Of a DNA stretch of 64,000 bases, positions 1 through 64,000 are shown one piece after another; position 1 is the first letter of the stretch; the number at the start of each line of letters is the position of its first letter. The notes beneath the pieces are model-generated. The model was not told where the DNA came from and did no database searches. It saw only the letters and a list, made by a program, of their open reading frames with translations. Source of the stretch: Schmidtea nova (taxonomy: Eukaryota); contig CM097882.1 in assembly GCA_044892505.1 (NCBI GenBank), forward strand, positions 495,566,001-495,630,000, in the 5' to 3' direction. The position numbers and the translations under genes were made by a program.

Positions 1-422
1 CATTTATTTGGACAATCTTTTCATTTAAATTAGTGATACCTTCTTCAATAAAGGTATCACTCCACTCTCTGGCAGAATTTGAGATTACAAAAGATTGTAA
101 TTCATCATCCTTCTCAAATTCTACTTTGAGACAAAATTGAATTTTTAATGATTTTAATTTAATTATATAAGAATTTAATTTATCTAATAATATATCCGGC
201 ACAGAGACCGTTTTTAATAATAAATTAGAAACATCCATTTTAATTATTACATGGGTATCGTTCAAGTCGGAATTAACTTCAACAATACCCATGCTAATTT
301 GATTATTTATAATATTATTCATTTCATCAAATTCATCATCATTGACGACGACTATTTCATCATCATCAATGATGGATATAATATCGATATTACTACTTTT
401 ATTATAAATATCATCTTCATCA

Positions 423-703
423 NNNNNNNNNNNNNNNNNNNNNNNNNNNNNNNNNNNNNNNNNNNNNNNNNNNNNNNNNNNNNNNNNNNNNNNNNNNNNN
501 NNNNNNNNNNNNNNNNNNNNNNNNNNNNNNNNNNNNNNNNNNNNNNNNNNNNNNNNNNNNNNNNNNNNNNNNNNNNNNNNNNNNNNNNNNNNNNNNNNNN
601 NNNNNNNNNNNNNNNNNNNNNNNNNNNNNNNNNNNNNNNNNNNNNNNNNNNNNNNNNNNNNNNNNNNNNNNNNNNNNNNNNNNNNNNNNNNNNNNNNNNN
701 NNN
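423..703. other. Assembly gap (N run)
   Basis: Run of N in the sequence. Confidence 0.99.
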
Positions 704-2358
704 ACTATAGATCAAAAATTTTTTTTATAAACAATAACACAATATTTCGGCATAGCCTTTATCAAGTGTGTATTTCTATCGTTATATTTACTTAATCCTA
801 AATAGTAGCCTTAATTATTTTTTTATATTTTATAATGATTTTATTGGATGAAAAAATTTATTTTAATTTTTTTGTGCGAATTGAATGTTGATGGACGGTT
901 TGTATTTTTTTATGAAAAAAGTCTCGGAAGCTAATCTTTGTAATGAATTTTTGAATCCCTCTTGTAGAATCTGGCATTTTGTTTCTTCTATAGATGGAGT
1001 TGTTTTATGTACTTTCTCCCAGTGTTCGTAATAATTACTGGTTTTGATTTTAGTGTGTTCATTAAGTCGGGTGCGAAAAGTTCTATGTGTTTCTCCTATG
1101 TAAGTAGCATCACATTTTTGGCAAGAAAGTTTATATACTATATTTTTGGAAAAGCAAAAGCATCGGGTTGTGGAACGGCAAAGACATTTATGTTTGGAGA
1201 TGTTGGAAATTGGTGGCTTTCGGAGTTGTGATTTTAACGGTGCGGAGGTTATGAACGTTGGACGGATGTGGATAGGCAAATCTGTTTGATTAAAAATGTT
1301 GGTGATTTTGTTGGCTGTAGTGTCATTTAGGAAAGGTAATCTTAGATATGTTGTGTGTTTGTTATTGTTATTGTGTTTCTGGCGTTTTCTATTGTTGCGT
1401 TTATTGTGGTATGGTTCGTTAAGGAAGTGTTTCTTTACAAAGTCTTCAGTGTATCCATTTTGGAGGAATCGTATTTTGAAGTTTTCTAATGTTTCTTGTA
1501 TTTTGTTTGCGTCTGAACTGTTTCTTATGGCTCTTTTTCTTTCTCCTATTAGTAATGCGATTTTGCGTTGAAGTGGAACGTGGCTTTTCCATGGGAGGAT
1601 ATGACCGCTATGTAAACTTTTAGAATATAGCTCGGTGTTTGCATTTAGTGTATCTTGGCCTTTTGTGAAACTTACCATGGTATCTAAAAACGGTATTTTA
1701 CCTTCTGTGTTCGGTGTTTCAAAAGTGAATTGTATGTTGGTGTTAGTAGAATTTGCGTGTGATAGGATTTGATTGAGAGGGATTGTGGAGACTATGAAGA
1801 TGTCGTCGATGTATCGTTTCCAGAAAAGTATTTTGTCCCCAAAAAAAGAAATGATCTTAGATTCTATAAAGTTCATGTAGAAGATGGCTAAGATGGGAGA
1901 AAGGTTATTACCCATGGCTAATCCATGAATTTGTTTGAATGGTTTTTCTTTAATTATGACAGTATCTGAATTTATTGCTAATTTTAGAAGTTCTATAAAG
2001 TCTTGTTTAGTTAAGTCTGCGAGGTCAGTATTGGCTTTATGAGTTTCAAAGAAAGAAGCTGCGATGTCGAAAATATTATTCTCTCCGTGAAGAGGAATAG
2101 ATCCGTAAAGATTGGAAACATCAAGAGATCCCCAGAAGTACTGTTGTCCTGCGTTTAACGGAAGAGGCGTATTTGTAATTTCGGAGACGAATTCAGAATA
2201 ATTTTTTTCATCCAATAAAAAATCATTATAAAATATTAAAAAGATAATTAAGGCTACTATTTAGGATTAAGTAAATATAACGATAGAAATACACACTTGA
2301 TAAAGGCTGTGCCAAAATATTGTGTTATTGTTTTTAAAAAAAAAATTTGATCTATAGT
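704..2358 (-). mobile_element. 5'-truncated Penelope-like retroelement with inverted terminal repeats
   Basis: RT plus GIY-YIG ORF flanked by ~160-bp inverted repeats (704-861 and 2198-2358; actatagatcaaa...ggatgaaaaaa versus its reverse complement). The left end abuts the gap. Confidence 0.88.
863..2215 (-). CDS. Penelope-like reverse transcriptase / GIY-YIG endonuclease (N-terminally truncated)
   Basis: RT motifs SLDVSNLYGSIP, GLAMGNNLSP, RYIDDIF, FLD; C-terminal CQKCDATYIGET..RLNEH GIY-YIG motif. The track start is a TTG inside the inverted repeat, not a real start. Confidence 0.9.
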   Translation of the reverse strand: MDEKNYSEFVSEITNTPLPLNAGQQYFWGSLDVSNLYGSIPLHGENNIFDIAASFFETHKANTDLADLTKQDFIELLKLAINSDTVIIKEKPFKQIHGLAMGNNLSPILAIFYMNFIESKIISFFGDKILFWKRYIDDIFIVSTIPLNQILSHANSTNTNIQFTFETPNTEGKIPFLDTMVSFTKGQDTLNANTELYSKSLHSGHILPWKSHVPLQRKIALLIGERKRAIRNSSDANKIQETLENFKIRFLQNGYTEDFVKKHFLNEPYHNKRNNRKRQKHNNNNKHTTYLRLPFLNDTTANKITNIFNQTDLPIHIRPTFITSAPLKSQLRKPPISNISKHKCLCRSTTRCFCFSKNIVYKLSCQKCDATYIGETHRTFRTRLNEHTKIKTSNYYEHWEKVHKTTPSIEETKCQILQEGFKNSLQRLASETFFIKKYKPSINIQFAQKN

Positions 2359-3139
2359 CATTATGAGAATTATTTATAATAATAATAAAAAAAGATCAAA
2401 GGTGAAAAAAGATAATTATGATATTATTATTATTAATATGTTTGGTCCTTCATGCGGTCCTTCGTACGTAAATGCAACCTGCACTCAAATTGCGGAATCT
2501 CTTTTGTGATGCCTCTTCATTTATTGTTTAAACCTTATCTCGACCGACTTATAGAATGCGGTTTGTATGACTAGTATTTTACTTTAATTTCTGTTTTAAT
2601 TTCTTTTGCTTTTTTTTACTGCTTAACGTTTTATCGTGCGTTTTGAATCCATTTCTATTTGTATTCATTTAATTTTAATAAAATTTATTTTTCAATTTCG
2701 CCAGCCAAAGATTAGTGACAGATAGCCAGTGATAAAAAGATTGTGAGGTTACGAAGTGAGCCAAGGACACAGTTACGCTCACTATTAACACACAAGAAAA
2801 TTAATCCTATTTAACAATTTACTTATCTTTAATCATAAAGATATCAAAGTTCATCCTGCAAATGCCAAAATTTATATTTTACATTGTCACATGCTTCTAG
2901 TTTTCCGTCTGTAATATGTTGATTATTTTGCACGTAATTTTATTAAGAATATCTTGATTAGTTTATGACCCTTTTAATTTCTGATTTATTTACATTATAA
3001 TATTTATATATGACCCTAACATGGCTTTAAAAGAATTAATTTACCAAATTATTTTAAATGTTTTCAAAATTTACGATTTGATTCATAACTACATTTGTTA
3101 ACAGCCACAATATTGATATTACAAATTTTATAAGTTGTT

Positions 3140-3170
<31 letters not shown>

Positions 3171-3543
3171 CTTGTTTAAATAATTTCTTTATAATATGCA
3201 ACAAATTTGTATTTATATATTTCGTTTTGAAAATATATATATATATATAATTGAATAAATTGAGGTAATAATTTATTTTATGTACTTGAATTAACTAAAT
3301 TTGTAAGGTGTATTGAAAAATTATTTTTATCAAAAGTCTGTAAGTTATTAAAATTATTGTTTTTTGAAAGAAACTCGAATTTTTTTTCATACTTTCATAT
3401 CTAAATTTATTTTTAGTAATTAGACATTTAGTAAGATAACAGTCTAAACATAAAAATATATATATATATATAACAAAGCTTGATTGTTAAAGTAACTACA
3501 TTATATATTTAAGGAAGTATTTATTGAAAGAAATAAACGAAAC

Positions 3544-5805
3544 TTAATACTGATTTCTAAGGTACAATTCAACTAATCTTTCCATTTCCATTACAACACA
3601 ATCTGGTAAAATTTTCATATCAAAATGGAATCTTTTATTGTCAATGTCATAGAAAACACCAGGTAATTCACGTTTTAAAGCCTCGTATATCAATTGCTGA
3701 AACTTTATAAAGAAATCTTTATTTCTAATTGATGTGAACTTTTCATTAAGAATTCTTTTTCTATTATCTGAAATATTTGCCAACATTCCGGGGATTATGT
3801 CTTTCAATTCATCATCTTTATAAATCTCATATACAAGTGGATAAGCTCGGTTAATACTTTCGGAAAGATTTTCTTTGTCAACATTTACATCCAAATAACT
3901 TTCTTCCACTATATCCAATCGCATACTCGTTGTTTTGTCGCTACCGGTACTGGAACTATCATTTTCATCACTGGAAATTCCTTCATCGCTTTCGACCTCA
4001 CTTATTATGTTCTCAGATTCATGGATATTAATTACTTTTCCGACTGTGATGTATTTGGTATTTTTTGGTGCTTCTTGTTGAAAATTTGCGAGTTTGGATT
4101 TTATAGGGCTTTCAAATTCCTGTGTCGTTGAGAATTCCTGCGAATTCGTTGTATTCAAGTTGAAATTTCTGATCATCTTATGGTGCTTGATTCTAGTCAA
4201 GTTTCTTTTTAAGTCGCATGTTAGTTTCTGCCCCATATCATAAGGTTCTTCACAATGATTATCTATCGAAACTGGATTTTTTTTATCGATTATTCTGACA
4301 TCTTTCTTTAGTAATTCGTATTCTGAATCATTGGATATGTTTTTGATTTTTTCTTCATTTGAAATTTTCAAATCTTTTTCTGCTTTTATATATTTTTCTT
4401 GGAATTGATCCAATGGTTTCTTTGGTGAGTTTTTTTCCCCTTGAATCTTTATTTCGATGTTTGAGTTATTTTCCATTCGATGTTTCTCTCTGGAATTGTT
4501 TGTTTGTTCTTTTTTATGTCTCTGAATAAATCTATTATTATTTATAAATGCGTTGTTAATTTTATATCGCTTTTTATTATTAAAAAAATTTCGTTGATAA
4601 ACAGATTTGTTTCGTTCTTTTAATCGTCCTGTAAATCGATCGAAATTCTTTTTTGGATTGAAAAACTGCTTATTTGATTTAATTTTATCTGGTGTGCGTG
4701 GCCGAATGAATTTTTTTTCATCGCAATAGTTTAGTCTTCCAGATCGATTTATATAATCTACATCTTTTCTTGGTGAATTCGAATCTCTTGTGTTTTCAAA
4801 TGAATTTCTTTTATTTCCCATTACATTTTCAGAATTATTAGATGATTTTGAAGAACTATTGCGATTTCTTTCTTGTCTAGGTGATCGGTCTTTATGTTTT
4901 GTGTTCGGGGAAAGATTTTTCTTCCTAGAATTTGAAGAGAAATCGTTTTGGAAAGAAATTTTTGGTGATTGAGTTTTGCTATTTGTTGTTTTTTGATAAT
5001 CTGTACATTTTGGTGAAGAATGCCTGTTTCGGGATACTTTTGGGATTTCTCTCTTTTTTATTGGTGAACTGTGTCTTTTTTTATTTAAATAATCATACTT
5101 TTTTAGTTCTTTCGGAGGAGTATCTGTTTTCCTACATGGCCTAATATCGGCAGGTTTCTTCTTAATATCTGGTGAATATATTACATTTTTTGATGTATTA
5201 GGCGAACTATGTCTTTGTCTTTTTCTAGGAGAAATATCCCTATGGCGTGTAGTTTTAGAATTTTCTTTGGAAGAGTATTTTGGTTTATTCATCTTATTTT
5301 CCTCAGCATCTTTGAAGCTATTTAGTAAATGCATTTTTGTCTCTCTTTTCACTTTTGGGTCATATTTTTCGACGCTATAATATTTATCATTTTTCGATTT
5401 TCTATTTTCACTATTGGAAATATTAGTCTCTTTTCTCGATAGTTTAATATCGAGTTTATCAGGATCAGATTTTTCTCTCTGTTTATTACCTTCTTGTACC
5501 GTTTCTTTTACGACATTAATATTGCCTTGCTTCGTTCCAATATTAAACTTTTTATTATACATCGCATTTATATTTGGCAAATTCTTTTTCAAAATAAGTT
5601 TTGGAGACGTTGGTGAATCTTCGTCGTCATGAAAAATGTCCAATTTATTTTTTTTAATTTCTTTATTCTGGAGACCAAATTTGATTGTTCCAGATACATT
5701 AAGATTATTGTTTTCATTAGTTGTTTCGGATTTATTGGGTATTTCAAAATTAAATCCTGTCGTGATAAAAGACATACCTGACAAATTGTGATCATTCTTA
5801 CTCAT
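3544..5805 (-). CDS. Probable host gene: K/R/S/N-rich low-complexity nuclear protein with a possible C-terminal ET/AHD-like domain
   Basis: Uninterrupted 753-aa ORF with ATG start in ~75% AT DNA; many SP/RS motifs; C-terminal DNKRFHFDMKILPDCVVMEMERLV resembles AF9 AHD / BET ET domain ends (by eye). Confidence 0.6.
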   Translation of the reverse strand: MSKNDHNLSGMSFITTGFNFEIPNKSETTNENNNLNVSGTIKFGLQNKEIKKNKLDIFHDDEDSPTSPKLILKKNLPNINAMYNKKFNIGTKQGNINVVKETVQEGNKQREKSDPDKLDIKLSRKETNISNSENRKSKNDKYYSVEKYDPKVKRETKMHLLNSFKDAEENKMNKPKYSSKENSKTTRHRDISPRKRQRHSSPNTSKNVIYSPDIKKKPADIRPCRKTDTPPKELKKYDYLNKKRHSSPIKKREIPKVSRNRHSSPKCTDYQKTTNSKTQSPKISFQNDFSSNSRKKNLSPNTKHKDRSPRQERNRNSSSKSSNNSENVMGNKRNSFENTRDSNSPRKDVDYINRSGRLNYCDEKKFIRPRTPDKIKSNKQFFNPKKNFDRFTGRLKERNKSVYQRNFFNNKKRYKINNAFINNNRFIQRHKKEQTNNSREKHRMENNSNIEIKIQGEKNSPKKPLDQFQEKYIKAEKDLKISNEEKIKNISNDSEYELLKKDVRIIDKKNPVSIDNHCEEPYDMGQKLTCDLKRNLTRIKHHKMIRNFNLNTTNSQEFSTTQEFESPIKSKLANFQQEAPKNTKYITVGKVINIHESENIISEVESDEGISSDENDSSSTGSDKTTSMRLDIVEESYLDVNVDKENLSESINRAYPLVYEIYKDDELKDIIPGMLANISDNRKRILNEKFTSIRNKDFFIKFQQLIYEALKRELPGVFYDIDNKRFHFDMKILPDCVVMEMERLVELYLRNQY

Positions 5806-7479
5806 TGTCTAAAATAGTTGATATTGTATATAATCTATAAATTACTTAAAAATTTTAACAGTAAAACATTGAAGATTACAATTTTTTAGTGATATTGATT
5901 AATAAAAGGTCAAAAAATCGTATTAAAGGATTATTTAAACAATTTATAGTTTTAAAATTTTTCAAAAAATTGACTAAATTTCAACTGGGTTTAATTTTTT
6001 CTACTGAATTTCTTTTAAAAATTTATAATTTTTCGAATAAATTGAAATAATAATTAAAAATTTCAAACTAAAACGGCTTTGAATAAATATTGGCTTTAGA
6101 AATATTAGAAGTTCTCAATGCTACTAGTTTGCATTAATATTTTTTATATTATTAAAAAAGGTACTTATTAAATGATTATTTAAACAATTTTATAAGTGGA
6201 CGTTTTTAAAAAAATTACAATTGTCAAATTTATAAAATAATTTAATTAAAATTCTCACAAATATTTTGATCAGATATTTGATTAGGACGTATAAAATCAA
6301 ATAATTAGAAATATTTGCATTAAAAAGGACGCCATAAAAATCACAAAAATATAAATGTGTAATAAAAGTGGCGTTTACCTCTTGATTATTGAAGCATCGC
6401 AAAACAAAGATAAATTGTTGTTTATAGTAGTAATTAATATTCTCAGTAAACTTCCACGGGAATCTTTCTATAGATAATCATGTATATTATATACAACTAT
6501 TTTTATAACATTTTTATAATTCACTTACCAAATATTTGAGATTTTCGAAATTCAACGTAATCAACTAAATCTGACTCGCTAAATATAAAAAATTGTATAA
6601 AATAATTGCATGTTGAAGTTAACAACATCAATGTAAGGCTCGATAATTTAACTGAATATATAATCCAAATACACAACCGGCAATACATTGTGCTGGAAAT
6701 CGCCAGTATTCACAATACATCGTAACTGAATTACAGTTGATTCTTACCAATTCTTGTACACTCATTATAATTCATAAATAAAGAGTTCAAAACAGCGATA
6801 TAATTATATATGATTTTAATTGAAATGCCAGAAATAAAAATTAACATTGCTTAAATAATATTGTTTTTTGATATAATAAAGTTTTATCGTTCATTCACTT
6901 TATTTTTCATTTTTAATTCTATAATATCATTTAAAACATTAAACAATAGCTTTTTTTCTTGTCAAAACAACTCATCTACAAACTATCAAAGTAGTCAACA
7001 TTTTTAAATCGTACAATTACTTGAGCTATATCGATTACTTTTATACAGATGATGAATTTGATTCTTGTGGAAATTTTTTGGAATCAACACCGTTGAAATT
7101 TGGAAACAAACTTAAGATCAAATCATTTGATATGGATATTAACACCAGATTTACCGGAATTGAAGTTTTTGGTAAATATTCTTAATTCCTTTATTTTTAA
7201 CATAAAACTAATATTAATATTAATATATTAATATTTATTCACTACAGTTTTTACATATCCTTGACATTTTTAACGTACAAACATTTATTACACTTAACAC
7301 AAATATTATTTGATGTTTTTTTAAAAAATCATTTTTTGACAAGTTATTGTACAGTGGATTTGTGTGTGTCTGACTGCGGATTGGAATCAGTGTTGGTTGT
7401 ATTTATATTATCACTTGCTAGTTCTTCAGCATATTGAAAAATAAAGTTTTTTCTTGTTATATTTACTCATGTGGTCTCC

Positions 7480-8100
7480 TTGTATAATATTCACACGTTG
7501 ATATCCGGCTTTCACTTTATACTTTTGTGCTATTTTGTCTATAACGTCCACTCCATATTTGATTTGATTTTTAAAAATGCTATTGTCTTCCGGATGCGTT
7601 TAGAAATTTTCTTCAATTTTTACAAAATTATATTTTAAACTGATGAGAAGTACCTTCTTTTTTCCGATTTGCTCCTGTAAACTGAGAGAACACCGTTTTC
7701 AGATTTATAAAGTAGCGTAGAAAATTGCTGCATATTATCTTAGCTTTTGCGGCTGTTGGTAATTATTTTTTTATTTCATCGTATAGTCTCAACGAGAGTT
7801 GTTTTTTGCAAGTGGAAGGCTCGTGAAAAAATTGTCAGTGGCTAAATTTCGTCCGCAGCCTAAATATGAATTCATAAGTTTGAGAACGAAAATTTATCTG
7901 GTTTCTGGGGCATATATTGAGTGAAGCGGCACCTGGCCTTTGTTGGAAACAATTGTTATGTACGCGTCAGACTTAAGCAATTCTGGCTATTTTCAATAAA
8001 TTATTTCACATTGTAGAAATAAGTGCAAATTTTTCATAATGGCTATAGTCCGTCAAAATACAACTAAATATAAGACAAAATCGTTTTTATCCTTATCTTT
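7480..8100 (-). pseudogene. Decayed piggyBac (PGBD4-like) transposase fragment
   Basis: Manual translation gives FIENSQNC, QLFPTKARCRFTQYMPQKPDKF (~7890-7955), GRNLATDNFFTSLPLA and KYGVDVIDKIAQKY, interrupted by stops and frameshifts. Confidence 0.85.
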
Positions 8101-9289
8101 TCAAATTACCCTAAGACATCAAGTATTCGTTGATGAAATAAAATTGAAATGATGTGAAGACAACAAACAAACTTTTCACAATAAACACATACTTACACGT
8201 CAACCGTTATAATACAACTAATTACACATGGCATCGCAAAGTACGACAAATAAGAATTGACTCCATGTATGGACATGCATAATCCTGTTTACATATTTTA
8301 GAAAAGTCGTGTGACAGTTTTCTGAGAAAGAGATATGAAAGATTTATATTGGCTTCACTCACAAAGCAGTTGAAGGAATAAGCGAGAAGAAAACAGTGCT
8401 TTTCAGAACCACAAACTGCTAATATAATAAATCCAACAATTTGACCGGTATCCTGAAAAATAGGTATACTGCACACAGATACATACAGAGGGCCTTGGAA
8501 GAAAAAAATTCAGATAAATACACGTTTCAGTATATGCTTAATAATCAACATATATTTCTAATATAAAATATTTATGCTTTCTGGTTTATTTAATTTATTT
8601 ATCCAGATTGTTATTTACGGAACCCAGTTCCGGAACCGGTTCCGTATATCTATTGTTAATAATAATTTTTTAAATTTCTGTATTAGCCATTTTAAAATGG
8701 CTTTCAGGTAATTTAATTTAGAAAGCGGGAGAAAGAATTAGTTGAATTAGAAGTGAAGAGAATTGTAAAGAAACCAGAAGCAAAACTTAAAAAGAAACTT
8801 AAAGAAGAGTTGAAAATATACAGAGAAACAAAGAGATAAGCAACAGAAGCTGATCCAGTTAATAATCGAGTGAAGTTCAGCGTAAATCCAAGTCAAACCA
8901 AGAAAGCAACCAGTTAAATTACCAATTGTTGTATCCCTCAGTGGTGAGTGATTGTTCGAACCAAGATTATACAAAGGTGCTATTCTTCACCATCGTGTCG
9001 TAATAAGCACCGTATAATCAGTTGTTCGACTGCTGAGTTTGGGTCAATTCAGTGTTAAGGAAAATATTTGTGATATTCAATAAAGTTTCCAGTGTTAATT
9101 GTTATTGTGGTCAATTAAAAGGCACGCTTTGGAGTCAGATATTTGATTGGTAACTTTTACCATTTCACCAACAACCCCAGAACCCAACACTTCTTTTCTC
9201 TCTCTCTCTTTCCTATAATAATCATCATCATCATTTTCTCCTGGTGTATTTGCAAACATTTCAATCGCCTAATTTAATTTGATTGCATC

Positions 9290-10190
9290 AGTTTTCATTG
9301 GCTCTACATCTTCCCTTTGTACCCATATTTCCGTTTCCATCGTTATAAATTTTGGTTCCTGTGTTAATTTGCTGTTTGGATGTGCTTTTAATTTTAGGTA
9401 TTCCCGTAGATAATATTTTTATGGTATTTTCGTTGGCAGTTTTACACAATCTGTCCACTGAGATTCTACTACTAGAAAATATATTTCTGATACTTTTGAC
9501 GTTTTCCAAAGCCGAGTGAATTATTTCCCGTGTCTTTTCTGAAGATCTCCATTGTTACTGTTTTTAATTAAAACCACTGACCTTTTCTCGTTCCATTTAA
9601 CGTTTTCAAAATTGAAGCAGCACCAAGGTCTCTTATGCCATATAATTTGTTCGTCCATATTTTCAAATGTGTTAGTTCGGCACGTAGATTGTGCCCAATA
9701 AGAATTTTCCCAAAGGTCAACCTTTGTATTTCTTTCATTTAGAATTTATTGAACTGATTTCTGCTGACTATTTCTGTGATTCTGCGAATAGATATATGTA
9801 AGTATTACACTTTTACCCAAAGACTAATTTGTATGTTTTAATAATTTTACAGTCATAATTCATAATTGCCAACGGGATCATTTTTCGATCTTCTGATGTC
9901 CTATATTCTCCATCAATAAATAATATTCTACTTCGTATTTACTTAATTAGCATTTCCTTTCGAATGAATGACATCTTCCACTTATCCTTCCGTTATCCGA
10001 AATAGATTTGACTCGTCCTCTTTTGGTAAGTATTCTTTTGACATATCGTCTCTCTGATGAGATAATCTGATTTCTACTGGCATTAGTGTTTCTGCGTGTG
10101 CTGCTTTCATTCTTTGGTGCATTATTTCCATGAAGTAAATTTGGGGATTTCTTTCCATGCTTCCTCCTTTTTAAAAATTTCTCAATTTTC
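9290..10190 (-). pseudogene. Decayed REX4/ISG20-like DEDDh exonuclease ORF, homologous to ORF 60328-61518
   Basis: Manual translation: ILFIDGEY (9900-9926), GKILIGHNLRAELTHLKI (~9660-9712), YGIRDL; several stops and frameshifts. Confidence 0.7.
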
Positions 10191-11818
10191 TTTAATTATA
10201 TGAATCCTGCGTTCACATTTTGATCTCTTCGATTAGTTTCAGCCTGGAATTTCTTGTATAACTAAATAGATATATTCGTCTGTCATCAATCTGTAACCAG
10301 CTTGGAATCATGAGATTGTTTTGAATCGTAAACTCGGATTGATTAAAATGTTTTCCCTTTAGTCTATAATAATCGTTGTATATAGATCTGGGACAATCTA
10401 GATTTTTCATTATTTCTAAAATATCTTAAAATTATTTTTAATTTTTATTACCAGCAGCAGGTTGGCACCAAATGAATACCGCCAACTCTGGTAAATATAA
10501 ATAATAATATTAATTACCTTATTATTAATTTAAATTTTCTTTAAAAACACTTTAAAATAGTTTATTTTGTAATATTATTTAGGTTTTATTCTCCCTTTAA
10601 TACCCCTTAAAAGGAAATTTTATTCCTACCAAACCAAAATTTCATTGTTTGTTCCCAAAGAATCACCAACAAATCAAATTTCAATGAGCTAAAAATACAT
10701 AAATTTGCATAGGAAAATATAAAATATCAGTGTATGAATTATACTAATAACATTTTGCATGTCAATAAATAGAATGTATCTCACTAAACAAATGTCTCCT
10801 CATATGCTATACAAGGTCTTGGTCCCTGGATTGAACAATAGTACTATTGACTGTTTTCCGAATTATGAATACTGAGATGAAGCGAATAAGTATCATGATC
10901 ACAAAAATACAAACGATTGTCACAATTATACAAGATATGTTTGTTATCGGATTCCTTAAATAGTTTCATTTGAATTTATAATGTTATCATTTTTTAATGT
11001 CTGCCGTATTCGCTGTATTTTGCATCTGACTCGAAAGATAGATTTTATTTGTTTTGAATCACTCAAATTCTTTAGGAATATTGTCATTTATTATTGTCAA
11101 ACGATACACGAACATATCTGTTCTCTATAATATTTGCATAATATTTGCCAATGATTTTGTTACTACGTTTATAGTATTGAACTTTAATCCAAACGATTTT
11201 AGCGGTTGACTTTGATTTGAATTGTTGAAAGCTTAGGATTTGTGAGAACTTCTTTGTCATCAAGAATTGTTAGAATATTTCCACAATAATAGAGAATCAC
11301 TTTTTCATTAATGTCTGATTGCCTAAACGCTTGGATTATTTGATTATAATATTGAAACACCACCCGATTTGTTTCATTAAACAAATGTTGATTTATATCA
11401 TGTGATATTTATACGTAGAGATTTCATAATAATAGATTGTAATATTATAATTTTGTTACACTTTTAGATTTACAAAGTTAATAAAAGACTTTCTAGTATT
11501 CAAAGTATCAATTGCATAATTCTGAAAAATAGTTGTGACTTGTTGAAATTCCCGAGGATTTCAAAATATAATTATTCCATTTTCAGCAGGTTCTTTTTCT
11601 ACTGGATCTTTTTGTCCAGGCATTAACTCTTTAAATTATGGATTTTAGTGTAATTTGACCAGGAAGAATAATGTTTAATTAACCATGGATATTTATAATC
11701 CATCGTCAAATGATGAGCTACATGGATGTTATTATGTTAATTTAATTTAGTGGGAAGGTCAAAATAGTTAAGTAGATTACCCAGCTCTTTTTTGACCTCT
11801 CGCCATGATATGTCCATT

Positions 11819-11970
11819 NNNNNNNNNNNNNNNNNNNNNNNNNNNNNNNNNNNNNNNNNNNNNNNNNNNNNNNNNNNNNNNNNNNNNNNNNNNNNNNNNN
11901 NNNNNNNNNNNNNNNNNNNNNNNNNNNNNNNNNNNNNNNNNNNNNNNNNNNNNNNNNNNNNNNNNNNNNN
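11819..11970. other. Assembly gap (N run)
   Basis: Run of N in the sequence. Confidence 0.99.
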
Positions 11971-12029
11971 TTTTATATTTATTTTAATGTTTATGTAGTG
12001 CACGAATACGTGTATAAAGAGATATTGAA

Positions 12030-12700
12030 GTGCCCGAGAGAGTCACCGATTTATGTTGGGACACTCGGGGTGTATGCTTATATACTTTTGTGTGCATGCG
12101 TGCATGCGTGCGTGTGTATATAGTGTATGCTGTTTAAAAAACGAAATTAACACAACAAAATAAATAAATAATGTAACGAATTAAATATTATACAAATTTT
12201 TATTTAGCAGAAAATGTTTTTAAAAAGGACTTAAAACCACGAAATGTTACTTGTATTTAAATTTTTGTTTCTTTAGGATGAGTTTAGACTTTATCTTCTT
12301 GGGATAATCTTCTTCTGTAATTTTTTCTGTAATTTGTTTCGTTATAATTAGAAAGGTAAATAACTTTCTTTAGGATGAGTTTAGGATTTATCTTCTTAGG
12401 ATAAATCTTAGGATAATCTTCTTCTGTAATTCGTTCTGTAATTTGTTTTTCTTTAGGATGAATTTAGGATTGTGAATAAATTTGTCAATGGAAAGTTTCC
12501 CACAATAGTTTTTAAATTTCTAAATTTTTAATCGTTTGTATTTTTTTTATTTGGCTTAAATTTTTTCGCTTATTATTTCCAATCAATTTTCTATAGTTTT
12601 TTTTCTATAGTAAATTATTAATTATTTAAATTCTAAATTTGAATTTTATAATTATAACTTTAAGCATTATTACAAAAATAGAAAAGGGGGGGTACAACGC
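12030..12700 (-). mobile_element. Putative relic U5/PBS junction of a related LTR element
   Basis: Sense strand ...CCCCGAGTGTCCCAACA|TAAAT CGGTGACTCTCTCGGG mirrors the LTR-end/spacer/PBS layout at 48854-48885; near-identical motif at 53735-53786. Confidence 0.45.
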
Positions 12701-12804
12701 TTTTACAATAGTAATCACAATCACAGATAATAATAAAACAATAAAGACAATAATAAACAATAACAACAATAATAAAATACGACATTAACATATATATACA
12801 ATTA

Positions 12805-12848
<44 letters not shown>

Positions 12849-13356
12849 ATTTTTTAATAAATAAAATAACAGATTTAAAATTTTAATACACAAAATATCG
12901 AACATCATTATTATTGTGAGAAATAACATTTATCGATATAAGCTAATGGACTTAGATATTTAGTAAGCCTTTGTTTAACCACATCATTTTGGTCAGTTTT
13001 CTTTTGCTTTGATCATTAAGATGATCATTAAGAGTATTTGGATTTCATCATCAGCAATTTTATAAGTTTTATGTTTTGCATTTTTATTTACGTATTTTTG
13101 TGTAACCCCAACATTTTTGTTTAGGTTTTAATCGAATTGATTTTGCGTGAAAAATTAACTATTCTTACATACATTATTTGATTTTCAACTTTTACTATTT
13201 CATCACACATAGGAATCTCATATTTCTCAATTAACATTTGACTATGTTCAAATACACACTTCTTATTTGATACACTTCTTATGTTTGTATAATAAACTAC
13301 TCAACTTTAAAAATGCATCTCCTGTTTTATGAAAAATTCAACCTGTTTGTCTTGTT

Positions 13357-16118
13357 CAGGCCTGGCCAACCCAAATCGCTCTGCGGGCCAACTTTTTTAT
13401 CCAAAATTTTATGCGGGCTATATAATATACGAAAACCCCAATTTTTATTGAAATATTTGTTTGAATTATTTCAGTACATAGATTTATTTGAACCATTCCA
13501 AGAAAAACATCTATTTTTATATTTACACTAGATTTTTTTTATTGTTTCAAGAACATTTTTATTGAACCATTTATTTTTATTATTTCACTACACTTAATTA
13601 TAATATTTATTAATGAGATGTTTGCTTTTCTTTGCGATCGCTCAATGCTTTTAAATCTACATCAATTTGGCTACATCGTAATTGGCTTTCAAGGTTTTCG
13701 TCTGTTAATGAAGCGCGAAATTTACTTTTGGTAAATTTCATTTTTGAAAAAAAGGCTTCACAAACATATGTAGATCCGAAGGCGCTTACAATTTTTTGAG
13801 CGAATAATCTTAAGTTAGGATACCTTTCTGCTGTTATATACGTGTTGTAGAATTCGATTTTTGATGTCGTCTTATGAACCTGCTTCAACTCATTGTTACA
13901 CTGCAAATTAATTATTTCCATCTGTAAAGCTTCTGGAACAGTGAAAGCGTCAACTTGAAATGGTGAAGAAAATATCTCAAACGTTTTGTCATATTTTGTA
14001 AGTTCTGAGAAACGACGAGTAAATGCAGCTGAAAGTTTTATAATTTCATCAGCGTACTTTGCAAAATTAATAGCTTGACTGCTATTAAATTCTTTTAATA
14101 ACGGAAAATGGTGAAGATTGTTATTTCGAAGTTGGGACTCAAATAAAATTAGCTTGGTTTGGAATGCTTTGATATGATTACAAGCATCAATAATTAAATT
14201 ATCTTGCCCCTGTAACTCCTTGTTTAGCTGGTTAATTTTTTCGGTTATATCTACTAAAAAGCACAGGTCCAACAACCACATATCGTCATTTAAATTTGAA
14301 ACTGGAGTTCCCTCTTCAGCCATAAAATTTTCTATTTCCACCCGTAATTCAAAAAATCTTTTTAAACATGTTCCGCGACTCAACCATCTAACTTTGGTAA
14401 AGCAGACAATATCGCCGTATTCCGAACTTAATTCGTCAAGGTATGCTCTGAACTTGCGATGCTGAAGTGCATGTGATCGAATATAGCTAACTGTTTTTAT
14501 TACCACATCCATGACATGGTTCATGGACAATACCTGGGCACATAAATTTTGCTGATGTATCAAACAGTGTATTACAAATATTTCACTGGGTTTAACAAAT
14601 GTAGCTTCAAGTTCATCCATAAACAACTTTACGGTTCCTTTATTTTTACCAATCATAGCAGGCGCACCATCCGTTGTTAGTCCAGAAAGCTTCTCTAAAT
14701 GTAAAGAATTACAGGATAAACATTTTTTATAACGTGGAAAACATCCTCTCCTCTAGTGGTGTCTTTCAAATTTAAAAGATTTAACATTTCTTGTGTCACT
14801 CCGAAAGAATCGTTAACTCCACGAATAAATACAGCAAGTTGTGATGTATCTGAAATATCTGTACTTTCGTCGAAAGCTAGAGAATATGCTTTGAATTGTT
14901 GAATCCGCTCTCGTAAAGTCACCACTATTTCATCCGAAATATCATTAATGCGACGACAAATAGTTTGACGCGACAAACTTATGCACGAAATCATTTTATG
15001 TTTATCTGGCATAACATCTTCTATAACAGCTGCCAAACATTCTTTTACAAATTCTCCGTCCGAAAATGGTTTCATTTTCTTAGCGATTAACATTGCGACA
15101 GAGTAGCTTGCTTTAACAATATTAGAAGGTAGTTGTAATGAAGAACTAAACATTTTCTGCTGAGATTTTAATTCGGATTTTAGCTCGGCCAATTTAATTT
15201 TTCTCAATTCACTATTAAATTTCACATACACGTCGTGTTTCGTTTCATGATGTCTTTTAACATTGTATTCCTTAAAAACAGCTATTGTATCTCGGCAAAT
15301 CAAACATGTTAATTTTGAGTTCTGCATTATAAAGAAATAATTTTCTTCCCAATGATCGCTGTATTTTCTGTTTTCTTCTGAAACTCTTCTTTTTTTGGAA
15401 TTCATTCTAAAGGCCATGTATAATTATTCAAAATAAGTGCATTTACTGTTACTTACTTATTTATTTAATTTTTCTGGTATAGAAATATAATTAATTAGAT
15501 TTTTTATATTACTTTTTTTTGTGTTATATAATTTGATATTGTTTATCACTTAAAAATACGCCACTTCATATCTTAACAAAAACAAAGCCAAACTAAAAAA
15601 GTTTTTCAATAATTGTCGCCATCTTTAGTTATATTTTTCTGGCAAAGCCTACTATATAAATATTTTTGAATTACTCGTTTAAATTTTTTACTTATGAATA
15701 AATATATATGCACGGAAAACGGATTTTTCTGCCAACTGAGAAAACGGATTTTTTACAAAAAAGTATACTGTGTGTCCATTTCATTACATAAAACAAAAAT
15801 GTTTACAACAATTTTATTACACGTAAAAATATGCAATCAAATAAAAACCAATGAAGATTATGAATATAAACTTTTCACAAAACAAAAATTATAATGAGAC
15901 GGACTAAAAAACATAACAAAAACATTTTAATATTGAATTTTGTAGTCAATTTTTTTCTAAAAAGTCTGTATTTAATAATTTGGGTAGATTTTGTAATATA
16001 TTTATTTTTTTATAGATTCTGTAAAAAAATTTTACCGCGAATAATAATCATGCCACGGGCCGCAAAATATACACAAAGGGCCGCATGCGGCCCGCGGGCC
16101 GCGGGTTGGCCACGCCTG
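13357..16118 (-). mobile_element. Full-length hAT DNA transposon (SPIN/GTF2IRD2-like)
   Basis: TIRs CAGGCCTGGCCAACC (13357) and GGTTGGCCACGCCTG (ends 16118), 14/15 match; perfect 8-bp TSD GTCTTGTT (13349-13356, 16119-16126); internal transposase. Confidence 0.96.
13610..15417 (-). pseudogene. hAT transposase split by a 1-nt frameshift (ORFs 14695-15417 and 13610-14656)
   Basis: BED-like CLIC..HHETKH, LAFDESTD, TTDGAPAM, HCLIHQ, VRWLSRG, FGSTYVCEAFFS. Adding one T to the T6 run at 14723-14728 fuses both ORFs (IKKCLSCNSLHLEKLSGLTTDGAPAM). Confidence 0.92.
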
Positions 16119-17609
16119 GTCTTGTTAATAAATTTTTAGATTTAAAATCAATAGTGATCACTTGTAAATTGCAATATTACATATATACCGATTAAACATT
16201 TAGCATGATTCATCATTAAGTGCACATGATGACTTATTTTTTTATTTCAAATAACTATTTTAGATTCTACCTTGCCAATAATCTTTTTATATAGTTGATT
16301 TTGGAATATTTTTAGAAGGCTTTGTTAAGAATAAGGCCAAATTTTGTTAATATCTTAAATCTGTTGTTTCAATTTTAATTTAATTTACTATAATTCAATT
16401 TATTCTTGATTTAATTAATAACAAACTTCAATCTTAAATTATTTTCAACTAGTATAATCCATCTTCAAGCATGACAGGAAAAGTTAAAATGATAATAAAA
16501 ATAAAGTTAACTTTTTGTAAATTTAATTTTTAAAATTTTTCAAGTAACTTAAGTTAAATTTTAAATGTCAAAAATTTCCTTAGATATATGATTAATATTA
16601 TATAGTTTTAAAGAATTTGGACCCCTTGAAGGTTTTAAGACCTTTGACGGTTTAGAACTCACCAAAAATCTTCGAAGGTATCACCACCATACTTACCTCT
16701 CAATTACCTTTTGAATGATATATTATAAGGTTTGAAAAAAATTGAAGGTTTTCGACCTTTTGAAGGTCCAGCACCCAGCTTTGACCTTCGAGGGTATGAC
16801 CATCACTTGCACCTCTCGATGACCTTTCGAATGATACATTCATTTTTACTTATTTTATATATAATATATATTTCGATAACTATCATTCTCATCTTCAGGT
16901 GCTTTCAGTTCAACATCAAAATATCTAATGACCAAGTAAATATATTAATTACCAAACGCATTATCATCAATTGATAATGTTCTAAAACTCGGGTACAGGG
17001 AAGTCTTTTCCAACATAAATGGCAGTTCGCCTATAACAAAATAAATTAAACGAGTATAGAACAAAGTTCAAAAAACCTGACAATCGTCAAAAACCACACC
17101 AGGTAATTTACTTATATTGCAAAATTTGAAGGAAACGAACAAAAAATTTAATATTCATTGACACAAATATGATTGAAATTAACACTCATTTTCTTTTCCA
17201 AGGCATATGCCATTTCACTCATTACATTTGAAAAAATAAATGTAAACAGAACAAATAGAAAAAGAAAAATTGTGGATACTTCAATAACCACACTAATTAA
17301 TTAACCAACAATGCAATTCGATAAACGTTTAGAACAAGTGTTAAACTCAAAATTCAATCGATATATTGATTTATAATATAAAACTTTATACATGACTATA
17401 AAAAATATTTGTCACCCTGAACATAAAATAATACGCTTCATGTGAATACGCTTTTCAATCTTCAATTCTTGAATATAAATATTTTTTTTGATAAATAAAT
17501 CGAACATCTTCAACCTTGATAATTATCCATACATACGCACCGAAGGATTATCATTTGTCAAAAAATACATACTCATACAAACATACCACCGAAATAATTA
17601 ATAACAAAA

Positions 17610-20600
17610 GCCAATTTGAAATTTTATACCACACTATATTTCGAGAACATCATTCTATTCGTAAGGTGTTTTCAGTTCAACATCAAAATATCTAATAACC
17701 AAATAACCAAACAGGTTTATAGTAATTTCTATTTTCGGGAATCATATTCTTCAAATGTAAAATTCTACTTTCAAATTTCTTATCCATTTTACTCTCGACC
17801 CGAGCCGGAGGGAATGGAGTGTATTCTTTATTGCCCCTAATGTGATATGGTTTCTTTCTTTTAACATTCTTTTTCTTCGGTTTTGGCGACAAAAGTCTTT
17901 ACCAGACATTTCTGGCTCTTCAGAAAATGCATTTATGATTTGAAGTCTTTTCAAATTAAAAATCGGATGAATATTCTCAATAAAACATCCTTCGACCAAA
18001 ATTCGAACTCGATGAAGATTCGAGTGTTCACCAATTACAAAAACAGTTTTACCAGATGGTAAAATTTTACAACTTAATTTTTTGTCGATCAATTCTTTTA
18101 TTTCTGGGTTATGTAATCGAGATCTTCGTTTTAGTACTAGAGGATAGCTAGCTATCAATATATCAAGCCAGATATCCAAGAAATATGCATACCGCGATAA
18201 ATATTTTTTTCTATTTTTTGCATAACCTTCCATAATTTTTAAATGACGTAATTATATAAATTTTCCCCAAAAATTGCCTAATTGTCCATTTTTATTCAGT
18301 AATTTTCATATAAAAATACATCAATTGCATAATATTTTAAAAAATCTATATATTTTATGATCTAACATTAATATAAATTTATTACGGATACTATATACAA
18401 TTTATACAATTGTTCACAATAATATATATCTATCCATACAGTTATTACATAATATAACGCCAATTCAAAATTATATTCCACACTATATTTCAAGAACATC
18501 ATTCTATTCGTAAGGTGTTTTCAGTTCAACATCAAAATATCTAATAACCAAATAACCAAACAGGTTTATAGTAATTTCTATTTTCGGGAATCGTATTCTT
18601 CAAATGTTAAATTCTACTTTCAAATTTCTTATCCATTTTACTCTCGACCCGAGTCGGAGGGAATGGAGTGTATTCTTTATTGCCCCTAATGTGATATGGT
18701 TTCTTTCTTTTAACATTCTTTTTCTTCGGTTTTGGCGACAAAAGTCTTTACCAGACATTTCTGGCTCTTCAGAAAATGCATTTATGATTTGAAGTCTTTT
18801 CAAATTAAAAATCGGATGAATATTCTCAATAAAACATCCTTCGACTAATATTCGAACTTGATGAAGATTCGAGTGTTCACCAATTACAAAAACAGTTTTA
18901 CCAGATGGTAAAATTTACAACTTAATTTTTTGTCGATCAATTCTTTTATTTCTGGGTTATGTAATCGAGATCTTCGTTTTAGTACTAGAGGATAGCTAGC
19001 TATCAATATATCAAGCCAGATATCCAAGAAATATGCATACCGCGATAAATATTTTTTCTATTTTTTGCATAACCTTCCATAATTTTTAAATGACGTAATT
19101 ATATAAAATTTCCCCAAAAATTGCCTAATTGTCCATTTTATTGAGTAATTTTCATATAAAAATACATCAATTGCATAATATTTAAAAAAATCTATATATT
19201 TTATGATTTAACATTAATATACATTTATTACGGATACTATATACAATTTATACAATTGTTCACAATAATATATATCTATCCATACAGTTATTACATAATA
19301 TAACGCCAATTCAAAATTATATTCCACACTATAGTTCAAGAACATCATTCTATTCGTAAAGTGCTTTCAGTTCAACATCAAAATATCTAATAACCAAATA
19401 ACCAAACAGGTTTATAGTAATTTCTATTTTCGGGAATCGTATTCGTCAACTGTAAAATTCCACTTTCAAGTTCCTTATCCATTTTACTCTCGACCCGAGC
19501 CGGAGGGATTGGAGTGTATTCTTTATTGCCCCTTATGTGATAGGGTTTCTTTCTTTTAACATTCTTTTTCTTCGGTTTTGGAGACAAAAGTCTTTACCAG
19601 ACATTTCTGGCTCTTTAGAAAATGCATTTATGATTTGAAGTCTTTTCAAATTAAAAATCGGATGAATATTCTCAATAAAACATCCTTCGACTAATATTCG
19701 AACTCGATGAAGATTCGATGAAGATTCTTTTAACATTCTTTTTCTTCGGTTTTGGAGACAAAAGTCTTTACCAGACATTTCTGGCTCTTTAGAAAATGCA
19801 TTTATGATTTGAAGTCTTTTCAAATTAAAAATCGGATGAATATTCTCAATAAAACATCCTTCGACCAAAATTCGAACTCGATGAAGATTCGAGTGTTCAC
19901 CAATTACAAAAACAGTTTTACCAGATGGTAAAATTTTACAACTTAATTTTTTGTCGATCAATTCTTTTATTTCTGGGTTATGTAATCGAGATCTTCGTTT
20001 TAGTACTAGAGGATAGCTAGCTATCAATATATCAAGCCAGATATCCAAGAAATATACATACTGCGATAAATATTTTTTCTATTTTTTGCATAACCTTCCA
20101 TAATTTTTAAATGACGTAATTATATAAATTTTCCCCAAAAATTGCCTAATTGTCCATTTTTATTCAGTAATTTTCATATAAAAATACATCAATTGCATAA
20201 TATTTTAAAAAATCTATATATTTTATGATCTAACATTAATATAAATTTATTACGGATACTATATACAATTTATACAATTGTTCACAATAATATCTATCTA
20301 TCCATACAGTTATTACATAATATAACGCCAATTCAAAATTATATTCCACACTATATTTCAAGAACATCATTCTATTCGTAAGGTGTTTTCAGTTCAACAT
20401 CAAAATATCTAATAACCAAATAACCAAACAGGTTTATAGTAATTTCTATTTTCGGGAATCGTATTCTTCAAATGTAAAATTCCACTTTCAAGTTCCTTAT
20501 CCATTTTACTCTCGACCCGAGCCGGAGGGAATGGAGTGTATTCTTTATTGCCCCTAATATGATAGGGTTTCTTTATTTTAACATTCTTTTTCTTTGTTTT

Positions 20601-22065
20601 TGGCGATAAAAGTCTTTTCCAGACATTTCTGGCTCTTTAGAAAATGCATTTATGATTTGAAGTCTTTTCAAATTAAAAATCGGATGAATATTCTCAATAA
20701 AACATCCTTCGACTAATATTCGAACTTGATGAAGATTCGAGTGTTCACCAATTACAAAAACAGTTTTACCAGATGGTAAAATTTACAACTTAATTTTTTG
20801 TCGATCAATTCTTTTATTTCTGGGTTATGTAATCGAGATCTTCGTTTTAGTACTAGAGGATAGCTAGCTATCAATATATCAAGCCAGATATCCAAGAAAT
20901 ATGCATACCGCGATAAATATTTTTTCTATTTTTTGCATAACCTTCCATAATTTTTAAATGACGTAATTATATAAAATTTCCCCAAAAATTGCCTAATTGT
21001 CCATTTTATTGAGTAATTTTCATATAAAAATACATCAATTGCATAATATTTAAAAAAATCTATATATTTTATGATTTAACATTAATATACATTTATTACG
21101 GATACTATATACAATTTATACAATTGTTCACAATAATATATATCTATCCATACAGTTATTACATAATATAACGCCAATTCAAAATTATATTCCACACTAT
21201 AGTTCAAGAACATCATTCTATTCGTAAAGTGCTTTCAGTTCAACATCAAAATATCTAATAACCAAATAACCAAACAGGTTTATAGTAATTTCTATTTTCG
21301 GGAATCGTATTCGTCAACTGTAAAATTCCACTTTCAAGTTCCTTATCCATTTTACTCTCGACCCGAGCCGGAGGGATTGGAGTGTATTCTTTATTGCCCC
21401 TTATGTGATAGGGTTTCTTTCTTTTAACATTCTTTTTCTTCGGTTTTGGAGACAAAAGTCTTTACCAGACATTTCTGGCTCTTTAGAAAATGCATTTATG
21501 ATTTGAAGTCTTTTCAAATTAAAAATCGGATGAATATTCTCAATAAAACATCCTTCGACTAATATTCGAACTCGATGAAGATTCGATGAAGATTCTTTTA
21601 ACATTCTTTTTCTTCGGTTTTGGAGACAAAAGTCTTTACCAGACATTTCTGGCTCTTTAGAAAATGCATTTATGATTTGAAGTCTTTTCAAATTAAAAAT
21701 CGGATGAATATTCTCAATAAAACATCCTTCGACCAAAATTCGAACTCGATGAAGATTCGAGTGTTCACCAATTACAAAAACAGTTTTACCAGATGGTAAA
21801 ATTTTACAACTTAATTTTTTGTCGATCAATTCTTTTATTTCTGGGTTATGTAATCGAGATCTTCGTTTTAGTACTAGAGGATAGCTAGCTATCAATATAT
21901 CAAGCCAGATATCCAAGAAATATACATACTGCGATAAATATTTTTTCTATTTTCTGCATACCCTTCCATAATTTTTTAAATGACGTAATTTTATAAATTT
22001 TCCCCAAAAATTGCCTAATTGTCCATTTTTATTGAGTAATTTTCATTGTAAAAATACATCAATTT
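17610..22065. repeat. Tandem array of ~846-bp units with a 1868-bp higher-order repeat
   Basis: Units start at 17610, 18459, 19305, 20327 and 21173. Units 3 and 5 share a ~174-bp internal duplication. Identical track ORFs are offset by 1868 (19387/21255, 19533/21401). Confidence 0.93.
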
Positions 22066-23149
22066 CATTATATTTATTTCGGCCTATGCCTGCGCATGAA
22101 TGGTGGTGTTGTTGGCGCTTGTGTGAGCATTGCCTTTGTATATTTTTAGTTTTTAATTGTTATGGATTTTAGGAATTGATTAGTGTTTTTTGAGTATTAT
22201 GAATTTTATGATTATGATGATTTAAGTTAAAAAGTAATATAAATTACTAATTAACAAAGGTCTTTTTTAAATATATTAACATTTGGTTGTTTTTTTTTTG
22301 GTTTTTTTTTCTACAAATTATTTGTTATTCAAAGTTTTTTATTTCAAGTATCACAACTTTACCACTAGAAAAAAATGTTGACACATAGTGGATCATATTT
22401 TTGAATTCGTAACACAGGGAATATTTCAGATTCAAATATGCATTTGACTTTACATTGTAAATCATATAAATTAATAAATTCATCAATATCAAAAGTCCAC
22501 AATAATTGATTGAATTTGTAAATTTTAATTTTTTTTGAAGTGGTTGTTTACACCCTATTATCCTGCCTTTTCCAGATTTGAAAAATAAAATTTGGTATTC
22601 TCTACTTCTATCAATTATTTGTTGTAGTTTTCCAATCGGAAATTTCATCTCATCGACTGAACATCTTCTTTTATAGTTGACATTTCTCAACATTTTCACT
22701 ATCAAATAAAAACAAATTGAATAACTAAAGCAAGGGTTCCCAAAGTTTTTCTATTTTTAATATTATCGAATTTTTTGGCGGACTAAAAAACGGAATAAAA
22801 TCAAAACAATAACTACGACTTTTTTGTTTTAAATATATTTAACTATTTCTTATTTTTTACTAGTATGCTAAATTTAATATAAATATAAATCTTTAATTAT
22901 ATATTTATTAAAACAAAAAAAATAGCTGAAATCCATTTTTGTTATATAATAATATAAATCTTTAACTGTAACAACAATTATTATAAAATCACACAATTTA
23001 TTAACACGAAAGTAAAATCACTCTTATTGTAAATACAGAACTATAACTATAGCTGCAAGTATTACAAACTAATAATCTATTATTTATTAACAAAAACAAA
23101 TGTAACAGGAACTCAACTTATAATTATAAATATAAATTTTTAAACATTG

Positions 23150-23874
23150 CAACAATGATTACAAACTAGTACTATTATTTACACTAACAAAAATAATGTG
23201 AATATAAAAACTTGTAATAAATTTATTCATTTGTATTGTGCAACTTGTGTAGTTGTTTTACTTTAATGATGTCATTAAACTTTGATTGTATTTCCGTAGA
23301 ATATATTCTTTATATTTCTTGTAAATGATTATCACTCAATTTTGATCTTAATTTCGACTTATTTATGCTCATAATTGAAAATGTTTTTCGCAAATATATG
23401 TGCTCCTAAATAATGAAAACATTTATTGAGCATGTTTTCGTATTTTCTGATAATTCACGCATGATAATCTTTTATAAAAACAATTAAGATATTGTTCCGA
23501 TAAGAATTCTTAGCGTCGATATTTTCCTGTAATTAAATTAATTCAAACTGTATGTCTTCAGAAACGTCACGCGGATTGCAAGAAAATGGATCTGAAAATA
23601 AAATGTAGTTGTCCGCATGACTCTTAAAATCATCAAAACGTTTGTCAAAATCTTCTAACAAACTCTGTATGATTTTGTTATACTTTTCCGATTGAAGAAT
23701 AACTGATGCCTCGGTATTTTCCTTTACTAATATTCCACATGTTTCAAAATGACAAAATTCACCAATTTGGAACTGTTCTTGTAATAAATGAAATTTTCTT
23801 TCCGTGGAATTTACATACCCAAGAAGATCACAAATAAGCTTACCATTACCTTGCTGTTTTAAATTTAATTCGTT
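23150..23874 (-). pseudogene. C-terminal half of a second SPIN/GTF2IRD2-like hAT transposase (left of the LTR insertion)
   Basis: Reads NELNLKQQGNGKLICDLLGYVNSTERKFHLLQEQ...FDKRFDDFK...FSDPFS, continuing the right-hand half across the TSD; later stops and frameshifts. Confidence 0.85.
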
Positions 23875-24389
23875 TGCTGGGATTATGGGTGGGTTTTTAA
23901 GTAATTCAAATAAATTATTAATTATTAATTGAACGACTATCGATGAGTACGTATACTAGGGATTTCCACGCCCATAACCATACATAACATGACTACTACA
24001 CGCGTATGCCCTTGACTATTCCCTACTAGTCAAGTTGGTACTGCATACGGTGGTGGAAAAATGATGGGCAGGTGAGCTTTGTTACCAAAACTACTCCCCA
24101 TTTATCTTCCCGCGGGTCCTTGCTGCCGATAGAAGGTCTTACGCATTTACATTCTAAGGATGTTCGTTTCTTACTGCATTTTATACTACATATCCTTATG
24201 ATCTATCATACGCTTTTCCCAATGACTTTCCTTAATTGATCTACAATGTAATTAATCAGTCTCGGCGTAGAAATGGTCGGTTTGAGAAAATTACGGATGC
24301 GGTTTTCTATTTCGATGATTTCCGTGTTGTTAATTTAATTTTATTTAGTAACCTCGCCCGATGAGAGACAAAATTCACACACAAATACT

Positions 24390-24395
24390 TTTATT
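24390..24395 (-). terminator. Candidate LTR polyadenylation signal AATAAA (copy at 49393-49398)
   Basis: AATAAA 40 nt after the stop of the 194-aa LTR ORF, followed by a GT-rich tract (gtatttgtgtgtg). Confidence 0.5.
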
Positions 24396-24435
24396 AGAAT
24401 ACTAAAACAGGTTGTTATTTTACATGGATGTTTTC

Positions 24436-25020
24436 CTAAGCGAATTCCAGACTAATCTCCTGGATTAACTCTGCTTCGGTTAAGGAGTTCAAGTGGTGGA
24501 TTTGTTCGTCCAGGCGCTTTGCAAATTCTCGGCGACGACGACGCTGTCGCGATCCCATTCGATGTTTTCGAAGCTGTGGGTTTATGATCGGTGCTGACGC
24601 TATTGTTCTCGGGGAATCACTGAGAAAAACAGGCAAATCTTCCGTTGTAAGAGAGGGGGCCATGATGATTCCCTCTTCCGTCCCGCAAGCGACATCTTGG
24701 TGGGTGCATTGTATCCAGCGCTGAGCCGTGATCGGCCGGATTAGCGCTCGCAATTCGGAGTCGATGTAACTTCTTGTTACTGCGTTCAGGCAATTTCGGA
24801 GTTCTCGCTGGACGGCATCCAGTTCCAATTTGGTTGTAGCCAATGCTTCCTGCACTCGCTCGAGTTTTTTCGACTGGTCCTTCATCTGTTCGGGCGAGAA
24901 CCACTTCGCTTTCAATTCATCATTGGCGACCGTGAGTCGCTTGATCTGTCGCTGCTGGTCCCTCAGCTTTCTCTCTTGAATTTGTCCCATGATTTTCTTC
25001 GAATTTTCTGAAGTCGGCAT
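24436..25020 (-). CDS. LTR-encoded 194-aa protein: coiled coil plus Arg-rich motif (identical copy 49439-50023)
   Basis: GC-rich ATG-initiated ORF inside an AT-rich LTR; heptad N-half; RKHRMGSRQRRRRREFAKR. Confidence 0.65.
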   Translation of the reverse strand: MPTSENSKKIMGQIQERKLRDQQRQIKRLTVANDELKAKWFSPEQMKDQSKKLERVQEALATTKLELDAVQRELRNCLNAVTRSYIDSELRALIRPITAQRWIQCTHQDVACGTEEGIIMAPSLTTEDLPVFLSDSPRTIASAPIINPQLRKHRMGSRQRRRRREFAKRLDEQIHHLNSLTEAELIQEISLEFA

Positions 25021-25338
25021 GTTGTCTGAAGATTATAACGATAAATTCACTGGAGGGCCTATCAACAATGTTATTTTATTTAAACAACTATTATTATTAT
25101 TAAACGAGATGTATACTAATGTTTTTAATTATTGATTTCTTTGCAAAATTATTTAACTATCTAATTATTGAAGGCTCAAAAGATTTACTGAATTAACTTG
25201 AGATTATTAAATGAATTTCCTAATGACTATAACAACTACAATACTAAAACTACATGACAACACTATAAACAAAATGAGACACTTCAGAATTTTTAAAAAA
25301 CATTTATTAAACTCAAAAATAGGTGGCCATTTATTCAA

Positions 25339-25815
25339 TTATCCATCTCCGGTCATTTTTCCCCGATACGAAAATATAGATTTAATTTGCAAATTTGTGT
25401 GGATTCCCATGCTATTGGACGAGGCTTGCTGGAAGCGGATTCTCTCAGCTTCTCGAAGGGGTCGTATGGCTGTATTGAACTTGAACCCCAATTCCTTGAA
25501 GGTAGAGGCTGGAATGAACCCCCAATAAATGACACATCTCGGGAATCCACCTTTGTCCAACATCATGATGAACCAGGCGGCGTGCCATGATTCGAATTCC
25601 TCGTCTGGAATGATTGGCCAACTAGCGCATCCCCGGTACCAGACGTGGTGCCGTGGATGGTCCCATACTGTAAATGGACAGGCGGTTTCGAGCTCTCGGC
25701 GCCATGCCCACATTTTTTGATGGATTTGCTGTAAAATCTCGAAAGGAGCCGGCTTTAATGGGCTAACTCGGGCTCGTTCTTGTCGTTTTTTGATAGTGTA
25801 TCTATGCTTAGTCAT
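25339..25815 (-). CDS. LTR-encoded 158-aa Trp-rich protein of unknown function (copy 50342-50818)
   Basis: GC-rich ATG ORF set off by AT-rich spacers; same strand as all element genes. Confidence 0.5.
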   Translation of the reverse strand: MTKHRYTIKKRQERARVSPLKPAPFEILQQIHQKMWAWRRELETACPFTVWDHPRHHVWYRGCASWPIIPDEEFESWHAAWFIMMLDKGGFPRCVIYWGFIPASTFKELGFKFNTAIRPLREAERIRFQQASSNSMGIHTNLQIKSIFSYRGKMTGDG

Positions 25816-27345
25816 GATTCCAAAACGATGCTAAATTTTATAATAGTTACAATTTACATCAATAATTAATCATAGTAAATGTTATCTCTCATCGTGATAC
25901 CCTTATTATTTGCCTACCCCTTAGACCTTAACTGAAATCAAGGGAAAACTGTCGATCGTTACGGTATGCATTACTCTCGTATCTACTTGGATTTATCTGT
26001 TTACGATCAATTTTATAGTCGAAGAAATGGTGATTTGTCTGCTTGGATTTTCAAAATATTGATACCTCAAAACGGAAGCTCTCTCACGTCATGTATCCCT
26101 AGCTTATTCGAAAACGCTCTTGTGTACCAAATGCGGTCGACATAATTTTTCTAAGGTTTATTAGACGTTTATCAAACAGCTGTGCTGTGGTGAGGGTGAA
26201 AAATTGTGCCTCCTCCCGGTTAACAAATTCTTTCATATCTTTAGGCTTTATCAAAAAATTATCGTCCCCTCTGTAGCTAAAATGATCAGAAATTAATTCC
26301 CCGGATTTGTTGGGTGTCCCATGTGCAAGTCTCAACCACTACTAACAAAATTAAGCTTTACTATTTATTTACTTTACCGTGTGTGGAGCCCTCGAGCACC
26401 ACGCCACGGACGGACACCTTGGGAACCTAAAGCTCCCAACGGCGCAAGATTAATATGATAGTTTAAATAGTTTAAATATAACATAAATCATAATGAGATG
26501 AATAATATATTATAATATGATAATGACATATGAATACAACATCAAACAATGTACCAAAAATACCTCAATTGAATTCTGAAAATTTATTGATCAAAATCGG
26601 TCTAAACGGTGATCGTCGTCGGGGCAATGTGCAATCTAATGTGAATTTTTAGTTAACGTCTAAAATTCAGTCTACTAAAGTCTCACTCTAGTCAAATGTC
26701 TAGTCTACCAAAGTCTGATTTTTTGAAAAATCTGATCAGTATTTATACTGATCAGTCGTGTCTAGACTGACCAATCAGGTTTGGCCAGTTTCAGGGTGGT
26801 TTTTCATTATTGTTCTTGATTCTAATTAATTTTTATTTTTTAGATTGTATTCTTCCTCGGAGGTCCGGTTTTCAAAAACAATTATTCAATAACAAGTACT
26901 TTTATTTGGTTTTAATTATTATTATTTGTATTTTATTTGTTTTTAGATGTCTCCTGGGCCCGTTAATATCTATAAATTCATTTATTTTTATTTATAGCTT
27001 GTACTTAGTTATTCTATATTTTTACTATATTATTCCTTTCTTTTAATAAATAAATATTCCCCTTTTTACCCTATTTTTCTCTTTTTTGTTTTAATTAATC
27101 TACTTTTATTTCACTGTTCCCTCTATTTGGCTGGCCCAACATCACTCGGGGACCCCTAAAATTGCGTCCCGCAATTAATTATACATTTACACCTATATCA
27201 TCATACATAAAAATTAAGCAGATAAATGTCAATTTACATATACACAAAGAATCACGTAAGGTGATAGATTTTATACGTGAGCACAAAGTCATATTATTGT
27301 TAAATGTAAGTGGATCATACATAAAGTGAATGTAATATATCAGTT

Positions 27346-27918
27346 TTACACAAGCTCTTTGATTTCATGATTGGTATTGGATTGGATTGGGGTTCTTTTG
27401 CTGATTGTTCGTAGTTCGTAGTGGCTTTGGATTCGGTTTAGGTGTTTTCTCATTCGCTTTTGGGTTCTGATGTCTTGTATTGTTGTTCGATTCAGGATGA
27501 CATGTTTTTGTTTTAAGATCTTCACTCGGTATGATGTTATGAGGATTGTGATCGCGATAATGGTCACGCTGAGTGCAAGGATTATTATAATTGCGATGAT
27601 CCATTTTTCTTGATATTCTATCTCTGCTTGGGCTAAGCTTTTTATGGGTTCTCGACCTTCTTTTAGGGTTTTTCTGATTGTTTTCAATTTGATTCGATGT
27701 TCATATAGGACCTGTTGAAATTTTTCATCGTTTGGGTTGTCTGATGTTATCTGTTGAAGTTGGGTGATTTCTTGTGTTGCTTCGCTGATTAGTTTATCTA
27801 GTTCTTGATAGGTTTTCTCGGGTAGGGCTCGTAGCTCCTTCTCTGTGAGTTGAAGATCTTCTCTTTGTAGGGTGATTGTTATTAGGTATAGGAATATCGG
27901 TATTCTGAGCTTTTTCAT
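27346..27918 (-). CDS. Accessory 190-aa predicted membrane protein (signal-like N-terminus, coiled coil, TM)
   Basis: MKKLRIPIFLYLITITLQ hydrophobic start; WIIAIIIILALSVTIIAITILITSY TM followed by a basic tail. Confidence 0.75.
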   Translation of the reverse strand: MKKLRIPIFLYLITITLQREDLQLTEKELRALPEKTYQELDKLISEATQEITQLQQITSDNPNDEKFQQVLYEHRIKLKTIRKTLKEGREPIKSLAQAEIEYQEKWIIAIIIILALSVTIIAITILITSYRVKILKQKHVILNRTTIQDIRTQKRMRKHLNRIQSHYELRTISKRTPIQSNTNHEIKELV

Positions 27919-27999
27919 ACTGTTTTCTTTACAGATAGATCAATACAATTTGACACTACATTCATACAATTATTTACAAAAATATATTTTCCGCTTTAT

Positions 28000-29061
28000 T
28001 TACACAATCGTCTCGTTTGGTTCGTAGAAACCTTCGTCCTGAGGCTCTACTTGGTTCGTGGGGAGTGGTATCCAAACAACCCTGCTCCTCCACATTTCGA
28101 CTTCATCTCGATACATGTGAGATATCTGGATCTCCTCGTCCAGCAAATATTCTAGGTAATTTGCTTGTTCTGTTAATGTTTCTATTTGCTTCTCTAATTC
28201 GATTACTTTTGTCTTTTGTTCGTCTTCCTTCATCATTTTTGTTACGGCTGCCGTTATACTTGCTTCTTTGGGTATTACTGATACTGTTACTCGTTTCTGT
28301 TTCAATTCTTCGTTTTCTTTCATCAAATTCGTTAAATTTTCCTCATAACTTTGTTTCTCTTCCTTTAACCTTTCTCTGGTTCTTTTTAGCTCTATTTTCT
28401 TCTGGGTAATCACTCCTTGGTAACCATTTATATCTCTCTTCATCTCTTCTTCTTTCTGATTCCATATTCCGGTGAGCATAGATTTCAGTTGTTCTTGATT
28501 AGCTAGTTCTTCTCCCATTCTTTGAACTTGATAGGTTAGTCCTTTAATTTTCTTTGCTTGTTCGCGGATAAATTGCTGTCTTTTTGTATTCCATCTTTTA
28601 TTTAGCACTTCCTGGTTGATTTTTTGCTCTAATTCGTCTTTTAGTTCATCGATCTCTTTATATAATTTCCAGTCATCACTATAAGCTGTCCTTTCTATTA
28701 TTTCTCTAGCTTTTTCATAAGATTCTTTCGCTTCTTTCTTCCAGTATCTTGCTTGTTCTGTAATCGAATACATCTTGTGTTCAGCTTCCATCTGCTGTCT
28801 GTCTCTTTCCTCTCGTCGCTCTTTCATCATTCTCTGGTAATATTCCTTTTGTTGTTGTAGCATTTTGTATACTTCTTCTACTTTTTCTCGACTTCTTTGA
28901 TTTGATCTTTCAGTTTCTTTTAATAATTCGGCTTGTCTTTCTACCTCTTCTTGCTTTCTATAATATGCATTGACCAATATTTCTATTTGTTCTAGATGAT
29001 CGCTAATCGCTTCTGCTTGATGCGTCGTAATTTCCTGTAAGCATACCTCGATATTTCCCAT
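28000..29061 (-). CDS. Accessory 353-aa long coiled-coil protein
   Basis: E/K/Q/R-rich heptad sequence over nearly the whole length; ATG preceded by TTATAG. Confidence 0.8.
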   Translation of the reverse strand: MGNIEVCLQEITTHQAEAISDHLEQIEILVNAYYRKQEEVERQAELLKETERSNQRSREKVEEVYKMLQQQKEYYQRMMKERREERDRQQMEAEHKMYSITEQARYWKKEAKESYEKAREIIERTAYSDDWKLYKEIDELKDELEQKINQEVLNKRWNTKRQQFIREQAKKIKGLTYQVQRMGEELANQEQLKSMLTGIWNQKEEEMKRDINGYQGVITQKKIELKRTRERLKEEKQSYEENLTNLMKENEELKQKRVTVSVIPKEASITAAVTKMMKEDEQKTKVIELEKQIETLTEQANYLEYLLDEEIQISHMYRDEVEMWRSRVVWIPLPTNQVEPQDEGFYEPNETIV

Positions 29062-29174
29062 TGCTATAATTACAGAAAAAAAATTTTAATCGGTTTATAT
29101 ATCAGTTATTTTTGTTTATATAATAATTTTTGGGTAATTAACTGTACATATTATTTACATGATCACTTTCCTTG

Positions 29175-30557
29175 TTACGTCAACCATCCTTTTCTATCCG
29201 CTTTCTCATTCCTTTCCATTTCTATGTATAGGGTGTCTGCATATAATCGTTCCCATAGGCTTTCTTTCGTTATAAACATCGGTTCTCCCGCTGCTAATCC
29301 ACATTCTGTGGTTGGTTTCTCGCTTGTACTCGCATGTTTCTCTGTCTCAAAGAATTTTTCCACTGGTTTTGTTACACTTCTGATTCTTACAATGACTCCT
29401 ACTTTCAAGGGCCATTCTACTAGGTCGTCGTATTCTCCTTTACATAGCGAGAAAAATATTGACACATGTGTTCCTCGTCCTCTTCCGTCTCCATTTGGGT
29501 ATAGCTTCAATCTCACTTTAGCTCCGTTTCTCCATAAATAAAATGGTGGGCTTATTACTGCTGTTTTCGTCATATTTCTGGCCTCTGTTAATTTGTTTCT
29601 AAAATCTGTCACTTTCCACACATATGGTGCGATTGGTAACTTTTCCTCGGTATCCTGGGTGAGTTTGTTGTACTGGATTTTCATTCCTTTAGCCAGTTCT
29701 TCGATAGCTTTTATCTTTTCCTCCATCTTTTCTCGTGTTAGTTCGAATTGCTCTCTGGTTTCCAACAGTAGGTTTACCATTATCTTGTGTGACTCTATTT
29801 CTCTTTCTAATTTTTTGATTGTTTGTTCGGTTTCCTTTGTTGCTTCGTTTGTCATTTCCGCATGCTTTAGCAATGCTTCCTCCAGATGTTGTTTCATGGT
29901 TTTTTGCGTTCTTTTCTCCATACATCCCTGTTTGTTATAAGGGCATTCCCTTGGTTTCTCCGTGCACACTTTCCAATGTTCTTGTAATTTTACTTCTACC
30001 GTTATCTCGCATTCGTTTGAACATATTCCTACATATTGTCTACATACTTTCTCCTCTTTTATATTCAGGTGTTCTTCTTCGATCTTTCTCCTCGTTTCTC
30101 GAGTTCCACAATATTCGCATAGACTTTCCTCTTCTTTACATTCATCTTTGTGCTGCTCTTTATTCTTTATAGTTATTTTTTGTTGGCATTTGTTACATTC
30201 AGTTCTCTTCTCTTCGCAGTTCTCCAGATGGTTCTCGAGATCGCGTATTTGTCCTTGCCATATACATGGTTGATTTATACATTCGGTTTTCGTGTTCATG
30301 ATTTCTCTCTGAGTTGCTCTATCTGGTCCGGTTTCTTCGAATTTTATTTGTCCTTCTTTGCATTCTGGACATTCTGGTGGTCTTTTCCTACTTAACTCGT
30401 GTATGCATTTGGTACATACTCTGCATCCGCATAAGGTTTGTCTTGGTTTCAATATTATGTTTTTACAATTTACACAAGTGAGTCTCTGACTCCATTTCCT
30501 GTTCTCGGCTCTCAAAATTTCGATTATCCGCTCTTCGGCTTTTCCTTCTGTATTCAT
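29175..30557 (-). CDS. Intronless TRAF2-like protein (RING, TRAF zinc fingers, coiled coil, MATH)
   Basis: RING CVNC..CGCRVC..C..CPEC; DRATQREI; CIWQG; MATH WKVTDF..SPPFY..LYPNGDGRGRGTHVSIFF..WP. Confidence 0.93.
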   Translation of the reverse strand: MNTEGKAEERIIEILRAENRKWSQRLTCVNCKNIILKPRQTLCGCRVCTKCIHELSRKRPPECPECKEGQIKFEETGPDRATQREIMNTKTECINQPCIWQGQIRDLENHLENCEEKRTECNKCQQKITIKNKEQHKDECKEEESLCEYCGTRETRRKIEEEHLNIKEEKVCRQYVGICSNECEITVEVKLQEHWKVCTEKPRECPYNKQGCMEKRTQKTMKQHLEEALLKHAEMTNEATKETEQTIKKLEREIESHKIMVNLLLETREQFELTREKMEEKIKAIEELAKGMKIQYNKLTQDTEEKLPIAPYVWKVTDFRNKLTEARNMTKTAVISPPFYLWRNGAKVRLKLYPNGDGRGRGTHVSIFFSLCKGEYDDLVEWPLKVGVIVRIRSVTKPVEKFFETEKHASTSEKPTTECGLAAGEPMFITKESLWERLYADTLYIEMERNEKADRKGWLT

Positions 30558-30648
30558 TCTACAATGATATATACACTTGATTTGTTATCTATTTTTTGAT
30601 TTTTCTTGTTTTTGTTTTTACATATTTACAATTTTTCGCTTTATTTAT

Positions 30649-31005
30649 CTACGGCTCGTTTGTTGAATCTGGTTCTGGGTCATTTTCCGATCTGTTTATT
30701 GCCCAATTTGTCCATCCATCCTCTGCTTCTTCTGTCTCTCCCATTGTTAAACGGTCTATCTCTATTGCTTGTCTCTGATTTATGTCGCTCATCACTTGAT
30801 TCTCTCTGGTAAGTTGCGTTATCAATCTCTGTTGCTCCTCGATTCTGTGGAGTTGTTCAAAACTATTATTATAACTTTCGGATAACAAATTCTGTTTCTC
30901 AATTAACTGATTTTGTAGTGAGTTGATTGTTCGTATTAACATGTCACACTGGGCTTTCCATCGCATAGCCATAGTAGTTTCTGCTATTTCTTCCTGTTCG
31001 TTCAT
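30649..31005 (-). CDS. Accessory 118-aa coiled-coil protein
   Basis: ATG ORF between the pol stop and TRAF; Q/E-rich heptads. Confidence 0.65.
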   Translation of the reverse strand: MNEQEEIAETTMAMRWKAQCDMLIRTINSLQNQLIEKQNLLSESYNNSFEQLHRIEEQQRLITQLTRENQVMSDINQRQAIEIDRLTMGETEEAEDGWTNWAINRSENDPEPDSTNEP

Positions 31006-31130
31006 TTTCTAAATTATATACATTAATCGTTTTCTCGATTTCTCTTTTTATATTTTTATAATATCGATACCCATACTATTACGGTAATGCATTGTTATTT
31101 ACACTATTATTTACAGTCATATCCCGCCTC

Positions 31131-34100
31131 CTATATCACCATCACTGTCTTTCCTTCGTATCGCTCTTCATCTTCTATTTGTCTCCAAAATTCTTTACCT
31201 TTCGTCCTCCTTTGGAATTCTTTATGTACTTCTTCCGGTAATTCTATACTGTAGTTCATAATCTTTATATCTGGCCAATGTGTTATTGGTTTCTTGTTGA
31301 ATACATCATATATCCATATTATTAATAATACTGTTATTACTGGAATAGTTGCTGCTAGTATTCCTAGACCAATTAGTTCTCTAACTTGTTTGTTTACGTC
31401 CATCTTCGTAATTTCACTCTGGTTAATCATTGGTCCGTATTGTCCCTTTAGTTTATTTAGTAGTTGTTCTCGTTCTTGTTGTTTTCTTTTAACTTCTTTA
31501 ATTACTTCTTCCGGCGTCCATCTTGCGTAAGGGTCTATTACTACTTGTTCCGCGTCCATTTGTTTCGTTGTCTGACTTAATTCTTTAAATTCGAGTTTTC
31601 TCACTTTCCCTTTGGACGTTGAGTTTACCGGTGTGTAGTACGTTTCGCATCTTTCCTGCTGATTTCCCAATATGTCCGTCTTTTCTATCGCACATATCTC
31701 GTATTCGCTATTGAATTTCAGGTTCCTGATACTTATTTCCTCTTTTCCTTTCACGTTTCCACAGTCTCGTGGCTGTCTTTCCCTTTGTTTCTGAACTATT
31801 ACCCAACATATTTCTAACGTTTTATTGTCTATTCTCCATAGTATAAGAGTTGCTGTAGTATTCTTTTCGGTTTTTATTTGTATTTCTTGGTTTTTCTGTT
31901 GTCCATTAGGTTTAAAAGTAGTGGTATACCTCGCTTTTCCTTTGTTCCGTTGTCTTCTGCTTTTTCGCGTTGTCTTTCCAATTCTTGTTCTGGTGGGTGT
32001 TTTATATAATTTGCATTCCAATTCACTTACTGTTATTTTGTCGCTTTTCCTGATCAGGCATATTTCGTACGTTTGATTGCTTTCTAATCCTTCGATCTGT
32101 ATTGTGGTTGTTCCTCTGTTTGTTCGACATTGCGGCGGTGTATTCTGGTTTGTTTTCTTTTCCTGCTTCTTCCAGCATACGCCTTTGACGTCCGGTTCTA
32201 TTCCGGTTAACTCTAACATTATAGTTGTTCTCCGTTTGGTGCGTATATTTTTTCTTCTTCTTCTTATGAACTTTATTGTTTCCCCAGGTTGAAATGTTTT
32301 ACAAATTGTCGTTCCTTTCTTGTGTCTTTCTTTTTCTAGTAAACATAGTTCATACGTCCTGTCTGCTTTTACTTCTGATATCTTGGTTACTTTATTTGTT
32401 TTCCTTTTCCGACTCGTCTTTATTTCGCTTACGCCAATTTCTTCGTTGTTTCTGGCCCAACACTTTGGGTTGGTATTTTGGGTGTCGTTCATCTCTGTTA
32501 CTGCCATTGTGTCAATGTCTATCCCTTCTTCTAACCGTTTTAACATTGTTAATATGAGTGCTAAACACAGTAATTCTGTTTGGTAGGTCACTCTTTCGGT
32601 CTCGTTTGTGGTTACTCTTGCTTCGGGCCTGTCTATGGTAATTCGTATAGTTGGCGTTGTTCGTCTGTCTATTGTCTGGGGTTTCTTGTTTTTTGTTCCT
32701 TGTGTCTCTGTTCTTCCACACTTTCCTACGACATAGTCTCCTTTGGATGACTGCTGTACTGTTATGGTTACTTTGGGCGTTAGGTAGTTTGCACATGCGA
32801 TTGTGTTGTGTGATCTTGGATTCTTTTGTTTTCTGATGGTGCATATTTTGTACCAAGTATCTAGCTCTAAGTCATCGATCTCTATGATTTCTTGTTCGTA
32901 TTCTGAGATCTTGCAATCCATTGGACTATTTTGTCCCGATATTTTGTCCTTTTTTGACCAACATACTCGTTCGATTCCTTTTGCGTTTCCAATTTGTATT
33001 GTCGCTCTTTCCTCACATATCATTCCTTGAGTTGGACTAATTAAGGTCATGATTACCGTTAGTAATAATAGTTCTGGTTTAAAGAATGGGTTTATTGTTT
33101 GTTTGTAGCTTGTTCTTTTTGCTTCGTTTTTATTTTTATAGTTGTTGTTTCTTTGTTTCCCAAATTCATTTTTCTTATCATTTTTCTCTGTGTCCCTTCC
33201 TTTCTCTTCACTGTCCTCTTCATCTGATAACTCATGATCCTCTGGATTTTCTCGAGTACTATCGTCGTCGTTTCCTGTATTGTCGCCTCCCCTTTGGTCG
33301 TTGAAAATGTCGTCCTCGACATTAATTGCTTCTATCATTTTTTCATACGTTATGGTTGTGAGTATACTTGCTTCATATTCTTGTGTTACTGCCTGCTTAG
33401 GTATTTCCTTATCGGTTAATTTACAATCTAGAATCTCTTTCTTGGCTTTTATCCAATTATTAAGGTACGTTTTCATTAGTTCTTTCCATTTGTCCGTACG
33501 TTCTGTTTCCTTTGGGTTGTTTGTGAATCGCAAATCTTTTCTTCTCATGAAGATTTCTATTATCTTTGGCCATTTGTTTATTATTAATGCACACTTTATA
33601 TATAAATTTTGGCCTTGTTCCATGAACTCGTTGATCCTAAATGCTGGTTCATTGGTGTTTGGGTTCATCCAATTGAGTATTGCTTCGGTTAGTTCAGCGT
33701 TATGCATCATGGAATGTACGCTAGCTTTTTTAACTGTCCTTGTAAGGTATTCTATTTCCTCCTGATTTGTGATTGTTTTTATGAAATTTATCACCTCCCA
33801 ATTGTGCGCTAATAACGCTACGTCTAGTATTGAGCTGTCTTTGTTAGTTCTTCCCATGAGTCCTGCACCTGCTTCGTACAGTTCCTGTAACACTCGGGTT
33901 TTTGTGTTCGCTCTTGCTGCAAATATCATGAGGGTATCTCCCTTTTTATCTTTCATGTTCATGTCACTTCCGCAATCTTGCATCAACCGTGCAATTTCGA
34001 CTACCCTCCTCTCTTTTCTTGCTCGTAAGGCTCTATGTATTGGCAATACTCCATTCTTTGTTAATAAGAAAGTCACTGGCATTTCTCTTTTTATGATCAT

Positions 34101-37100
34101 CATATCGTTTTCATTGTAAGTTCCTTCCGCGTATGCGTGTACCTTTTCCACAATTGCTCCGAGTATCTCCAGTGTATGTTTAGAATTTTCGAATTCTGGT
34201 AATAGTTCTTTTGCTTTGTCCTGTATCGCATCTAACCTTTCTTGATATGGTACCTCTGCGCTGAAAAGTGGTGTCAATTTCCTTTTGCTTTCTCTTTCCT
34301 TTTGACTTAGGAATTGTTTGCATTTTTCGGGGTGGTTTAATATGTCTATTAGTTTGTCATACTCTTCCTCCACCGTTTTGTATTTATCCTGAAAATTGGA
34401 TATATCTTTGTAAGTTATCGTCTTGGTTAGCGATTTTGCACACCATTCCCTAATTTTCCTGAATAATGCTTCTTTTTCACTTTCGAATTTACACTCCTCT
34501 TTGTTTTTGGAAATTGTGATATTTCTTCTGTCCAATAATATTAACAGTGTTTTCTGATCACAAACTAATTTTAATAGGAATTGTAATAACGCGTTTTGTC
34601 CTTTACTGTATACTTCGTTTATATTTAATACCCATGTATCATTTTCGGATCTTTTCCATTTTATCAGCTTGCGTATTGTTTTGCAGTTACCGATTTTTAT
34701 TGCCTCCTTGATTATATCACCTTTGATCAGTTCGTCTATTTCCCAAGTGGCCTTCTCGATTATTTGTTTGAGCATTATCTGATTTGAGCTCCATATTGCG
34801 TGATTCAAGACTGTTTTGTTTTCTCTATCGCGTTCCGTCCAGTTGAAATCGGCATTTATCAAAAGGTCTATTATTGCTTTATCCGATTTGTAGATGGCTG
34901 CTACCATTAATGGTGTTTCTTGTTCGCTATTCCCAAAACCAAGGTGTTGGTTTGTTTCCTTTGCGATTTTTAGAAATTCTTTTACTCTCTCTACTTCTCC
35001 CCATTTTATGGCGTTATGTAATGCTGGTTGTCCTCCTATGTCTTGTAGTGAAAGTATTTCTGGAATTTTCTCCAATAGTTCTGAAATGACTGGTTTTGTT
35101 GGTAGTCCCCTTGCGTAATCACTAATTATCAATTGTATATCTCTTAATATATCGTCTCTGACATGCCATTTTCCCATTATTTCTCTGGCTTTTAGTACAA
35201 TTTCCTTGTTTCTTTTTTCTTGTTGCTTGTTTTCTGCTTCGGTACTTTCATCGGTTGTTCTGAGCATATTTATCCTGGCTGTCTGGGATCTTGTTATTAT
35301 TCGTTCTTCTGGCACTGTGGTTATTGTTTTTGGTACTTTCTTACATCTGCATGTATTAACGTATATTGGTCGTATCAATGGTCGATTAACAAGTTTTACC
35401 TTCACATTGTTTTCCTTTTTGTATATAACTTCGTAAGGGCCTTTTCCTGGTCTTTGTAGTTTTTTAACGGTTCCTGGTATTATTTCTGGGGTTTCTATCA
35501 TTACCCAATCTCCGGGTTTAAGATCATTTGTTTTAACATTTTTCTTTTGATCGTGTAGGTCCTTGTAACTTTCTTGATAAAACTTTATGTTTAGTTCTGC
35601 TGTCTTCCATATCTCTTGCATTCGTTCTTTGAATTTGGTGACGTAATCATCTTCCTCCATATATTGAGACAAGGGTGGTTGATATTCAAGATCTATTGGC
35701 ATATTGCATTCCCTTCCATACATTAATTGAAATGGACTCAATTTTGTTGCTGCGTGTATCGACATTCGGTATGCCATTAGACATAGCTTTATGTACTCAT
35801 CCCAATCTGTTTGGTGTTTGCTTACATAATTGGATAACATTCGAATCAATGTGCCGTTAAATCTTTCCGTTTGTCCATTAGTTTGCGGATGATATGGTGA
35901 CGTTCGTAATTTGGCTATTCTGAAGTAATTTGTTACTTCATCTAGTATTTCGCTCATAAAATTTGTTCCTTGATCTGTTAGTATTTGTTTCGGGGTTCCG
36001 TATCGACAACATATTTCCTCTACTAAAATTCTTGCTACGGTCTTTGCTTTTTGATCCGGCATCGCAAATGCTTCAGGGAATTTAGTCAAATAATCCGTTA
36101 TTACCAATATATATTGATTCCCGTTCAAACTTTCTGGCAATGGTCCTATTACATCCATCGCAATGGTAGTCATTGGTTCCGCTGGTATTGGCATGGGTTT
36201 TAAAGGATTTTTCCATTTCTTCCCACTATCCTTTCTTGTGGCACAAGTTAAACAGTTCTTTATCCATTCCTTTACGTCTTCGTCCATTGTTGGCCAATAA
36301 TATTTTTGTCTCATGCGATCTAATGTTTTCTTATCGGACATGTGTCCTCCCAACTTTCCGTCATGGTATTGAGTTATTATCTCTTTTCGTCTATTACTTG
36401 GCAGACACATTAATCGTTTTTCTCCATCTTGTATTAACAACCATCCTTTTTCTATTGTGTATCGATGTTGGTATTTCCTCATGTGTTCTTTTAACTCCGC
36501 ATTGTCTTTGAATACATCCATATTTCGTGAGCTTAGGAATTCTATGATGGGTTTTAGTTCTTTATCCTCTTGCTGATCTTTCTTTAACTCACAGAAATCC
36601 AAATCCTCTGCTATCACTATGCATATTCTTTGCACTTCTGGATCTGTTAGTTCTGGAAACGTCAATCTTGACATACAATCCGCGTTGGCATTCGCTTTCC
36701 CTGATTTGAATTTTATATCTGGTGAATATTCTTGTAATTGCATTGCCCATCTCATTAATCTGCTGGATGTTTCCTTGTGTTGTCCTAGCCATACAAGTGG
36801 TTGATGATCCGTGGTTATGCATATAACGTGTCCCCACAATAGATATTTAAAGTGTTTTATTGCTAATATTATTGCCAATGCTTCTCTTTCCGTTACTGAA
36901 TAATTCTTCTCGTGTTTCTTGAATGTTCTGCTATAGTATCCGATTACTCGTTCTTTACCTTCGTCATCATATTGTCCTAACACTGCTCCTGCTGCATATC
37001 CACTTGCGTCGGTTGCGAGTAAAAATGGCTTCTTGAAATCCGGGTGAACCAATATTGGTGCAGTTATTAGCTTATCTCTCAATGTTTCAAAGGCGGTTTG

Positions 37101-40100
37101 TTGTTCGCTTCCCCATATGAATGATACGTCTTTCTTTACTAGCTCTTGGATTGGTTTTGCAATTCCTGCGTAATCCTTTATGAATTTCCTATAATAACCG
37201 CATAATCCGAGAAATTCTTGGATCTGCGTTATCGTCTTTGGTACTGGACATTCTTTTACTTTATCAATGTTTCTGGGATCTGGTTCCTTTCCTTTTGCGG
37301 ACACAATATGTCCTAAGAATGTCACTTTCTCCTTTGCCCAATCGCATTTCGATGGTTTGAGTTTGAGTTTCCATTGTCTCAATCTAACAAATACATCTCT
37401 GATATCTTGGATGTGTTGTTCAAATGTGCTTGAGTAGATCAGTAGGTCGTCAATGTAAACCATGCATTGTTTTATGCCGTGGGTAACGAAATTCATACAT
37501 CTTTGAAATGATGCTGGCGCATTGGTTAGTCCGAATGGCATTTTCCTAAATTGGTACAAGTCTCTTCCAATGGTGAAAGCAGTTTTCTCTTTGTCTTCCT
37601 CCTTCATTTTAATTTGCCAGTATCCGCTTTTCAAATCCAATGATGTAAAATATGCCGCTCCTTGTAATGTCAATAACATCTCGTTGATGTCCGGTAATGG
37701 GTATGTATCCCGTTTTGTTACCGCATTTAATCTCCGATAATCAATACAAAATCGTTGTGTTCCGTCTTTCTTTTTCACCATTACAACTGGGAATTGCCAC
37801 GGTGAGCAGCTTGGTTCAATTACTTCCGCATCTAACATCTTCTGTACTTCCGCTTCTGCTACCGATTTTTGCGCTTCAGCTAACTTGTATGGTCTTAACG
37901 CAATAGGCGTTTCGTCTGTTAGTGGAATCGTATGTAGTGTGACGTCGCATGTCCCTAGATCTAAATCGGATGCTGCGAATATGTCTTTATATTCTATCAG
38001 TAATCTTTCTAGCTGCTTCTTTTGATCCTCATTTAATAGTTGGCTATCAATGTTCCAAGTGGGTTCCTCCTCTTTTACTCCTTCTTTTATTGGTATTTCG
38101 ATATCTATCATTGGAGTTAGTTTACCCAATCTTTCATTTTCATAAATTATTTTATCCTCTTCATCGAAATTTACTACATTTATTGGGATTTCTCCGTTGT
38201 CATTCGCACTCACTAGTCCCCTTGCCATTGGCAACGACTTTCTCTTTTCAAATCTTTTACTGGGTTCAAAGATCATGTCACCTTCTATTGTAGGATCTAT
38301 TTTTACGAAACATATTTTCTCTCTCCGTGCTGGTACGATTATTTGTTTCGAACTTGTTACTTTTGCTTCTATTGCGCATATCTGTCCTGTCCTATCCTTC
38401 AATCTCATTGTTCCCAGGTCAATAACTATTTCTTTAAATAATGCTGGCATCAGATCCGTGCCTATAATGCATGGTACGCTTAGTGCTGGTATTACTGCTA
38501 CGTATGTTTCGATTTCCGTGTTTTGATGTTTTATCTTTACCCACCATCTTCCGGCAACTTCTACTACTTCTTTACTGCATGCTATTACGTGAACGTTGGT
38601 TCTCTCAATATCCCGTCTTTGTTCTTGTGGTATCCATTTTATATCTATTGCTGAGATATTTGCTCCTGTATCAATCATCGCTTCTATTTCCCTTCCGTTA
38701 ATTTCGATTGTTGTAGTTAATACTGGACCGGTGTTTGATGACATTACTGCAATTGTATGTGAGTCTCCTTGCGGATCTACGCTTCTGCACCGTCTCGTTC
38801 TATAGTCTTCTGGTATCATAGGATATATGTTTGTCATCGGCATCATTTGCATTGTATTTTGTCTCATCCCTGGTGTTGGTTCTTGGTACATGGTTGGTGG
38901 GGGTGCGTAACACTTCCACATTTCCGCTGGATTCTTTTCGACATACTGTGGTACTTGATTTTTAACTACTTGACCTCCTTCGTTATCATCATCATCGTCG
39001 TCACTGGAATCGTCTTGGGTTCTGTACCCTTTCATTCTTTCCCATAGTCCTTTTCTCTCTCTCTTTAGTTGTTGTCTTGCTTGCTCGTTATTCATTATCT
39101 TTTTAAATTTTCGTCCCACCTCTTCATCGGTTCCTTTCATTTTTGCCAGTATTTTTAGGAGTCTCTTTATTCGGTGAATATCTTTTGAATGACCGTGTAA
39201 TACCATTGTTTTAGCCAAAAATGGTAAGAATCCTACCACCAATTTCCAATTTACTTTCTTTTCTCTTTTATAGATGTCAAAACAGGCTAACATTTGCGTT
39301 ATTATTACCCGTATTATTTGTATAATTAGTATAACACCAAGTATTCCTGCCATCATTTGTCCAAATATTAAAAATCTTCCCCACATCGCTTTCATCATGT
39401 TTTCCGTTGCCTTCTTAAAGTGGGCTGGTGACAATAATAATTCGTAATTTGGTCCACCTTGGTAATTTGTTCCTCCTGTTATTGTTACAATGCTGGATAA
39501 CACCGCTTCTCGTCTTGCCGGAAATAGTATGTTTTGTCTTGCTGCTTCTAAATCCTTTGCACTATAGAATCCCATATTGCTTACATCTACGTCTTTAAAT
39601 TTTCTTCCTTTTGATAGTTGCATTAATTCAAATTCTCTTGGTGCTGGTACCTCTGTTCTTGACGGAAACATAACCCAATTTCCGTCTGGTTTTTGGTATA
39701 ATGGTCCATATGCGTTGCTACAATTGAAAGGGTTTGGTTCGAAACTTACTGGATTTATGATTCTTGTCACTGGTTGTACATATCTTACTTTCCCTTTATA
39801 TTCGATTTCTAGTTCGTTAGTACACTGACCTGGTTGTAGTTTTGTCATTGTCGCTACCTTCGCATTTGTCTTTTTACATATGTATACGTACATGACCTCT
39901 CCGACTACTCTTCCAAAATGACCTTCTCTTAATGGTAATAGTGGCATTGCACTATCCGGGTTTGTGATTGCTACCGCTAGTTTTGTCTTTAATATTTCCC
40001 TATTTAATATGCAATCGTTGTTTATTAAATCGTAATACACTTTTTGTAGTGACGCTTGTCCTCTATGGAATAGAAAATCCATTTTATTGTTCATGTAAAG

Positions 40101-43100
40101 GTGTAATTTAACATCGTTCGTGTGTACTTTGCGTTTCGCACTAGGTACTTCTTGTTTTGATACAAAAATGCCGGGGTAGTTGGTTTCCAACATGGCTACT
40201 CCGCATTTCAAGGCTGTTTTTCCTTTTACAAACCTCATTCCGATATCTGCATCTGAGGTAATTAGTACCGTTGGTGTATTTCTCATTTTAATTTGTTTTT
40301 CTTGTGTTCGGGTTTCAATCTTTTTCTCTCCCCGTACGGTGTCTTGAAGTATTTTTCCTCTTGCTGCCTCGTCTTCTTCTTCCTCTTGGAAGGTTTTCCC
40401 TTGTATCTCATCGAATTCTGCTTCCTTTAACAGTTGTAGTTGACATTCCTTTCCTCGTATCTGGTATGTTAAGGTTGACATACCGGTTTGGCAAGTGTTT
40501 GACTCGATTTTGCACATGGGCAGGGTTTTCATTTCTCCCGTTGTTGGATCGAAGAATGCCTCGTACGTCTTTAATTCTACTGTATAGGTATCTATTACCA
40601 CTAGGTTTGTTGCTGCTACTCCGAATATTGGATATGTTGCTCCTTGGCAGTACCCTTCTCCTCCCGTAATAGCTCCTGCTACATAATATGTTTGTTGTAA
40701 TATTACTCCCGTTTTTCCTCTTATCTTTACTCTATCTCTAGTCTCTACTTCTCCATGTTTGAATAATTTTTCACAGTCTTCTCCTTGCAGCATTACCGAT
40801 TCTCTTTCCGTTCCTGGCATCACGATTGCTGAATAATGGCGGTGCCCACAATAAAAAGCAAATCTGGTTTTATAAACTTTGCATTCTCTGACCATTGTTC
40901 TTATCAGTTCAGCTTCCTGATATACGTGGTATAATTGTCTCTTTTTTAGTGTTTTTAGCTCCGTTGGGGTTGCGTCCTTACATTGTTCTGTCCCTCGTAG
41001 TGAATATTTCTCACCTAATGCCATTTGATCACAATCGAATACTTCAAATGCTGTTGCTCCGTCAGTACTAATCATCCATATTAACATCATCATAATGATA
41101 GAACTCAAGTTTAGTGATGATTTCCCGTTTCCTGTTCCCGACTTTTCCTTTTCCAATTCTCCCAATATCTCTTCGAATTTCCTTTTCATATTTTTGGCTT
41201 GGTTTTTCTTTTGGTTCGTTTTTGTGAATGTTTCCCATCCTCCTTTACTGATGATGTACGGTTCTATTTCTTTCTCTATAATTTTGGCTGTATTCTTTAT
41301 ATGTCTTTCGAGTGCTGTAGGTTTCAGTCGACCTCTACTCAGTGTCAGCAGATTGTAAATGGTGTATGCCATAGCTATTAAATATTTGTTATCCGTCTCT
41401 GCTCCTTCCGTTAACTTCTTTATCAACATCGTGGTTCCTTGCCAATCTAGGTGGTTTGACCTTGTCTTCTCTTTTATTAGTTCTGGTAGGATTGGTGCGA
41501 TGGCGCTATGCAGTGATTTCGCCCTTTCGCTTATTTCATTTATTCTCCACCATTTCTTTAATTCCGGATCGATTATTGCCAGTATTTCCATTAACATCTT
41601 TGATATCCATTCCTCGCCTTGGTATGTTTGTGTTGTTTCTTTTTCTTTCGTTTCGGCTATTTTATTTAGTTTCTTTAAACACAAATCCCATTGATCCCGT
41701 CTTTTTTCCTCTCTTGATTTTATAACTACATTTGCTGGATCTATCTTGGGTCTACCTCTAGGTCGTTTATCCATTGTCGTGCCCGTTTCTACTAATCTTG
41801 ATTCTCGTCCAGTTTCTTCTGTGACGTCTCTTGGTTCATTGGCTCTTTCTTCTAACCATCTTTCCATTTCTTGTGTGAATTGTACATTTTCTACATTTGC
41901 CCTCCTTGCTTCCTCTTCTGCTATTTCATTTACTTCTTCTATTATTATTTCTTGTTCGACTTCATCTTCGGTGTTGGTTACCGGTATTGCTGTTGGTAAT
42001 TCTTGAATTCTTTCGAAAATATTATCATCTTTCTCTTTTGTTAGCTCTATTAACTCTTCTAACATATCATCGCTATCTGTAAAAATTTCGTCTACATCGT
42101 ATGGTTCTGGTGGTGTTCTTTCTCTTGTCTCTCTTGGTGTTGTTCTAGCTTGTTCTGAGCTTGTTCCTGGAGTCATTACCGATTTCATTGGGCTCGGCGT
42201 ACTCATACTTCCTTTTGGTTTCTTTTCTTCTTTCAATTTCAATGGTTGGCCTACTATTGCTGCCACTGTCAATGTATTTGCGATATCTAATTGCGCTGGC
42301 GTTATTCCAATTTCCAAGTTGTTATCTAATGATCGTCCTTGGTGTTGTAAATGGAATGGTGGTTCATATCTCAATTTCTTTTTAATGTCCCGAACTTTCT
42401 CCGCTATCCCTACCCAAAACTCTTCCTTTTCCTGGTTCGGATATACTATTCTTAGGTGTACTTTCTGTGGCGATTCCTGCGAGAATTCTTGGTTTCTCCA
42501 TTTTTTAATTACGTGATCCAATTGTTCTGGACACCACTCGTTAACTCTTTTGTATTCGGCGATTGCGTTTGCTACTTTACGCAGGCATGTTATGTCTTCT
42601 CCATTAACTACGAAAAAATCTGCGAGACCTTTTACTACTTTTCTCTTGCCGTGCGCATTGGTTTTTAATATTTCGACAAATTCTTCTGTTTTTTGTTTCT
42701 CTCTTTCCAACCACATGGTTGTTGTTTCAGGTCCGTCTAAATCCGCTGGCATGGCTTTTCTTGTTACCATACAGACTCTTCCGGTTTCCGGTTTGTGATC
42801 GTCTTCTATGCCTATTTCATATTCTTCTTCGTATTCACCTGCTTTTGGTTCCCAACATTTTCCTCGTTCGTTCCATTGTTTTTCTACAGGTGTTCGTAAT
42901 CGTCTGTTGAGATTGAGTTCTTCTAATACATCTTCCCATTCTGGCCAAATCCGCCAATTTCGATAAATGTCTACTATTCGTTGTAATTTATGCACAACTT
43001 CTTTTTGTCGTTCCCGTTCTCTTTTCTCATCCTTAGCAGCTTCTCTTGGTGTATCGTCCATTCTGATAACGTGGATGGTTTGGTGATTATCCCATATACC

Positions 43101-43928
43101 AATTTTATATAGCCGTCTTTCATCGTGATCCCATAATACATGTTCGTTGTATTTCATGATTATGTCATCTTCCCATTCTTCTTCTGGTTCTCTTTGTAAT
43201 AGTGTCTCGTTGATGACATTTACTAATTCTTTTATGGTACAATCTGCTACCACTTCAATTTCTTTGGTATCCTCATTAGGTAACTCTACTGAAATTTTTA
43301 GATCTGTTATTTTCCCTTGTCTGAACATTGCTTTTCCCATTTTGGCAATTACTTTTCCGAATGAGATCTGTGACCATCTCGTGTGACTTGTGTCACGTAT
43401 GCATTCGATACATCGTTTCAACTTTTCGTATTCGCTTCTCATTAACTCCTTTCTATGTTTTTTGATTTGTGGGATGATTTGTTCTATCATGGAATTTAGA
43501 TTTCCTCGTAAGATTCGTCCTTTCTCATATTCTAACCGTGGTTTTATCTTCTTCTCGAAACACATATTTGCTTCCTTTGCTACTTCTTGTAGGTTCTCTT
43601 CTCTCTTATCATCGCATATCGATAATGTTGTCACCTCTCCTGGCCATATGCCTGTTTCTATCAAATGCGTCCTTTTCTTCACTAGTCCATTCTGTGAATA
43701 GAGGAATTTGTTTTTATATGAACTCCCTAATCTATCTTCTACCCATTGATAAATATCTTCCGTGAGTGGAGTTTTGATCCAAATCCTTGGCAAACATGTT
43801 TTTATCTCTATTAGGATTATATATTCATGGAGTGGTTCTTTTAATAATTTTCCTACGTATTGGCTTAGTGTTTCTACTTCCCGGCCTGGTAACCACTCTT
43901 TATAGTTCATTTGTAATATCGCTCTCAT
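31131..43928 (-). CDS. pol: 4265-aa polyprotein: UBLs, AT-hook, Bcl-2-like, chuvirus-like glycoprotein, PR, RT, RNase H, IN, ankyrin repeats, FN3-like repeats, TM
   Basis: PR DTG (38664-38672); RT YIDD (37446-37457); RH TDASG and TDHQPL; IN HHCC, MDVIGP, TDQG, ERFN; other domains detailed in findings. Confidence 0.96.
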   Translation of the reverse strand: MRAILQMNYKEWLPGREVETLSQYVGKLLKEPLHEYIILIEIKTCLPRIWIKTPLTEDIYQWVEDRLGSSYKNKFLYSQNGLVKKRTHLIETGIWPGEVTTLSICDDKREENLQEVAKEANMCFEKKIKPRLEYEKGRILRGNLNSMIEQIIPQIKKHRKELMRSEYEKLKRCIECIRDTSHTRWSQISFGKVIAKMGKAMFRQGKITDLKISVELPNEDTKEIEVVADCTIKELVNVINETLLQREPEEEWEDDIIMKYNEHVLWDHDERRLYKIGIWDNHQTIHVIRMDDTPREAAKDEKRERERQKEVVHKLQRIVDIYRNWRIWPEWEDVLEELNLNRRLRTPVEKQWNERGKCWEPKAGEYEEEYEIGIEDDHKPETGRVCMVTRKAMPADLDGPETTTMWLEREKQKTEEFVEILKTNAHGKRKVVKGLADFFVVNGEDITCLRKVANAIAEYKRVNEWCPEQLDHVIKKWRNQEFSQESPQKVHLRIVYPNQEKEEFWVGIAEKVRDIKKKLRYEPPFHLQHQGRSLDNNLEIGITPAQLDIANTLTVAAIVGQPLKLKEEKKPKGSMSTPSPMKSVMTPGTSSEQARTTPRETRERTPPEPYDVDEIFTDSDDMLEELIELTKEKDDNIFERIQELPTAIPVTNTEDEVEQEIIIEEVNEIAEEEARRANVENVQFTQEMERWLEERANEPRDVTEETGRESRLVETGTTMDKRPRGRPKIDPANVVIKSREEKRRDQWDLCLKKLNKIAETKEKETTQTYQGEEWISKMLMEILAIIDPELKKWWRINEISERAKSLHSAIAPILPELIKEKTRSNHLDWQGTTMLIKKLTEGAETDNKYLIAMAYTIYNLLTLSRGRLKPTALERHIKNTAKIIEKEIEPYIISKGGWETFTKTNQKKNQAKNMKRKFEEILGELEKEKSGTGNGKSSLNLSSIIMMMLIWMISTDGATAFEVFDCDQMALGEKYSLRGTEQCKDATPTELKTLKKRQLYHVYQEAELIRTMVRECKVYKTRFAFYCGHRHYSAIVMPGTERESVMLQGEDCEKLFKHGEVETRDRVKIRGKTGVILQQTYYVAGAITGGEGYCQGATYPIFGVAATNLVVIDTYTVELKTYEAFFDPTTGEMKTLPMCKIESNTCQTGMSTLTYQIRGKECQLQLLKEAEFDEIQGKTFQEEEEDEAARGKILQDTVRGEKKIETRTQEKQIKMRNTPTVLITSDADIGMRFVKGKTALKCGVAMLETNYPGIFVSKQEVPSAKRKVHTNDVKLHLYMNNKMDFLFHRGQASLQKVYYDLINNDCILNREILKTKLAVAITNPDSAMPLLPLREGHFGRVVGEVMYVYICKKTNAKVATMTKLQPGQCTNELEIEYKGKVRYVQPVTRIINPVSFEPNPFNCSNAYGPLYQKPDGNWVMFPSRTEVPAPREFELMQLSKGRKFKDVDVSNMGFYSAKDLEAARQNILFPARREAVLSSIVTITGGTNYQGGPNYELLLSPAHFKKATENMMKAMWGRFLIFGQMMAGILGVILIIQIIRVIITQMLACFDIYKREKKVNWKLVVGFLPFLAKTMVLHGHSKDIHRIKRLLKILAKMKGTDEEVGRKFKKIMNNEQARQQLKRERKGLWERMKGYRTQDDSSDDDDDDNEGGQVVKNQVPQYVEKNPAEMWKCYAPPPTMYQEPTPGMRQNTMQMMPMTNIYPMIPEDYRTRRCRSVDPQGDSHTIAVMSSNTGPVLTTTIEINGREIEAMIDTGANISAIDIKWIPQEQRRDIERTNVHVIACSKEVVEVAGRWWVKIKHQNTEIETYVAVIPALSVPCIIGTDLMPALFKEIVIDLGTMRLKDRTGQICAIEAKVTSSKQIIVPARREKICFVKIDPTIEGDMIFEPSKRFEKRKSLPMARGLVSANDNGEIPINVVNFDEEDKIIYENERLGKLTPMIDIEIPIKEGVKEEEPTWNIDSQLLNEDQKKQLERLLIEYKDIFAASDLDLGTCDVTLHTIPLTDETPIALRPYKLAEAQKSVAEAEVQKMLDAEVIEPSCSPWQFPVVMVKKKDGTQRFCIDYRRLNAVTKRDTYPLPDINEMLLTLQGAAYFTSLDLKSGYWQIKMKEEDKEKTAFTIGRDLYQFRKMPFGLTNAPASFQRCMNFVTHGIKQCMVYIDDLLIYSSTFEQHIQDIRDVFVRLRQWKLKLKPSKCDWAKEKVTFLGHIVSAKGKEPDPRNIDKVKECPVPKTITQIQEFLGLCGYYRKFIKDYAGIAKPIQELVKKDVSFIWGSEQQTAFETLRDKLITAPILVHPDFKKPFLLATDASGYAAGAVLGQYDDEGKERVIGYYSRTFKKHEKNYSVTEREALAIILAIKHFKYLLWGHVICITTDHQPLVWLGQHKETSSRLMRWAMQLQEYSPDIKFKSGKANANADCMSRLTFPELTDPEVQRICIVIAEDLDFCELKKDQQEDKELKPIIEFLSSRNMDVFKDNAELKEHMRKYQHRYTIEKGWLLIQDGEKRLMCLPSNRRKEIITQYHDGKLGGHMSDKKTLDRMRQKYYWPTMDEDVKEWIKNCLTCATRKDSGKKWKNPLKPMPIPAEPMTTIAMDVIGPLPESLNGNQYILVITDYLTKFPEAFAMPDQKAKTVARILVEEICCRYGTPKQILTDQGTNFMSEILDEVTNYFRIAKLRTSPYHPQTNGQTERFNGTLIRMLSNYVSKHQTDWDEYIKLCLMAYRMSIHAATKLSPFQLMYGRECNMPIDLEYQPPLSQYMEEDDYVTKFKERMQEIWKTAELNIKFYQESYKDLHDQKKNVKTNDLKPGDWVMIETPEIIPGTVKKLQRPGKGPYEVIYKKENNVKVKLVNRPLIRPIYVNTCRCKKVPKTITTVPEERIITRSQTARINMLRTTDESTEAENKQQEKRNKEIVLKAREIMGKWHVRDDILRDIQLIISDYARGLPTKPVISELLEKIPEILSLQDIGGQPALHNAIKWGEVERVKEFLKIAKETNQHLGFGNSEQETPLMVAAIYKSDKAIIDLLINADFNWTERDRENKTVLNHAIWSSNQIMLKQIIEKATWEIDELIKGDIIKEAIKIGNCKTIRKLIKWKRSENDTWVLNINEVYSKGQNALLQFLLKLVCDQKTLLILLDRRNITISKNKEECKFESEKEALFRKIREWCAKSLTKTITYKDISNFQDKYKTVEEEYDKLIDILNHPEKCKQFLSQKERESKRKLTPLFSAEVPYQERLDAIQDKAKELLPEFENSKHTLEILGAIVEKVHAYAEGTYNENDMMIIKREMPVTFLLTKNGVLPIHRALRARKERRVVEIARLMQDCGSDMNMKDKKGDTLMIFAARANTKTRVLQELYEAGAGLMGRTNKDSSILDVALLAHNWEVINFIKTITNQEEIEYLTRTVKKASVHSMMHNAELTEAILNWMNPNTNEPAFRINEFMEQGQNLYIKCALIINKWPKIIEIFMRRKDLRFTNNPKETERTDKWKELMKTYLNNWIKAKKEILDCKLTDKEIPKQAVTQEYEASILTTITYEKMIEAINVEDDIFNDQRGGDNTGNDDDSTRENPEDHELSDEEDSEEKGRDTEKNDKKNEFGKQRNNNYKNKNEAKRTSYKQTINPFFKPELLLLTVIMTLISPTQGMICEERATIQIGNAKGIERVCWSKKDKISGQNSPMDCKISEYEQEIIEIDDLELDTWYKICTIRKQKNPRSHNTIACANYLTPKVTITVQQSSKGDYVVGKCGRTETQGTKNKKPQTIDRRTTPTIRITIDRPEARVTTNETERVTYQTELLCLALILTMLKRLEEGIDIDTMAVTEMNDTQNTNPKCWARNNEEIGVSEIKTSRKRKTNKVTKISEVKADRTYELCLLEKERHKKGTTICKTFQPGETIKFIRRRRKNIRTKRRTTIMLELTGIEPDVKGVCWKKQEKKTNQNTPPQCRTNRGTTTIQIEGLESNQTYEICLIRKSDKITVSELECKLYKTPTRTRIGKTTRKSRRQRNKGKARYTTTFKPNGQQKNQEIQIKTEKNTTATLILWRIDNKTLEICWVIVQKQRERQPRDCGNVKGKEEISIRNLKFNSEYEICAIEKTDILGNQQERCETYYTPVNSTSKGKVRKLEFKELSQTTKQMDAEQVVIDPYARWTPEEVIKEVKRKQQEREQLLNKLKGQYGPMINQSEITKMDVNKQVRELIGLGILAATIPVITVLLIIWIYDVFNKKPITHWPDIKIMNYSIELPEEVHKEFQRRTKGKEFWRQIEDEERYEGKTVMVI
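39200..41114 (-). other. Env-like domain: chuvirus/Jingchuvirales-type class III fusion glycoprotein inside the polyprotein
   Basis: Signal SSIIMMMLIWMISTDGATA|FEVFDC; YSL..TEQC; ECKVYKTRFAFYCGHRH; KCG..ETNYPGIF; LYMNNK; CILNREIL; GEVMYVYIC; GFYSAKDL..ILFP; TM WGRFLIFGQMMAGILGVILII. Confidence 0.82.
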
Positions 43929-44000
43929 GAATTTCCGATAGTGTTTCTTGTCGATGAATTCCTCATTATATATTACTTCTAGTGCGTTATCTAATAATTT

Positions 44001-46514
44001 CTAGATCTCATCCTCTTTTACTTGAATAGTTTCTGGTGTCTTTACTACTTCTATCTTTTTGTCTTCAATTTCCGGTTCGTTTAGCATATCTCCTGCTAGA
44101 CTACTGACGTCACTATCCTCTTCGTCATCTGAAAAATTCTTTGCCTGGCCTCTCAACATGTTAATGTGTTTTATTTGGTTGATTTCACTTGGTGTATTTT
44201 CCGTTGGTCTTGTTTCACTTTTAATATCTTTTTGTGTTGATTCACTCTTGTCGTCTACTACTTCGACCTTTCTCATTTTTCGTTCTAACTCGTCTATTTC
44301 TCCCAACCGTCTTCGTATCATTTTCCCTTTAAATATTCGACTGATTCGTGTTTCGTGACGCACTGGCGATGGAGTTCCTTCTGGTTCTATTTCCTTGATT
44401 ACCATCACATTTCTTTTTGTCTCTACTACTCCCATGTTTTCCCATGTATCCGTTAGTTTCAATTTTACTTCTGGTGCACCTTCTATTTTTAGGAATGCTT
44501 CTCTGGGCAGTTTCGTTACTCCTGGAGCCATTTCATTCACTTTGTTGAATAATGTTCCTACTTCTTCCTTTATGTTATATTGGAATCGAAACATATGACC
44601 GTTTGGCAGGATTACCATCATTCCCTTTTTCCAAATCATTCTTTTCTCTTCCTGGTTTGCCTCTGTTTCCACTTCCTTTTCTATTTCTGTTTCTTCGCTT
44701 CCTGGTACTATTTCTTTTCGACTTTCGTTATTGGTTGGATTCAGGTTTGTTGGATTTATTTCTGGCACAGTCTCTTTCTCGTGGGTATTTGCTTGATTGG
44801 TTGCTCTCATCATATTAATTCTTAGAGGTTGTCGTTCTCTTTCTTGCTGTTTTTGTTCCTCTTCTCTTTGTACTCTTGCCCATTCCTGAGCATGTCGTGC
44901 TTGACTTTCCCGATTCAATTGTTCGTTTTCGCTTTCTATTTTTCTCATCATATTGATTTGTTGTTGACCTGTTTGCGGATTTCCTCTGGTTGTATTGTTT
45001 ATCAGCTCCGTCAATCTTTGAACCTCTTGCATTAAATGTATCTCTTTAGTGGTATTTTTATTTTGGTTATTATTATTACTATTTGGTTGGTTTCCGTATT
45101 CCGGTTGGTTTCCATTATTTGGCTGATTTCCATAATTCTGTCGGTTTCCACCAGTTGGTTGGTTTCCATAGTTTTGTCGGTTTCCGGTATTCTGCCAGTT
45201 TCCTCGTTGATTGCTTCTTTGTCCGCAATTTCTTGATAGGTGTCCAGGTCGTCCACAATTAAAACAGGTTATTGTGTAACATCTGCTCTCTGAATGCCCT
45301 TTTACTCCACATTTTCCACAATTCAAGTTCTGATAACATTCTTGTTGCCAATGTCCCAATTTCCCACATGTTTTGCATTGTTTCGTTGGTCCTTGGGGGT
45401 TGTAATTGCTTTGATTTCCGTAATTTGATACTTTATTCCCTTCATTCCTTCGTTGCGGTGGTGGTCGGTTTAATTGTTGTGAATTTGGAATGTGGTTATT
45501 CAGGTTCACTTCTTGTTCGTTTTGTGCTGTATCCATAGCTAAATAGATTCTACCATCATTTCCTATCATGTGTAGTTCAAATCTATTAGCTGTTTCTAGT
45601 GCTTGGTCGATGGTTTTACACCCTTGACATCCAACTTGCGCTCTTATGTCGGGTCTTCTTAATCCTCCCACAAAGATAGCTGCCATTAACTCCTCATTTA
45701 TTGGGCTGTCTTGATTAAAGATCAACTTTGCTAACTTTTTCAATTCGCTCGCATATACCGCATTCGATTCATTTATCTTTTGTTTCCTCATTGAGAATTC
45801 CGTGAATGCCTCATTCAATACTTTGTTTATTCCGAAGGTTTGTTGGAAGAAGTCCTTTATCGCTGACCAACTTGTAGGTGGATTAATTCCATTTTTTGCT
45901 TCCAAATATAGATCTAATGCGCTATCTTTTAAATATAGCTGAATTCTGCTTACAGTTGTTTCTGGTTTCCACTTGCATACTTCCACGAATATGCCAAATT
46001 CCTTTAAGAAAGTTTCCAGTTTACTCGCATCTCCATTAAACGGTTCTCCGGAAAATTTGTCTTTTATCTCTTCTCTTGGTTCACTCATTTCGATTCCGCT
46101 GTCTGTAGTTATTTTACTTTCGTTTCCTCTTGTTTCTAGTTCACTGTTAGGTTCGTCACTCGAATTTCGGTCGATCTCAGTTTCTTTTGCTGATTCGTTA
46201 TCTGATGCTTTACTATCGTTATCGGTATCGTCACTTTCTGTTTCTTGTTCTACTTCGTCTTCTATTTCTTCTATATAATCGTTGTTGGTTTTGTCGACTT
46301 CTATTTCACTTATTGGGTTTCTCTCGGGTTCTGCTTGATTTTCTTTGTTGCTTGAACTGTTGCTTGTTGCTGATAGTTTATCGTTTTCGATAATCGACTT
46401 TTGTATTATTATCTGCCTTGCTTTACTTCCTTTTAGGCCTTTCTGATTATTATTCTTGGTAGCTTTATTCTTTTCTGCTGGTTTTATTATGACACTCTTT
46501 TCTCCTTTTCTCAA
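44001..46514 (-). CDS. gag: Gag: acidic N-terminal region, Ty3-type capsid, three CCHC knuckles, Q/N-rich repeats, UBL/UBX-like tail
   Basis: PFNGDASKLETFLKEF..LYLKDSALDLY, RKQKINES capsid motifs; CX2CX4HX4C x3 (45220-45380). The track start is TTG. Confidence 0.92.
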   Translation of the reverse strand: MRKGEKSVIIKPAEKNKATKNNNQKGLKGSKARQIIIQKSIIENDKLSATSNSSSNKENQAEPERNPISEIEVDKTNNDYIEEIEDEVEQETESDDTDNDSKASDNESAKETEIDRNSSDEPNSELETRGNESKITTDSGIEMSEPREEIKDKFSGEPFNGDASKLETFLKEFGIFVEVCKWKPETTVSRIQLYLKDSALDLYLEAKNGINPPTSWSAIKDFFQQTFGINKVLNEAFTEFSMRKQKINESNAVYASELKKLAKLIFNQDSPINEELMAAIFVGGLRRPDIRAQVGCQGCKTIDQALETANRFELHMIGNDGRIYLAMDTAQNEQEVNLNNHIPNSQQLNRPPPQRRNEGNKVSNYGNQSNYNPQGPTKQCKTCGKLGHWQQECYQNLNCGKCGVKGHSESRCYTITCFNCGRPGHLSRNCGQRSNQRGNWQNTGNRQNYGNQPTGGNRQNYGNQPNNGNQPEYGNQPNSNNNNQNKNTTKEIHLMQEVQRLTELINNTTRGNPQTGQQQINMMRKIESENEQLNRESQARHAQEWARVQREEEQKQQERERQPLRINMMRATNQANTHEKETVPEINPTNLNPTNNESRKEIVPGSEETEIEKEVETEANQEEKRMIWKKGMMVILPNGHMFRFQYNIKEEVGTLFNKVNEMAPGVTKLPREAFLKIEGAPEVKLKLTDTWENMGVVETKRNVMVIKEIEPEGTPSPVRHETRISRIFKGKMIRRRLGEIDELERKMRKVEVVDDKSESTQKDIKSETRPTENTPSEINQIKHINMLRGQAKNFSDDEEDSDVSSLAGDMLNEPEIEDKKIEVVKTPETIQVKEDEI

Positions 46515-47068
46515 CGGGATTACTTTTGTATACTCAATTTTCCTGTCTTATCGTATTCCGATTCTTTTCTTCCTTGGTTGCTTGGTTTGGTTTGATTGAT
46601 TTATCTAAAATACAAATGTCACTTCAACGATACTCTATTGTTATCGTTGCGCTTTTATTCCCTTTTTACGGGACTTCTCATTACTGGGTTTCTATTATTT
46701 TTCCCCATTCCCAGATTCCCCTTTATTTAAGTCTATTTAAATTATCTATATACTAGTCACAATTATCTATTTAGTCATAACAATTATCTATCGGTTATTA
46801 AAATACATCAATTATTTTTCCCGCGGTCTCCCAATTTATTTGTCGTTCGAACGCTCTAATTCCCTGAGTCATTTGACTCGATTATTATTTTATCATCTCT
46901 TTATCTTTCTCTCTGCTAGCCTCTAATTATTAATTCTGCCGGTCTTTCCGGTCAGCTCTTATTTCTCAATTCTACTTGCATGCATTATTTTAGGTCGCAT
47001 AATCAGCTTTACTCGCATTTCTCAATTCCTGGTGCGCACTATTCTCATTATCGTCGACGATCACAACT

Positions 47069-47587
47069 CTGGGCCTATATTCCCTCTGTTGTTATTTCTT
47101 ATCACTTGCAACCCTGGGCCTATATTCCCTCCGTTGCTACTCAACAATTGTAACCCTGGGCCTATATTCCCTCCGTTACTATATATCCGGATATCCCTAT
47201 TGGCTCCTTTGGCCTCTAATTAATATCAATTATCTCAAATGGCTCTTATGGCCTCAAATTCATATCTCAACTATCTCAAATGGCTCTATTGGCCTTAAAT
47301 TATATCTCAATTATCTCAAATGGCTCTATTGGCCTTAAATCATATCTCAATTATCTCAAATGGCTCTATTGGCCTTAAATCGTATCTCTCAATAACGCCT
47401 AGCTAGGTCATTCAATATGGCTCTTTGGCCTCAACCCTTTGTTTCAAGGGACAACCCGCTGATAACCCTTTGTTTCAAGGGACAAATTCTAATAACCCTT
47501 TGTTTCAAGGGACAAACCGCTGATAACCCTTTGTTTCAAGGGACAAATTCTAATAACCCTTTGTTTCAAGGGACAAACCGCTGATAA
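47069..47587. repeat. Three tandem-repeat blocks in the 5' leader
   Basis: CTGGGCCTATATTCCCTC x3 (47069, 47114, 47156); 40-bp unit x~4 (47221-47388); 30/31-bp unit AACCCTTTGTTTCAAGGGACAA x5 (47433-47587). Confidence 0.93.
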
Positions 47588-48060
47588 CTTTTCCTTAACC
47601 GGTTAATCGTAATTCTTAACTTCGCTAGCGACTACAATTTCTCAGCTGAGTTCTCTCAATTTCATGCGAGCTGATTATGCACCTCTTATTTTTCTCTATA
47701 ATTCCTCGATTCTTTGTTTTATTACTAATTCTTTCGCTGATCAGTCATAATTCAATTTTTATTATTTTCTCTGCGCGCATCTTACCTCATCAGGGTTTTC
47801 CCTATTTCTCTCCCCAACCAAAATATACAAAAAGATCGCGTTGGTCTACTAATGCGGGATGTGGTGATCAATCACATCACAAAAGCTTTCCAACATTTGC
47901 GATTGGCCCCTTTCTATATACCCCGAGTGGGTTGATCAACTGGTACCTCCCAATGGGTGCTTAACGGACTACTTGACAGTAGCTCAAAAATTAATTAACA
48001 TTGTTGATTGCTCCCCTGACTTTGTCATTCGATACAATATATTAACACTCTAAATATTTA

Positions 48061-48522
48061 TTATAAATAAACTACAATTTTATCAGCTACAGAGAAATTG
48101 CACATGGGGCACTCATCACACTTATTCGCACAGTTTTTACAGAATCGAAAATGTCCGCATGGTAGAAACATTATTTGGATTTCACTGTCTTCGCATATGT
48201 AACATTGTTTATATTGTTTTGCTGCCTCGACCCCTTGCGACATCCATCGGTTATATGTTAGACTTAACTGCTGTTCTATATGTCGGCATCTGATATTCAA
48301 CTCGGCATCCTCTAATCGTGCTTTGTACCATTTATATCGCGTATTTATATCGAGTTTATTTACTTTCTCTATGATTTTTATTAACTCAGTTGTTTCCTCA
48401 GTTTGTGTCGTAGGTTCCTCATATTCGGATGCTCTTATTCGGGTTATTTTTTCGCAGACTGTCTCAAATGTATCGTTCTCGGTGTTGAAAAATTCCTCGA
48501 TTTCTTTCAGTTTTTCCTCCAT
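48061..48522 (-). CDS. 153-aa protein with a C-terminal IAP-type RING finger (no BIR)
   Basis: CYICEDSEIQIMFLPCGHFRFCKNCANKCDECPMC..KIVVYL matches the XIAP/cIAP terminal RING pattern. Confidence 0.88.
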   Translation of the reverse strand: MEEKLKEIEEFFNTENDTFETVCEKITRIRASEYEEPTTQTEETTELIKIIEKVNKLDINTRYKWYKARLEDAELNIRCRHIEQQLSLTYNRWMSQGVEAAKQYKQCYICEDSEIQIMFLPCGHFRFCKNCANKCDECPMCNFSVADKIVVYL

Positions 48523-48853
48523 TTCCTAGATAATTTATTTAATTACTGTGTTAATATTATTCGAAAAGTAGTACTGTGTTTCGTTTCTGACAGTTTACAG
48601 CCTCCCCCCGTGTTTCGGTAAATTGTCGTCCCGACCTGTTATTTATGAATGCATTTATTAATTTATCTATTTCATTGTGTTGTTGTTTTTATTTACCCAG
48701 TTTGTTTAATTCTCTGTTTATAACTGTCTATTTCTACGCAACTCGCTTTCGTCTCGATTACTCTTTCGGTTACTATTTCTACTCACAAAATTCTGATTTT
48801 TTAAATTTCTCTGTTGTCATTGGGTTCACCTTTTCCGCATAAAAACAAAGTTG

Positions 48854-48871
48854 ATCCCGGCTGAGCCCCCA
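48854..48871 (-). promoter_or_regulatory. Primer binding site, tRNA-Pro type
   Basis: TGGGGGCTCAGCCGGGAT, 6 nt after the 5' LTR; 16/18 identical to the classical tRNA-Pro PBS TGGGGGCTCGTCCGGGAT. Confidence 0.85.
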
Positions 48872-48877
48872 AATTTA

Positions 48878-51800
48878 TGCTGGGATTATGGGTGGGTTTT
48901 TAAGTAATTCAAATAAATTATTAATTATTAATTGAACGACTATCGATGAGTACGTATACTAGGGATTTCCACGCCCATAACCATACATAACATGACTACT
49001 ACACGCGTATGCCCTTGACTATTCCCTACTAGTCAAGTTGGTACTGCATACGGTGGTGGAAAAATGATGGGCAGGTGAGCTTTGTTACCAAAACTACTCC
49101 CCATTTATCTTCCCGCGGGTCCTTGCTGCCGATAGAAGGTCTTACGCATTTACATTCTAAGGATGTTCGTTTCTTACTGCATTTTATACTACATATCCTT
49201 ATGATCTATCATACGCTTTTCCCAATGACTTTCCTTAATTGATCTACAATGTAATTAATCAGTCTCGGCGTAGAAATGGTCGGTTTGAGAAAATTACGGA
49301 TGCGGTTTTCTATTTCGATGATTTCCGTGTTGTTAATTTAATTTTATTTAGTAACCTCGCCCGATGAGAGACAAAATTCACACACAAATACTTTTATTAG
49401 AATACTAAAACAGGTTGTTATTTTACATGGATGTTTTCCTAAGCGAATTCCAGACTAATCTCCTGGATTAACTCTGCTTCGGTTAAGGAGTTCAAGTGGT
49501 GGATTTGTTCGTCCAGGCGCTTTGCAAATTCTCGGCGACGACGACGCTGTCGCGATCCCATTCGATGTTTTCGAAGCTGTGGGTTTATGATCGGTGCTGA
49601 CGCTATTGTTCTCGGGGAATCACTGAGAAAAACAGGCAAATCTTCCGTTGTAAGAGAGGGGGCCATGATGATTCCCTCTTCCGTCCCGCAAGCGACATCT
49701 TGGTGGGTGCATTGTATCCAGCGCTGAGCCGTGATCGGCCGGATTAGCGCTCGCAATTCGGAGTCGATGTAACTTCTTGTTACTGCGTTCAGGCAATTTC
49801 GGAGTTCTCGCTGGACGGCATCCAGTTCCAATTTGGTTGTAGCCAATGCTTCCTGCACTCGCTCGAGTTTTTTCGACTGGTCCTTCATCTGTTCGGGCGA
49901 GAACCACTTCGCTTTCAATTCATCATTGGCGACCGTGAGTCGCTTGATCTGTCGCTGCTGGTCCCTCAGCTTTCTCTCTTGAATTTGTCCCATGATTTTC
50001 TTCGAATTTTCTGAAGTCGGCATGTTGTCTGAAGATTATAACGATAAATTCACTGGAGGGCCTATCAACAATGTTATTTTATTTAAACAACTATTATTAT
50101 TATTAAACGAGATGTATACTAATGTTTTTAATTATTGATTTCTTTGCAAAATTATTTAACTATCTAATTATTGAAGGCTCAAAAGATTTACTGAATTAAC
50201 TTGAGATTATTAAATGAATTTCCTAATGACTATAACAACTACAATACTAAAACTACATGACAACACTATAAACAAAATCAGACACTTCAGAATTTTTAAA
50301 AAACATTTATTAAACTCAAAAATAGGTGGCCATTTATTCAATTATCCATCTCCGGTCATTTTTCCCCGATACGAAAATATAGATTTAATTTGCAAATTTG
50401 TGTGGATTCCCATGCTATTGGACGAGGCTTGCTGGAAGCGGATTCTCTCAGCTTCTCGAAGGGGTCGTATGGCTGTATTGAACTTGAACCCCAATTCCTT
50501 GAAGGTAGAGGCTGGAATGAACCCCCAATAAATGACACATCTCGGGAATCCACCTTTGTCCAACATCATGATGAACCAGGCGGCGTGCCATGATTCGAAT
50601 TCCTCGTCTGGAATGATTGGCCAACTAGCGCATCCCCGGTACCAGACGTGGTGCCGTGGATGGTCCCATACTGTAAATGGACAGGCGGTTTCGAGCTCTC
50701 GGCGCCATGCCCACATTTTTTGATGGATTTGCTGTAAAATCTCGAAAGGAGCCGGCTTTAATGGGCTAACTCGGGCTCGTTCTTGTCGTTTTTTGATAGT
50801 GTATCTATGCTTAGTCATGATTCCAAAACGATGCTAAATTTTATAATAGTTACAATTTACATCAATAATTAATCATAGTAAATGTTATCTCTCATCGTGA
50901 TACCCTTATTATTTGCCTACCCCTTAGACCTTAACTGAAATCAAGGGAAAACTGTCGATCGTTACGGTATGCATTACTCTCGTATCTACTTGGATTTATC
51001 TGTTTACGATCAATTTTATAGTCGAAGAAATGGTGATTTGTCTGCTTGGATTTTCAAAATATTGATACCTCAAAACGGAAGCTCTCTCACGTCATGTATC
51101 CCTAGCTTATTCGAAAACGCTCTTGTGTACCAAATGCGGTCGACATAATTTTTCTAAGGTTTATTAGACGTTTATCAAACAGCTGTGCTGTGGTGAGGGT
51201 GAAAAATTGTGCCTCCTCCCGGTTAACAAATTCTTTCATATCTTTAGGCTTTATCAAAAAATTATCGTCCCCTCTGTAGCTAAAATGATCAGAAATTAAT
51301 TCCCCGGATTTGTTGGGTGTCCCATGTGCAAGTCTCAACCACTACTAACAAAATTAAGCTTTACTATTTATTTACTTTACCGTGTGTGGAGCCCTCGAGC
51401 ACCACGCCACGGACGGACACCTTGGGAACCTAAAGCTCCCAACGGCGCAAGATTAATATGATAGTTTAAATAGTTTAAATATAACATAAATCATAATGAG
51501 ATGAATAATATATTATAATATGATAATGACATATGAATACAACATCAAACAATGTACCAAAAATACCTCAATTGAATTCTGAAAATTTATTGATCAAAAT
51601 CGGTCTAAACGGTGATCGTCGTCGGGGCAATGTGCAATCTAATGTGAATTTTTAGTTAACGTCTAAAATTCAGTCTACTAAAGTCTCACTCTAGTCAAAT
51701 GTCTAGTCTACCAAAGTCTGATTTTATGAAAAATCTGATCAGTATTTATACTGATCAGTCGTGTCTAGACTGACCAATCAGGTTTGGCCAGTTTCAGGGT

Positions 51801-52144
51801 GGTTTTTCATTATTGTTCTTGATTCTAATTAATTTTTATTTTTTAGATTGTATTCTTCCTCGGAGGTCCGGTTTTCAAAAACAATTATTCAATAACAAGT
51901 ACTTTTATTTGGTTTTAATTATTATTATTTGTATTTTATTTGTTTTTAGATGTCTCCTGGGCCCGTTAATATCTATAAATTCATTTATTTTTATTTATAG
52001 CTTGTACTTAGTTATTCTATATTTTTACTATATTATTCCTTTCTTTTAATAAATAAATATTCCCCTTTTTACCCTATTTTTCTCTTTTTTGTTTTAATTA
52101 ATCTACTTTTATTTCACTGTTCCCTCTATTTGGCTGGCCCAACA
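48878..52144 (-). repeat. 5' LTR (3,267 bp)
   Basis: Direct repeat of 23875-27141; sense strand starts TGTTGGG and ends CCCAGCA; followed by the PBS. Confidence 0.97.
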
Positions 52145-53336
52145 CGTTCATAACACCAATTACGTCTACTAGAAATGTCAAGTCACATTAACAGTTAATA
52201 TCTTGTAATGAAGCAACATCACTATTTTTTTCAGTTAAAAACTCTGTAATTTTTTTCTTAGACTAAAAAACCTTTTCAATGTTTGTCTTCTCGAAAGCCA
52301 TCTTACCTCTTAAAAATATTTAACGTCTCCAAATGGAGATTCAGACTTTTCTAAGAGTTTTAAATTGGTGGTGATTGAGAGCATGCTTTTTGATAAAATT
52401 AACTGTTTTAATATCATCATGTCATTATTCATTTTCAATACCTGAGTTAAAAAATTTTCTTGATGAATAATACAGTGATAATGATGCAATATATTGGTAT
52501 TGTTAGAGTCTTTCAACTTGTTTTTTTAATGTATAAAGCCTTGCTTGTTGCCCATCATAGATGGAGCACCGTCTGTAGTTACTCCTACCAAATTGTCCCA
52601 ATTAATATTGTTCGAATCAAAAGCATGTTTTACAGCGGAAAATATATCACACCCCTTTGTACGGTCTTTTAAACTTTCCAATGGCAATAACTCTTCAACA
52701 ATCATAAAATTTTCAGTAATTCCACTAATAAATATTAACAGTTGTGCCGAATCGCAGATATCGGTACTTTCGTCCAAAGTAATGGAAAAAGCAGTAAACG
52801 ATTTTGAAATTTCTTGTAACTGATGTAAAATATTCTCATCAATATCTTCAATTCTACGAGTAATGGTCATTTTCGAGAAACTAATATCATTGAATAACGA
52901 CTTTTTATCTGGGCACACTATGTCAACAACTTTCAACATACAATTTTAAAAAAAATTCTCCTTCTAAAAATGGTTTACTATGTTTGGCAATTTCTTGCGC
53001 AATAACATAGCTAGCTAAAACGGAGGATTCATTCTGTTTGAAAAGATTTTTAAACACTAATTTTTGACCATTAAAAGATTTTTGTAGGGATACATATTTT
53101 ATTTGTCTTTCATTACCAGTAATACCATTATAATTACTGTGATGCGTATCGTAGTGTCGTTTTATATTGTATTCTTTAAAAACAGACACATTTTGTTGGC
53201 ATATAAGACACATAATTTGATTTTTTTGTTCAATTACAAAATATAAAATACCCATTTTTCGTGAAATTTTCGTTTCTCTTGTGTTATTTTGCGCTTTTTT
53301 GAATTTTTTATCTTCCATTTTTAATTTATAGTTCAT
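52145..53336 (-). pseudogene. N-terminal half of the interrupted hAT transposase
   Basis: CLICQQNVSVFKEYNIKRHYDTHH, ITLDESTD, VTTDGAPSM, HCIIHQ, VRWLSR, DLTFLVDVIGVMN; frameshifts and stops present. Confidence 0.9.
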
Positions 53337-53734
53337 AAAATAATTTCTACAATACTAAATATCTTTATGCATATTTAAATGAATTAAACAAAATTGAAAT
53401 TATTACCTGTAACTAAAAATAATAAAGGTTTTATTATTTCAACAGGTAGCACCGATATAGATAGCAGAGCGCATGTAAACACTACTGCATTGTCGTCTCA
53501 AATAGAAATTGAAGTGCGCGAAAGATGCATTTCGTTCATAATTTTAGCAACCAATAAGAAAAGACGAATATTCGTTATTGTTAAGTTCGTTAATAAAGGG
53601 GTTTATTTGTTTGGTATTTAATGTTTGTTATCAAGATATTTTATGTGAATGCTAAGATATTGTTTTGTGACTGGTATTTCGTTAGGGATGTATGTGTGTC
53701 GTGTGGGAGACCTGTACTGTGTGGAGGAATTTGT

Positions 53735-54900
53735 AGAGCCCGAGAGAGTTCCCAAAAACCAAATCTTGTGGGGACACTCGGGGTGCCTGTGCGTGCTGGT
53801 GGATGTTTTAATGAAGAATATAAAATGTACAATTAATGATAACAAAATGTCAATTATAAAAACTTTTATTTAAACTAGCTACGTTAATAAAGTTACTCAC
53901 AGATTGGATAAACTGCTGAGCGATAAATCTGGGCTATTCTTTCGCTTGATTTTGTATTCGATGTTATAATATGAAACTTTGTTCTTTAATATTCTACAAA
54001 TCTTTTCCTTTAAATATCCAATCTTATTCTTTTCCTTTTCAATTATCTTCGGTAATCTGCTGCTTAATTGTTAGACTTTTTAATTGCTTCTGATCTTTTG
54101 GGTGAACGCGATTTGATTGTCTCTTCTTTAGACTTGGAATTTATTCTGCTTTAATTTTGATATATCTTCTTTTAATAATTTATTTAAGTTCTATGGCAAT
54201 GGTTTGAGATATTCTACAAATTCCAATTGTTTTCCAATCAATATTTTTAATTTGTCAAATTCCTATAGTAATTTTTAATTACTATAGGAATTGATTTTGA
54301 TTTTGATTTTTAAATTTAATATTTTAATTATTTTTACAAAATAAATAAAAAGGGGGTTATCCGATGTCCACAAGGGCGCCCCTACTAATAAAAGCGTTAA
54401 CAATAATATTAATAATATTAATGACAACAAAAATAATAAAAATAACAACATTATCTAACATTTACCATGGGAATCATGGCACTAAAAAAAGTATGAACAT
54501 CATATACATAACTTCCCCTTTAAAACCGGAGGTTACAATCGCGATATGAAGGGATTTTTACACCTTTTTTACATTGGGGATTACAAATGAAAAACGGTCA
54601 AGTATTTACAGTCATAAAATATTTACAATACTGGTGGGTTGTTGACCGTCAATATGACCTTGACGTTGCTATGGCTCACATCAACAACTCAACATACAAA
54701 ACATTAGATTAACCATCTTGTTGCCCGTCACAATGTAACGTTGGTAATGCAACAAATGGGTGGGTATTCGCAATCAGTGAGCGTCGAAAATTCGAAACTA
54801 TGATTGACCGAATATCTCCTGGGCCCAAGGGCTACCGATAGAAGGTTTAATGCCCATTTTGTCCCTTCTACAACAATTTATCCATAAACATTCAATAATA
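53735..54900 (-). mobile_element. Putative relic LTR/PBS region of another related element
   Basis: Sense strand ...CCCCGAGTGTCCCCACA|AGATT TGG...CTCTCTCGGG; shares a motif with 12030-12070 and a 15/16-nt motif (54831-54846) with the giant element's LTR (24122-24137). Confidence 0.45.
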
Positions 54901-57900
54901 TTTGAATCGGAATTTTAAAATAAATAATCTACGTCAATATAAATTTATTATTTCATCAAATTAAAACATCTTTCAACATCAACAATTCACGTAATGGTCC
55001 ATTTACGGTGACCATAACACAACAATAAACAGAATAAAATCAACAAAATCATTCGCTCAAAGAGTATTATTTTTTCCAAATTATTATATTTTAATATTTA
55101 AAATTCAAGCTTAACTTTACTCATATCTTAATCCTATTGTCTATCTTGCTCTAAATTTATAATAGAATATTTATTAAAATTTCAACATTTTGATTTTAAA
55201 ATTTTGCTAAGGCCTTAGTAACGACTTTGGTTCAGTAAAACTTTACATTTATAATTTATATTCATCATATTCTGGGTTTTTCAACATGATTTGATTATTT
55301 AATTCTAATTTAAAATTTCCTGTAGATTTAGAGTGCAGTTGGTAAAAGGAATTTTAATCAAAAATCTAATTTTAATCCTTGTTTAAAATAAAAGAATTTT
55401 GGGCCTTTTATTTAATTATATGTACTCTCAACCTGATTGGTTGCTTTGGATAACGTAAGGAATTTTCTATAATGTATTATTGATTTTATCATTCTATTTT
55501 TAGATTACTGAATTTCCATAGCTTATTCCTGATTGATTCTTAAGTAATCTTGTACCATTTCAATACTTTCCTATAATTTACTTTATTCAGTTAATCAAGT
55601 CATCGGATCGTCAGGTGGGAGATTTTCCATGCCAATACTATCCAGCTTCGAGTTTGGCATTTCAGAATGGCAAGTAAATTAATGTTTTTCTTATAAATTT
55701 TTGTAATTTCTTATATTTTTAGAGTAATTAAATTCGTTAGGGGAACATCATTAGTTAAACTCCTCTAACAGCCATCTCAATTTTATAAACGTGCTCCCGT
55801 CAATCCTTATTGGAATTTCTTTAACTCAAATCTCAACTTTATCTTAATTTGATCGAATTTCCTGGCAAGATATTATAGTCCCCTTTTCTCACTGGGGCGA
55901 ATTCTGGATTATTCATATACGCTGGAATTGGATTTTTTGATGGCCTGCCTTCTATATTGATTTCTTTTGGCGGATATTTTTAAAAAATGTTTAATAAATC
56001 TAGTAATTGTATTTTCATTTTTATGAATATAATTTTTATGAACTCGTCGTTTTTTTTGTGGATTTTATATTTTGGGAACCAAATTTTAGTTTCCAGTTCT
56101 AGTGGATTTCCGAAATATTATCACCCTCAGAAGGATGGTTGGCATTATGGGAAAATACTAATTTTCATCTCTTTTATTATCATCGGTGTTTACGATTTAA
56201 CCTCCCGACTATGATAATTTAATCCAATAGAACTTAACAGCGGAAATAATAAATAACATTATTAATCTTAATGGATGTTATACGTTGTCGATCCAATCTA
56301 GTGAAACTTTAAAATATTGTATGCGGTAACTTGATAGATTCTATGTACTGGTATAAGTAAAAATGGAAAAGGTTCAGTTTGATGGCTTGTTACTTGGTAT
56401 TATCGGGTGAAGTAGTAAGCGTATGGATAAATATGAATTAAGGAAATGTGATGGAGATTTGGTAGATGTGGTAAACTATAATCGACTGAGATGACGAGAT
56501 TTGAATGGATGTTTAGGGGGTTTGCAAACGGGGATAAGGTAATTTATCATGAAAATTTTACATGGGATGTTGTGCTTTGAGGTAAACTGATGATCTGAGA
56601 TGTAATAACTGCTAGTTTATACGTTCATTTACTTTTATGGATTTAGTATGAATTTCCATTGTGGTGATTGTATGTTGGATAAAATGAACAATTCAATGAT
56701 AAGTGAGATTGGATGAGTGCCTGTGTGAATTTTCTGGACGTGTGATGCAGATAGGTACTATTGAGTGAAACAATATAGTGTGTGTGTTGGTAAATGAATG
56801 TATTTCTGCATAGTATTAGGTATGGATGGTGCTAGATGTTAATGAGTGAAACGATACAGTGCGTGTTTTGATAAATGAATGGGTTTTTATGTGGTGTTAT
56901 ATAGATGTTACTAATGAGTGAAATGAATGTTATGATTTGCAAACATGGATGTATTATGATTTTTGTGATATCGTGGGGGTATTTTATAAAATAATATATA
57001 AAATAATTTTAGAATTAAAATGATAATAATAATTTTTATAATACTTTCTACAAATTTTAAATTTATAATTTTATAAAAGTTATAATAATATAATTTATAT
57101 TTTTTATAATACGATAATAAATTTTTATATTTAAAGGATATACATATATATTAATTGTAAATTTTTCTACGAAATTTCAAATTTGGAATTTTATAAAATT
57201 TTAATATAATAATACATTTTTTAACTTATAATTTTTCACGTTTGATATAAGAATTTCTAGGAAAAATTTTAATTTATAACATTTATATTACAATTTTTAC
57301 ATAACATAATATCTATAAAAGTAAAATTTTATTTTTATAACCGAATCTAAAAATTCTATAAAATTTATACAATAATAAGATTTTTATTCACAAATTTCGA
57401 AATCTAAGTAATGCAATCTAAAAAATTAAGTTATTTTCAAAAGTAATTTATAAATTTTTACAAAAATTAGTTTTCATAAATGGGTTTCTAAAAACAAGGC
57501 ATATATAAAATTTCAAGCCGGTTCTTTCGCGATCTTTAATATTCAAAATTCTACATGCAATTCTTAGAAATTTTTATCAATGAGTTTCACGATTTCGAGT
57601 AAAAATTCAACGATCTATTATCGAGCATAATTTGTAATATAACATTTTTACTGCTCTTTGAGTGCTCATTTACAGGCTTTTATACGTTTGATTTTCGGAT
57701 CGACTTTTGCGAATTCTTTCATAGTAAAATAAAGATGACCTTTATTGAGCGAAGGCGATTGAGGAGATGAATGTCTATTTCCGATTGATTTTTATTATGT
57801 TCGCATTTTTATATAGTTGTGAGAGATATGTGATTTAATATAAATAGAAATAACTACAATATGATAAATAAAATATTCATTTGCGTCTATGAATACCATA

Positions 57901-59833
57901 TCGCATTTCAAAAAAATGTAATAGGTTTTCAGACGTTAATTACTTTGAACAGAACCTTACGCTTGGCCAATCCACTACTCCTCATATAGCCAGGTATGAG
58001 ATGAAGCGTTTTTGGATGTATGCGCTCACTTCGATGAAAATATGGATCAGCTCGTTGAAAGGACTCCAACAAACTGATAATTTACCAAAATGACTAATGA
58101 CGGTACAACGACTAGGTGGACCATCATCAGACGTATGGAAATAGTTTTAATAAAAAATATAAATATGTATATGATAAATAAATGAATATCAGTATAAGTA
58201 TGTTATGTTGTGAGAAAATATGATCCAAGAAAAAATTAAAACTTGAATAGAAAAATTATAATAATCATTACATATTTTACCATAAGATAACACTTTATCA
58301 AACATTGAATAAAAAGGAAAAATCAAAGCAGGGTAACATGGCATGATTTGCTAGCTTGCATAACATAAAATTCATGGTTCTTACATATTCAAATAGCTTC
58401 TCCGCTTGGTTCGGATACGACTTCTAGAATTTTTCGAGGGGTTCGCCTTCCGAGAATTTTCTTAAACGATTTTAAGCAAAGTTATCTCTTCAAATTTTCA
58501 CTGCTAAAAACGTTTCAGAATTTTTAGCAACAAAATTCCACAAATTTTGCAAATTCTGCAAATTCAGTCCATAATTGAATTTTGATGGAGGTAATTATAT
58601 TTGCTCAAAATTTTTATTTTCGTTGAGATATTAAAACAAATTGTTCTAGAAGGAATTTTCTGATTCTTGAAATTAATTTCAATTATTTTACGCAAAATTG
58701 AATTATTATTGCGTAAAATTTTAAATAAATTCTAAATAATTTATTTTTGATGTAAAATTTCATTTTCAAATCAAAGTTTTTCCCCATTTAATTAATTTAT
58801 CATAATTTCTGACTAAAACAATTTTCTTTCATGTTTTTCGAATTTTTACACTAACATTTGAAAATTTATTCCCGAAAAGATGTTTTTTTCTAGTGTTTTA
58901 CTAGTCTATTACATTACTATTATTTACTAGTCTATTTTTACTAGTCTATTACATAATTGATATCACGTATAAACTCAATGCGCTTTTGTTCGTTTCAATT
59001 TTTCGACGTGTTTTGATTGACTATTTCATGTGTTCTGTTGCTACTGAGCATACTTGGTGTTTTAGGTTCACAGAATTTCAAATCTACTTCTTGCGCGCTC
59101 TCTACATATTATAAATTTCAAATATTCTTCCTCGCGCGCTCTCTACATTTTATAATACCGCGCTATTTAAACAAATCTCAGTTTTTGCCCAACAATACTC
59201 ATGTGTATGTGTTTGTTATGTAAGTTGTTTTGTGTTTTATGTTGTGTCGTATGTTTCCTGTACTGTGTTTAACAACTCACGACAAAAATATAAAAATACA
59301 CAACGATCATATGTTTGTGTCTTGTTTTTGATTGCGTGTCTTAGTGTTGTATTATTTGAAGCAGTCATTGTATTGTTTTTTGTAAGGGGTGATAATAGTG
59401 TTGAGGTCTCAAATATGTGTACTTGAAATCTCAACTGGGGGTTGGTGGTTCCTATATAAATAAACAAGACAATAAGAGGTCTGTTTTAAAAAAATTTATT
59501 CAATAACAAAATTATTACCAAAAAATTGTGTACAAATAGATATTCTACACTTTCACACTTTCAATTCAACTTCAACAAGTTTTAATTTTTTTTTATGTTT
59601 TTGACCAACTGGTCGATTTTAAAAGCTCTACGGATTTGTACCTGAGAGAGCAAAATTTAATCGCAAATTTTTACCTTTGATTTTATGGCAATTTGACTAA
59701 ATTGCCTTCTCCTTTTATATCGAAATTTAGCATGCAAATTACATACATTATTTACTGAAAATCTGACATTTATAAACTGAACCAAAATTTGAAATTCTGA
59801 CATTTATAATTGTCGAATTTTCCAAATATGATA

Positions 59834-59923
59834 TTTATAAAATACATTCCTAATAATAAATAAAGATTTATAAAATACATTCTTAATAATAAATAAAAAT
59901 TTATAAAATACATTCCTAATAAT
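59834..59923. repeat. 33-bp tandem repeat x~3
   Basis: tttataaaatacattcctaataataaataaa at 59834, 59867 and 59900. Confidence 0.8.
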
Positions 59924-60242
59924 CATTAAAAAAAAATAAAAATCAATAAAATCAAGCATGCTCAGAAATAAAATACAAATAAATAAAATAATTAAAGTCA
60001 AGCGTGCTCAAAAGTAAATAATGAAATAGTCATGTTAATCAGTTCAAATGTTGGGTTCGCTTTGCATTGACAGACAACTTGATTTGAGACAGACGACTTC
60101 AGATGATTTGAATTAAACGATTTTAGATAGTTTGTAGGATCACAAAGATAGTGAAGGGTTGTTAATTGTTAGGCAGGTTTTGATTGATTATAGTCATCTT
60201 ACGAAAGGAATTTCTACTGATGTTATTATTTGATTGAGATGG

Positions 60243-60290
60243 TTGAGACGGGCACTTGAGACGGATATTGAGACGGATATTGAGACGGAT
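60243..60290. repeat. 12-bp tandem repeat x4 just downstream of the exonuclease-like ORF
   Basis: TTGAGACGG(ATA) at 60243, 60256, 60268 and 60280. Confidence 0.8.
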
Positions 60291-60327
60291 GATGATTGCG
60301 ACAGACGATTGATGATTTGATTGGGGA

Positions 60328-61518
60328 TTACTTTTCCAGATAGATATTAACTCGGTATCTATTATAACCTGTATGGTAATATTTATTGATTTTAAATGCC
60401 TCAATGGGCCTCCCTTCGTCATCAAACATACCTCCCTGGGCCGTCAAGGTAATGTCCTCATTACCTTTATCTGATATGACGAGTTCGATTTCTTTTTCTT
60501 TTACTTGGATGATTGCCTTCCTCTGTTCTTTTCTGAATGTTAAAAGGTCCTTCCTGAATTGTTTTCCAACGCAGGTATCCTTTTCTGTGGTTGTGAGTTC
60601 TTCCGGCAATATTTCGATCTCGGGTTCTGACCCTATATCAGTTTCTTGATAACTTGTACTCGGTACCTGATCCATTTCTACTTCTTCTTCTGGATCCAGG
60701 TCACATTCCTCCATTTTTTCCTGTCGTACGACTGGTTCTCTTTTTGTTTCCCTCATTTCCATGTTGGTTGTTCTTGTTTCGCTGATGAAAATAAGGTCAT
60801 CGTCACTAGCTGTTGATTCTTCCGTAGATGTTTGTAATATTTCTTCCTCCTCTCCTTCTGATTCACTTTCCCAGTTGCTATCGATATTGGATTGTCCTTT
60901 ATTTTCTATGTTTGCTCTATTTCTTGGATCCATCTCTTCTTGGAATCTTTTTTGGTTCCATTTAATTACCTCTTCCCACTGGGTTTCTGTTATCATGTAT
61001 ATTATTTTGACCAATTTGGTGGTTTCTGATCCTGAAAATGGTTCTGGTCTTCTTAATAATTCGTTTACCCTCTTGTCCTTGAACCATCGTTTATGATGAC
61101 TTACAACTTGGTATGCCAAGTTAGATAGTTTAATTTTGTGAGGTTCTACATTCTTCACGAATGTGCACATGAACTGGTTCTCTTCCATTTCTCGGATCCC
61201 CATAACATAATTGATTTCCATTGCCAGTGTTTTGAGTTTATCCATTATTCCGAATCCTATTATTATTTTCCCATATAATATGCTTCTGACATCATTTAAT
61301 GCCTGATATTCATCCTCGTTTCCTATAATGTTTTCTTTAGTTGCTCTGGTTCTTTCAACTTTGAAATCTCTGATCCTTGATCTTGGGGTTATCTTTTTAT
61401 CATATATTGTACTGCCCTGATCGTCTCTTATGCTGATTTCTACTGGCCTTAGATTTCCGTTGATGTCCGTTATTAATTTGATATCCAGAAACACTATTAA
61501 TTCGTGCCTTTCTTCCAT
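60328..61518 (-). CDS. 396-aa accessory protein: ISG20/REX4-like DEDDh fold (catalytically degenerate) plus acidic tail
   Basis: IVFLDIK..ISIRDDQGSTIYDKKITP..IRDFK..ILYGKIIIGFG aligns by eye to ISG20 VVAMDCE..SLVNVHGAVLYDKFIRP..ITDYR..LLKGKLVVGHD. Confidence 0.7.
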   Translation of the reverse strand: MEERHELIVFLDIKLITDINGNLRPVEISIRDDQGSTIYDKKITPRSRIRDFKVERTRATKENIIGNEDEYQALNDVRSILYGKIIIGFGIMDKLKTLAMEINYVMGIREMEENQFMCTFVKNVEPHKIKLSNLAYQVVSHHKRWFKDKRVNELLRRPEPFSGSETTKLVKIIYMITETQWEEVIKWNQKRFQEEMDPRNRANIENKGQSNIDSNWESESEGEEEEILQTSTEESTASDDDLIFISETRTTNMEMRETKREPVVRQEKMEECDLDPEEEVEMDQVPSTSYQETDIGSEPEIEILPEELTTTEKDTCVGKQFRKDLLTFRKEQRKAIIQVKEKEIELVISDKGNEDITLTAQGGMFDDEGRPIEAFKINKYYHTGYNRYRVNIYLEK

Positions 61519-61568
61519 AGACAGTTCTAGTTGGGTGAATGAGATTCTTCTTTTTATTAGATCTTCTG

Positions 61569-62273
61569 TTAATTTGATCGATGACGGATGCTTTCCAGTT
61601 GCCTGAACGGATTTGGCATTGTGGGAATGTAAATTATTTCTATCGCAATAACACAGGGTAAGCTATTCATTTGTATCAGTAACTCGTTAAAATCGTTACT
61701 CATGCTCCTGTCTTTTCTGATTAATTTGATTATGAGCGAGCAATTGCTTGTTGTCATAAGTGGGATTTTGTTTTGGCAAATTGATACCTCGGTTTTTGTG
61801 ATGTGGAACGTTAACTGGTGGGGTACTTTTTTACCTTCTGCTACCGCTTTATCCACATTTTTATATTGGTCGAAACTCCAAATGAGTTCTCGGAGTTTGA
61901 CTCTTCGAGCATCATTAAATTTGATTATGCTCATTTCTCTCTCTTCGATGTCTGTCTTCATTTCGTTGGGTATGCAGACTTGGTTAGGGAAATTTCTTAT
62001 GGTGATGGGTTGTCCGTCTGTACTGATTTTGTTCTGGATATTTTTATAAAAACTGTTTCCCAGTTTGTTTATAAAACAGGTGTATTTTTGATAAGATGCG
62101 GGTTACTCGTTTTGTTTGAATATTTGATCGTACTTCTCGAACGATTGATTGTGGGATTGACTTTGTTTGTATGGGTGTTGACGATTGGGTTGGCTGTGTT
62201 GTTTGAATTGTTTGTTTGGGTGCTGATTGAATTGTCTATTTGATTGTCTGTCGGGTTGATTGCTATTGTACAT
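61569..62273 (-). CDS. Accessory ORF with Q/N-rich start, interrupted by one in-frame TAA (62103-62105)
   Basis: ATG at 62273; after the TAA the frame stays open for 47 codons into track ORF 61569-61961. Confidence 0.5.
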
Positions 62274-62496
62274 TTTCTTTCTACAAATTAAATAATTAAT
62301 TTTTAATTTGAAGTGTAATGCTGGTTTTCCCTCATACACCAAAATATAGATATACATATATATAATTTTAATAAATATTATTGACCAATTTACATCATAC
62401 TTGTGTTGATAATGTGTATATGCCAGGTATGTATTTACCCAAATGGAATTGCCCTGGTACATCTTTGACCAGTCGACTCCGATACCGCTGCCTTTT

Positions 62497-63999
62497 TCAC
62501 TTGTACTTTTTGTATATTTGTGTGCTAGTTACTAAAGCTAAGACTGCTAATGTTATTACCGATGCTGTGATTACATAATATGGCCAATGTGGCTTTTTAT
62601 CCTTTTTTTGAAATGCTTGTAGTTCCTCTAAGTTATGTATAACTATTGGTTTTCCTTGCTTTATTTTGACATATTTTTGTTTTTGTTGTTGTTTTTGGAA
62701 TTTTGTTATTCTAGTGTTTGTTGGTATTTTGTCTATATGTGATGTGGTACTTAATATATTATTCATTGTTTTTATTCTTTTGCTTTCTGTTCTATCTGAT
62801 GTTATTGTTGTCATTGTTGTTGTTATGCTTAGATCTTTGGATAATTGTTCTGTTTTTATTCTCTTGCATCTCCATATTGTTGTATCTGTGTCTCTCTGTA
62901 TGCAAATTCTGTACATTGTATTAGGTGTTAGATTTGTGAAGTTAACATAGTTTCCTCTTTCGATTTCCTTGGTTGTACTGTCGTCTTTTCTTTTTATCAT
63001 CTTTGGATTTTCTTTATCTGTTGTTTGCATGTATATGTCAATTACTCCCCTGTTTATGATAAATACTCTCACTTCGTTTGTTGATATTTTTATTAATAAT
63101 CTGTCAAATTCTATTGTTTTGGTTGAACCAGCAACTGTTATGATTGTTAGGAAGATAGCCGATATTATTAGCTTGTTATGAGATCTAAGATTATACTTGT
63201 GAGGTTTATCTATCGTGACCTCTGCCTCTGCTAACTTGCATCTGTTAACATGTACTACTATTGTATCCTCATTTTTATGTTTATTTAGGTGTAGATTTTC
63301 ATTTATTACTTTTATTACTTCGTATGGACCTTTATATGGTCTTGCTAGCTTTGTTGTTTTTCCTTTTCCTACTTGTGGTGACATAAGTTTAACCTTATCA
63401 CCTACTTTAAAGTTATGTGGTTTACTATTTTTGTCATAGTCGGCTTTGTACTGTTCTTGTCTAAATTTGACTTTTAAATTAGCTACTTTATACACTTCTT
63501 TCAGTTTTTCCTGCATTAGTGTAACATAATCTGGTGCGTCTAAATATTGTGATACTCGAGGTTCAAAAATTGTATCTATTGGTGTTTCTGGCTCTCTTAA
63601 GAACATTAAGTGATACGGTGAATACCCTGTTGTTTCATTTGGAGTGATATTATCGATGTATGTGCATTGACTTACGCATTCGTCCCAATCATTTTGATTT
63701 TTGCCTACAAAAACCGCTAGTCTGCTTAATAATGTCCCGTTAAACCTTTCTACTAACCCATCAGTTTGAGGGTGATACCCTGTTGTGTTGATCTTTTGCA
63801 TGTTAAAAATGTTAGCTACCCTTTTTATTAATTCGCTAGTAAAATTTGTTCCTTTATCTGTTAATAATCTTTTAGGTGTGCCTATCTTAAAAATTATTTT
63901 TTCTATGAGTAATTTAGCAACAGTTTCTGCTGTTTCATCTTTTGTTGGGAATGCTTCTGCCCATCTAGTAAAATAATCACTAAATACTAGTATATGTTT
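62497..63999 (-). CDS. pol: Partial pol C-terminus: integrase, signal-like segment, FN3-like domain, TM
   Basis: Frame is open to the window edge: KHILVFSDYFTRWAEAFP..LTDKGTNF..HPQTDGLVERFN; then LIISAIFLTIITVAG, NLTPNTMYRICI, and TM WPYYVITASVITLAVLALV. Confidence 0.92.
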   Translation of the reverse strand, partial: KHILVFSDYFTRWAEAFPTKDETAETVAKLLIEKIIFKIGTPKRLLTDKGTNFTSELIKRVANIFNMQKINTTGYHPQTDGLVERFNGTLLSRLAVFVGKNQNDWDECVSQCTYIDNITPNETTGYSPYHLMFLREPETPIDTIFEPRVSQYLDAPDYVTLMQEKLKEVYKVANLKVKFRQEQYKADYDKNSKPHNFKVGDKVKLMSPQVGKGKTTKLARPYKGPYEVIKVINENLHLNKHKNEDTIVVHVNRCKLAEAEVTIDKPHKYNLRSHNKLIISAIFLTIITVAGSTKTIEFDRLLIKISTNEVRVFIINRGVIDIYMQTTDKENPKMIKRKDDSTTKEIERGNYVNFTNLTPNTMYRICIQRDTDTTIWRCKRIKTEQLSKDLSITTTMTTITSDRTESKRIKTMNNILSTTSHIDKIPTNTRITKFQKQQQKQKYVKIKQGKPIVIHNLEELQAFQKKDKKPHWPYYVITASVITLAVLALVTSTQIYKKYK

Positions 64000-64000
64000 A

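Follow-up and report, generated by a model that had tools for sequence, protein, structure and literature searches.

Burro elements are abundant in planarian genomes. In section 7 of PMC6431247, Burro1/GYPSM1 and a Burro-like element of 'Dugesia tigrina' are giant planarian Gypsy elements, and Burro ORF1 is a single frame with env in frame between gag and pol. Burro is silenced by PIWI in somatic cells (PMC8532177) and, on a second-hand account in PMC13465017, is reported to aid stem-cell survival and to carry cargo that influences the survival of host cells. A gB-type env placed before pol, as in the element analysed here, occurs in GAG-ENV-POL elements of flatworms, nematodes and bryozoans, six of them from Schmidtea mediterranea (PMC13524379). 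Those elements span 14.5-18 kb, and the main text of that paper makes no mention of polyprotein, fibronectin, fused, accessory or Burro. In the window analysed here, a 64-kb stretch of genomic DNA, we describe a giant LTR element of 28,270 bp on the minus strand (23875..52144).

Structure, age and accessory genes of the element

The boundaries of the element are set by the following features, where (-) denotes the minus strand:

48878..52144 (-), 5' LTR, 3,267 bp, TG...CA ends
23875..27141 (-), 3' LTR, 3,267 bp, two substitutions relative to the 5' LTR
23871..23874 and 52145-52148 (unstranded), 4-bp target-site duplication on both flanks of the element
48854..48871 (-), primer-binding site for host tRNA-Pro(TGG), whose 3' end it complements, 6 nt past the LTR
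27142..27161 (-), conserved stretch at the polypurine-tract position, adjoining the 3' LTR, not purine-pure

The LTR pair is 99.94% identical over 3,267 bp, in agreement with the two substitutions and roughly 99.9% identity counted by eye in a first-pass annotation of the DNA. The family comprises 84 pattern matches in the genome, and its recent insertion, also proposed there, is borne out by identical LTRs in 10 of the 20 other copies with both LTRs delimited. Furthermore, 4-bp duplications flank 20 of 20 other family copies with delimited ends, the stretch at 27142..27161 has the same letters in 20/20 delimited copies, and the tRNA-Pro end matching the primer-binding site is present in host tRNA arrays. 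The locus thus carries the marks of Ty3/Gypsy (Pol order, LTRs, target-site duplication and tRNA primer site) together with the very large size, kilobase LTRs and many copies of Burro; the earlier description of a very young, giant, Burro-like Gypsy element holds, with two LTR substitutions, 28.3 kb and a Gypsy-order Pol. Judged from these features, the element is a young, stop-damaged copy of a Burro-type Gypsy family, membership in the Burro type being judged by the published description. A 14-row tree, drawn without named reference clades, joined this family, its sister family and the 476 family (100/100), the deeper forks being unsupported.

Set against that section of PMC6431247, the order of Burro ORF1 (Gag, ubiquitin-like, Bcl-2-like, env before protease, Pol, ankyrins) is like that found here, where the ubiquitin-like and Bcl-2-like matches are weak; RING and MATH cargo is common to both, and the 5,140 codons of the present family equal the ORF1 length given for the 'Dugesia tigrina' element, in which MATH likewise occupies a separate ORF. 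MATH inside ORF1 is a feature of Burro1, whereas here it lies in a separate downstream ORF, and TRAF is downstream of the polyprotein here but upstream in Burro as described there. Three CCHC knuckles are visible by eye, compared with two in the D. tigrina element and three in Burro1. The BIR of Burro1 has no Pfam match in any of the nine proteins here, nor does Pfam find between protease and reverse transcriptase the dUTPase-like domain that was found with HHpred in the published work. That section names no C-terminal membrane or FN3 module, LTR genes or non-AUG start, and it ties Burro env to gypsy Env, whereas the fold here is class III.

Outside the polyprotein, the element carries these genes:

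50342..50818 (second copy 25339-25815) (-), LTR ORF A, 158 aa, no Pfam match, no known family
49439..50023 (second copy 24436-25020) (-), LTR ORF B, 194 aa, no Pfam match, no known family
48061..48522 (-), RING-finger ORF, 153 aa, PF13920 E 8.6e-12, dN/dS 0.12
30649..31005 (-), 118-aa ORF, no confident family
29175..30557 (-), TRAF-like ORF, 460 aa, intronless, PF22486 E 5e-21, dN/dS 0.09
28000..29061 (-), 353-aa ORF, coiled-coil-like by eye, dN/dS 0.12
27346..27918 (-), 190-aa ORF, predicted single-pass membrane protein whose signal-like N-terminus is more distinct in relatives

About eight internal and LTR accessory ORFs had been counted initially; the accessory set stands, and the number becomes seven distinct genes, five internal and two per LTR. 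All seven have dN/dS below 1, and selection on these genes, two of them in the LTR, has no report in the literature searched. For LTR ORF A (shared N/S 13/35, dN/dS 0.10) a 32% identical homologue is found in the sister family LTR, and for LTR ORF B (dN/dS 0.14) a 36% identical one in the sister family. For the 190-aa ORF, variants inside the family give 0.40 (7/5) and a comparison with the sister family gives 0.24; non-coding controls lie at 0.47 for shared variants, so that ratios near 0.4, such as the within-family value of this ORF, are weak alone. The TRAF-like ORF contains TRAF zinc fingers and MATH, with a RING-like region seen by eye. Most of the best MATH matches fall in one 50-Mb region of contig 2, and most of those further down the ranking are scattered 476-codon frames, of which two turned out to belong to a Burro-like family; the idea that the planarian TRAF expansion consists of Burro cargo only is not supported as a full account.

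The polyprotein frame and its envelope

From gag to the ankyrin repeats, the polyprotein is laid out as follows:

44004..46088 (-), Gag and linker, with a capsid-like domain and CCHC knuckles (three visible by eye, two of them with a Pfam score)
44001-44003 (-), premature stop, in frame, splitting the family's single frame in this copy alone
43029..43331 (-), weak ubiquitin-like domain, PF18036 E 0.044
41109..41591 (-), weak Bcl-2-like domain, PF00452 E 0.15, its end about 45 residues N-terminal to signal 1
41040..41111 (-), internal signal-like stretch 1, predicted from hydropathy
39369..41051 (-), Env ectodomain, class III fusion fold (gB/chuvirus-like), PF24664 E 5.4e-68
39282..39365 (-), Env transmembrane helix, predicted from hydropathy
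35439..38714 (-), protease, reverse transcriptase (YIDD), RNase H and integrase with GPY motif, in Gypsy order
33579..35081 (-), ankyrin-repeat region, PF12796 E 1e-12

The family polyprotein is one frame of about 5,140 codons, a length given for 24 of the 84 genomic matches and the commonest stop-to-stop frame of the family; from the gag AUG, 14 of 24 other copies are open for at least 4,900 codons. The stop at 44001-44003 breaks this frame in the present copy, contrary to the earlier statement that every ORF is intact. As it is in frame with 4,289 downstream codons, it had been taken for a signal by which separate gag and pol frames are joined through programmed stop-codon read-through. However, the stop occurs in one of the 84 pattern matches, this copy, and in none of 29 other top copies, the sister and distant families are open at its position, the RNA 3' of it folds no better than shuffles (z 0.08), and the Burro ORF1 of PMC6431247 is a single frame. 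Because the stop is confined to this copy, comparison of the copies indicates that it is a lesion and not a read-through site, and we reject read-through as a mechanism of the family, the chance that it applies being minute. A gag/pol stop in one copy should be compared with other copies before read-through is called. This copy would be able to make the Gag part, and would make neither Env nor Pol. A 40-codon scan of synonymous change against two relatives gave no sharp dip of the kind expected for a recoding or extra-Gag signal, and synonymous rates were lower in parts of the 5' third. A single frame yields Gag, Env and Pol at 1:1:1, which counts against the explanation we prefer below.

The envelope gene proposed at the outset is confirmed by the PF24664 match, and the suggestion that it was undescribed does not hold, as such an env has already been published (PMC6431247; PMC13524379). 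In a Foldseek search of the PDB with the Env model, every match listed is herpesvirus gB (best E 6e-12), and among viral models the best matches are chu-like virus glycoproteins (E 4e-29); a sequence search of the PDB gave no match for Env. On this model, Env is similar to class III fusogens. The layout is that of a gB-type env, with signal, class III ectodomain and transmembrane helix (predicted), and by eye Env is most like entries 5 and 6 of the S. mediterranea elements in PMC13524379. Shared variants in Env number 3 N and 84 S (dN/dS 0.01); no furin-type site was found in the ectodomain, which has one glycosylation sequon. Signal-like stretch 1 is at the same place in 9/9 public relatives. 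Of the two weak domains upstream, the ubiquitin-like one also has matches in relatives P0002 and P0006, and the Bcl-2-like region, for which all 12 of 12 PDB matches are Bcl-xL at E about 1, reaches E 0.0015 in relative P0007. Hydropathy also agrees with the three membrane-protein units first noticed, namely Env, the C-terminal module and the 190-aa ORF.

The candidate start upstream of gag

Between the 5' LTR and the gag AUG lie four features of interest:

47064..47588 (-), leader region with three arrays of tandem repeats, periods 31/61, 40 and 42
46605..46616 (-), conserved motif resembling a splice acceptor, of presumed function, 57 nt upstream of the extension
46089..46547 (-), gag 5' extension, AUG-free, in frame, 153 codons
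46536-46538 (-), candidate AUU start inside the gag extension

The leader had been described as carrying structured repeats; the tandem repeats are there, and the structure largely falls away, with the 42-nt array folding better than shuffles (z -3.6), the other two not (-0.65 and -1.0), and no known RNA family or IRES matched in Rfam at E up to 1. Further downstream, 516 nt are free of AUG in all frames and of in-frame stops, and each property was seen in 0/2,000 shuffles. With shared N/S of 3/12 within the family, the extension is, on this pattern of substitution, under selection; its dN/dS of 0.44 against the sister family counts the other way. An ATT in strong start context, preceded by a purine at -3 and followed by G at +4, is found in 8/8 copies from four other families, and this context is kept in 100 of the 100 matches listed of 135. 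Against an AUU start, one family has an earlier ATA in a similar context. Translation has a likely starting point, on these comparisons, at an AUU upstream of the first AUG: ribosomes would scan the AUG-free leader and either initiate at AUU or pass on to the AUG, producing two Gag N-termini. The extension might instead be joined to an AUG further upstream through splicing, or be held open by an RNA element, as suggested by the acceptor-like motif 57 nt upstream, kept in 27/27 copies including the sister family, and by the 40 nt around the AUU, which are DNA-identical in the sister family, so that the codon could be accounted for by a signal acting in the RNA or in splicing. Acceptor and extension are separated by an in-frame stop, however, and their spacing in the sister family is 4 nt longer (61 versus 57), so that the acceptor cannot feed the extension frame; moreover, none of the three frames contains an AUG, a requirement of leaky scanning, and the ATT context recurs where the adjoining codons differ. 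We consequently regard splicing or an RNA element as rather improbable and retain the AUU start. Murine leukaemia virus glyco-Gag likewise extends Gag in frame from a non-AUG codon that precedes the gag AUG, but it starts at CUG, whereas the candidate here is AUU and the extension, first basic and then acidic, has no membrane stretch.

The second membrane module and the proposed entry mechanism

After integrase and the ankyrin repeats, the polyprotein continues with a signal-like stretch, four FN3-like repeats and a transmembrane helix:

33009..33086 (-), internal signal-like stretch 2, predicted from hydropathy
31629..33020 (-), second ectodomain, four FN3-like repeats, paired cysteines
32529-32582 (-), short hydrophobic stretch separating repeat 1 from repeat 2
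31131..31379 (-), second transmembrane helix (31293-31379), short tail, natural stop

A signal-plus-helix unit after integrase recurs in 7/9 public relatives and in five other families of this genome: in 4/4 copies of two distant families, in a family with 53-76% identical proteins, in another element of the window, with one repeat, and in the sister family, which has it twice, in tandem. No match to the module was found in Pfam or PDB sequence searches, and no homologue among proteins of 2,345-7,464 aa. Taking FN3 as a beta-sandwich of about 85 residues with an L-x-x-x-T-x-Y motif, four methods point to this fold, none at high confidence: a repeat profile finds 115 proteins, with Pfam fn3 in 10 of 12 checked, and a structural match reaches Z 7.9, which may mean only a common fold, on a poor model (mean pLDDT 40.6). 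In distant relatives the second modules escape this profile (best E 0.17), and hhalign gives them probabilities of 2.6% and 5.5%, so that their FN3 nature rests on a motif picked after viewing them, present in 8/9, and an Atlas lead of 0.86. The second ectodomain has seven glycosylation sequons versus one in Env, and a dN/dS of 0.33 versus 0.01 (Fisher p 7e-16), with no clear difference from the ankyrin region (p 0.056). As 0.33 is below 1, relaxed constraint fits as well as an arms race. Positive selection on the module was rejected, no repeat reaching a dN/dS of 1 among shared variants, and a singleton ratio of 0.71 was discounted, being 0.30 with better alignments. The stretch at 32529-32582, followed by Lys-Arg and kept in relatives, could by its sequence halt translocation, which would leave repeats 2-4 on the cytosolic side.

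We therefore hypothesise, with a probability of about 0.6, that one AUU-initiated polyprotein of roughly 5,140 codons threads the ER membrane and releases a class III fusogen together with a fast-changing FN3-like attachment protein, the topology being taken from hydropathy alone. Signal 1 would open translocation, its remnant anchoring the Gag-ubiquitin-like-Bcl-2 part much like a Bcl-2 tail anchor, and the Env helix would stop transfer, so that Pol and the ankyrin region would be made in the cytosol as the tail of Env. Signal 2 would then send the FN3 module into the lumen, anchored by the last helix. Signal peptidase and the element protease would separate the parts, particles would bud with both surface proteins, and the RING, Bcl-2-like, TRAF-like and ankyrin cargo would damp cell death and immune signalling.

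On this sequence evidence the FN3-like protein is likely an attachment or cell-entry partner of the fusogen. It might alternatively be a host-surface decoy, adhesion or interference protein with no part in entry, a proposal that we find doubtful: class III fusogens of rhabdoviruses and baculoviruses are generally known to act alone, the repeat number varies from one to a tandem duplication, 2/9 public relatives show no such module, and the survival of host cells is reported to be a target of other Burro cargo (PMC13465017, second-hand). Against this, the module stays in frame with Env and Pol across families with differing other cargo, as would be expected of a structural component more than of an optional passenger, and the two module-less relatives may be incomplete, one lacking reverse transcriptase and integrase. 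A second alternative, in which there are no free particles and Env and FN3 move capsids only by cell-to-cell contact or local stem-cell fusion, draws on the absence of a furin-type site and the single sequon in the Env ectodomain, and on equimolar Gag and Env, generally held to be unusual for budding particles. Yet the furin site is reported as not universally conserved in gB-type env (PMC13524379), and the strong constraint on Env fits either route; we consider contact-only transfer improbable. The entry reading also has parallels, as analogies only, in herpesvirus gB, a conserved fusogen accompanied by separate variable receptor-binding glycoproteins, and in the multi-pass polyproteins of flaviviruses and alphaviruses, whose internal signals are cut by signal peptidase; unlike in any of these, replication enzymes here sit between two surface proteins in one chain.

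The literature searched held no report of a second glycoprotein, FN3 or a non-AUG start in such elements, and the FN3-like second membrane protein and the non-AUG start may be new, although original Burro descriptions may already annotate them. Two-part entry from one polyprotein, if true, would be undescribed for reverse-transcribing viruses in that literature, and a shared AUU start, if true, would be a recoding trait of the whole retroelement clade. That Burro-clade elements at large are infectious endogenous viruses, pairing a class III fusogen with a hypervariable FN3 attachment protein from an AUU-initiated multi-pass Gag-Env-Pol-FN3 polyprotein, is a tentative extension that we hold to be on the unlikely side. 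Should the entry mechanism apply, a variable second surface protein in frame with a constrained fusogen would be the likeliest determinant of cell tropism, and the FN3-like protein would offer an antibody or RNAi target for following spread.

A recent Burro-type insertion and its surroundings

The element is a Gypsy-type retroelement of 28,270 bp whose LTRs (3,267 bp, TG...CA ends) differ by two substitutions, and it is flanked by a 4-bp duplication. The first-pass annotation of a very young element with near-identical LTRs is thereby borne out.

Features in and around the element (window coordinates)
52144 to 23875, minus strand: the element
48872-48877: gap between LTR end and primer site
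48854-48871: primer site, matching the 3' end of host tRNA-Pro(TGG) genes
46089..46547: AUG-free in-frame extension 5' of gag
44001-44003: stop codon ending Gag in this copy
60328-64000, minus strand: 3' part of another Gypsy element, at the right window end
52526-53354, minus strand: hAT / SPIN-like DNA transposon remnant adjoining the element's 5' end
17597-22076: tandem duplication shortly beyond the 3' LTR (units of 850 and 1,870 bp, 95-99% identity)
13610-15423, minus strand: hAT / SPIN-like DNA transposon remnant with Pfam matches
3544-5808, minus strand: 754-codon frame with no Pfam match
863-2260, minus strand: RT-bearing ORF (PF00078, E 3e-6)

For comparison, 24 other copies were drawn from the highest-ranking of 40 scored hits among 469 candidates, a sample that is therefore biased to close relatives. 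Both LTRs could be delimited in 20 of the 24; in all 20 their identity is at least 99.2% and a 4-bp duplication is present, and in ten the LTR pair is identical. Insertion of the family is very recent. The gap between LTR and primer site is six bases here and in all 20 delimited copies, which exceeds the usual length. Of copies c01 and c05, one has lost roughly 7 kb of internal sequence; in the other both LTRs are cut to 1,748 bp, without LTR ORF A, yet they match and a target duplication is present. The Burro-type anatomy makes a planarian the likely host. Elsewhere in the host genome, tRNA-Pro(TGG) arrays repeat in tandem every 308 bp on contig C1 near 459.6 Mb (L169), where ARAGORN assigns four of five genes to Pro and one to Ile; the tRNA-Pro(TGG) pattern has 1,106 matches genome-wide.

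According to PMC6431247, Burro has a single ORF1 that carries env in frame, placed between gag and pol, and a Burro-type ORF1 of 5,140 aa exists in another planarian. The family studied here shares with the former its cargo domains and the one frame that includes env; it equals the latter in length but differs in knuckle count and in the side on which the MATH ORF lies. Because of these differences, and with no sequence shown there, the equal length is a lead and not an identity. The element represents a Burro-type family, not Burro1 itself. Further papers describe six S. mediterranea elements with a gB-type env in GAG-ENV-POL order (PMC13524379), expression of Burro1 upon PIWI loss (PMC8532177) and, second-hand, a study in which the IAP-like cargo of Burro1 protects stem cells (PMC13465017). 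Thus size, envelope, cargo and activity are not new, and the earlier impression of an undescribed envelope does not hold against these sources. A dense cluster of MATH-domain matches on host contig C2 (~405-455 Mb) is likely the host TRAF expansion, and another Burro-like family accounts for many of the other top MATH matches with its dispersed 476-codon TRAF frames.

A single polyprotein with a candidate AUU start

The stop that ends Gag in this copy is followed by 4,289 more codons in frame, and the first-pass annotation took it for a likely read-through signal in an element with every ORF intact. It is absent from all 29 other top copies, and a genome-wide pattern search found it in one of 84 matches, namely this copy; the RNA 3' of it is unstructured (z 0.08). 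Read-through is refuted by these observations. In 14 of 24 other copies 4,900 codons or more can be read from the gag AUG without a stop, and a 5,140-codon frame is present in 24 of 84 listed rows. This copy has 51 private sites, the stop among them, and about seven of these are expected to postdate insertion. Since it is private and other copies are open, the family encodes one polyprotein, and the stop is a lesion that breaks it in this copy.

In 22 of 25 copies no stop interrupts the 153 codons of the extension upstream of the first AUG; five copies show in-frame length changes, and the shared variants of the extension number 3 non-synonymous to 12 synonymous. It has no in-frame stop, against 14 and 17 in the other two frames. 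The 516 nt upstream of the AUG contain no AUG in any frame, as compared with a mean of 4.6 in shuffles (0 of 2,000 AUG-free) and 7-18 in polyprotein stretches of the same length. Near the start of the extension stands an ATT with a purine at -3 and G at +4. The same context occurs in all eight copies from four other families, each with an AUG-free run of 553-768 bases ahead of its first AUG, and is retained in 100 of 100 matches listed of 135; in two short-extension families the AUG-free shuffle test alone is not significant. From this sequence pattern we infer leaky scanning, with translation that would start at the AUU. The conserved codon could instead reflect an RNA or splice signal, which stands as a rival because 40 nt around the AUU are invariant in the sister family.

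Seven accessory ORFs, five internal and two in the LTR, are open in 22-24 of 24-25 covering copies. Their shared dN/dS is 0.09-0.14, except for a 190-aa membrane ORF (0.40), and 0.05-0.24 against the sister family where computable. The LTR ORFs have homologues in the sister family's LTR (32-36% identity), and no ORF of their size was found in the LTR stretch examined of the family with 476-codon TRAF frames. No strong splice acceptor upstream of the 3' ORFs passed the filter.

Two predicted surface proteins

The polyprotein begins with Gag, carrying zinc knuckles, and weak ubiquitin-like and Bcl-2-like domains, followed by a signal-like stretch, the fusion glycoprotein (Env; PF24664, E 5e-68) and a helix; protease, RT, RNase H, integrase and ankyrins come next in that order, and in the C-terminal part a 550-residue domain stands between another signal-like stretch and a second helix. 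For an Env model built from 12 sequences (mean pLDDT 67), the listed PDB rows are all herpesvirus gB (best E 6e-12, TM ~0.3), and chu-like virus glycoproteins match among viral models (E 4e-29); the modelled fold therefore identifies Env as a class III fusion glycoprotein.

Within the C-terminal domain lie four repeats, each some 80 residues long, that carry an invariant Cys-Trp and two more cysteines. Several searches point to a fibronectin type III-like (FN3) fold: language-model features (0.88, a lead only), eight Foldseek matches at E up to 0.001 titled as fibronectin fragments, anosmin-1 and a cytokine-receptor complex, and a broad structural search (best Z 7.9) with a module model that is poor overall (pLDDT 40.6). 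A repeat profile points the same way, with 115 matches and Pfam fn3 in 10 of 12 checked; many look bacterial, so they are uninformative on the module's origin. The topology is uncertain because a hydrophobic stretch separates repeats 1 and 2. In the module, the variants shared among 25 copies number 52 non-synonymous and 41 synonymous (dN/dS 0.33), compared with 3 and 84 in Env and 19 and 146 in Pol; it is constrained but far freer than either, which does not by itself prove positive selection.

A signal-like stretch and helix 3' of integrase recur in seven of nine public polyproteins found via Env, in 4/4 copies from two families with an identity of just 36% across Env and Pol, and in a family with matching gene order and proteins 53-76% identical. 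In the sister family (L139:6057-9980) the signal-FN3-helix module occurs twice, in tandem and in one frame. Sequence similarity between the element's module and the distant modules is not detectable; an FN3-type motif, picked after inspecting them, is present in eight of nine. In the Gypsy element at the right window end, integrase is followed by a signal-like stretch, a single FN3-like repeat, a stalk and a helix, with more ORFs beyond; it is an independent case of the second membrane protein. Two more env-bearing families of the host genome (L141-L156; ~15-17 kb, LTRs near 860 bp) have single frames of 3,401 and 3,393 codons, the same membrane layout and a conserved AUG-less N-terminus. A 483-codon ORF 3' of the 3,401-codon polyprotein (L143:1186-2637) resembles a DEDDh exonuclease by eye and has no Pfam match at E 0.001. 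Neither a second surface protein nor an AUU start in such elements was found in the literature searched.

For this family we infer, in every step and with a confidence of about 0.6, a polyprotein that would be threaded through the ER during synthesis and that signal peptidase and the element's own protease would cut; Pol would sit in a cytosolic loop flanked by the two surface proteins. The fusogen would then merge membranes, the FN3 protein would likely bind target cells as an attachment protein, and the cargo may damp cell death and immune signalling.

Follow-up and report, generated by a model that had tools for sequence, protein, structure and literature searches.

Complex retroviruses such as HIV-1, the foamy viruses and MMTV use a donor in the LTR leader together with several alternative acceptors, and carry LTR-encoded genes. 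Their splicing is treated in general terms in the excerpted text of PMC4402516. Dugesiid planarians harbor giant Ty3/gypsy elements known as Burro or GYPSM1 (excerpt of PMC6431247); elements of this type are abundant, and planarian stem cells transcribe them (excerpt of PMC6884822), and the BIR-RING gene of Burro1 is said, second-hand, to aid regeneration (excerpt of PMC13465017). The available portion of the Burro review material (PMC6431247) does not address the expression mode of the accessory ORFs, nor does the literature that we found address how the extra genes of Burro-type elements are expressed.

Here we analyze a 64,000-nt stretch of the Schmidtea nova genome (the window), for which an initial annotation had suggested that accessory ATGs directly preceded by a YAG belong to nested mRNAs that receive their 5' ends either in cis, from an LTR leader exon, or through spliced-leader (SL) trans-splicing. 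Our results favor cis-splicing: with a probability of about 0.8, the YAG sites would be alternative 3' splice sites for one short AUG-free LTR leader, giving one mRNA per extra gene.

A Burro-type element and its accessory block

The four flagged ATGs belong to the accessory block of a Burro-type Ty3/gypsy element that is young and 28,270 bp long (Table 1). Its LTRs form a direct repeat of 99.94% identity (2 differences), and membership of Ty3/gypsy is indicated by LTRs of the form TG...CA with a target duplication, a primer-binding site that we take to be of the tRNA-Pro type, the domain order PR-RT-RNase H-IN (Pfam positions 1763, 2075, 2321 and 2534-2705), and gypsy-type polyproteins as the best database matches (45-49%). 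The Burro assignment was based on the described features of Burro elements; these features are the size (internal region 21.7 kb, against up to 25 kb in Burro; LTR 3,267 bp), a mononegavirus-like fusion glycoprotein (PF24664, E=5.5e-68) upstream of PR with gag and pol in a single frame, and a cargo including MATH/TRAF, RING and ankyrin. Pfam gave no BIR match among the 13 window proteins, which sets the element apart from Burro1 with its BIR-RING (B-IAP) gene; such a gene is present in a related family of the same genome (the BIR family). Beyond the position of the stop in the window copy, the gag-pol frame was open in 11 of 12 other copies read, several of which were interrupted elsewhere.

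Pfam searches returned no match for LTR ORFa, LTR ORFb or accessory ORF 3 and none above cut-off for accessory ORF 1; database searches gave no homologue of similar length for accessory ORF 3, and the Atlas no match for accessory ORF 4 or ORFa. The TRAF ORF had 92 matches in the genome, an indication that Burro-type elements carry some of the TRAF expansion seen in planarians (excerpt of PMC6109357).

Table 1. Features of the element in window coordinates; all lie on the minus strand.
Feature	Position	Remarks
5' LTR	48878..52144	3,267 bp, TG...CA, 4-bp target duplication AACG
Predicted promoter, reverse CCAAT box + TATAAATA	51743..51778	CCAAT 51778, TATA 51750; start predicted near 51720
Predicted AUG-free leader exon	51567..51720	~155 nt; first ATG past TATA at 51545
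Splice donor GAG/GTATTT	51561..51566	5' breakpoint in both junction copies
GC-rich two-hairpin island	51372..51461	conserved, within predicted intron; 81-100% identity across family-A LTR types
YAG 15 nt before LTR ORFa	50834..50836	window copy
LTR ORFa	50342..50818	158 aa; homologues 26-83% identical
Acceptor TTCAG/ 5 nt before LTR ORFb	50029..50031	3' breakpoint of junction copy L220/L247
LTR ORFb	49439..50023	194 aa; family B homologues 35% identical
AATAAA then GU-rich tract	49393..49398	predicted main poly(A) signal, putative use
Structured RNA block, predicted U5	48958..49152	conserved across LTR types
Primer-binding site	48854..48871	identical in 10/10 A/B copies; also found in BIR family
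YAG 3 nt before RING ORF	48526..48528	rank 12/333; TAG in family A, CAG in B and BIR
RING-finger ORF	48061..48522	153 aa, PF13920 E=9e-12
Acceptor-like TTTGTATTTTAG upstream of gag	46605..46607	identical in 17/17 A/B copies; homologous site in BIR family
Candidate AUU start, AAA-ATT-GA	46536..46538	invariant in 17/17 copies; putative start
gag - mononegavirus-type fusion glycoprotein - PR - RT - RNase H - IN - ankyrin frame	31131..46547	Pfam; one stop in window copy
Eight TGTANATA motifs	27971..31115	all at four ORF boundaries (31115, 31103, 31022, 30630, 30575, 29159, 28004, 27978)
YAG 3 nt before accessory ORF 1	31009..31011	rank 2/333; conserved in family B and in the BIR family
Accessory ORF 1	30649..31005	118 aa; homologues 75% and 38% identical
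YAG 1 nt before TRAF ORF	30559..30561	rank 9/333
TRAF homologue, intronless	29175..30557	460 aa; RING-like, zinc fingers, MATH (Pfam); PDB TRAF2/3/5/6 matches
YAG 2 nt before accessory ORF 3	29064..29066	rank 3/333
Accessory ORF 3	28000..29061	353 aa, E/K/Q-rich; 75% and 29% identity in sister families
YAG 1 nt before accessory ORF 4	27920..27922	weak, purine-rich context, rank 235/333
Accessory ORF 4	27346..27918	190 aa, single hydrophobic segment
3' LTR	23875..27141	every 5' LTR feature repeated at coordinate minus 25,003

Sequence context of the accessory ORFs

The observation itself was borne out: all six motifs quoted in the initial annotation were recovered where it had placed them, on the minus strand. 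The uniform geometry described there proved tight rather than uniform, as the gaps from AG to ATG differ between ORFs, at 3, 1, 2 and 1 nt for the flagged ATGs (31005, 30557, 29061 and 27918), 3 nt for RING (48522) and 7 nt for the ATG at 62273. The last belongs to a different, frameshifted LTR element of ~12 kb that is unrelated and ordinary. That every accessory ATG has its YAG is limited in two respects: the LTR ORFs, absent from the initial annotation's list, have gaps of 15 and 5 nt in the window copy, and the acceptor at 27920 is weak.

With a 3-nt cut-off set after the data had been seen, dinucleotide shuffles of each upstream spacer gave probabilities of 0.080, 0.070, 0.056 and 0.072 for a YAG before the four flagged ATGs (product ~2e-5) and 0.083 for RING; across the element, 67 of 593 ATGs (11%) have a YAG within this distance. 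The four YAGs are identical to the window in all 29 other copies, an invariance that is not significant by itself (0/12 positions vary vs 42/374, P=0.38). The YAG is also retained before the homologous ATG in sister families at protein identities as low as 27-42%, even where an upstream in-frame ATG is present (RING and ORFb of family B, and TRAF of the BIR family, where it stands before the second and apparently homologous ATG), and the pattern is found again in unalignable DNA of three families. Between homologues, TAG and CAG are exchanged and the phase (0, 1 or 2) differs, as expected of a non-coding leader. One family-B copy has no YAG within 40 nt of accessory ORF 4. A smaller lineage that shares the fusion domain carries a YAG 2-6 nt before the single accessory ATG in six of the seven elements where the ATG is listed; the spacer motif shows no clustering there.

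An acceptor model built on 32 host introns, taken from 141 automatically inferred, placed seven of the eight candidate acceptors in the top 7% of 2,375 AGs. Their ranks among 333 non-coding AGs were 2, 3, 8, 9, 12, 16, 30 and 235, the rank of the site upstream of gag (46605) being circular, since it was chosen by eye. An AAG at 27927 (rank 89/333) is an alternative to the site at 27920.

The spacers between the distal ORFs measure 81-125 nt and contain all eight sense-strand occurrences of TGTANATA in the element (shuffle mean 0.40; none of 5000 shuffles reached 8). On the RNA strand the motif reads UGUANAUA, which we take to match the Pumilio response element consensus, and it is conserved and lies in untranslated sequence. 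Judged from the sequence, the confinement of all eight Pumilio-type motifs to four spacers would be a new feature and a candidate link between a Burro-type element and Pumilio. A CFIm reading of the UGUA was dropped, as a planarian 3P-seq study reports neither enrichment of UGUA nor CFIm59/68 (excerpt of PMC5068929). An AATAAA follows five of the eight stops, against a background of 24%.

Upstream of gag, the interval from 49150 to the gag ATG contains 46 ATGs, none of which falls between 46604 and 46089. The AUU at 46538 would open an AUG-less N-terminal Gag extension of 153-197 codons, in a frame that is open while the other two have 14 and 17 stops. Such a conserved AUU in place of AUG after the gag-pol acceptor appears, from sequence comparison, to be a new feature.

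LTR leader, donor and junction copies

An LTR promoter, an AUG-free leader and a donor, the combination underlying the complex-retrovirus strategy, are all found in the 5' LTR, with a predicted start site. The promoter was matched in 85 of 86 family-A 3' LTR reads, and the TATA motif is present in 14 of 15 family A/B LTRs and absent from two BIR-family LTRs. The AUG-free run spans 130-274 nt in 82 copies; in one family-A LTR (A509) an ATG lies 22 nt past the predicted start. The donor at 51566 was selected by score ahead of the first ATG, and in 82 of 86 reads a GGTA precedes the first ATG by no more than 80 nt, the T fraction rising from 0.25 before to 0.57 after. Candidate donors in family B score lower (0.3-3.0), with no junction copy among the few LTRs read. 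The BIR-family LTRs (19 reads) yielded no LTR ORFs, matching promoter or donor; the accessory block of that family retains the YAG pattern. A TATA-like site near 49188 was rejected as the promoter because its leader has 7-9 ATGs, the upstream CCAAT-TATA is far better conserved, and of its possible donors the GT at 49145 is part of a stem and reads AT in one subfamily, while that at 48829 varies. The GT at 51380, at the end of the GC-rich island, was also discarded as a donor, the sole genome copy without the following G reflecting a point change.

Two of the 86 elements read carry exact GT-AG deletions in both LTRs that join the leader to the acceptors of ORFa or ORFb. In L013/L135, a leader ending in GAATTAG is fused to the AATC-ATG of ORFa; the unspliced alleles L226, L234 and L235 have TAG/GTATTT and TTTTAG/AATC separated by a GT-AG stretch of 798-801 nt, with flank identities of 138-140/140 and 297-300/300. 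The 3' breakpoint here is the YAG 4 nt before the ORFa ATG, a site found in 26 of 63 LTR reads and replaced by GG in the window copy. In L220/L247, the window-type leader (51567) is fused to the ORFb acceptor (50028), with a loss of 1,538 nt. One donor has thereby been joined to more than one acceptor, in DNA rather than RNA. The junction copies are two of the three large LTR deletions detected by a scan of 97 LTR reads, and are likely, from their sequence, to represent reverse-transcribed spliced RNAs. Since both junctions have microhomology (4 nt, TTAG, in L013/L135 and 2 nt in L220), deletion by template switching is possible for either. In favor of splicing, 1,615 different products could arise through 4-nt microhomologies in the 916-nt leader-to-ORFa region. 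Together with the promoter, leader and donor, these exact junctions support the suggested cis-splicing from an LTR leader exon. Both junction copies concern LTR ORFs, not the four flagged ORFs.

By analogy, the same donor would probably serve RING, gag and the four flagged ORFs as well. Splices to these ORFs would remove the primer-binding site, and no reverse-transcribed copies are therefore expected. Altered upstream context was seen at the TRAF start in none of 90 copies, as expected under the model and hence uninformative, and a junction-type change upstream of accessory ORF 1 in no copy, also as expected, the total copy number being uncounted. The four junctions read in deleted element derivatives did not lie at splice sites. 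In contigs from four runs of unrecorded kind, which show presence and not absence, none of 14 listed joints within 23700-35000 fell at a flagged acceptor.

In the proposed scheme, transcription would start near 51720 and the donor at 51566 would choose among eight acceptors, with introns of 0.7 to 23.6 kb, stripping all upstream AUGs. A point against it is distance: for the flagged ORFs the donor would need to act across 20-24 kb, skipping four nearer acceptors as well as a good poly(A) signal (49398). Each ORF would form an alternative last exon, or the RNAs would end jointly in the 3' LTR, and the motifs past each stop would bind Pumilio or a similar protein. Gag-pol would be translated from RNA spliced at 46605, starting at AUU 46538 or AUG 46088. 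With the predicted main poly(A) signal, the R region would be ~2.3 kb. The structured block preceding the primer-binding site has compensatory changes at 11 of 49 predicted pairs (11 related sequences), the GC-rich island covariation at 1 of 26, and no Rfam match was found in 46000-52200; ORFa, ORFb and the two structured blocks are candidates for a Rev-like or CTE-like export of unspliced RNA.

Competing explanations and known systems

The pattern might alternatively reflect an operon, in which spacers are cleaved and polyadenylated and the host SL is trans-spliced to the next YAG, leaving cis-splicing to the LTR ORFs. The spacer lengths are in line with flatworm operons (median 99 bp in S. 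mansoni, excerpt of PMC12582326; peak near 100 bp in Macrostomum, excerpt of PMC8629364), and the motif after each stop and the failure to detect a donor in the BIR family also speak for this reading. Planarians use SL trans-splicing, flatworm acceptors are often common to cis and trans, and the RNA of C. elegans Cer1 acquires SL1 (excerpt of PMC3315495). However, the LTR of the window element has a working cis donor. Moreover, parasitic-flatworm SLs end in AUG, with 143 of 187 Echinococcus SL clusters predicted to start there, whereas three of the seven sites in family A are in frame, and each accessory ORF retains an ATG of its own. We consider this arrangement unlikely, and for the four flagged ORFs SL trans-splicing is less likely than cis-splicing. 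The UCR14-enolase pair was dropped as a host operon control because the genes are not adjacent in the S. nova genome, leaving no host spacer comparison.

As a further alternative, the flagged ORFs could be transcribed from one or several promoters within the element, located in the spacers or toward the end of pol, using another donor or none, with TGTAAATA as a forkhead-type DNA site. In Oikopleura Tor3b/4b, env is driven by internal promoters (excerpt of PMC4402516), and the spacer between pol and accessory ORF 1 holds a TATA-like run partly retained in family B. Here they seem improbable: the spacers are short, the conserved YAG would be left unexplained, the motif occurs within the spacers eight times in sense and once in antisense, and two of its copies (TGTATATA) do not match the forkhead consensus. 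Finally, the AGs could be incidental, arising by chance in A/T-rich spacers, as in-frame stops or as start context, with the ORFs reached by reinitiation or internal entry. The TAGs at 31009 and 48526 are indeed in-frame stops, and the background across the element's ATGs is 11%, yet TAG becomes CAG in homologues with variable phase, the pattern recurs in unalignable DNA, and two sites coincide exactly with deletion breakpoints, making coincidence highly improbable.

The leader-splicing reading offers base-precise donor and acceptor coordinates testable by RNA-seq, and the same grammar surrounds BIR-RING in the related family. More tentatively, and with considerable doubt, Burro-type elements may run a full complex-retrovirus program, with one LTR donor serving an extensible array of at least eight last exons of one gene each. 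Every such exon would be a portable module (YAG-ATG-ORF-stop-UGUANAUA-poly(A)) controlled by host Pumilio; the 2.3-kb R would contain two genes expressible even from solo LTRs; and gag-pol would be made from a spliced, AUU-initiated mRNA distinct from the packaged genome. If true, this module grammar would account for the repeated capture of host signaling genes (TRAF, IAP).

The window element resembles Burro (excerpt of PMC6431247) in its ~28-kb length, LTRs above 3 kb, single gag-env-PR-RT-RH-IN-ankyrin frame, mononegavirus-like fusion protein between gag and protease, and TRAF/MATH and RING genes; it differs in that its TRAF forms an ORF of its own downstream of pol and its family lacks BIR. 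Like Drosophila gypsy and Oikopleura Tor3a with their spliced env, it is a Ty3/gypsy element in which splicing would join an LTR-started RNA to an acceptor ahead of an additional ORF, but those elements have one extra ORF and a donor near gag (excerpt of PMC4402516), whereas its envelope-like protein lies inside the polyprotein and the ORFs proposed to be spliced are seven others. Cer1 is likewise a Ty3/gypsy element with consensus splice sites that have to be skipped for genomic RNA; it differs in a short RNA that has several exons and can bear SL1 (excerpt of PMC3315495). With complex retroviruses it shares one LTR leader donor, several acceptors before accessory ORFs and LTR-encoded genes. 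Unlike them, it belongs to Ty3/gypsy, spreads eight candidate acceptors over 24 kb with AG nearly abutting AUG, has a predicted 2.3-kb R with two genes, and carries host-like ubiquitin-ligase and signaling genes as cargo.

Acceptor-like sites and their conservation

The giant LTR element (28,270 bp; LTRs of 3,267 bp each, unlike at 2 positions; 4-bp target duplication) carries, in sense order, two LTR-encoded ORFs of 158 and 194 aa (ORFa and ORFb), a RING ORF, a long frame (gag - fusion glycoprotein - PR - RT - RH - IN - ankyrin) and four accessory ORFs of 118, 460 (TRAF), 353 and 190 aa. A single stop interrupts the long frame in the window copy; the frame stays open beyond that point in 11 of 12 other copies read. 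This organisation fits that described for planarian Burro elements in a review (PMC6431247), which points to a planarian host.

All splice-acceptor-like motifs (YAG) that the initial annotation had quoted before its ATGs read as it stated. In spacer shuffles, a YAG at most 3 nt before the ATG, a cut-off set post hoc, arises by chance in 5.6-8.0% of cases per spacer and with a joint probability of about 2e-5 for all four accessory ORFs; 67 of the 593 ATGs of the giant element have a YAG within 3 nt upstream. Acceptors were modelled on 32 short introns of host myosin genes, filtered from 141 automatic candidates for a length of 44-61 nt and for their score margin. Of the eight start-proximal AGs, seven score within the top 7% when all 2,375 AGs are ranked; the eight rank 2, 3, 8, 9, 12, 16, 30 and 235 among 333 non-coding AGs, the rank of the gag acceptor not being independent, as this site was picked by eye.

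In the sister family B (~78% protein identity), YAG is retained before acc1, TRAF, acc3, RING and both LTR ORFs; for acc4 this holds in one of the two copies that were scored. Although the family-B ORFa and ORFb homologues have no more than 27-35% identity and largely unalignable DNA, YAG still lies 0-5 nt before their ATGs; one ORFa entry, scored at its first ATG, has no YAG within 40 nt. Where family-B RING and ORFb have an upstream in-frame ATG, YAG sits before the homologous ATG and not the first, and homologous sites swap TAG and CAG without constant phase. The distant BIR-RING family (26-42% identity) has YAG-ATG gaps of 0, 2, 5, 1, 3, 3 and 17; its TRAF gap is 26 when counted to the first ATG and 1 when counted to the second. 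We conclude that the YAG-before-ATG feature is real.

The motif TGTANATA, which by its consensus is the Pumilio element, has eight sense-strand copies in the giant element, all at the four ORF boundaries (shuffle mean 0.40, 0/5000), seven in family B (mean 0.39, 0/5000) and eight in the BIR family (mean 0.70, 0/3000). Among 29 element copies, 1 of 56 motif positions is variable versus 42 of 374 other positions (P = 0.03). A 3P-seq study in planarians (PMC5068929) speaks against a CFIm role for the motif.

Features of the giant element and of related or neighbouring DNA (window positions unless a genome contig is named)
Feature	Position	Strand	Remark
Giant element	52144 to 23875	minus	
CCAAT-TATA block	51778, 51750		
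Transcription start	near 51720		likely
Donor GAG/GTATTT	51566	minus	sequence
Stretch missing in L220/L247	51566-50029		
AATAAA and GU-rich tract	49398		3' of ORFb
Structured block	49152-48958		
RING ORF ATG	48522		
Strongly conserved block	48000-47790		precedes arrays
Three tandem-repeat arrays	47046-47615		~30, 40 and 43 nt; between RING ORF and gag acceptor
acc1 ATG	31005		
TRAF ATG	30557		
acc3 ATG	29061		
acc4 ATG	27918		
Start-proximal site failing acceptor model	27920		the only one
Second element	59398-64000 and G000:C1:495630001-495638000		~12 kb
ATG of its third ORF	62273		TTTGTAG 7 nt upstream
Tandem array	17597-22076		~850-1,020-bp units with short ORFs; outside giant element
Similar broken ORF pairs	13610-15423, 52526-53354		giant element adjoins second pair
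Reverse-transcriptase-like ORF	863-2260		within 704-2358, between 165-nt inverted repeats
L062-L064	G000:C2:219898703-219912139		13-kb deleted derivative
L171-L180	G000:C1:131.91-131.96 Mb, 350.76-350.81 Mb		related family

Predicted LTR leader, junction copies and a candidate gag start

No conserved donor candidate was found near the primer-binding site, so that spliced-leader (SL) trans-splicing looked favoured at first. The CCAAT-TATA block is present in 14 of 15 LTRs of family A (that of the window element) and family B in the LTR-type comparison, and is followed 3' by an AUG-free run and then a GTA donor and T-rich tract, common to unrelated sequences. GGTA lies at most 80 nt before the first ATG in 82 of 86 family-A 3' LTR reads, a count that taken alone is weak because GGTA is common in A/T-rich DNA; the T fraction in these 82 is 0.25 before the site and 0.57 after. 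The other four comprise two junction copies, one read at a different promoter-like site and one without a promoter match.

Junction copies are genomic elements without the exact GT-AG stretch between LTR donor and acceptor. In element L013/L135 the leader end is fused to the four bases preceding the ORFa ATG in both LTRs, and the unspliced alleles L226, L234 and L235 have a 798-801-nt stretch with GT at one end, TTTTAG at the other and near-identical flanks. In element L220/L247 a window-type leader is fused to the ORFb acceptor, again in both LTRs. A deletion scan covered 97 LTR reads from 85 elements, 12 of which were read at both LTRs; 29 of the reads extended only to ~900 nt past the start. 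It revealed three large deletions: these two and L210, whose breakpoints lie off splice sites. The occurrence of each junction in both LTRs points to an RNA intermediate. Either junction could instead stem from microhomology deletion, but this has 1,615 possible products in the ORFa region alone, and the two independent hits share one donor and use two different start-proximal AGs; for these reasons splicing is the likely cause of both. Alternatively, the fossils may derive from splicing inside the 3' LTR portion of genomic RNA; against this, the promoter and AUG-free leader favour a true first exon, short of proof.

The gag frame is open for 153-197 codons upstream of its first ATG, beginning directly 3' of a stop. 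AAA-ATT-GA at this opening is unchanged in 17 of 17 copies, as is TTTGTATTTTAG, 54-58 nt upstream of that stop. The other two frames of the extension have 14 and 17 stops, its own being open; coding constraint is modest because substitutions are spread over the codon positions (25, 27 and 34). We infer that AUU is the gag start codon.

Related and neighbouring elements

Copy number of the three tandem-repeat arrays differs from element to element. The deleted derivative L062-L064 (LTRs 99.97% identical) retains the C-terminus of pol and the complete set of four accessory ORFs; no primer-binding site was seen 3' of its 5' LTR. The high-copy family L171-L180 (150 BIR matches were scored, from 1,295 candidates) lacks RT and integrase at the two loci read, and encodes RING, acc1, TRAF, BIR-RING, acc3 and three further ORFs with YAG and TGTANATA grammar as in the window element. 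Another lineage (L108-L127, L181-L189) comprises 15-19-kb elements with LTRs of ~850 bp, one ~3,400-codon gag-fusion glycoprotein-pol frame and one ~480-aa accessory ORF.

The second element is ordinary, with 892-bp LTRs (99.4% identical) and several frameshifts. Its broken third ORF, 3' of pol, had no Pfam match; the TTTGTAG before it is what a spliced env-like gene would be expected to show. Multi-ORF insertions within Burro-type copies (L173-L174, L074) resemble Polinton-type DNA transposons, and the broken ORF pairs are transposase-like. PF03952 matches in the genome are dozens of scattered intronless enolase N-terminal fragments, all with one common internal gap and probably spread by a transposon.

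Expression model

Cis-splicing from an LTR leader exon, one of two options in the initial annotation, is supported by the LTR promoter and donor and by the two junction copies, which concern LTR ORFs. We give a probability of roughly 0.8 to this reading, backed by DNA fossils for the two LTR ORFs and extended by analogy of their sites to the four flagged accessory ORFs. The leader is likely to be joined to any one of eight acceptors that lie between 733 and 23,647 nt away, with no AUG left before the start. If the AATAAA 3' of ORFb is in use, R would be ~2.3 kb and the structured block would lie within U5. The mRNAs may terminate behind each ORF separately or share one 3' end; AATAAA follows 5 of the 8 stops versus 24% background. 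Products of splices past the primer-binding site would be beyond the reach of reverse transcription, with which the TRAF start, present in at least 90 genomic copies and with altered context in 0 of 90, is in keeping; DNA is thus no test of the four flagged sites.

SL trans-splicing to the flagged acceptors would agree with spacer lengths, which match those of flatworm operons (PMC12582326; PMC8629364), and has a precedent in Cer1 (PMC3315495). The evidence nevertheless argues against it: the LTR holds a cis donor, every accessory ORF retains its own ATG, and frame bias to the SL AUG is absent (3 of 7 in family A vs 143 of 187 in Echinococcus, PMC3510090). A mixed mode is possible, because flatworm acceptors are often common to cis- and trans-splicing. 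Internal promoters for the flagged ORFs have a precedent in Tor elements (PMC4402516).

In the literature searched, judged mostly by titles and abstract starts, no description of splicing of Burro accessory genes was found, and an earlier account is possible. Cis-splicing from an LTR leader is an established strategy of complex retroviruses and of gypsy elements that bear env. Here it stands apart in its scale and in its combination with a predicted long R region, conserved Pumilio-type spacers and a putative gag start that lacks an AUG.

Follow-up and report, generated by a model that had tools for sequence, protein, structure and literature searches.

The closest described systems are the giant LTR retroelements of the Burro/GYPSM1 type, which have an internal region of about 20-25 kb and a total length near 30 kb (PMC6431247). 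Burro1/GYPSM1 of Schmidtea mediterranea carries a MATH_TRAF_C domain inside a polyprotein of 4,873 aa, and a Burro-like element of Dugesia (Girardia) tigrina carries this domain in a separate, upstream accessory ORF (PMC6431247). That Burro carries a TRAF-C domain is thus already known (PMC6431247). BURRO1 is silenced by piRNAs, and smedwi-2 RNAi leads to its appearance in differentiated cells (PMC8532177). TRAF homologs on mobile elements are also represented by megalocytivirus ORF111L and the TRAF-like proteins of giant viruses. On the host side, 99 planarian MATH transcripts have been counted, and planarian TRAF counts have been taken as an expansion of host immune or regeneration genes (PMC6109357). 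When the literature was searched for a full-length TRAF gene in a retroelement, PMC6431247 was the sole paper found on point; Grohme 2018, Jurka 2007 or Repbase may already describe such a gene in Burro-2, -3 or -4. The additions made here are a full-length TRAF as a separate 3' gene, its probable origin inside a clade of triclad TRAFs, and a repeated pattern in the spacers that surround it.

A giant Burro-like element with a TRAF gene downstream of pol

The DNA analyzed, hereafter the window, is a stretch of 64,000 nucleotides from Schmidtea nova. It harbors a Ty3/gypsy element of 28,270 bp (23875-52144, minus strand) with an internal region of 21.7 kb, the features of which are listed from the 5' to the 3' end of the element.

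48878..52144, minus strand: 5' LTR of 3,267 bp, TG...CA, with 2 mismatches to the 3' LTR
52145..52148 (right copy) and 23871-23874 (left copy), unstranded: 4-bp target-site duplication, from the sequence
48854..48871, minus strand: 18-mer resembling a primer-binding site, beginning 6 nt inside the 5' LTR boundary, from the sequence
48061..48522, minus strand: 5' accessory ORF, 153 aa, with a C-terminal IAP-type RING of the XIAP/cIAP kind (zf-C3HC4_3, E 8.6e-12; XIAP RING, E 4.7e-11)
47064..47588, unstranded: tandem-repeat block between the RING ORF and gag (repeat scan)
44001..46088, minus strand: gag with Retrotrans_gag and CCHC knuckles, 695 aa counted from its first ATG, the frame being open up to 46547 (Pfam, ORFs)
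31131..44000, minus strand: env-pol, a 4,289-codon frame in phase with gag (Pfam, PDB, Foldseek, Atlas)
41184..41681, minus strand: weak Bcl-2-like region (PF00452, E 0.11; best Foldseek E 0.10 on a model of pLDDT 51.5)
39267..40292, minus strand: best stretch of the env/fusion glycoprotein, upstream of the protease in the same frame (PF24664, E 5.4e-68)
30649..31005, minus strand: 3' accessory ORF 1, 118 aa, no family above cut-off (ORFs, Pfam)
29175..30557, minus strand: 3' accessory ORF 2, the full-length TRAF gene, 460 aa (ORF call, Pfam, PDB, AlphaFold2, Foldseek)
28000..29061, minus strand: 3' accessory ORF 3, 353 aa, charged, coiled-coil-like, no family (ORFs, Pfam)
27346..27918, minus strand: 3' accessory ORF 4, 190 aa, short-tailed, with a single TM segment (aa 107-125) (ORFs, TM prediction)
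23875..27141, minus strand: 3' LTR, 3,267 bp (LTR pair comparison)

The order PR-RT-RNase H-IN and a Ty3-type RT, together with the TG..CA ends and the target-site duplication, identify the element as Ty3/gypsy, and the best PDB match of its RT-IN region was to Ty3 Gag-Pol (E 5e-121). The element is young and recently inserted. The 18-mer next to the 5' LTR presumably corresponds to a tRNA-Pro-like primer-binding site. Inspection by eye revealed no clear purine run beside the 3' LTR, which is preceded by a GGGG/CCCC palindrome; the 64-kb window contains no tRNA gene, and Rfam returned no match within the element at E 0.5. The env-pol frame encodes, in this order, ubiquitin-like and Bcl-2-like regions (both weak; Pfam E 0.054 for the former), a Monjiviricetes-type fusion glycoprotein (env), PR, RT, RNase H, IN and ankyrin repeats, and ends with a signal-like stretch, a possible FN3 ectodomain that we treat as a lead only (Atlas score 0.87), and a TM segment. 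The Foldseek matches listed for the Bcl-2-like piece were Bcl-2-family entries at E 0.1 or worse, and the PDB sequence search yielded no match either for this piece or for the first 1,000 aa of the frame. Likewise, no homolog of similar length to the 353-aa ORF was found at E 0.01 among 4,860 candidates, and the 190-aa ORF gave no usable Atlas match.

Comparison with Burro1/GYPSM1 and the D. tigrina element was made against the published description (PMC6431247). By that description, the present element resembles Burro1/GYPSM1 in being a giant LTR element (28.3 kb here), in the position of env in frame between gag and pol, in the Ubl and BCL2-like motifs preceding env (weak here), in its ankyrin and tandem repeats, and, in part, in its TRAF-C and apoptosis/ubiquitin cargo, of which MATH and ankyrin are strong here. 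It differs in that its polyprotein frames show no MATH match, the complete RING-5ZF-coil-MATH gene lying separately, 3' of pol; in that profile searches of the element found an IAP-type RING but no BIR domain; and in that gag and env-pol are separated by an in-frame stop in the window copy. The D. tigrina element is close in its ORF1 (5,140 aa, compared with 5,138 codons from stop to stop for gag plus env-pol here), but its accessory ORF is described as upstream with MATH alone mentioned, whereas the TRAF gene here is downstream and complete. We thus describe the element as a giant Ty3/gypsy of the Burro/GYPSM1 type in which an intact, full-length TRAF is the second of four closely spaced genes following env-pol. 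The proposal in the initial annotation that a retroelement carries the TRAF holds, the ORF being located between two LTRs of 3,267 bp.

The stop that closes gag is an in-frame TAG (44001-44003, minus strand), past which the env-pol frame continues in phase. The TAG may represent either programmed readthrough or a mutation. Since it separates gag from env-pol and no stimulatory or stable RNA fold was found downstream of it (z 0.08), this copy may not be autonomous. For the same reason, namely the TAG within the gag-env-pol ORF, the element is referred to as Burro-like and not assigned to a named Burro family. A related gag-env-pol protein in the databases (P0163; 3,865 aa) is unbroken and devoid of a TRAF.

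The TRAF ORF encodes every module of a TRAF protein

The TRAF ORF (29175-30557, minus strand) starts with ATG, stops with TAA and encodes 460 aa with neither interruption nor intron. Its modules are as follows.

30360..30476, minus strand: RING, aa 28-66, with eight Cys ligands (CGCRVC ... CPEC) (alignment and ligand check)
29862..30281, minus strand: five TRAF zinc fingers, aa 93-232 (alignment and ligand check)
29649..29873, minus strand: TRAF-N coiled coil, aa 229-303 (AlphaFold2 helix and heptad check)
29217..29624, minus strand: TRAF-C/MATH domain, aa 312-447 (Pfam, PDB, Foldseek)

Pfam identified MATH_2 at aa 312-447 (E 5e-21) and TRAF-mep_MATH (E 1.8e-18), zf-TRAF remaining under the family cut-off at E 7.8e-5. 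Searched against PDB sequences, the N-terminal 160 aa matched the RING-ZF regions of TRAF6, TRAF5 and TRAF2 (E 1e-12 to 8e-10), and the MATH region matched TRAF5 (E 1.8e-22), TRAF3 (3.1e-22) and TRAF2 (3.1e-21). An AlphaFold2 model built from a 22-row alignment (mean pLDDT 87.8, pTM 0.42) displayed a 75-residue helix at 229-303 followed by a beta-sandwich; the Foldseek matches listed for it were all TRAF structures. Cys or His occupies 8 of 8 RING and 20 of 20 zinc-finger ligand positions. In the coil, the hydrophobic share at a/d positions was 0.59 against a background of 0.29 (best of 7 registers), and the MATH core is intact (GDGxG, HxS, D377, P415 and AxGxP), with G420 where most relatives have Asn. 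The initial annotation had placed all TRAF modules in one intronless ORF, and the RING, five zinc fingers, coil and MATH domain are indeed all there.

With vertebrate TRAF2/3/5 the protein shares the five zinc fingers, the MATH core motifs and the linker D-x-A-x-x-R-E, and with TRAF2 in particular a CxxC at the last pair of RING ligands and a polar E2 face. It differs from them by a Cys in place of the His ligand, a shorter coil region and the absence of the TRAF2 RING insertion (compared with 3knv). Because the scores against TRAF5, TRAF3 and TRAF2 are nearly equal, the earlier description "TRAF2-like" can be retained as a type label only: the MATH domain is of the TRAF2/3/5 type, but TRAF2 is not singled out. 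Orthology to TRAF2 is not supported, the protein lacking the TRAF2 insertion and being placed by the tree with a clade whose named members are triclad proteins. Compared to viral TRAFs, whose carriers are dsDNA viruses, the element protein is longer (460 aa as against 206 and 296 aa for the two named megalocytivirus matches) and only 12-29% identical in structural alignments.

The element TRAF nests within a triclad clade with a Cys-type RING

Phylogeny, one of the checks proposed at the outset, placed the window TRAF in a clade with 17 relatives in a FastTree analysis of 44 rows (support 0.967); support was 0.923 once three A-rich rows were removed and 0.847 on removal of further long branches. 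A quick IQ-TREE run on 58 rows recovered a matching 10-row group (SH-aLRT 97) and flagged the window TRAF as a long branch of atypical composition. Four of the 17 relatives are named, all from triclads: Dugesia japonica TRAF2-like A and Dendrocoelum lacteum TRAF-2, -4 and -5. These share with the element protein the clade, the RING-5ZF-coil-MATH architecture and the CGC RING, but they are 26-34% identical to it and host-like in composition, whereas the element TRAF is A-rich. The highest identity to any relative was about 35-38%. The trees thus show, with moderate support, that the element TRAF nests inside a fast-evolving triclad TRAF clade in which most members have a CGC RING. Together with the anatomy of the element, this placement points to a triclad host. 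No additional relatives came from contig searches: none of 121 pattern matches was confirmed among metagenome contigs searched with the element-like TRAF alignment, none of 98 among those searched with P0035, and none of 21 among viral contigs searched with the window TRAF.

The His-to-Cys replacement noted in the initial annotation is real, CGCRVC (aa 43-48) aligning with the CGHRxC of TRAF2/5/6, but it is not specific to the element. The RING pattern was matched in 112 of 162 relatives, with His at this site in 78 and Cys in 22; within the clade, CGC is found in 14 of the 17 relatives, Phe in one, and two lack the site. Inheritance is thus the most likely origin of the swap in the element. 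CGC also occurs beyond the triclad clade, in a TRAF3-like protein of a starfish, suggesting that the change arose more than once. An origin of the CGC RING as an innovation of the element was rejected on both grounds.

Composition distinguishes element-like from host-type TRAFs

AT skew on the coding strand ranges from 0.26 to 0.46 in the ORFs of the element (0.445 for the TRAF, 0.378 for pol), compared to 0.06-0.08 in the hAT and KRR1 frames. At the protein level, the residues K, E, R, T, I, Q and M make up a share of 0.546 of the TRAF and 0.492 of pol, against a mean of 0.383 (sd 0.042) across 91 TRAFs; this residue set was picked after inspection of the data, and the label "host-type" used here rests on it. 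Among the 17 clade relatives, the share is element-like in P0014 (0.53), P0030 (0.54) and P0041 (0.59), intermediate in P0067 (0.48), and host-like in the other 13 (0.38-0.44). The three element-like sequences are also the closest group to the window TRAF (support 0.986, a value that composition may inflate).

Capture from the expanded triclad TRAF family is the most likely source of the gene, which would have acquired the A-rich composition of the element afterwards; a single capture followed by long residence is the simplest reading. The converse, namely that the triclad TRAF expansion originated from or was driven by the element, which would have seeded host loci such that many annotated planarian TRAFs are its copies or descendants, would account for the grouping of P0014, P0030 and P0041 with the window TRAF and for their shared composition, for the lack of an intact MATH in two of the three, as expected of decayed copies, for planarian TRAF contigs being mostly partial (PMC7586133), and for the 99 MATH transcripts counted (PMC6109357). 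It would also suit P0025, a host-type TRAF whose N-terminal stretch resembles the tail of the element integrase (45% over 38 aa, pairwise E 2e-5), a hint of additional connections between gypsy elements and TRAFs. We nevertheless consider it improbable given the host-like composition of 13 of the 17 clade representatives and the intermediate one of another, the nested rather than basal position of the A-rich group, and the presence in the clade of TRAFs from both Dendrocoelum and Dugesia. The more modest proposal of the initial annotation, that retroelement-borne TRAFs explain part of the planarian expansion, survives in reduced form. With element-like composition in only three of 17 relatives, elements would explain a minority of the family's diversity at most, at the 50%-identity level; the relatives are representatives at that level, so that a numerous element subfamily would count once. 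The simplest reading is that element copies, which are probably multicopy, add to the planarian MATH count without explaining most of the diversity.

Element-borne TRAF copies in DNA contigs

Contigs covering the TRAF were available from four runs of one study, representing at most three samples that may be the source of the assembly itself; contigs only were used. In all four DNA runs, near-identical contigs with a depth of about 300-430 covered parts of the TRAF, and bridging contigs ran from the TRAF through the spacer into the 118-aa ORF (30299-31034, 3 differences). Summed depth was 415-2,480 in TRAF bins and 26-174 in four flank bins, figures that do not translate into copy number. The element-borne TRAF is probably multicopy. 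More divergent contigs, with 27-37 differences in 207-275 nt (about 10-14%), also covered parts of the ORF and indicate that diverged element subfamilies exist. Among the differences listed inside the ORF, the best-supported substitution (29835) falls on the third position of a Lys codon. Within the zinc-finger region, an insertion of one base after 30120 was seen at depths of 361/824, 261/617, 11/710 and 0 across the four runs, and gap-free contigs span the same place.

That the TRAF is a neutral passenger, a host mRNA transduced recently and intact merely through the youth of the copy, deserves consideration in that the LTRs differ at 2 of 3,267 positions and any ORF in such a copy would still look intact. 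A recent transduction is nonetheless hard to reconcile with an identity of about 35-38% at most to the nearest relative, with a composition that has converged on that of the element, with the contigs about 10-14% diverged over parts of the ORF, with a spacer pattern shared between the TRAF and its neighbors, and with the report of MATH_TRAF_C in Burro-type elements of two species (PMC6431247); we regard it as very improbable. Conservation of all 28 zinc-ligand positions and of the MATH core despite the shift in composition argues for selection on the protein.

Repeated spacer motifs suggest operon-like expression

The four genes following env-pol are separated from it and from one another by short spacers, each of which has an 8-mer, TGTAAATA, soon after the upstream stop and a YAG immediately before the downstream ATG.

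31006..31130, minus strand: spacer 1, 125 nt; from stop to TGTAAATA 16 and 28 nt, from YAG to ATG 3 nt
30558..30648, minus strand: spacer 2, upstream of the TRAF, 91 nt; from stop to TGTAAATA 19 nt, from TTGTAG to TRAF ATG 1 nt
29062..29174, minus strand: spacer 3, 113 nt; from TRAF stop to TGTAAATA 16 nt, from TTATAG to ATG 2 nt
27919..27999, minus strand: spacer 4, 81 nt; from stop to TGTAAATA 22 nt, from CAG to ATG 1 nt

The element strand has six copies of TGTAAATA, all of them within these spacers or across the adjoining stop; a second TGTA follows closely in each of the four, and a copy with one mismatch is found 14 nt past the stop of the RING ORF. In shuffled spacers (20,000 each), the 8-mer occurred within the first 40 nt in 0.5-0.8%. 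A YAG precedes all five accessory ATGs by 1-3 nt; of the other internal ATGs, 42 of 485 have one, as do 6-10% of the spacers when shuffled; the gag ATG and the first pol ATG have none. Both patterns were first spotted by eye, and the joint values of 1e-9 and 3e-6 therefore overstate them. The 8-mer would presumably fit binding sites of Pumilio, CFIm (UGUA) and forkhead proteins.

In flatworms, the spliced-leader (SL) acceptor is UUNYAG, and same-strand genes with spacers of up to 300 bp qualify as operons (PMC12582326); the length distribution of operon spacers in Macrostomum has its peak near 100 bp (PMC8629364). The spacers here, at 81-125 nt between genes on one strand, are within the 300-bp limit. 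YAG is present at all five acceptors and the strict UUNYAG, read by eye, at two (the TRAF and the 353-aa ORF). The recurrence of TGTAAATA after four stops and of YAG before every accessory ATG suggests operon-like expression, possibly through SL processing; cis-splicing from a leader donor, for which one donor-like site near 47787 is a candidate, and internal promoters are the alternatives. For SL processing of accessory genes in LTR elements, the nearest cases found in the literature were an Echinococcus TRIM and Cer1 of C. elegans, a gypsy element with an SL1 trans-spliced subgenomic mRNA (PMC3315495). Cer1 differs in having one spliced mRNA, as opposed to a row of four cistrons here whose processing is predicted from sequence.

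Predicted role of the element TRAF

Taken as a whole, the locus is on balance best explained as a young element carrying a captured triclad TRAF that would be expressed from its own spliced mRNA and act as an adaptor or decoy, with a bias towards cell survival. An ancestral element would have taken up the mRNA of a host TRAF, and the gene would have resided there long enough to adopt the A-rich composition of the element strand. The TRAF would be translated from its own subgenomic mRNA, generated by cis or spliced-leader splicing at the acceptor-like site that precedes its ATG by 1 nt. Its product would then trimerize through its coil and MATH domain and join host TRAF complexes as an adaptor or decoy, and, together with the IAP-type RING and the Bcl-2-like domain of the element, might tilt TNFR/innate signaling towards the survival of cells expressing the element.

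The role of adaptor or decoy in host TRAF complexes is likely. At the positions of I72 and L74 in TRAF6, the alignment places N30 and K32 in the element TRAF, much like TRAF2; the polar character of these residues suggests that the protein alone is probably a weak E3. Ubc13 binding is lost in the I72D/L74R mutant of TRAF6, and a linker-helix Arg enables TRAF5 to complete a TRAF6 dimer (PMC5702613). That Arg appears to be kept as R84, which would support RING heterodimers. Several host-type members of the clade are also polar at the L74-equivalent position, and the argument from the E2 face is for that reason not specific to the element. Classical dominant-negative TRAFs are RING-deleted. The suggestion that the element protein might be a signaling mimic or a dominant negative thus loses its second half in the classical sense, since every module is kept, and an adaptor or decoy fits the sequence better than either a K63 ligase working by itself or a dominant negative formed by truncation.

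Retention of every module and of all eight RING ligands would also agree with an active E3 or positive mimic that switches on NF-kB/JNK-type signaling and thereby drives LTR transcription or host-cell proliferation, possibly by acting on one of the element's own membrane proteins in the manner of EBV LMP1. LMP1 offers a precedent (PMC3697994). Of the element's products, two are predicted to cross the membrane once, and one of these, the 190-aa protein, carries a stretch with PxQ in its tail (aa 177). This stretch fits only the looser PxQxx[TS], however, missing both PxQx[TSD] and PxQxxD, and the E2-contact positions of the RING are polar. A predicted complex of three TRAF coil-MATH chains with the 190-aa tail, computed without the custom alignment, scored 0.25 and 0.14 against a mark of 0.34, which speaks neither for nor against binding. 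We hold an active E3 to be unlikely and retain the adaptor or decoy as the preferred role.

The pro-survival direction of the effect is a guess prompted by the IAP-type RING and Bcl-2-like domain that the element also encodes. This direction is made doubtful by ISKNV ORF111L, a viral TRAF acting on death signaling that promotes apoptosis (PMC3352826). A more ambitious reading joins these strands: host SL trans-splicing at the ATG-adjacent acceptors, guided by a conserved UGUAAAUA past each upstream stop, would resolve one LTR transcript of a cargo operon into mRNAs for the captured TRAF and three accessory proteins; the TRAF, the IAP-type RING, the Bcl-2-like region and the FN3-receptor-like ectodomain would be the parts of a TNFR/cytokine survival-pathway mimic encoded by the element; and the element TRAFs would form a distinct subfamily within the planarian expansion. 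In this full form we find the proposal rather doubtful.

Implications for planarian TRAF biology

The published guess that Burro elements meddle with apoptosis and ubiquitination (PMC6431247) becomes, with this locus, a testable claim about one intact gene, and the spacer pattern predicts an expression route for genes located downstream of pol in a 28-kb retroelement. If a subfamily of TRAFs rides on Burro-like elements, planarian TRAF counts, RNAi targets and expression results would need to be split between host and element, for which the A-rich composition signature may serve as a quick first filter.

Coding frames and accessory genes of the retrotransposon

Four features of the Burro/GYPSM1-like Ty3/gypsy element concern its coding frames and accessory genes:

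44001-44003, minus strand: in-frame TAG separating gag from env-pol
46089-46547, minus strand: open acidic stretch of 153 codons without an ATG, 5' of the gag ATG
48061-48522, minus strand: stand-alone IAP-type RING ORF, directly 3' of the primer-binding site
Spacers within 27919-31130, and 48047-48060, minus strand: spacer pattern of the accessory genes, with TGTAAATA after stops and YAG before ATGs

Taken together, gag and env-pol amount to 5,138 codons, nearly the length of ORF1 (5,140 aa) in the Burro-like element of Dugesia (Girardia) tigrina (PMC6431247). The TAG between the two frames may reflect either readthrough or mutation. The acidic stretch upstream of gag may be accessed by splicing or from a non-ATG start. 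No BIR match was found in the IAP-type RING ORF. Between the accessory genes, TGTAAATA recurs 16-22 nt 3' of each stop and YAG 1-3 nt 5' of each ATG, a pattern that, judged from sequence, may correspond to operon-like or alternative-acceptor expression.

Abundant core of the LTR

Over segment 24005-24305 of the 3' LTR, also present in the 5' LTR, contig depths add up to about 25,000-44,000. This is ~10x the depth of the remainder of the LTR, and loose ends were numerous; the segment is a core that the LTR shares with a far more abundant repeat. An Rfam match was not found for it.

Other repeats and transposons in the window

60328-64000, minus strand: a further gypsy element, diverged in sequence
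17597-22076, minus strand: tandem array (units of about 850-1,020 bp) with KRR1 KH-domain fragments
704-2358: reverse transcriptase (RT) frame of 465 codons (863-2260) between inverted repeats
13610-15423 and 52526-53354, minus strand: hAT/Spin-type transposase fragments

After the RNase H/integrase region of this second gypsy element (46% alike at about 63300-64000) come three A-rich ORFs (141, 177 and 444 aa), the longest of which had no match in a Pfam search. The KRR1-fragment array contains a 174-bp duplication. The inverted repeats around the RT frame (about 160 bp) share 94% identity, and by eye 704-2358 is possibly a Penelope-like element.

Receptor-like and TRAF-linked sequences

31134-33071, minus strand: C-terminal end of the env-pol frame, in which a signal-like stretch leads into a possible FN3 ectodomain and then a TM segment with a 60-aa tail

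For the possible FN3 ectodomain there is a lead from the Atlas, scored 0.87. The start of the tail closing the frame may resemble a Box1 motif, and the layout of this end is possibly that of a cytokine-receptor mimic.

In P0025, a database TRAF relative of host type within the triclad TRAF clade, residues 15-52, at the start of the model, resemble the integrase tail of the window element (E 2e-5). Either fusion in the gene model or an intermediate stage of capture could account for this start.

Follow-up and report, generated by a model that had tools for sequence, protein, structure and literature searches.

Results

A young giant LTR element inserted in a decayed hAT transposase

The window, by which we mean the whole 64,000-nucleotide stretch of Schmidtea nova DNA analysed here, contains a giant, env-bearing LTR element of the Ty3/gypsy type at positions 23875..52144 of the minus strand (28,270 bp). 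The region at 29175..48522, to which a sequence-only reading had drawn attention, is the inner part of this 28.3-kb element, and every cargo domain in it lies on the minus strand. The target of the insertion was a decayed hAT-type transposase, matches to which resume on either flank, and the ends of the element show a 4-bp target duplication along with the TG...CA termini of the paired LTRs.

The 5' LTR (48878..52144, minus strand, 3267 bp) and the 3' LTR (23875..27141, minus strand) are 99.94% identical, differing at 2 of 3267 bases. Since the 3' LTR has just two mismatches to the 5' LTR, we regard the insertion as young. The 5' LTR holds ORFs of 163 and 198 codons, for which Pfam returned no significant match. 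Adjoining this LTR is a probable primer-binding site (48853..48871, minus strand), which we take to be tRNA-Pro-like, and the leader contains three tandem-repeat arrays (47064..47588; units of 42, 40 and 31/61 bp). The internal region spans 21.7 kb, with its enzymes in the gypsy order PR-RT-RH-IN.

GC content is 0.36-0.39 in the cargo, 0.377 in RT-IN and 0.277 in the flanks. Because the cargo equals RT-IN in GC content and lies above the flanks, its composition is consistent with long residence in the element. Flanks of this composition (about 28% GC), taken with the architecture of the element, would fit a host among the triclad planarians. The cargo ORFs are open, and their zinc ligands are retained.

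Gag, env and pol

Gag, with three CCHC knuckles, occupies 44001..46547 of the minus strand. It ends at an in-frame TAG (44001-44003) immediately preceding a 4289-codon ORF; gag, stop and pol together amount to 5138 codons. The same position is open in a relative, P0013; because of the in-frame TAG after gag, the downstream cargo may go unmade from the present copy.

The env region (39171..41108, minus strand) comprises a signal-like segment, a Monjiviricetes-type fusion glycoprotein (Pfam PF24664, E 5.5e-68) and a transmembrane segment. This mononegavirus-like fusion protein lies in frame between gag and pol, ahead of the protease, and is 35% identical to a second relative, P0014. Protease, RT, RNase H and integrase were located by Pfam and by motifs at 35214..38714 (minus strand), and the motifs of protease, RT and integrase are all retained; Pfam detected no dUTPase-like segment in the element.

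Ubiquitin-fold and Bcl-2-like domains within the polyprotein

Several ubiquitin-like domains had been proposed, and a leave-one-out homology test weakly upheld three of the four candidates. All lie on the minus strand. The first (43602..43835) is weak, although neither any of 300 shuffles nor any of 181 other windows reached its score. The second (43050..43313) is the best supported, with a Pfam Ubiquitin_4 match at E 0.027 and a score reached by one shuffle in 300 and by none of the 181 windows. The third (42240..42476), again weak, was equalled by no shuffle in 300 and by one window in 181, and yielded no ubiquitin-like match when searched alone. We discarded a fourth candidate, located at the end of gag (44382-44642), because 68 of 300 shuffles equalled its score. 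A profile built from the window alone gave no better than E 0.6-0.9, and one of six rows that included two relatives yielded 12 rows of matches, of which the nine highest were ubiquitin-like proteins (best E 7.6e-4). We consider it likely, on weak sequence similarity, that three ubiquitin-fold domains are present. No C-terminal di-glycine of the form LxGG occurs across the seven ORFs scanned, and by sequence the folds are embedded domains rather than conjugatable modifiers.

The stretch at 41196..41723 (minus strand), which the hydrophobic env leader directly follows, encodes a probable Bcl-2-fold domain. Here the earlier proposal of a Bcl-2-like domain stands weakly as regards the fold and fails as regards BH1: a BH2 pattern was found, but the BH1 motif [NST]WGR (NWGR in its usual form) is absent from all seven ORFs scanned. 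The Pfam match (E 0.1) covers BH2 only, a comparison with PDB sequences gave no match at E<=10, and the ESM Atlas gave no usable one. The single-sequence structural model is poor (pLDDT 48); when it was submitted to Foldseek, the best 40 rows were all Bcl-2-family entries, at E values of 0.08-0.48, mixing pro-apoptotic BAK with Mcl-1 and Bcl-xL, and viral Bcl-2 folds matched at E>=0.3 only. VIA returned the Bcl-2 family in 13 of 50 rows (Z 5.6-6.3), ranked under unrelated helical bundles such as Ndc10/CBF3 and Cre. None of 7999 candidate proteins of 660-2102 aa proved to be a relative of the Bcl-2 and env stretch, and there is no alignment for the fold because P0013, the single match to the N-terminal region, stops before it. 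Thus modelled, the segment is likely, albeit weakly so, to adopt a Bcl-2 fold. Bcl-2 folds work in the intrinsic pathway, not in the TNFR pathway.

Ankyrin blocks and the FN3 membrane module

Two short ankyrin blocks, recognised by Pfam and PDB matches, lie at 34752..35081 and 33780..34055 of the minus strand (Ank_2 E 2.8e-13 and 1.1e-4). The repeats are thus secure, but the suggestion that they are IkB-like is not borne out: an IkB protein would have a single run of 6-7 ankyrins adjoining a DSGxxS degron, whereas here the top matches are ankyrin-1/2 and DARPins, no IkB appears among the best 60 of 86 ankyrin matches, and the 4289-aa ORF has no DSG degron. Judged by sequence, these ankyrins appear generic.

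After the integrase, repeat alignment and modelling point to a second membrane-protein module (31305..33095, minus strand), with a signal-like segment, four Cys-containing FN3 repeats and a transmembrane segment; a neighbouring element has the same arrangement with one repeat. Repeat 4 was modelled at pLDDT 82.7 and in VIA matched an L1CAM FN3 domain (Z 9.1, rmsd 2.6, 83 aligned). The FN3 module and its membrane anchor went unmentioned in the sequence-only reading. An additional short hydrophobic stretch lies between repeats 1 and 2. In P0014 the integrase is likewise followed by a signal...transmembrane tail, and the similarity between the two tails is no higher than that of shuffles.

Three further minus-strand ORFs were called from sequence: a 118-aa probable coiled-coil ORF (30649..31005), a 353-aa probable coiled-coil ORF (28000..29061), and a 190-aa ORF with one transmembrane segment (27346..27918).

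A RING without a BIR, and a full-length TRAF

Upstream of gag, a 153-aa ORF (48061..48522, minus strand) combines an N-terminal region without assigned function with a C-terminal C3HC4 RING whose ligands are intact. That this RING is of the IAP type is confirmed by Pfam (zf-C3HC4_3, E 8.6e-12) and by PDB, in which IAP RINGs make up the best 10 of 15 matches (XIAP at E 4.7e-11, cIAP2, cIAP1, ML-IAP), followed by CGRRF1, MYLIP, MEX3C and MIB1; the ESM Atlas returned generic C3HC4 RINGs only. No BIR was found by Pfam, in nine main ORFs and 121 further frames, or by a zinc-motif regular expression in all six frames, which was the sole check for alternative frames within gag-pol. As the IAP family needs at least one BIR, its sequence leaves the ORF unconfirmed as an IAP proper.

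A full-length TRAF, with RING, zinc fingers, coiled coil and MATH domain, is encoded by a single ORF at 29175..30557 (minus strand). Its MATH domain matches Pfam at E 5e-21, and all 37 of its 37 PDB matches are TRAFs; in its RING, a Cys replaces the usual His ligand. The proposal of a TRAF2-like protein therefore holds at the level of the family but not for TRAF2 specifically: among PDB matches, in a ranking made without a planarian-TRAF tree, the MATH domain scores 82.9 bits with TRAF5, 82.1 with TRAF3 and 78.8 with TRAF2, and the N-terminus scores best with TRAF6 (48.1). In alignments, the MATH residues at the positions that we take to form the receptor groove are unlike those of TRAF3/5. 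In a MATH tree built from the element, P0013 and seven of 12 TRAF hits (of the other five, four came from short contigs and one lacked MATH), the element groups with P0013 on long branches (support 86/79); with no planarian host TRAFs included, this common grouping is suggestive only.

Relatives carry different cargo

Searched against 1.84 billion representatives, the 911-aa N-terminal region yielded one match, P0013, which is 31% identical across the ubiquitin-fold region and whose polyprotein carries an internal MATH domain at a point where the element has none. P0014 is laid out as gag-Ubl-env-PR-RT-IN-membrane tail and gave no match to Bcl-2, ankyrin or MATH. Cargo sets thus differ and shuffle among these relatives.

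Discussion

The cargo had been described as typical of large DNA viruses and not of retrotransposons. This is mistaken: such a kit is a described hallmark of the Burro LTR retrotransposons (PMC6431247), and section 7 of that paper already describes a giant planarian retrotransposon with cargo directed against cell death. The 2019 description of planarian Burro elements lists TRAF, BIR, ankyrin, Bcl-2-like, ubiquitin-like and env domains (PMC6431247), and its section 7 proposes for them a role as "tinkerers" of apoptosis and ubiquitination. The element most likely belongs to these Burro-type giant gypsy retroelements, the named Burros being compared here by description only.

We favour, with moderate confidence, the reading that this is a recent Burro-type copy carrying old, separately captured host modules, which would independently keep the cells that express them alive and quiet. 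A Burro-type family would gain, lose and relocate such host-derived modules. The BIR-less RING may act as an E3 ligase whose targets are selected either by the N-terminal part of its ORF or through host RINGs with which it pairs. The full-length TRAF could serve as a decoy or an E3 amid expanded (PMC6109357), injury-induced host TRAFs, which TBK1 induces (PMC13563047). The Bcl-2 fold may lie in the cytosol, held at the ER by the env leader downstream of it, and the ankyrins and ubiquitin folds may be generic adaptors. That host-derived domains of the element act on cell survival is plausible; the expression of the cargo, every target and the survival effect are what we infer. For the Burro1 BIR+RING protein (B-IAP), a 2026 study (Lee et al., Dev Cell) is reported to show that it shields stem cells against apoptosis carried out by caspases (cited in PMC13465017). 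This survival result may not transfer to the present element, because the Burro1 domain contains a BIR and none was found here; the element offers a natural test of the BIR requirement. If its RING, TRAF and Bcl-2 fold also protect cells, the reported mutualism of Burro1 would be a family-wide strategy achieved via different parts.

It is rather unlikely, in our estimation, that the cargo serves mainly the element's own life cycle, through ubiquitin-dependent processing, trafficking, assembly or cell-to-cell spread, rather than host survival. Ubiquitin folds, Bcl-2 fold and ankyrins do form part of the polyprotein that supplies the structural proteins and enzymes; the signal and transmembrane segments would leave env and FN3 on the lumenal side, with the remainder in the cytosol; and P0014 retains a ubiquitin fold and membrane tail without the death-related cargo. 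However, the RING and the TRAF each have an accessory ORF of their own, what has been published for Burro1 is an effect on apoptosis (cited in PMC13465017), and the topology is made less clear by the hydrophobic stretch that lies between FN3 repeats 1 and 2.

A bolder proposal, which we hold to be unlikely, is that Burro-type elements are infectious retroviruses, whose polyprotein yields a mononegavirus-type fusion protein, an FN3 attachment or receptor-decoy protein and an ER-anchored Bcl-2 protein, and which differ in their host-manipulation kits. The BIR-less RING could then antagonise, rather than mimic, IAPs. On that reading, with two surface proteins, Burro families would represent differing kits and not one mutualist design. 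The FN3 membrane module bears on whether Burro elements pass from cell to cell.

The sequence-only reading had instead joined the cargo into one coherent TNFR/TRAF2-cIAP-IkB/NF-kB anti-death kit, in which the RING and TRAF of the element are direct partners. In its domain inventory the RING, TRAF and ankyrins hold, the Bcl-2 and ubiquitin folds hold weakly, and neither a TRAF2 nor an IkB identity is confirmed. The best matches of the RING to IAP RINGs and of the MATH domain to TRAF2/3/5 are what such a kit would predict; moreover, in planarians both xiap and traf2-1 influence the tissue degeneration that infection brings on (PMC4993586), NF-kB can be inhibited by Bcl-2 folds of viral origin (PMC2494871), and seven divergent RHD factors occur in S. 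mediterranea (PMC13563047). Yet cIAP-TRAF2 binding goes through BIR1 (PMC3172091, PMC6262405) and no BIR was found in the element, so that the proposed partnership lacks its link; nor do the PDB scores of its TRAF single out TRAF2. Against a single pathway also stand the lack of an IkB among the best 60 of 86 ankyrin matches and of BH1, the MATH groove residues that deviate from TRAF3/5, the differing cargo subsets of the relatives, and the failure to identify clear NF-kB homologues in S. mediterranea (PMC13563047). Some viral Bcl-2 folds, furthermore, have no effect on apoptosis at all (PMC2494871). We judge the single kit improbable.

More improbable still is that the cargo consists of neutral, decaying passengers taken from abundant host transcripts: MATH and Ank are among the commonest Pfam domains in S. 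mediterranea (PMC6109357), BH1, BIR and a canonical TRAF groove are missing and the present copy has an internal stop, but the frames are long and open, the zinc-ligand sets complete, the GC content that of the element, and 31% identity with P0013 is retained over the ubiquitin-fold region.

Comparison with known systems

Our preferred reading, a Burro-type copy with separately captured modules, can be set beside known systems. Like the poxvirus proteins A52 and B14 and viral Bcl-2s, the element would place a divergent Bcl-2 fold without canonical BH1 in a mobile genome; unlike theirs, its fold is fused within a retroelement polyprotein, and no sequence relationship is shown (PMC2494871). With cellular cIAP1/2-TRAF2 it shares the RING type and the TRAF architecture, but it lacks the BIR1 (PMC3172091, PMC6262405).

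The closest likeness is to Burro1-4/GYPSM1 from Schmidtea mediterranea and to a Burro-like element from Dugesia tigrina, as described in PMC6431247. These are likewise gypsy LTR elements of near 30 kb with a frame of roughly 5,000 codons (in D. tigrina a 5,140-aa ORF and a separate TRAF ORF). The shared order is gag, Ubi/SUMO-like, BCL2-like, in-frame env before the protease, RT-RH-IN and ankyrin; tandem repeats and a TRAF cargo, whether part of the polyprotein or encoded by an accessory ORF, are also shared. In the element the full-length TRAF has an ORF to itself that lies downstream of the polyprotein, whereas the D. tigrina TRAF ORF lies upstream, and the element's gag has three knuckles where that of D. 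tigrina has two. The FN3 membrane module is present here and unmentioned for Burro in section 7 of PMC6431247, and no link between FN3 and Burro appeared among the literature matches listed. Finally, Burro1-4 have a BIR, whereas the element has a lone RING upstream of gag: the B-IAP of Burro1 is BIR+RING and the present ORF RING only, both being IAP-derived RINGs.

Structure of the element

The cargo genes lie entirely within a giant Burro-type gypsy LTR retroelement (23875-52144, minus strand), whose LTRs measure 3267 bp each, differ at 2 positions and have TG...CA termini, with a 4-bp target duplication on either side of the element. The insertion interrupts a decayed hAT-type transposase, matches to which resume on both flanks (23387-23874 and 52101-53305); like another hAT-type transposase at 13610-15423, it carries Spin-doc zinc fingers. 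Elsewhere in the window are a tandem array of 846-1022-bp units (17597-22076) in which pieces of a KRR1-type KH domain recur (E 1e-19), and a Penelope-like RT ORF (863-2260, within 704-2358) with inverted arms of about 169 bp and 93% identity on either side; the end of this ORF looks GIY-YIG-like by eye.

Following the 5' LTR are a RING ORF (153 aa), tandem repeats, gag (three CCHC knuckles), a lone in-frame TAG (44001-44003, minus strand), an ORF of 4289 codons, and then four accessory ORFs, of which one is the TRAF and the others have 118 aa, 353 aa and, with a membrane segment, 190 aa. The long ORF encodes a Monjiviricetes-type fusion protein (Pfam, E 5.5e-68) followed by protease, RT, RNase H, integrase and ankyrins. 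The TAG may be either a nonsense change specific to this copy or a site of programmed readthrough, between which one copy cannot distinguish; with the TAG read as X, the related polyprotein P0013 reads open at this position. Upstream of its first Met, the gag frame stays open for 153 codons, and at and just upstream of that Met it contains a DSG-x3-S motif (46085-46103, minus strand). We take this motif to be beta-TrCP-degron-like, but it may be due to chance, because 36 of 500 shuffles yield one. Each LTR has two ORFs without a significant Pfam match, one of 198 codons (24436-25032 in the 3' LTR) and one of 163 codons (25339-25830), both of which recur at 49439-50833. The architecture of the element and the 27.7% GC of its flanks point to a planarian host, S. 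mediterranea being more than 70% A/T (PMC11410931); in GC and GC3 the cargo resembles RT-IN, not the flanks.

RING and TRAF

A sequence-only reading had proposed that the cargo converges on a single pathway, TNFR/TRAF-cIAP-NF-kB-apoptosis. Its IAP-type RING is borne out: the best 10 of 15 PDB matches are XIAP, cIAP2, cIAP1 and ML-IAP, with MYLIP, MEX3C and MIB1 close behind. Pfam finds no BIR, whether in the nine main ORFs or among 121 frames taken from the leader, the 5' LTR and the 3' region, and the only six-frame regex match to the BIR zinc pattern is a TRAF zinc finger.

The TRAF is full length, with TRAFs as all 37 of its PDB matches, but the specific likeness to TRAF2 that had been supposed is not evident: TRAF5 and TRAF3 score slightly higher. 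Its RING has Cys at the usual His position, and the stretch aligned with 'SSSF...ASGCP' of TRAF3/5, residues that presumably line the receptor-tail groove, is altered at several positions. A MATH tree groups the element with P0013 (86/79) on long branches and under poor sampling, a possible grouping that we treat as only a lead.

Ankyrin, Bcl-2-like and ubiquitin-like domains

Ankyrins are present in two short blocks, closest to ankyrin-1/2 and DARPins; their supposed likeness to IkB is not supported, with no IkB among the 60 of 86 matches listed. The Bcl-2-like domain likely has a Bcl-2 fold, judging from a single-sequence model (pLDDT 48). For this model, all 40 Foldseek rows listed are Bcl-2 family members, both pro- and anti-apoptotic, at sub-threshold E of 0.08-0.48; VIA places the family in 13 of 50 rows listed (Z 5.6-6.3), with unrelated bundles ranking higher; and viral Bcl-2 homologues head the viral structure list (E>=0.3). 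The sequence itself has a BH2 pattern and a Pfam E of 0.1, lacks the BH1 NWGR that was looked for, and returns zero matches in a PDB sequence search.

Three of four ubiquitin-like candidates pass a leave-one-out test against shuffles; the fourth, at the gag end, fails and was rejected. With two relatives included, ubiquitin-like proteins fill the top 9 of 12 profile rows (best E 7.6e-4); from the window only, matches are non-significant (E 0.57-0.87), namely kindlin-2 and a kinesin domain, both of which we take to be ubiquitin folds. No LxGG terminus occurs in the ORFs scanned.

An FN3 membrane module

Downstream of the ankyrins lies a module that had been overlooked: a signal-like segment, four Cys-containing repeats of FN3 type and a transmembrane segment. 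Its topology is uncertain because repeats 1 and 2 are separated by a further hydrophobic stretch, 11 residues long. The model of repeat 4 (pLDDT 82.7) resembles FN3 domains (best VIA match Z 9.1, rmsd 2.6, 83 aligned; Foldseek E 0.005), and its 14 weak sequence matches are, we assume, FN3-containing proteins. A neighbouring gypsy-like element (62.5-64 kb, within 60331-63999, minus strand), cut off by the end of the window, encodes an integrase followed by a signal, one FN3-like repeat at the equivalent position and a transmembrane segment; an ORF at 60331-61662 weakly resembles ISG20-type DEDD exonucleases (PDB E 0.006). No link between FN3 and Burro appears in section 7 of PMC6431247 or in the 10 of 45 papers listed by a literature search.

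One pathway or separate modules

We consider it probable, if far from certain, that the modules were captured separately and that each one damps death or stress signals in cells expressing the element, their targets and effects being inferred. The RING would act as an E3, and the TRAF as a decoy or E3 amid host TRAFs; the Bcl-2 fold might be tethered to the ER through the hydrophobic env leader, which begins about 40 residues past BH2; and ankyrins and ubiquitin folds would serve as adaptors. That the cargo instead has roles in the element's own life cycle is a distinctly less likely reading.

A single TNFR-NF-kB kit is improbable. PMC3172091 and PMC6262405 place the cIAP1-TRAF2 contact in BIR1, whose deletion abolishes it, and therefore a RING without BIR loses the proposed TRAF link. 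Moreover, S. mediterranea has yielded no clear NF-kB homologue, although seven divergent RHD factors are present (PMC13563047); Bcl-2 folds do not necessarily act on apoptosis (PMC2494871); and capture of TRAF and ankyrin domains is likely anyway, since both rank with the most abundant domains of the planarian proteome (PMC6109357). Two findings speak for some immune link: both xiap and traf2-1 influence infection pathology in planarians (PMC4993586), and TBK1 regulates the TRAF2/3/5 homologues after injury (PMC13563047). Neutral passengers are slightly less probable still.

Comparison with known Burro elements

Section 7 of PMC6431247 describes planarian Burro elements as gypsy LTR elements of more than 30 kb, with polyproteins of roughly 4,900-5,100 aa; these carry MATH_TRAF, BIR, ankyrin, BCL2-like and Ubi/SUMO-like domains, and their env lies in frame, after gag and before pol. 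The view that such a kit typifies large DNA viruses, not retrotransposons, is thus wrong for this family. The same section takes the apoptosis and ubiquitination domains as a sign of meddling in those host systems. The proposed set of domains is partly confirmed, and the proposed manipulation of cell survival is partly supported and largely published, though not in its single-pathway form. PMC13465017 cites Lee et al. on the Burro1 IAP, whose BIR+RING reportedly shields stem cells from caspase-mediated apoptosis; PMC8532177 (BURRO1 expression and RNAi), PMC7958881, PMC13238120 and bioRxiv 10.64898/2025.12.11.693146 have little bearing on the element, and the passages of the last do not mention Burro.

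P0013, the sole match among 1.84 billion representatives searched, has 31% identity across the ubiquitin-fold region, and a MATH inside its polyprotein where the element has none. P0014, a Burro-like polyprotein (4029 aa, the best of 10 matches), runs from gag through a single ubiquitin-like domain, env, protease, RT and integrase to a membrane tail, and gives no match to Bcl-2, ankyrin or MATH. Together they show that cargo is shuffled among relatives. P0014 also has three aspartyl-protease stretches, one of them downstream of integrase.

The RING without BIR and the FN3 module are the features most worth following. PMC6431247 also mentions a Burro-like element of D. tigrina, which may well be a different one, since the TRAF ORF is downstream here and there are three knuckles; its 5,140-aa ORF compares with 5138 codons for gag, stop and long ORF here, and TRAF occupies a separate ORF in both.
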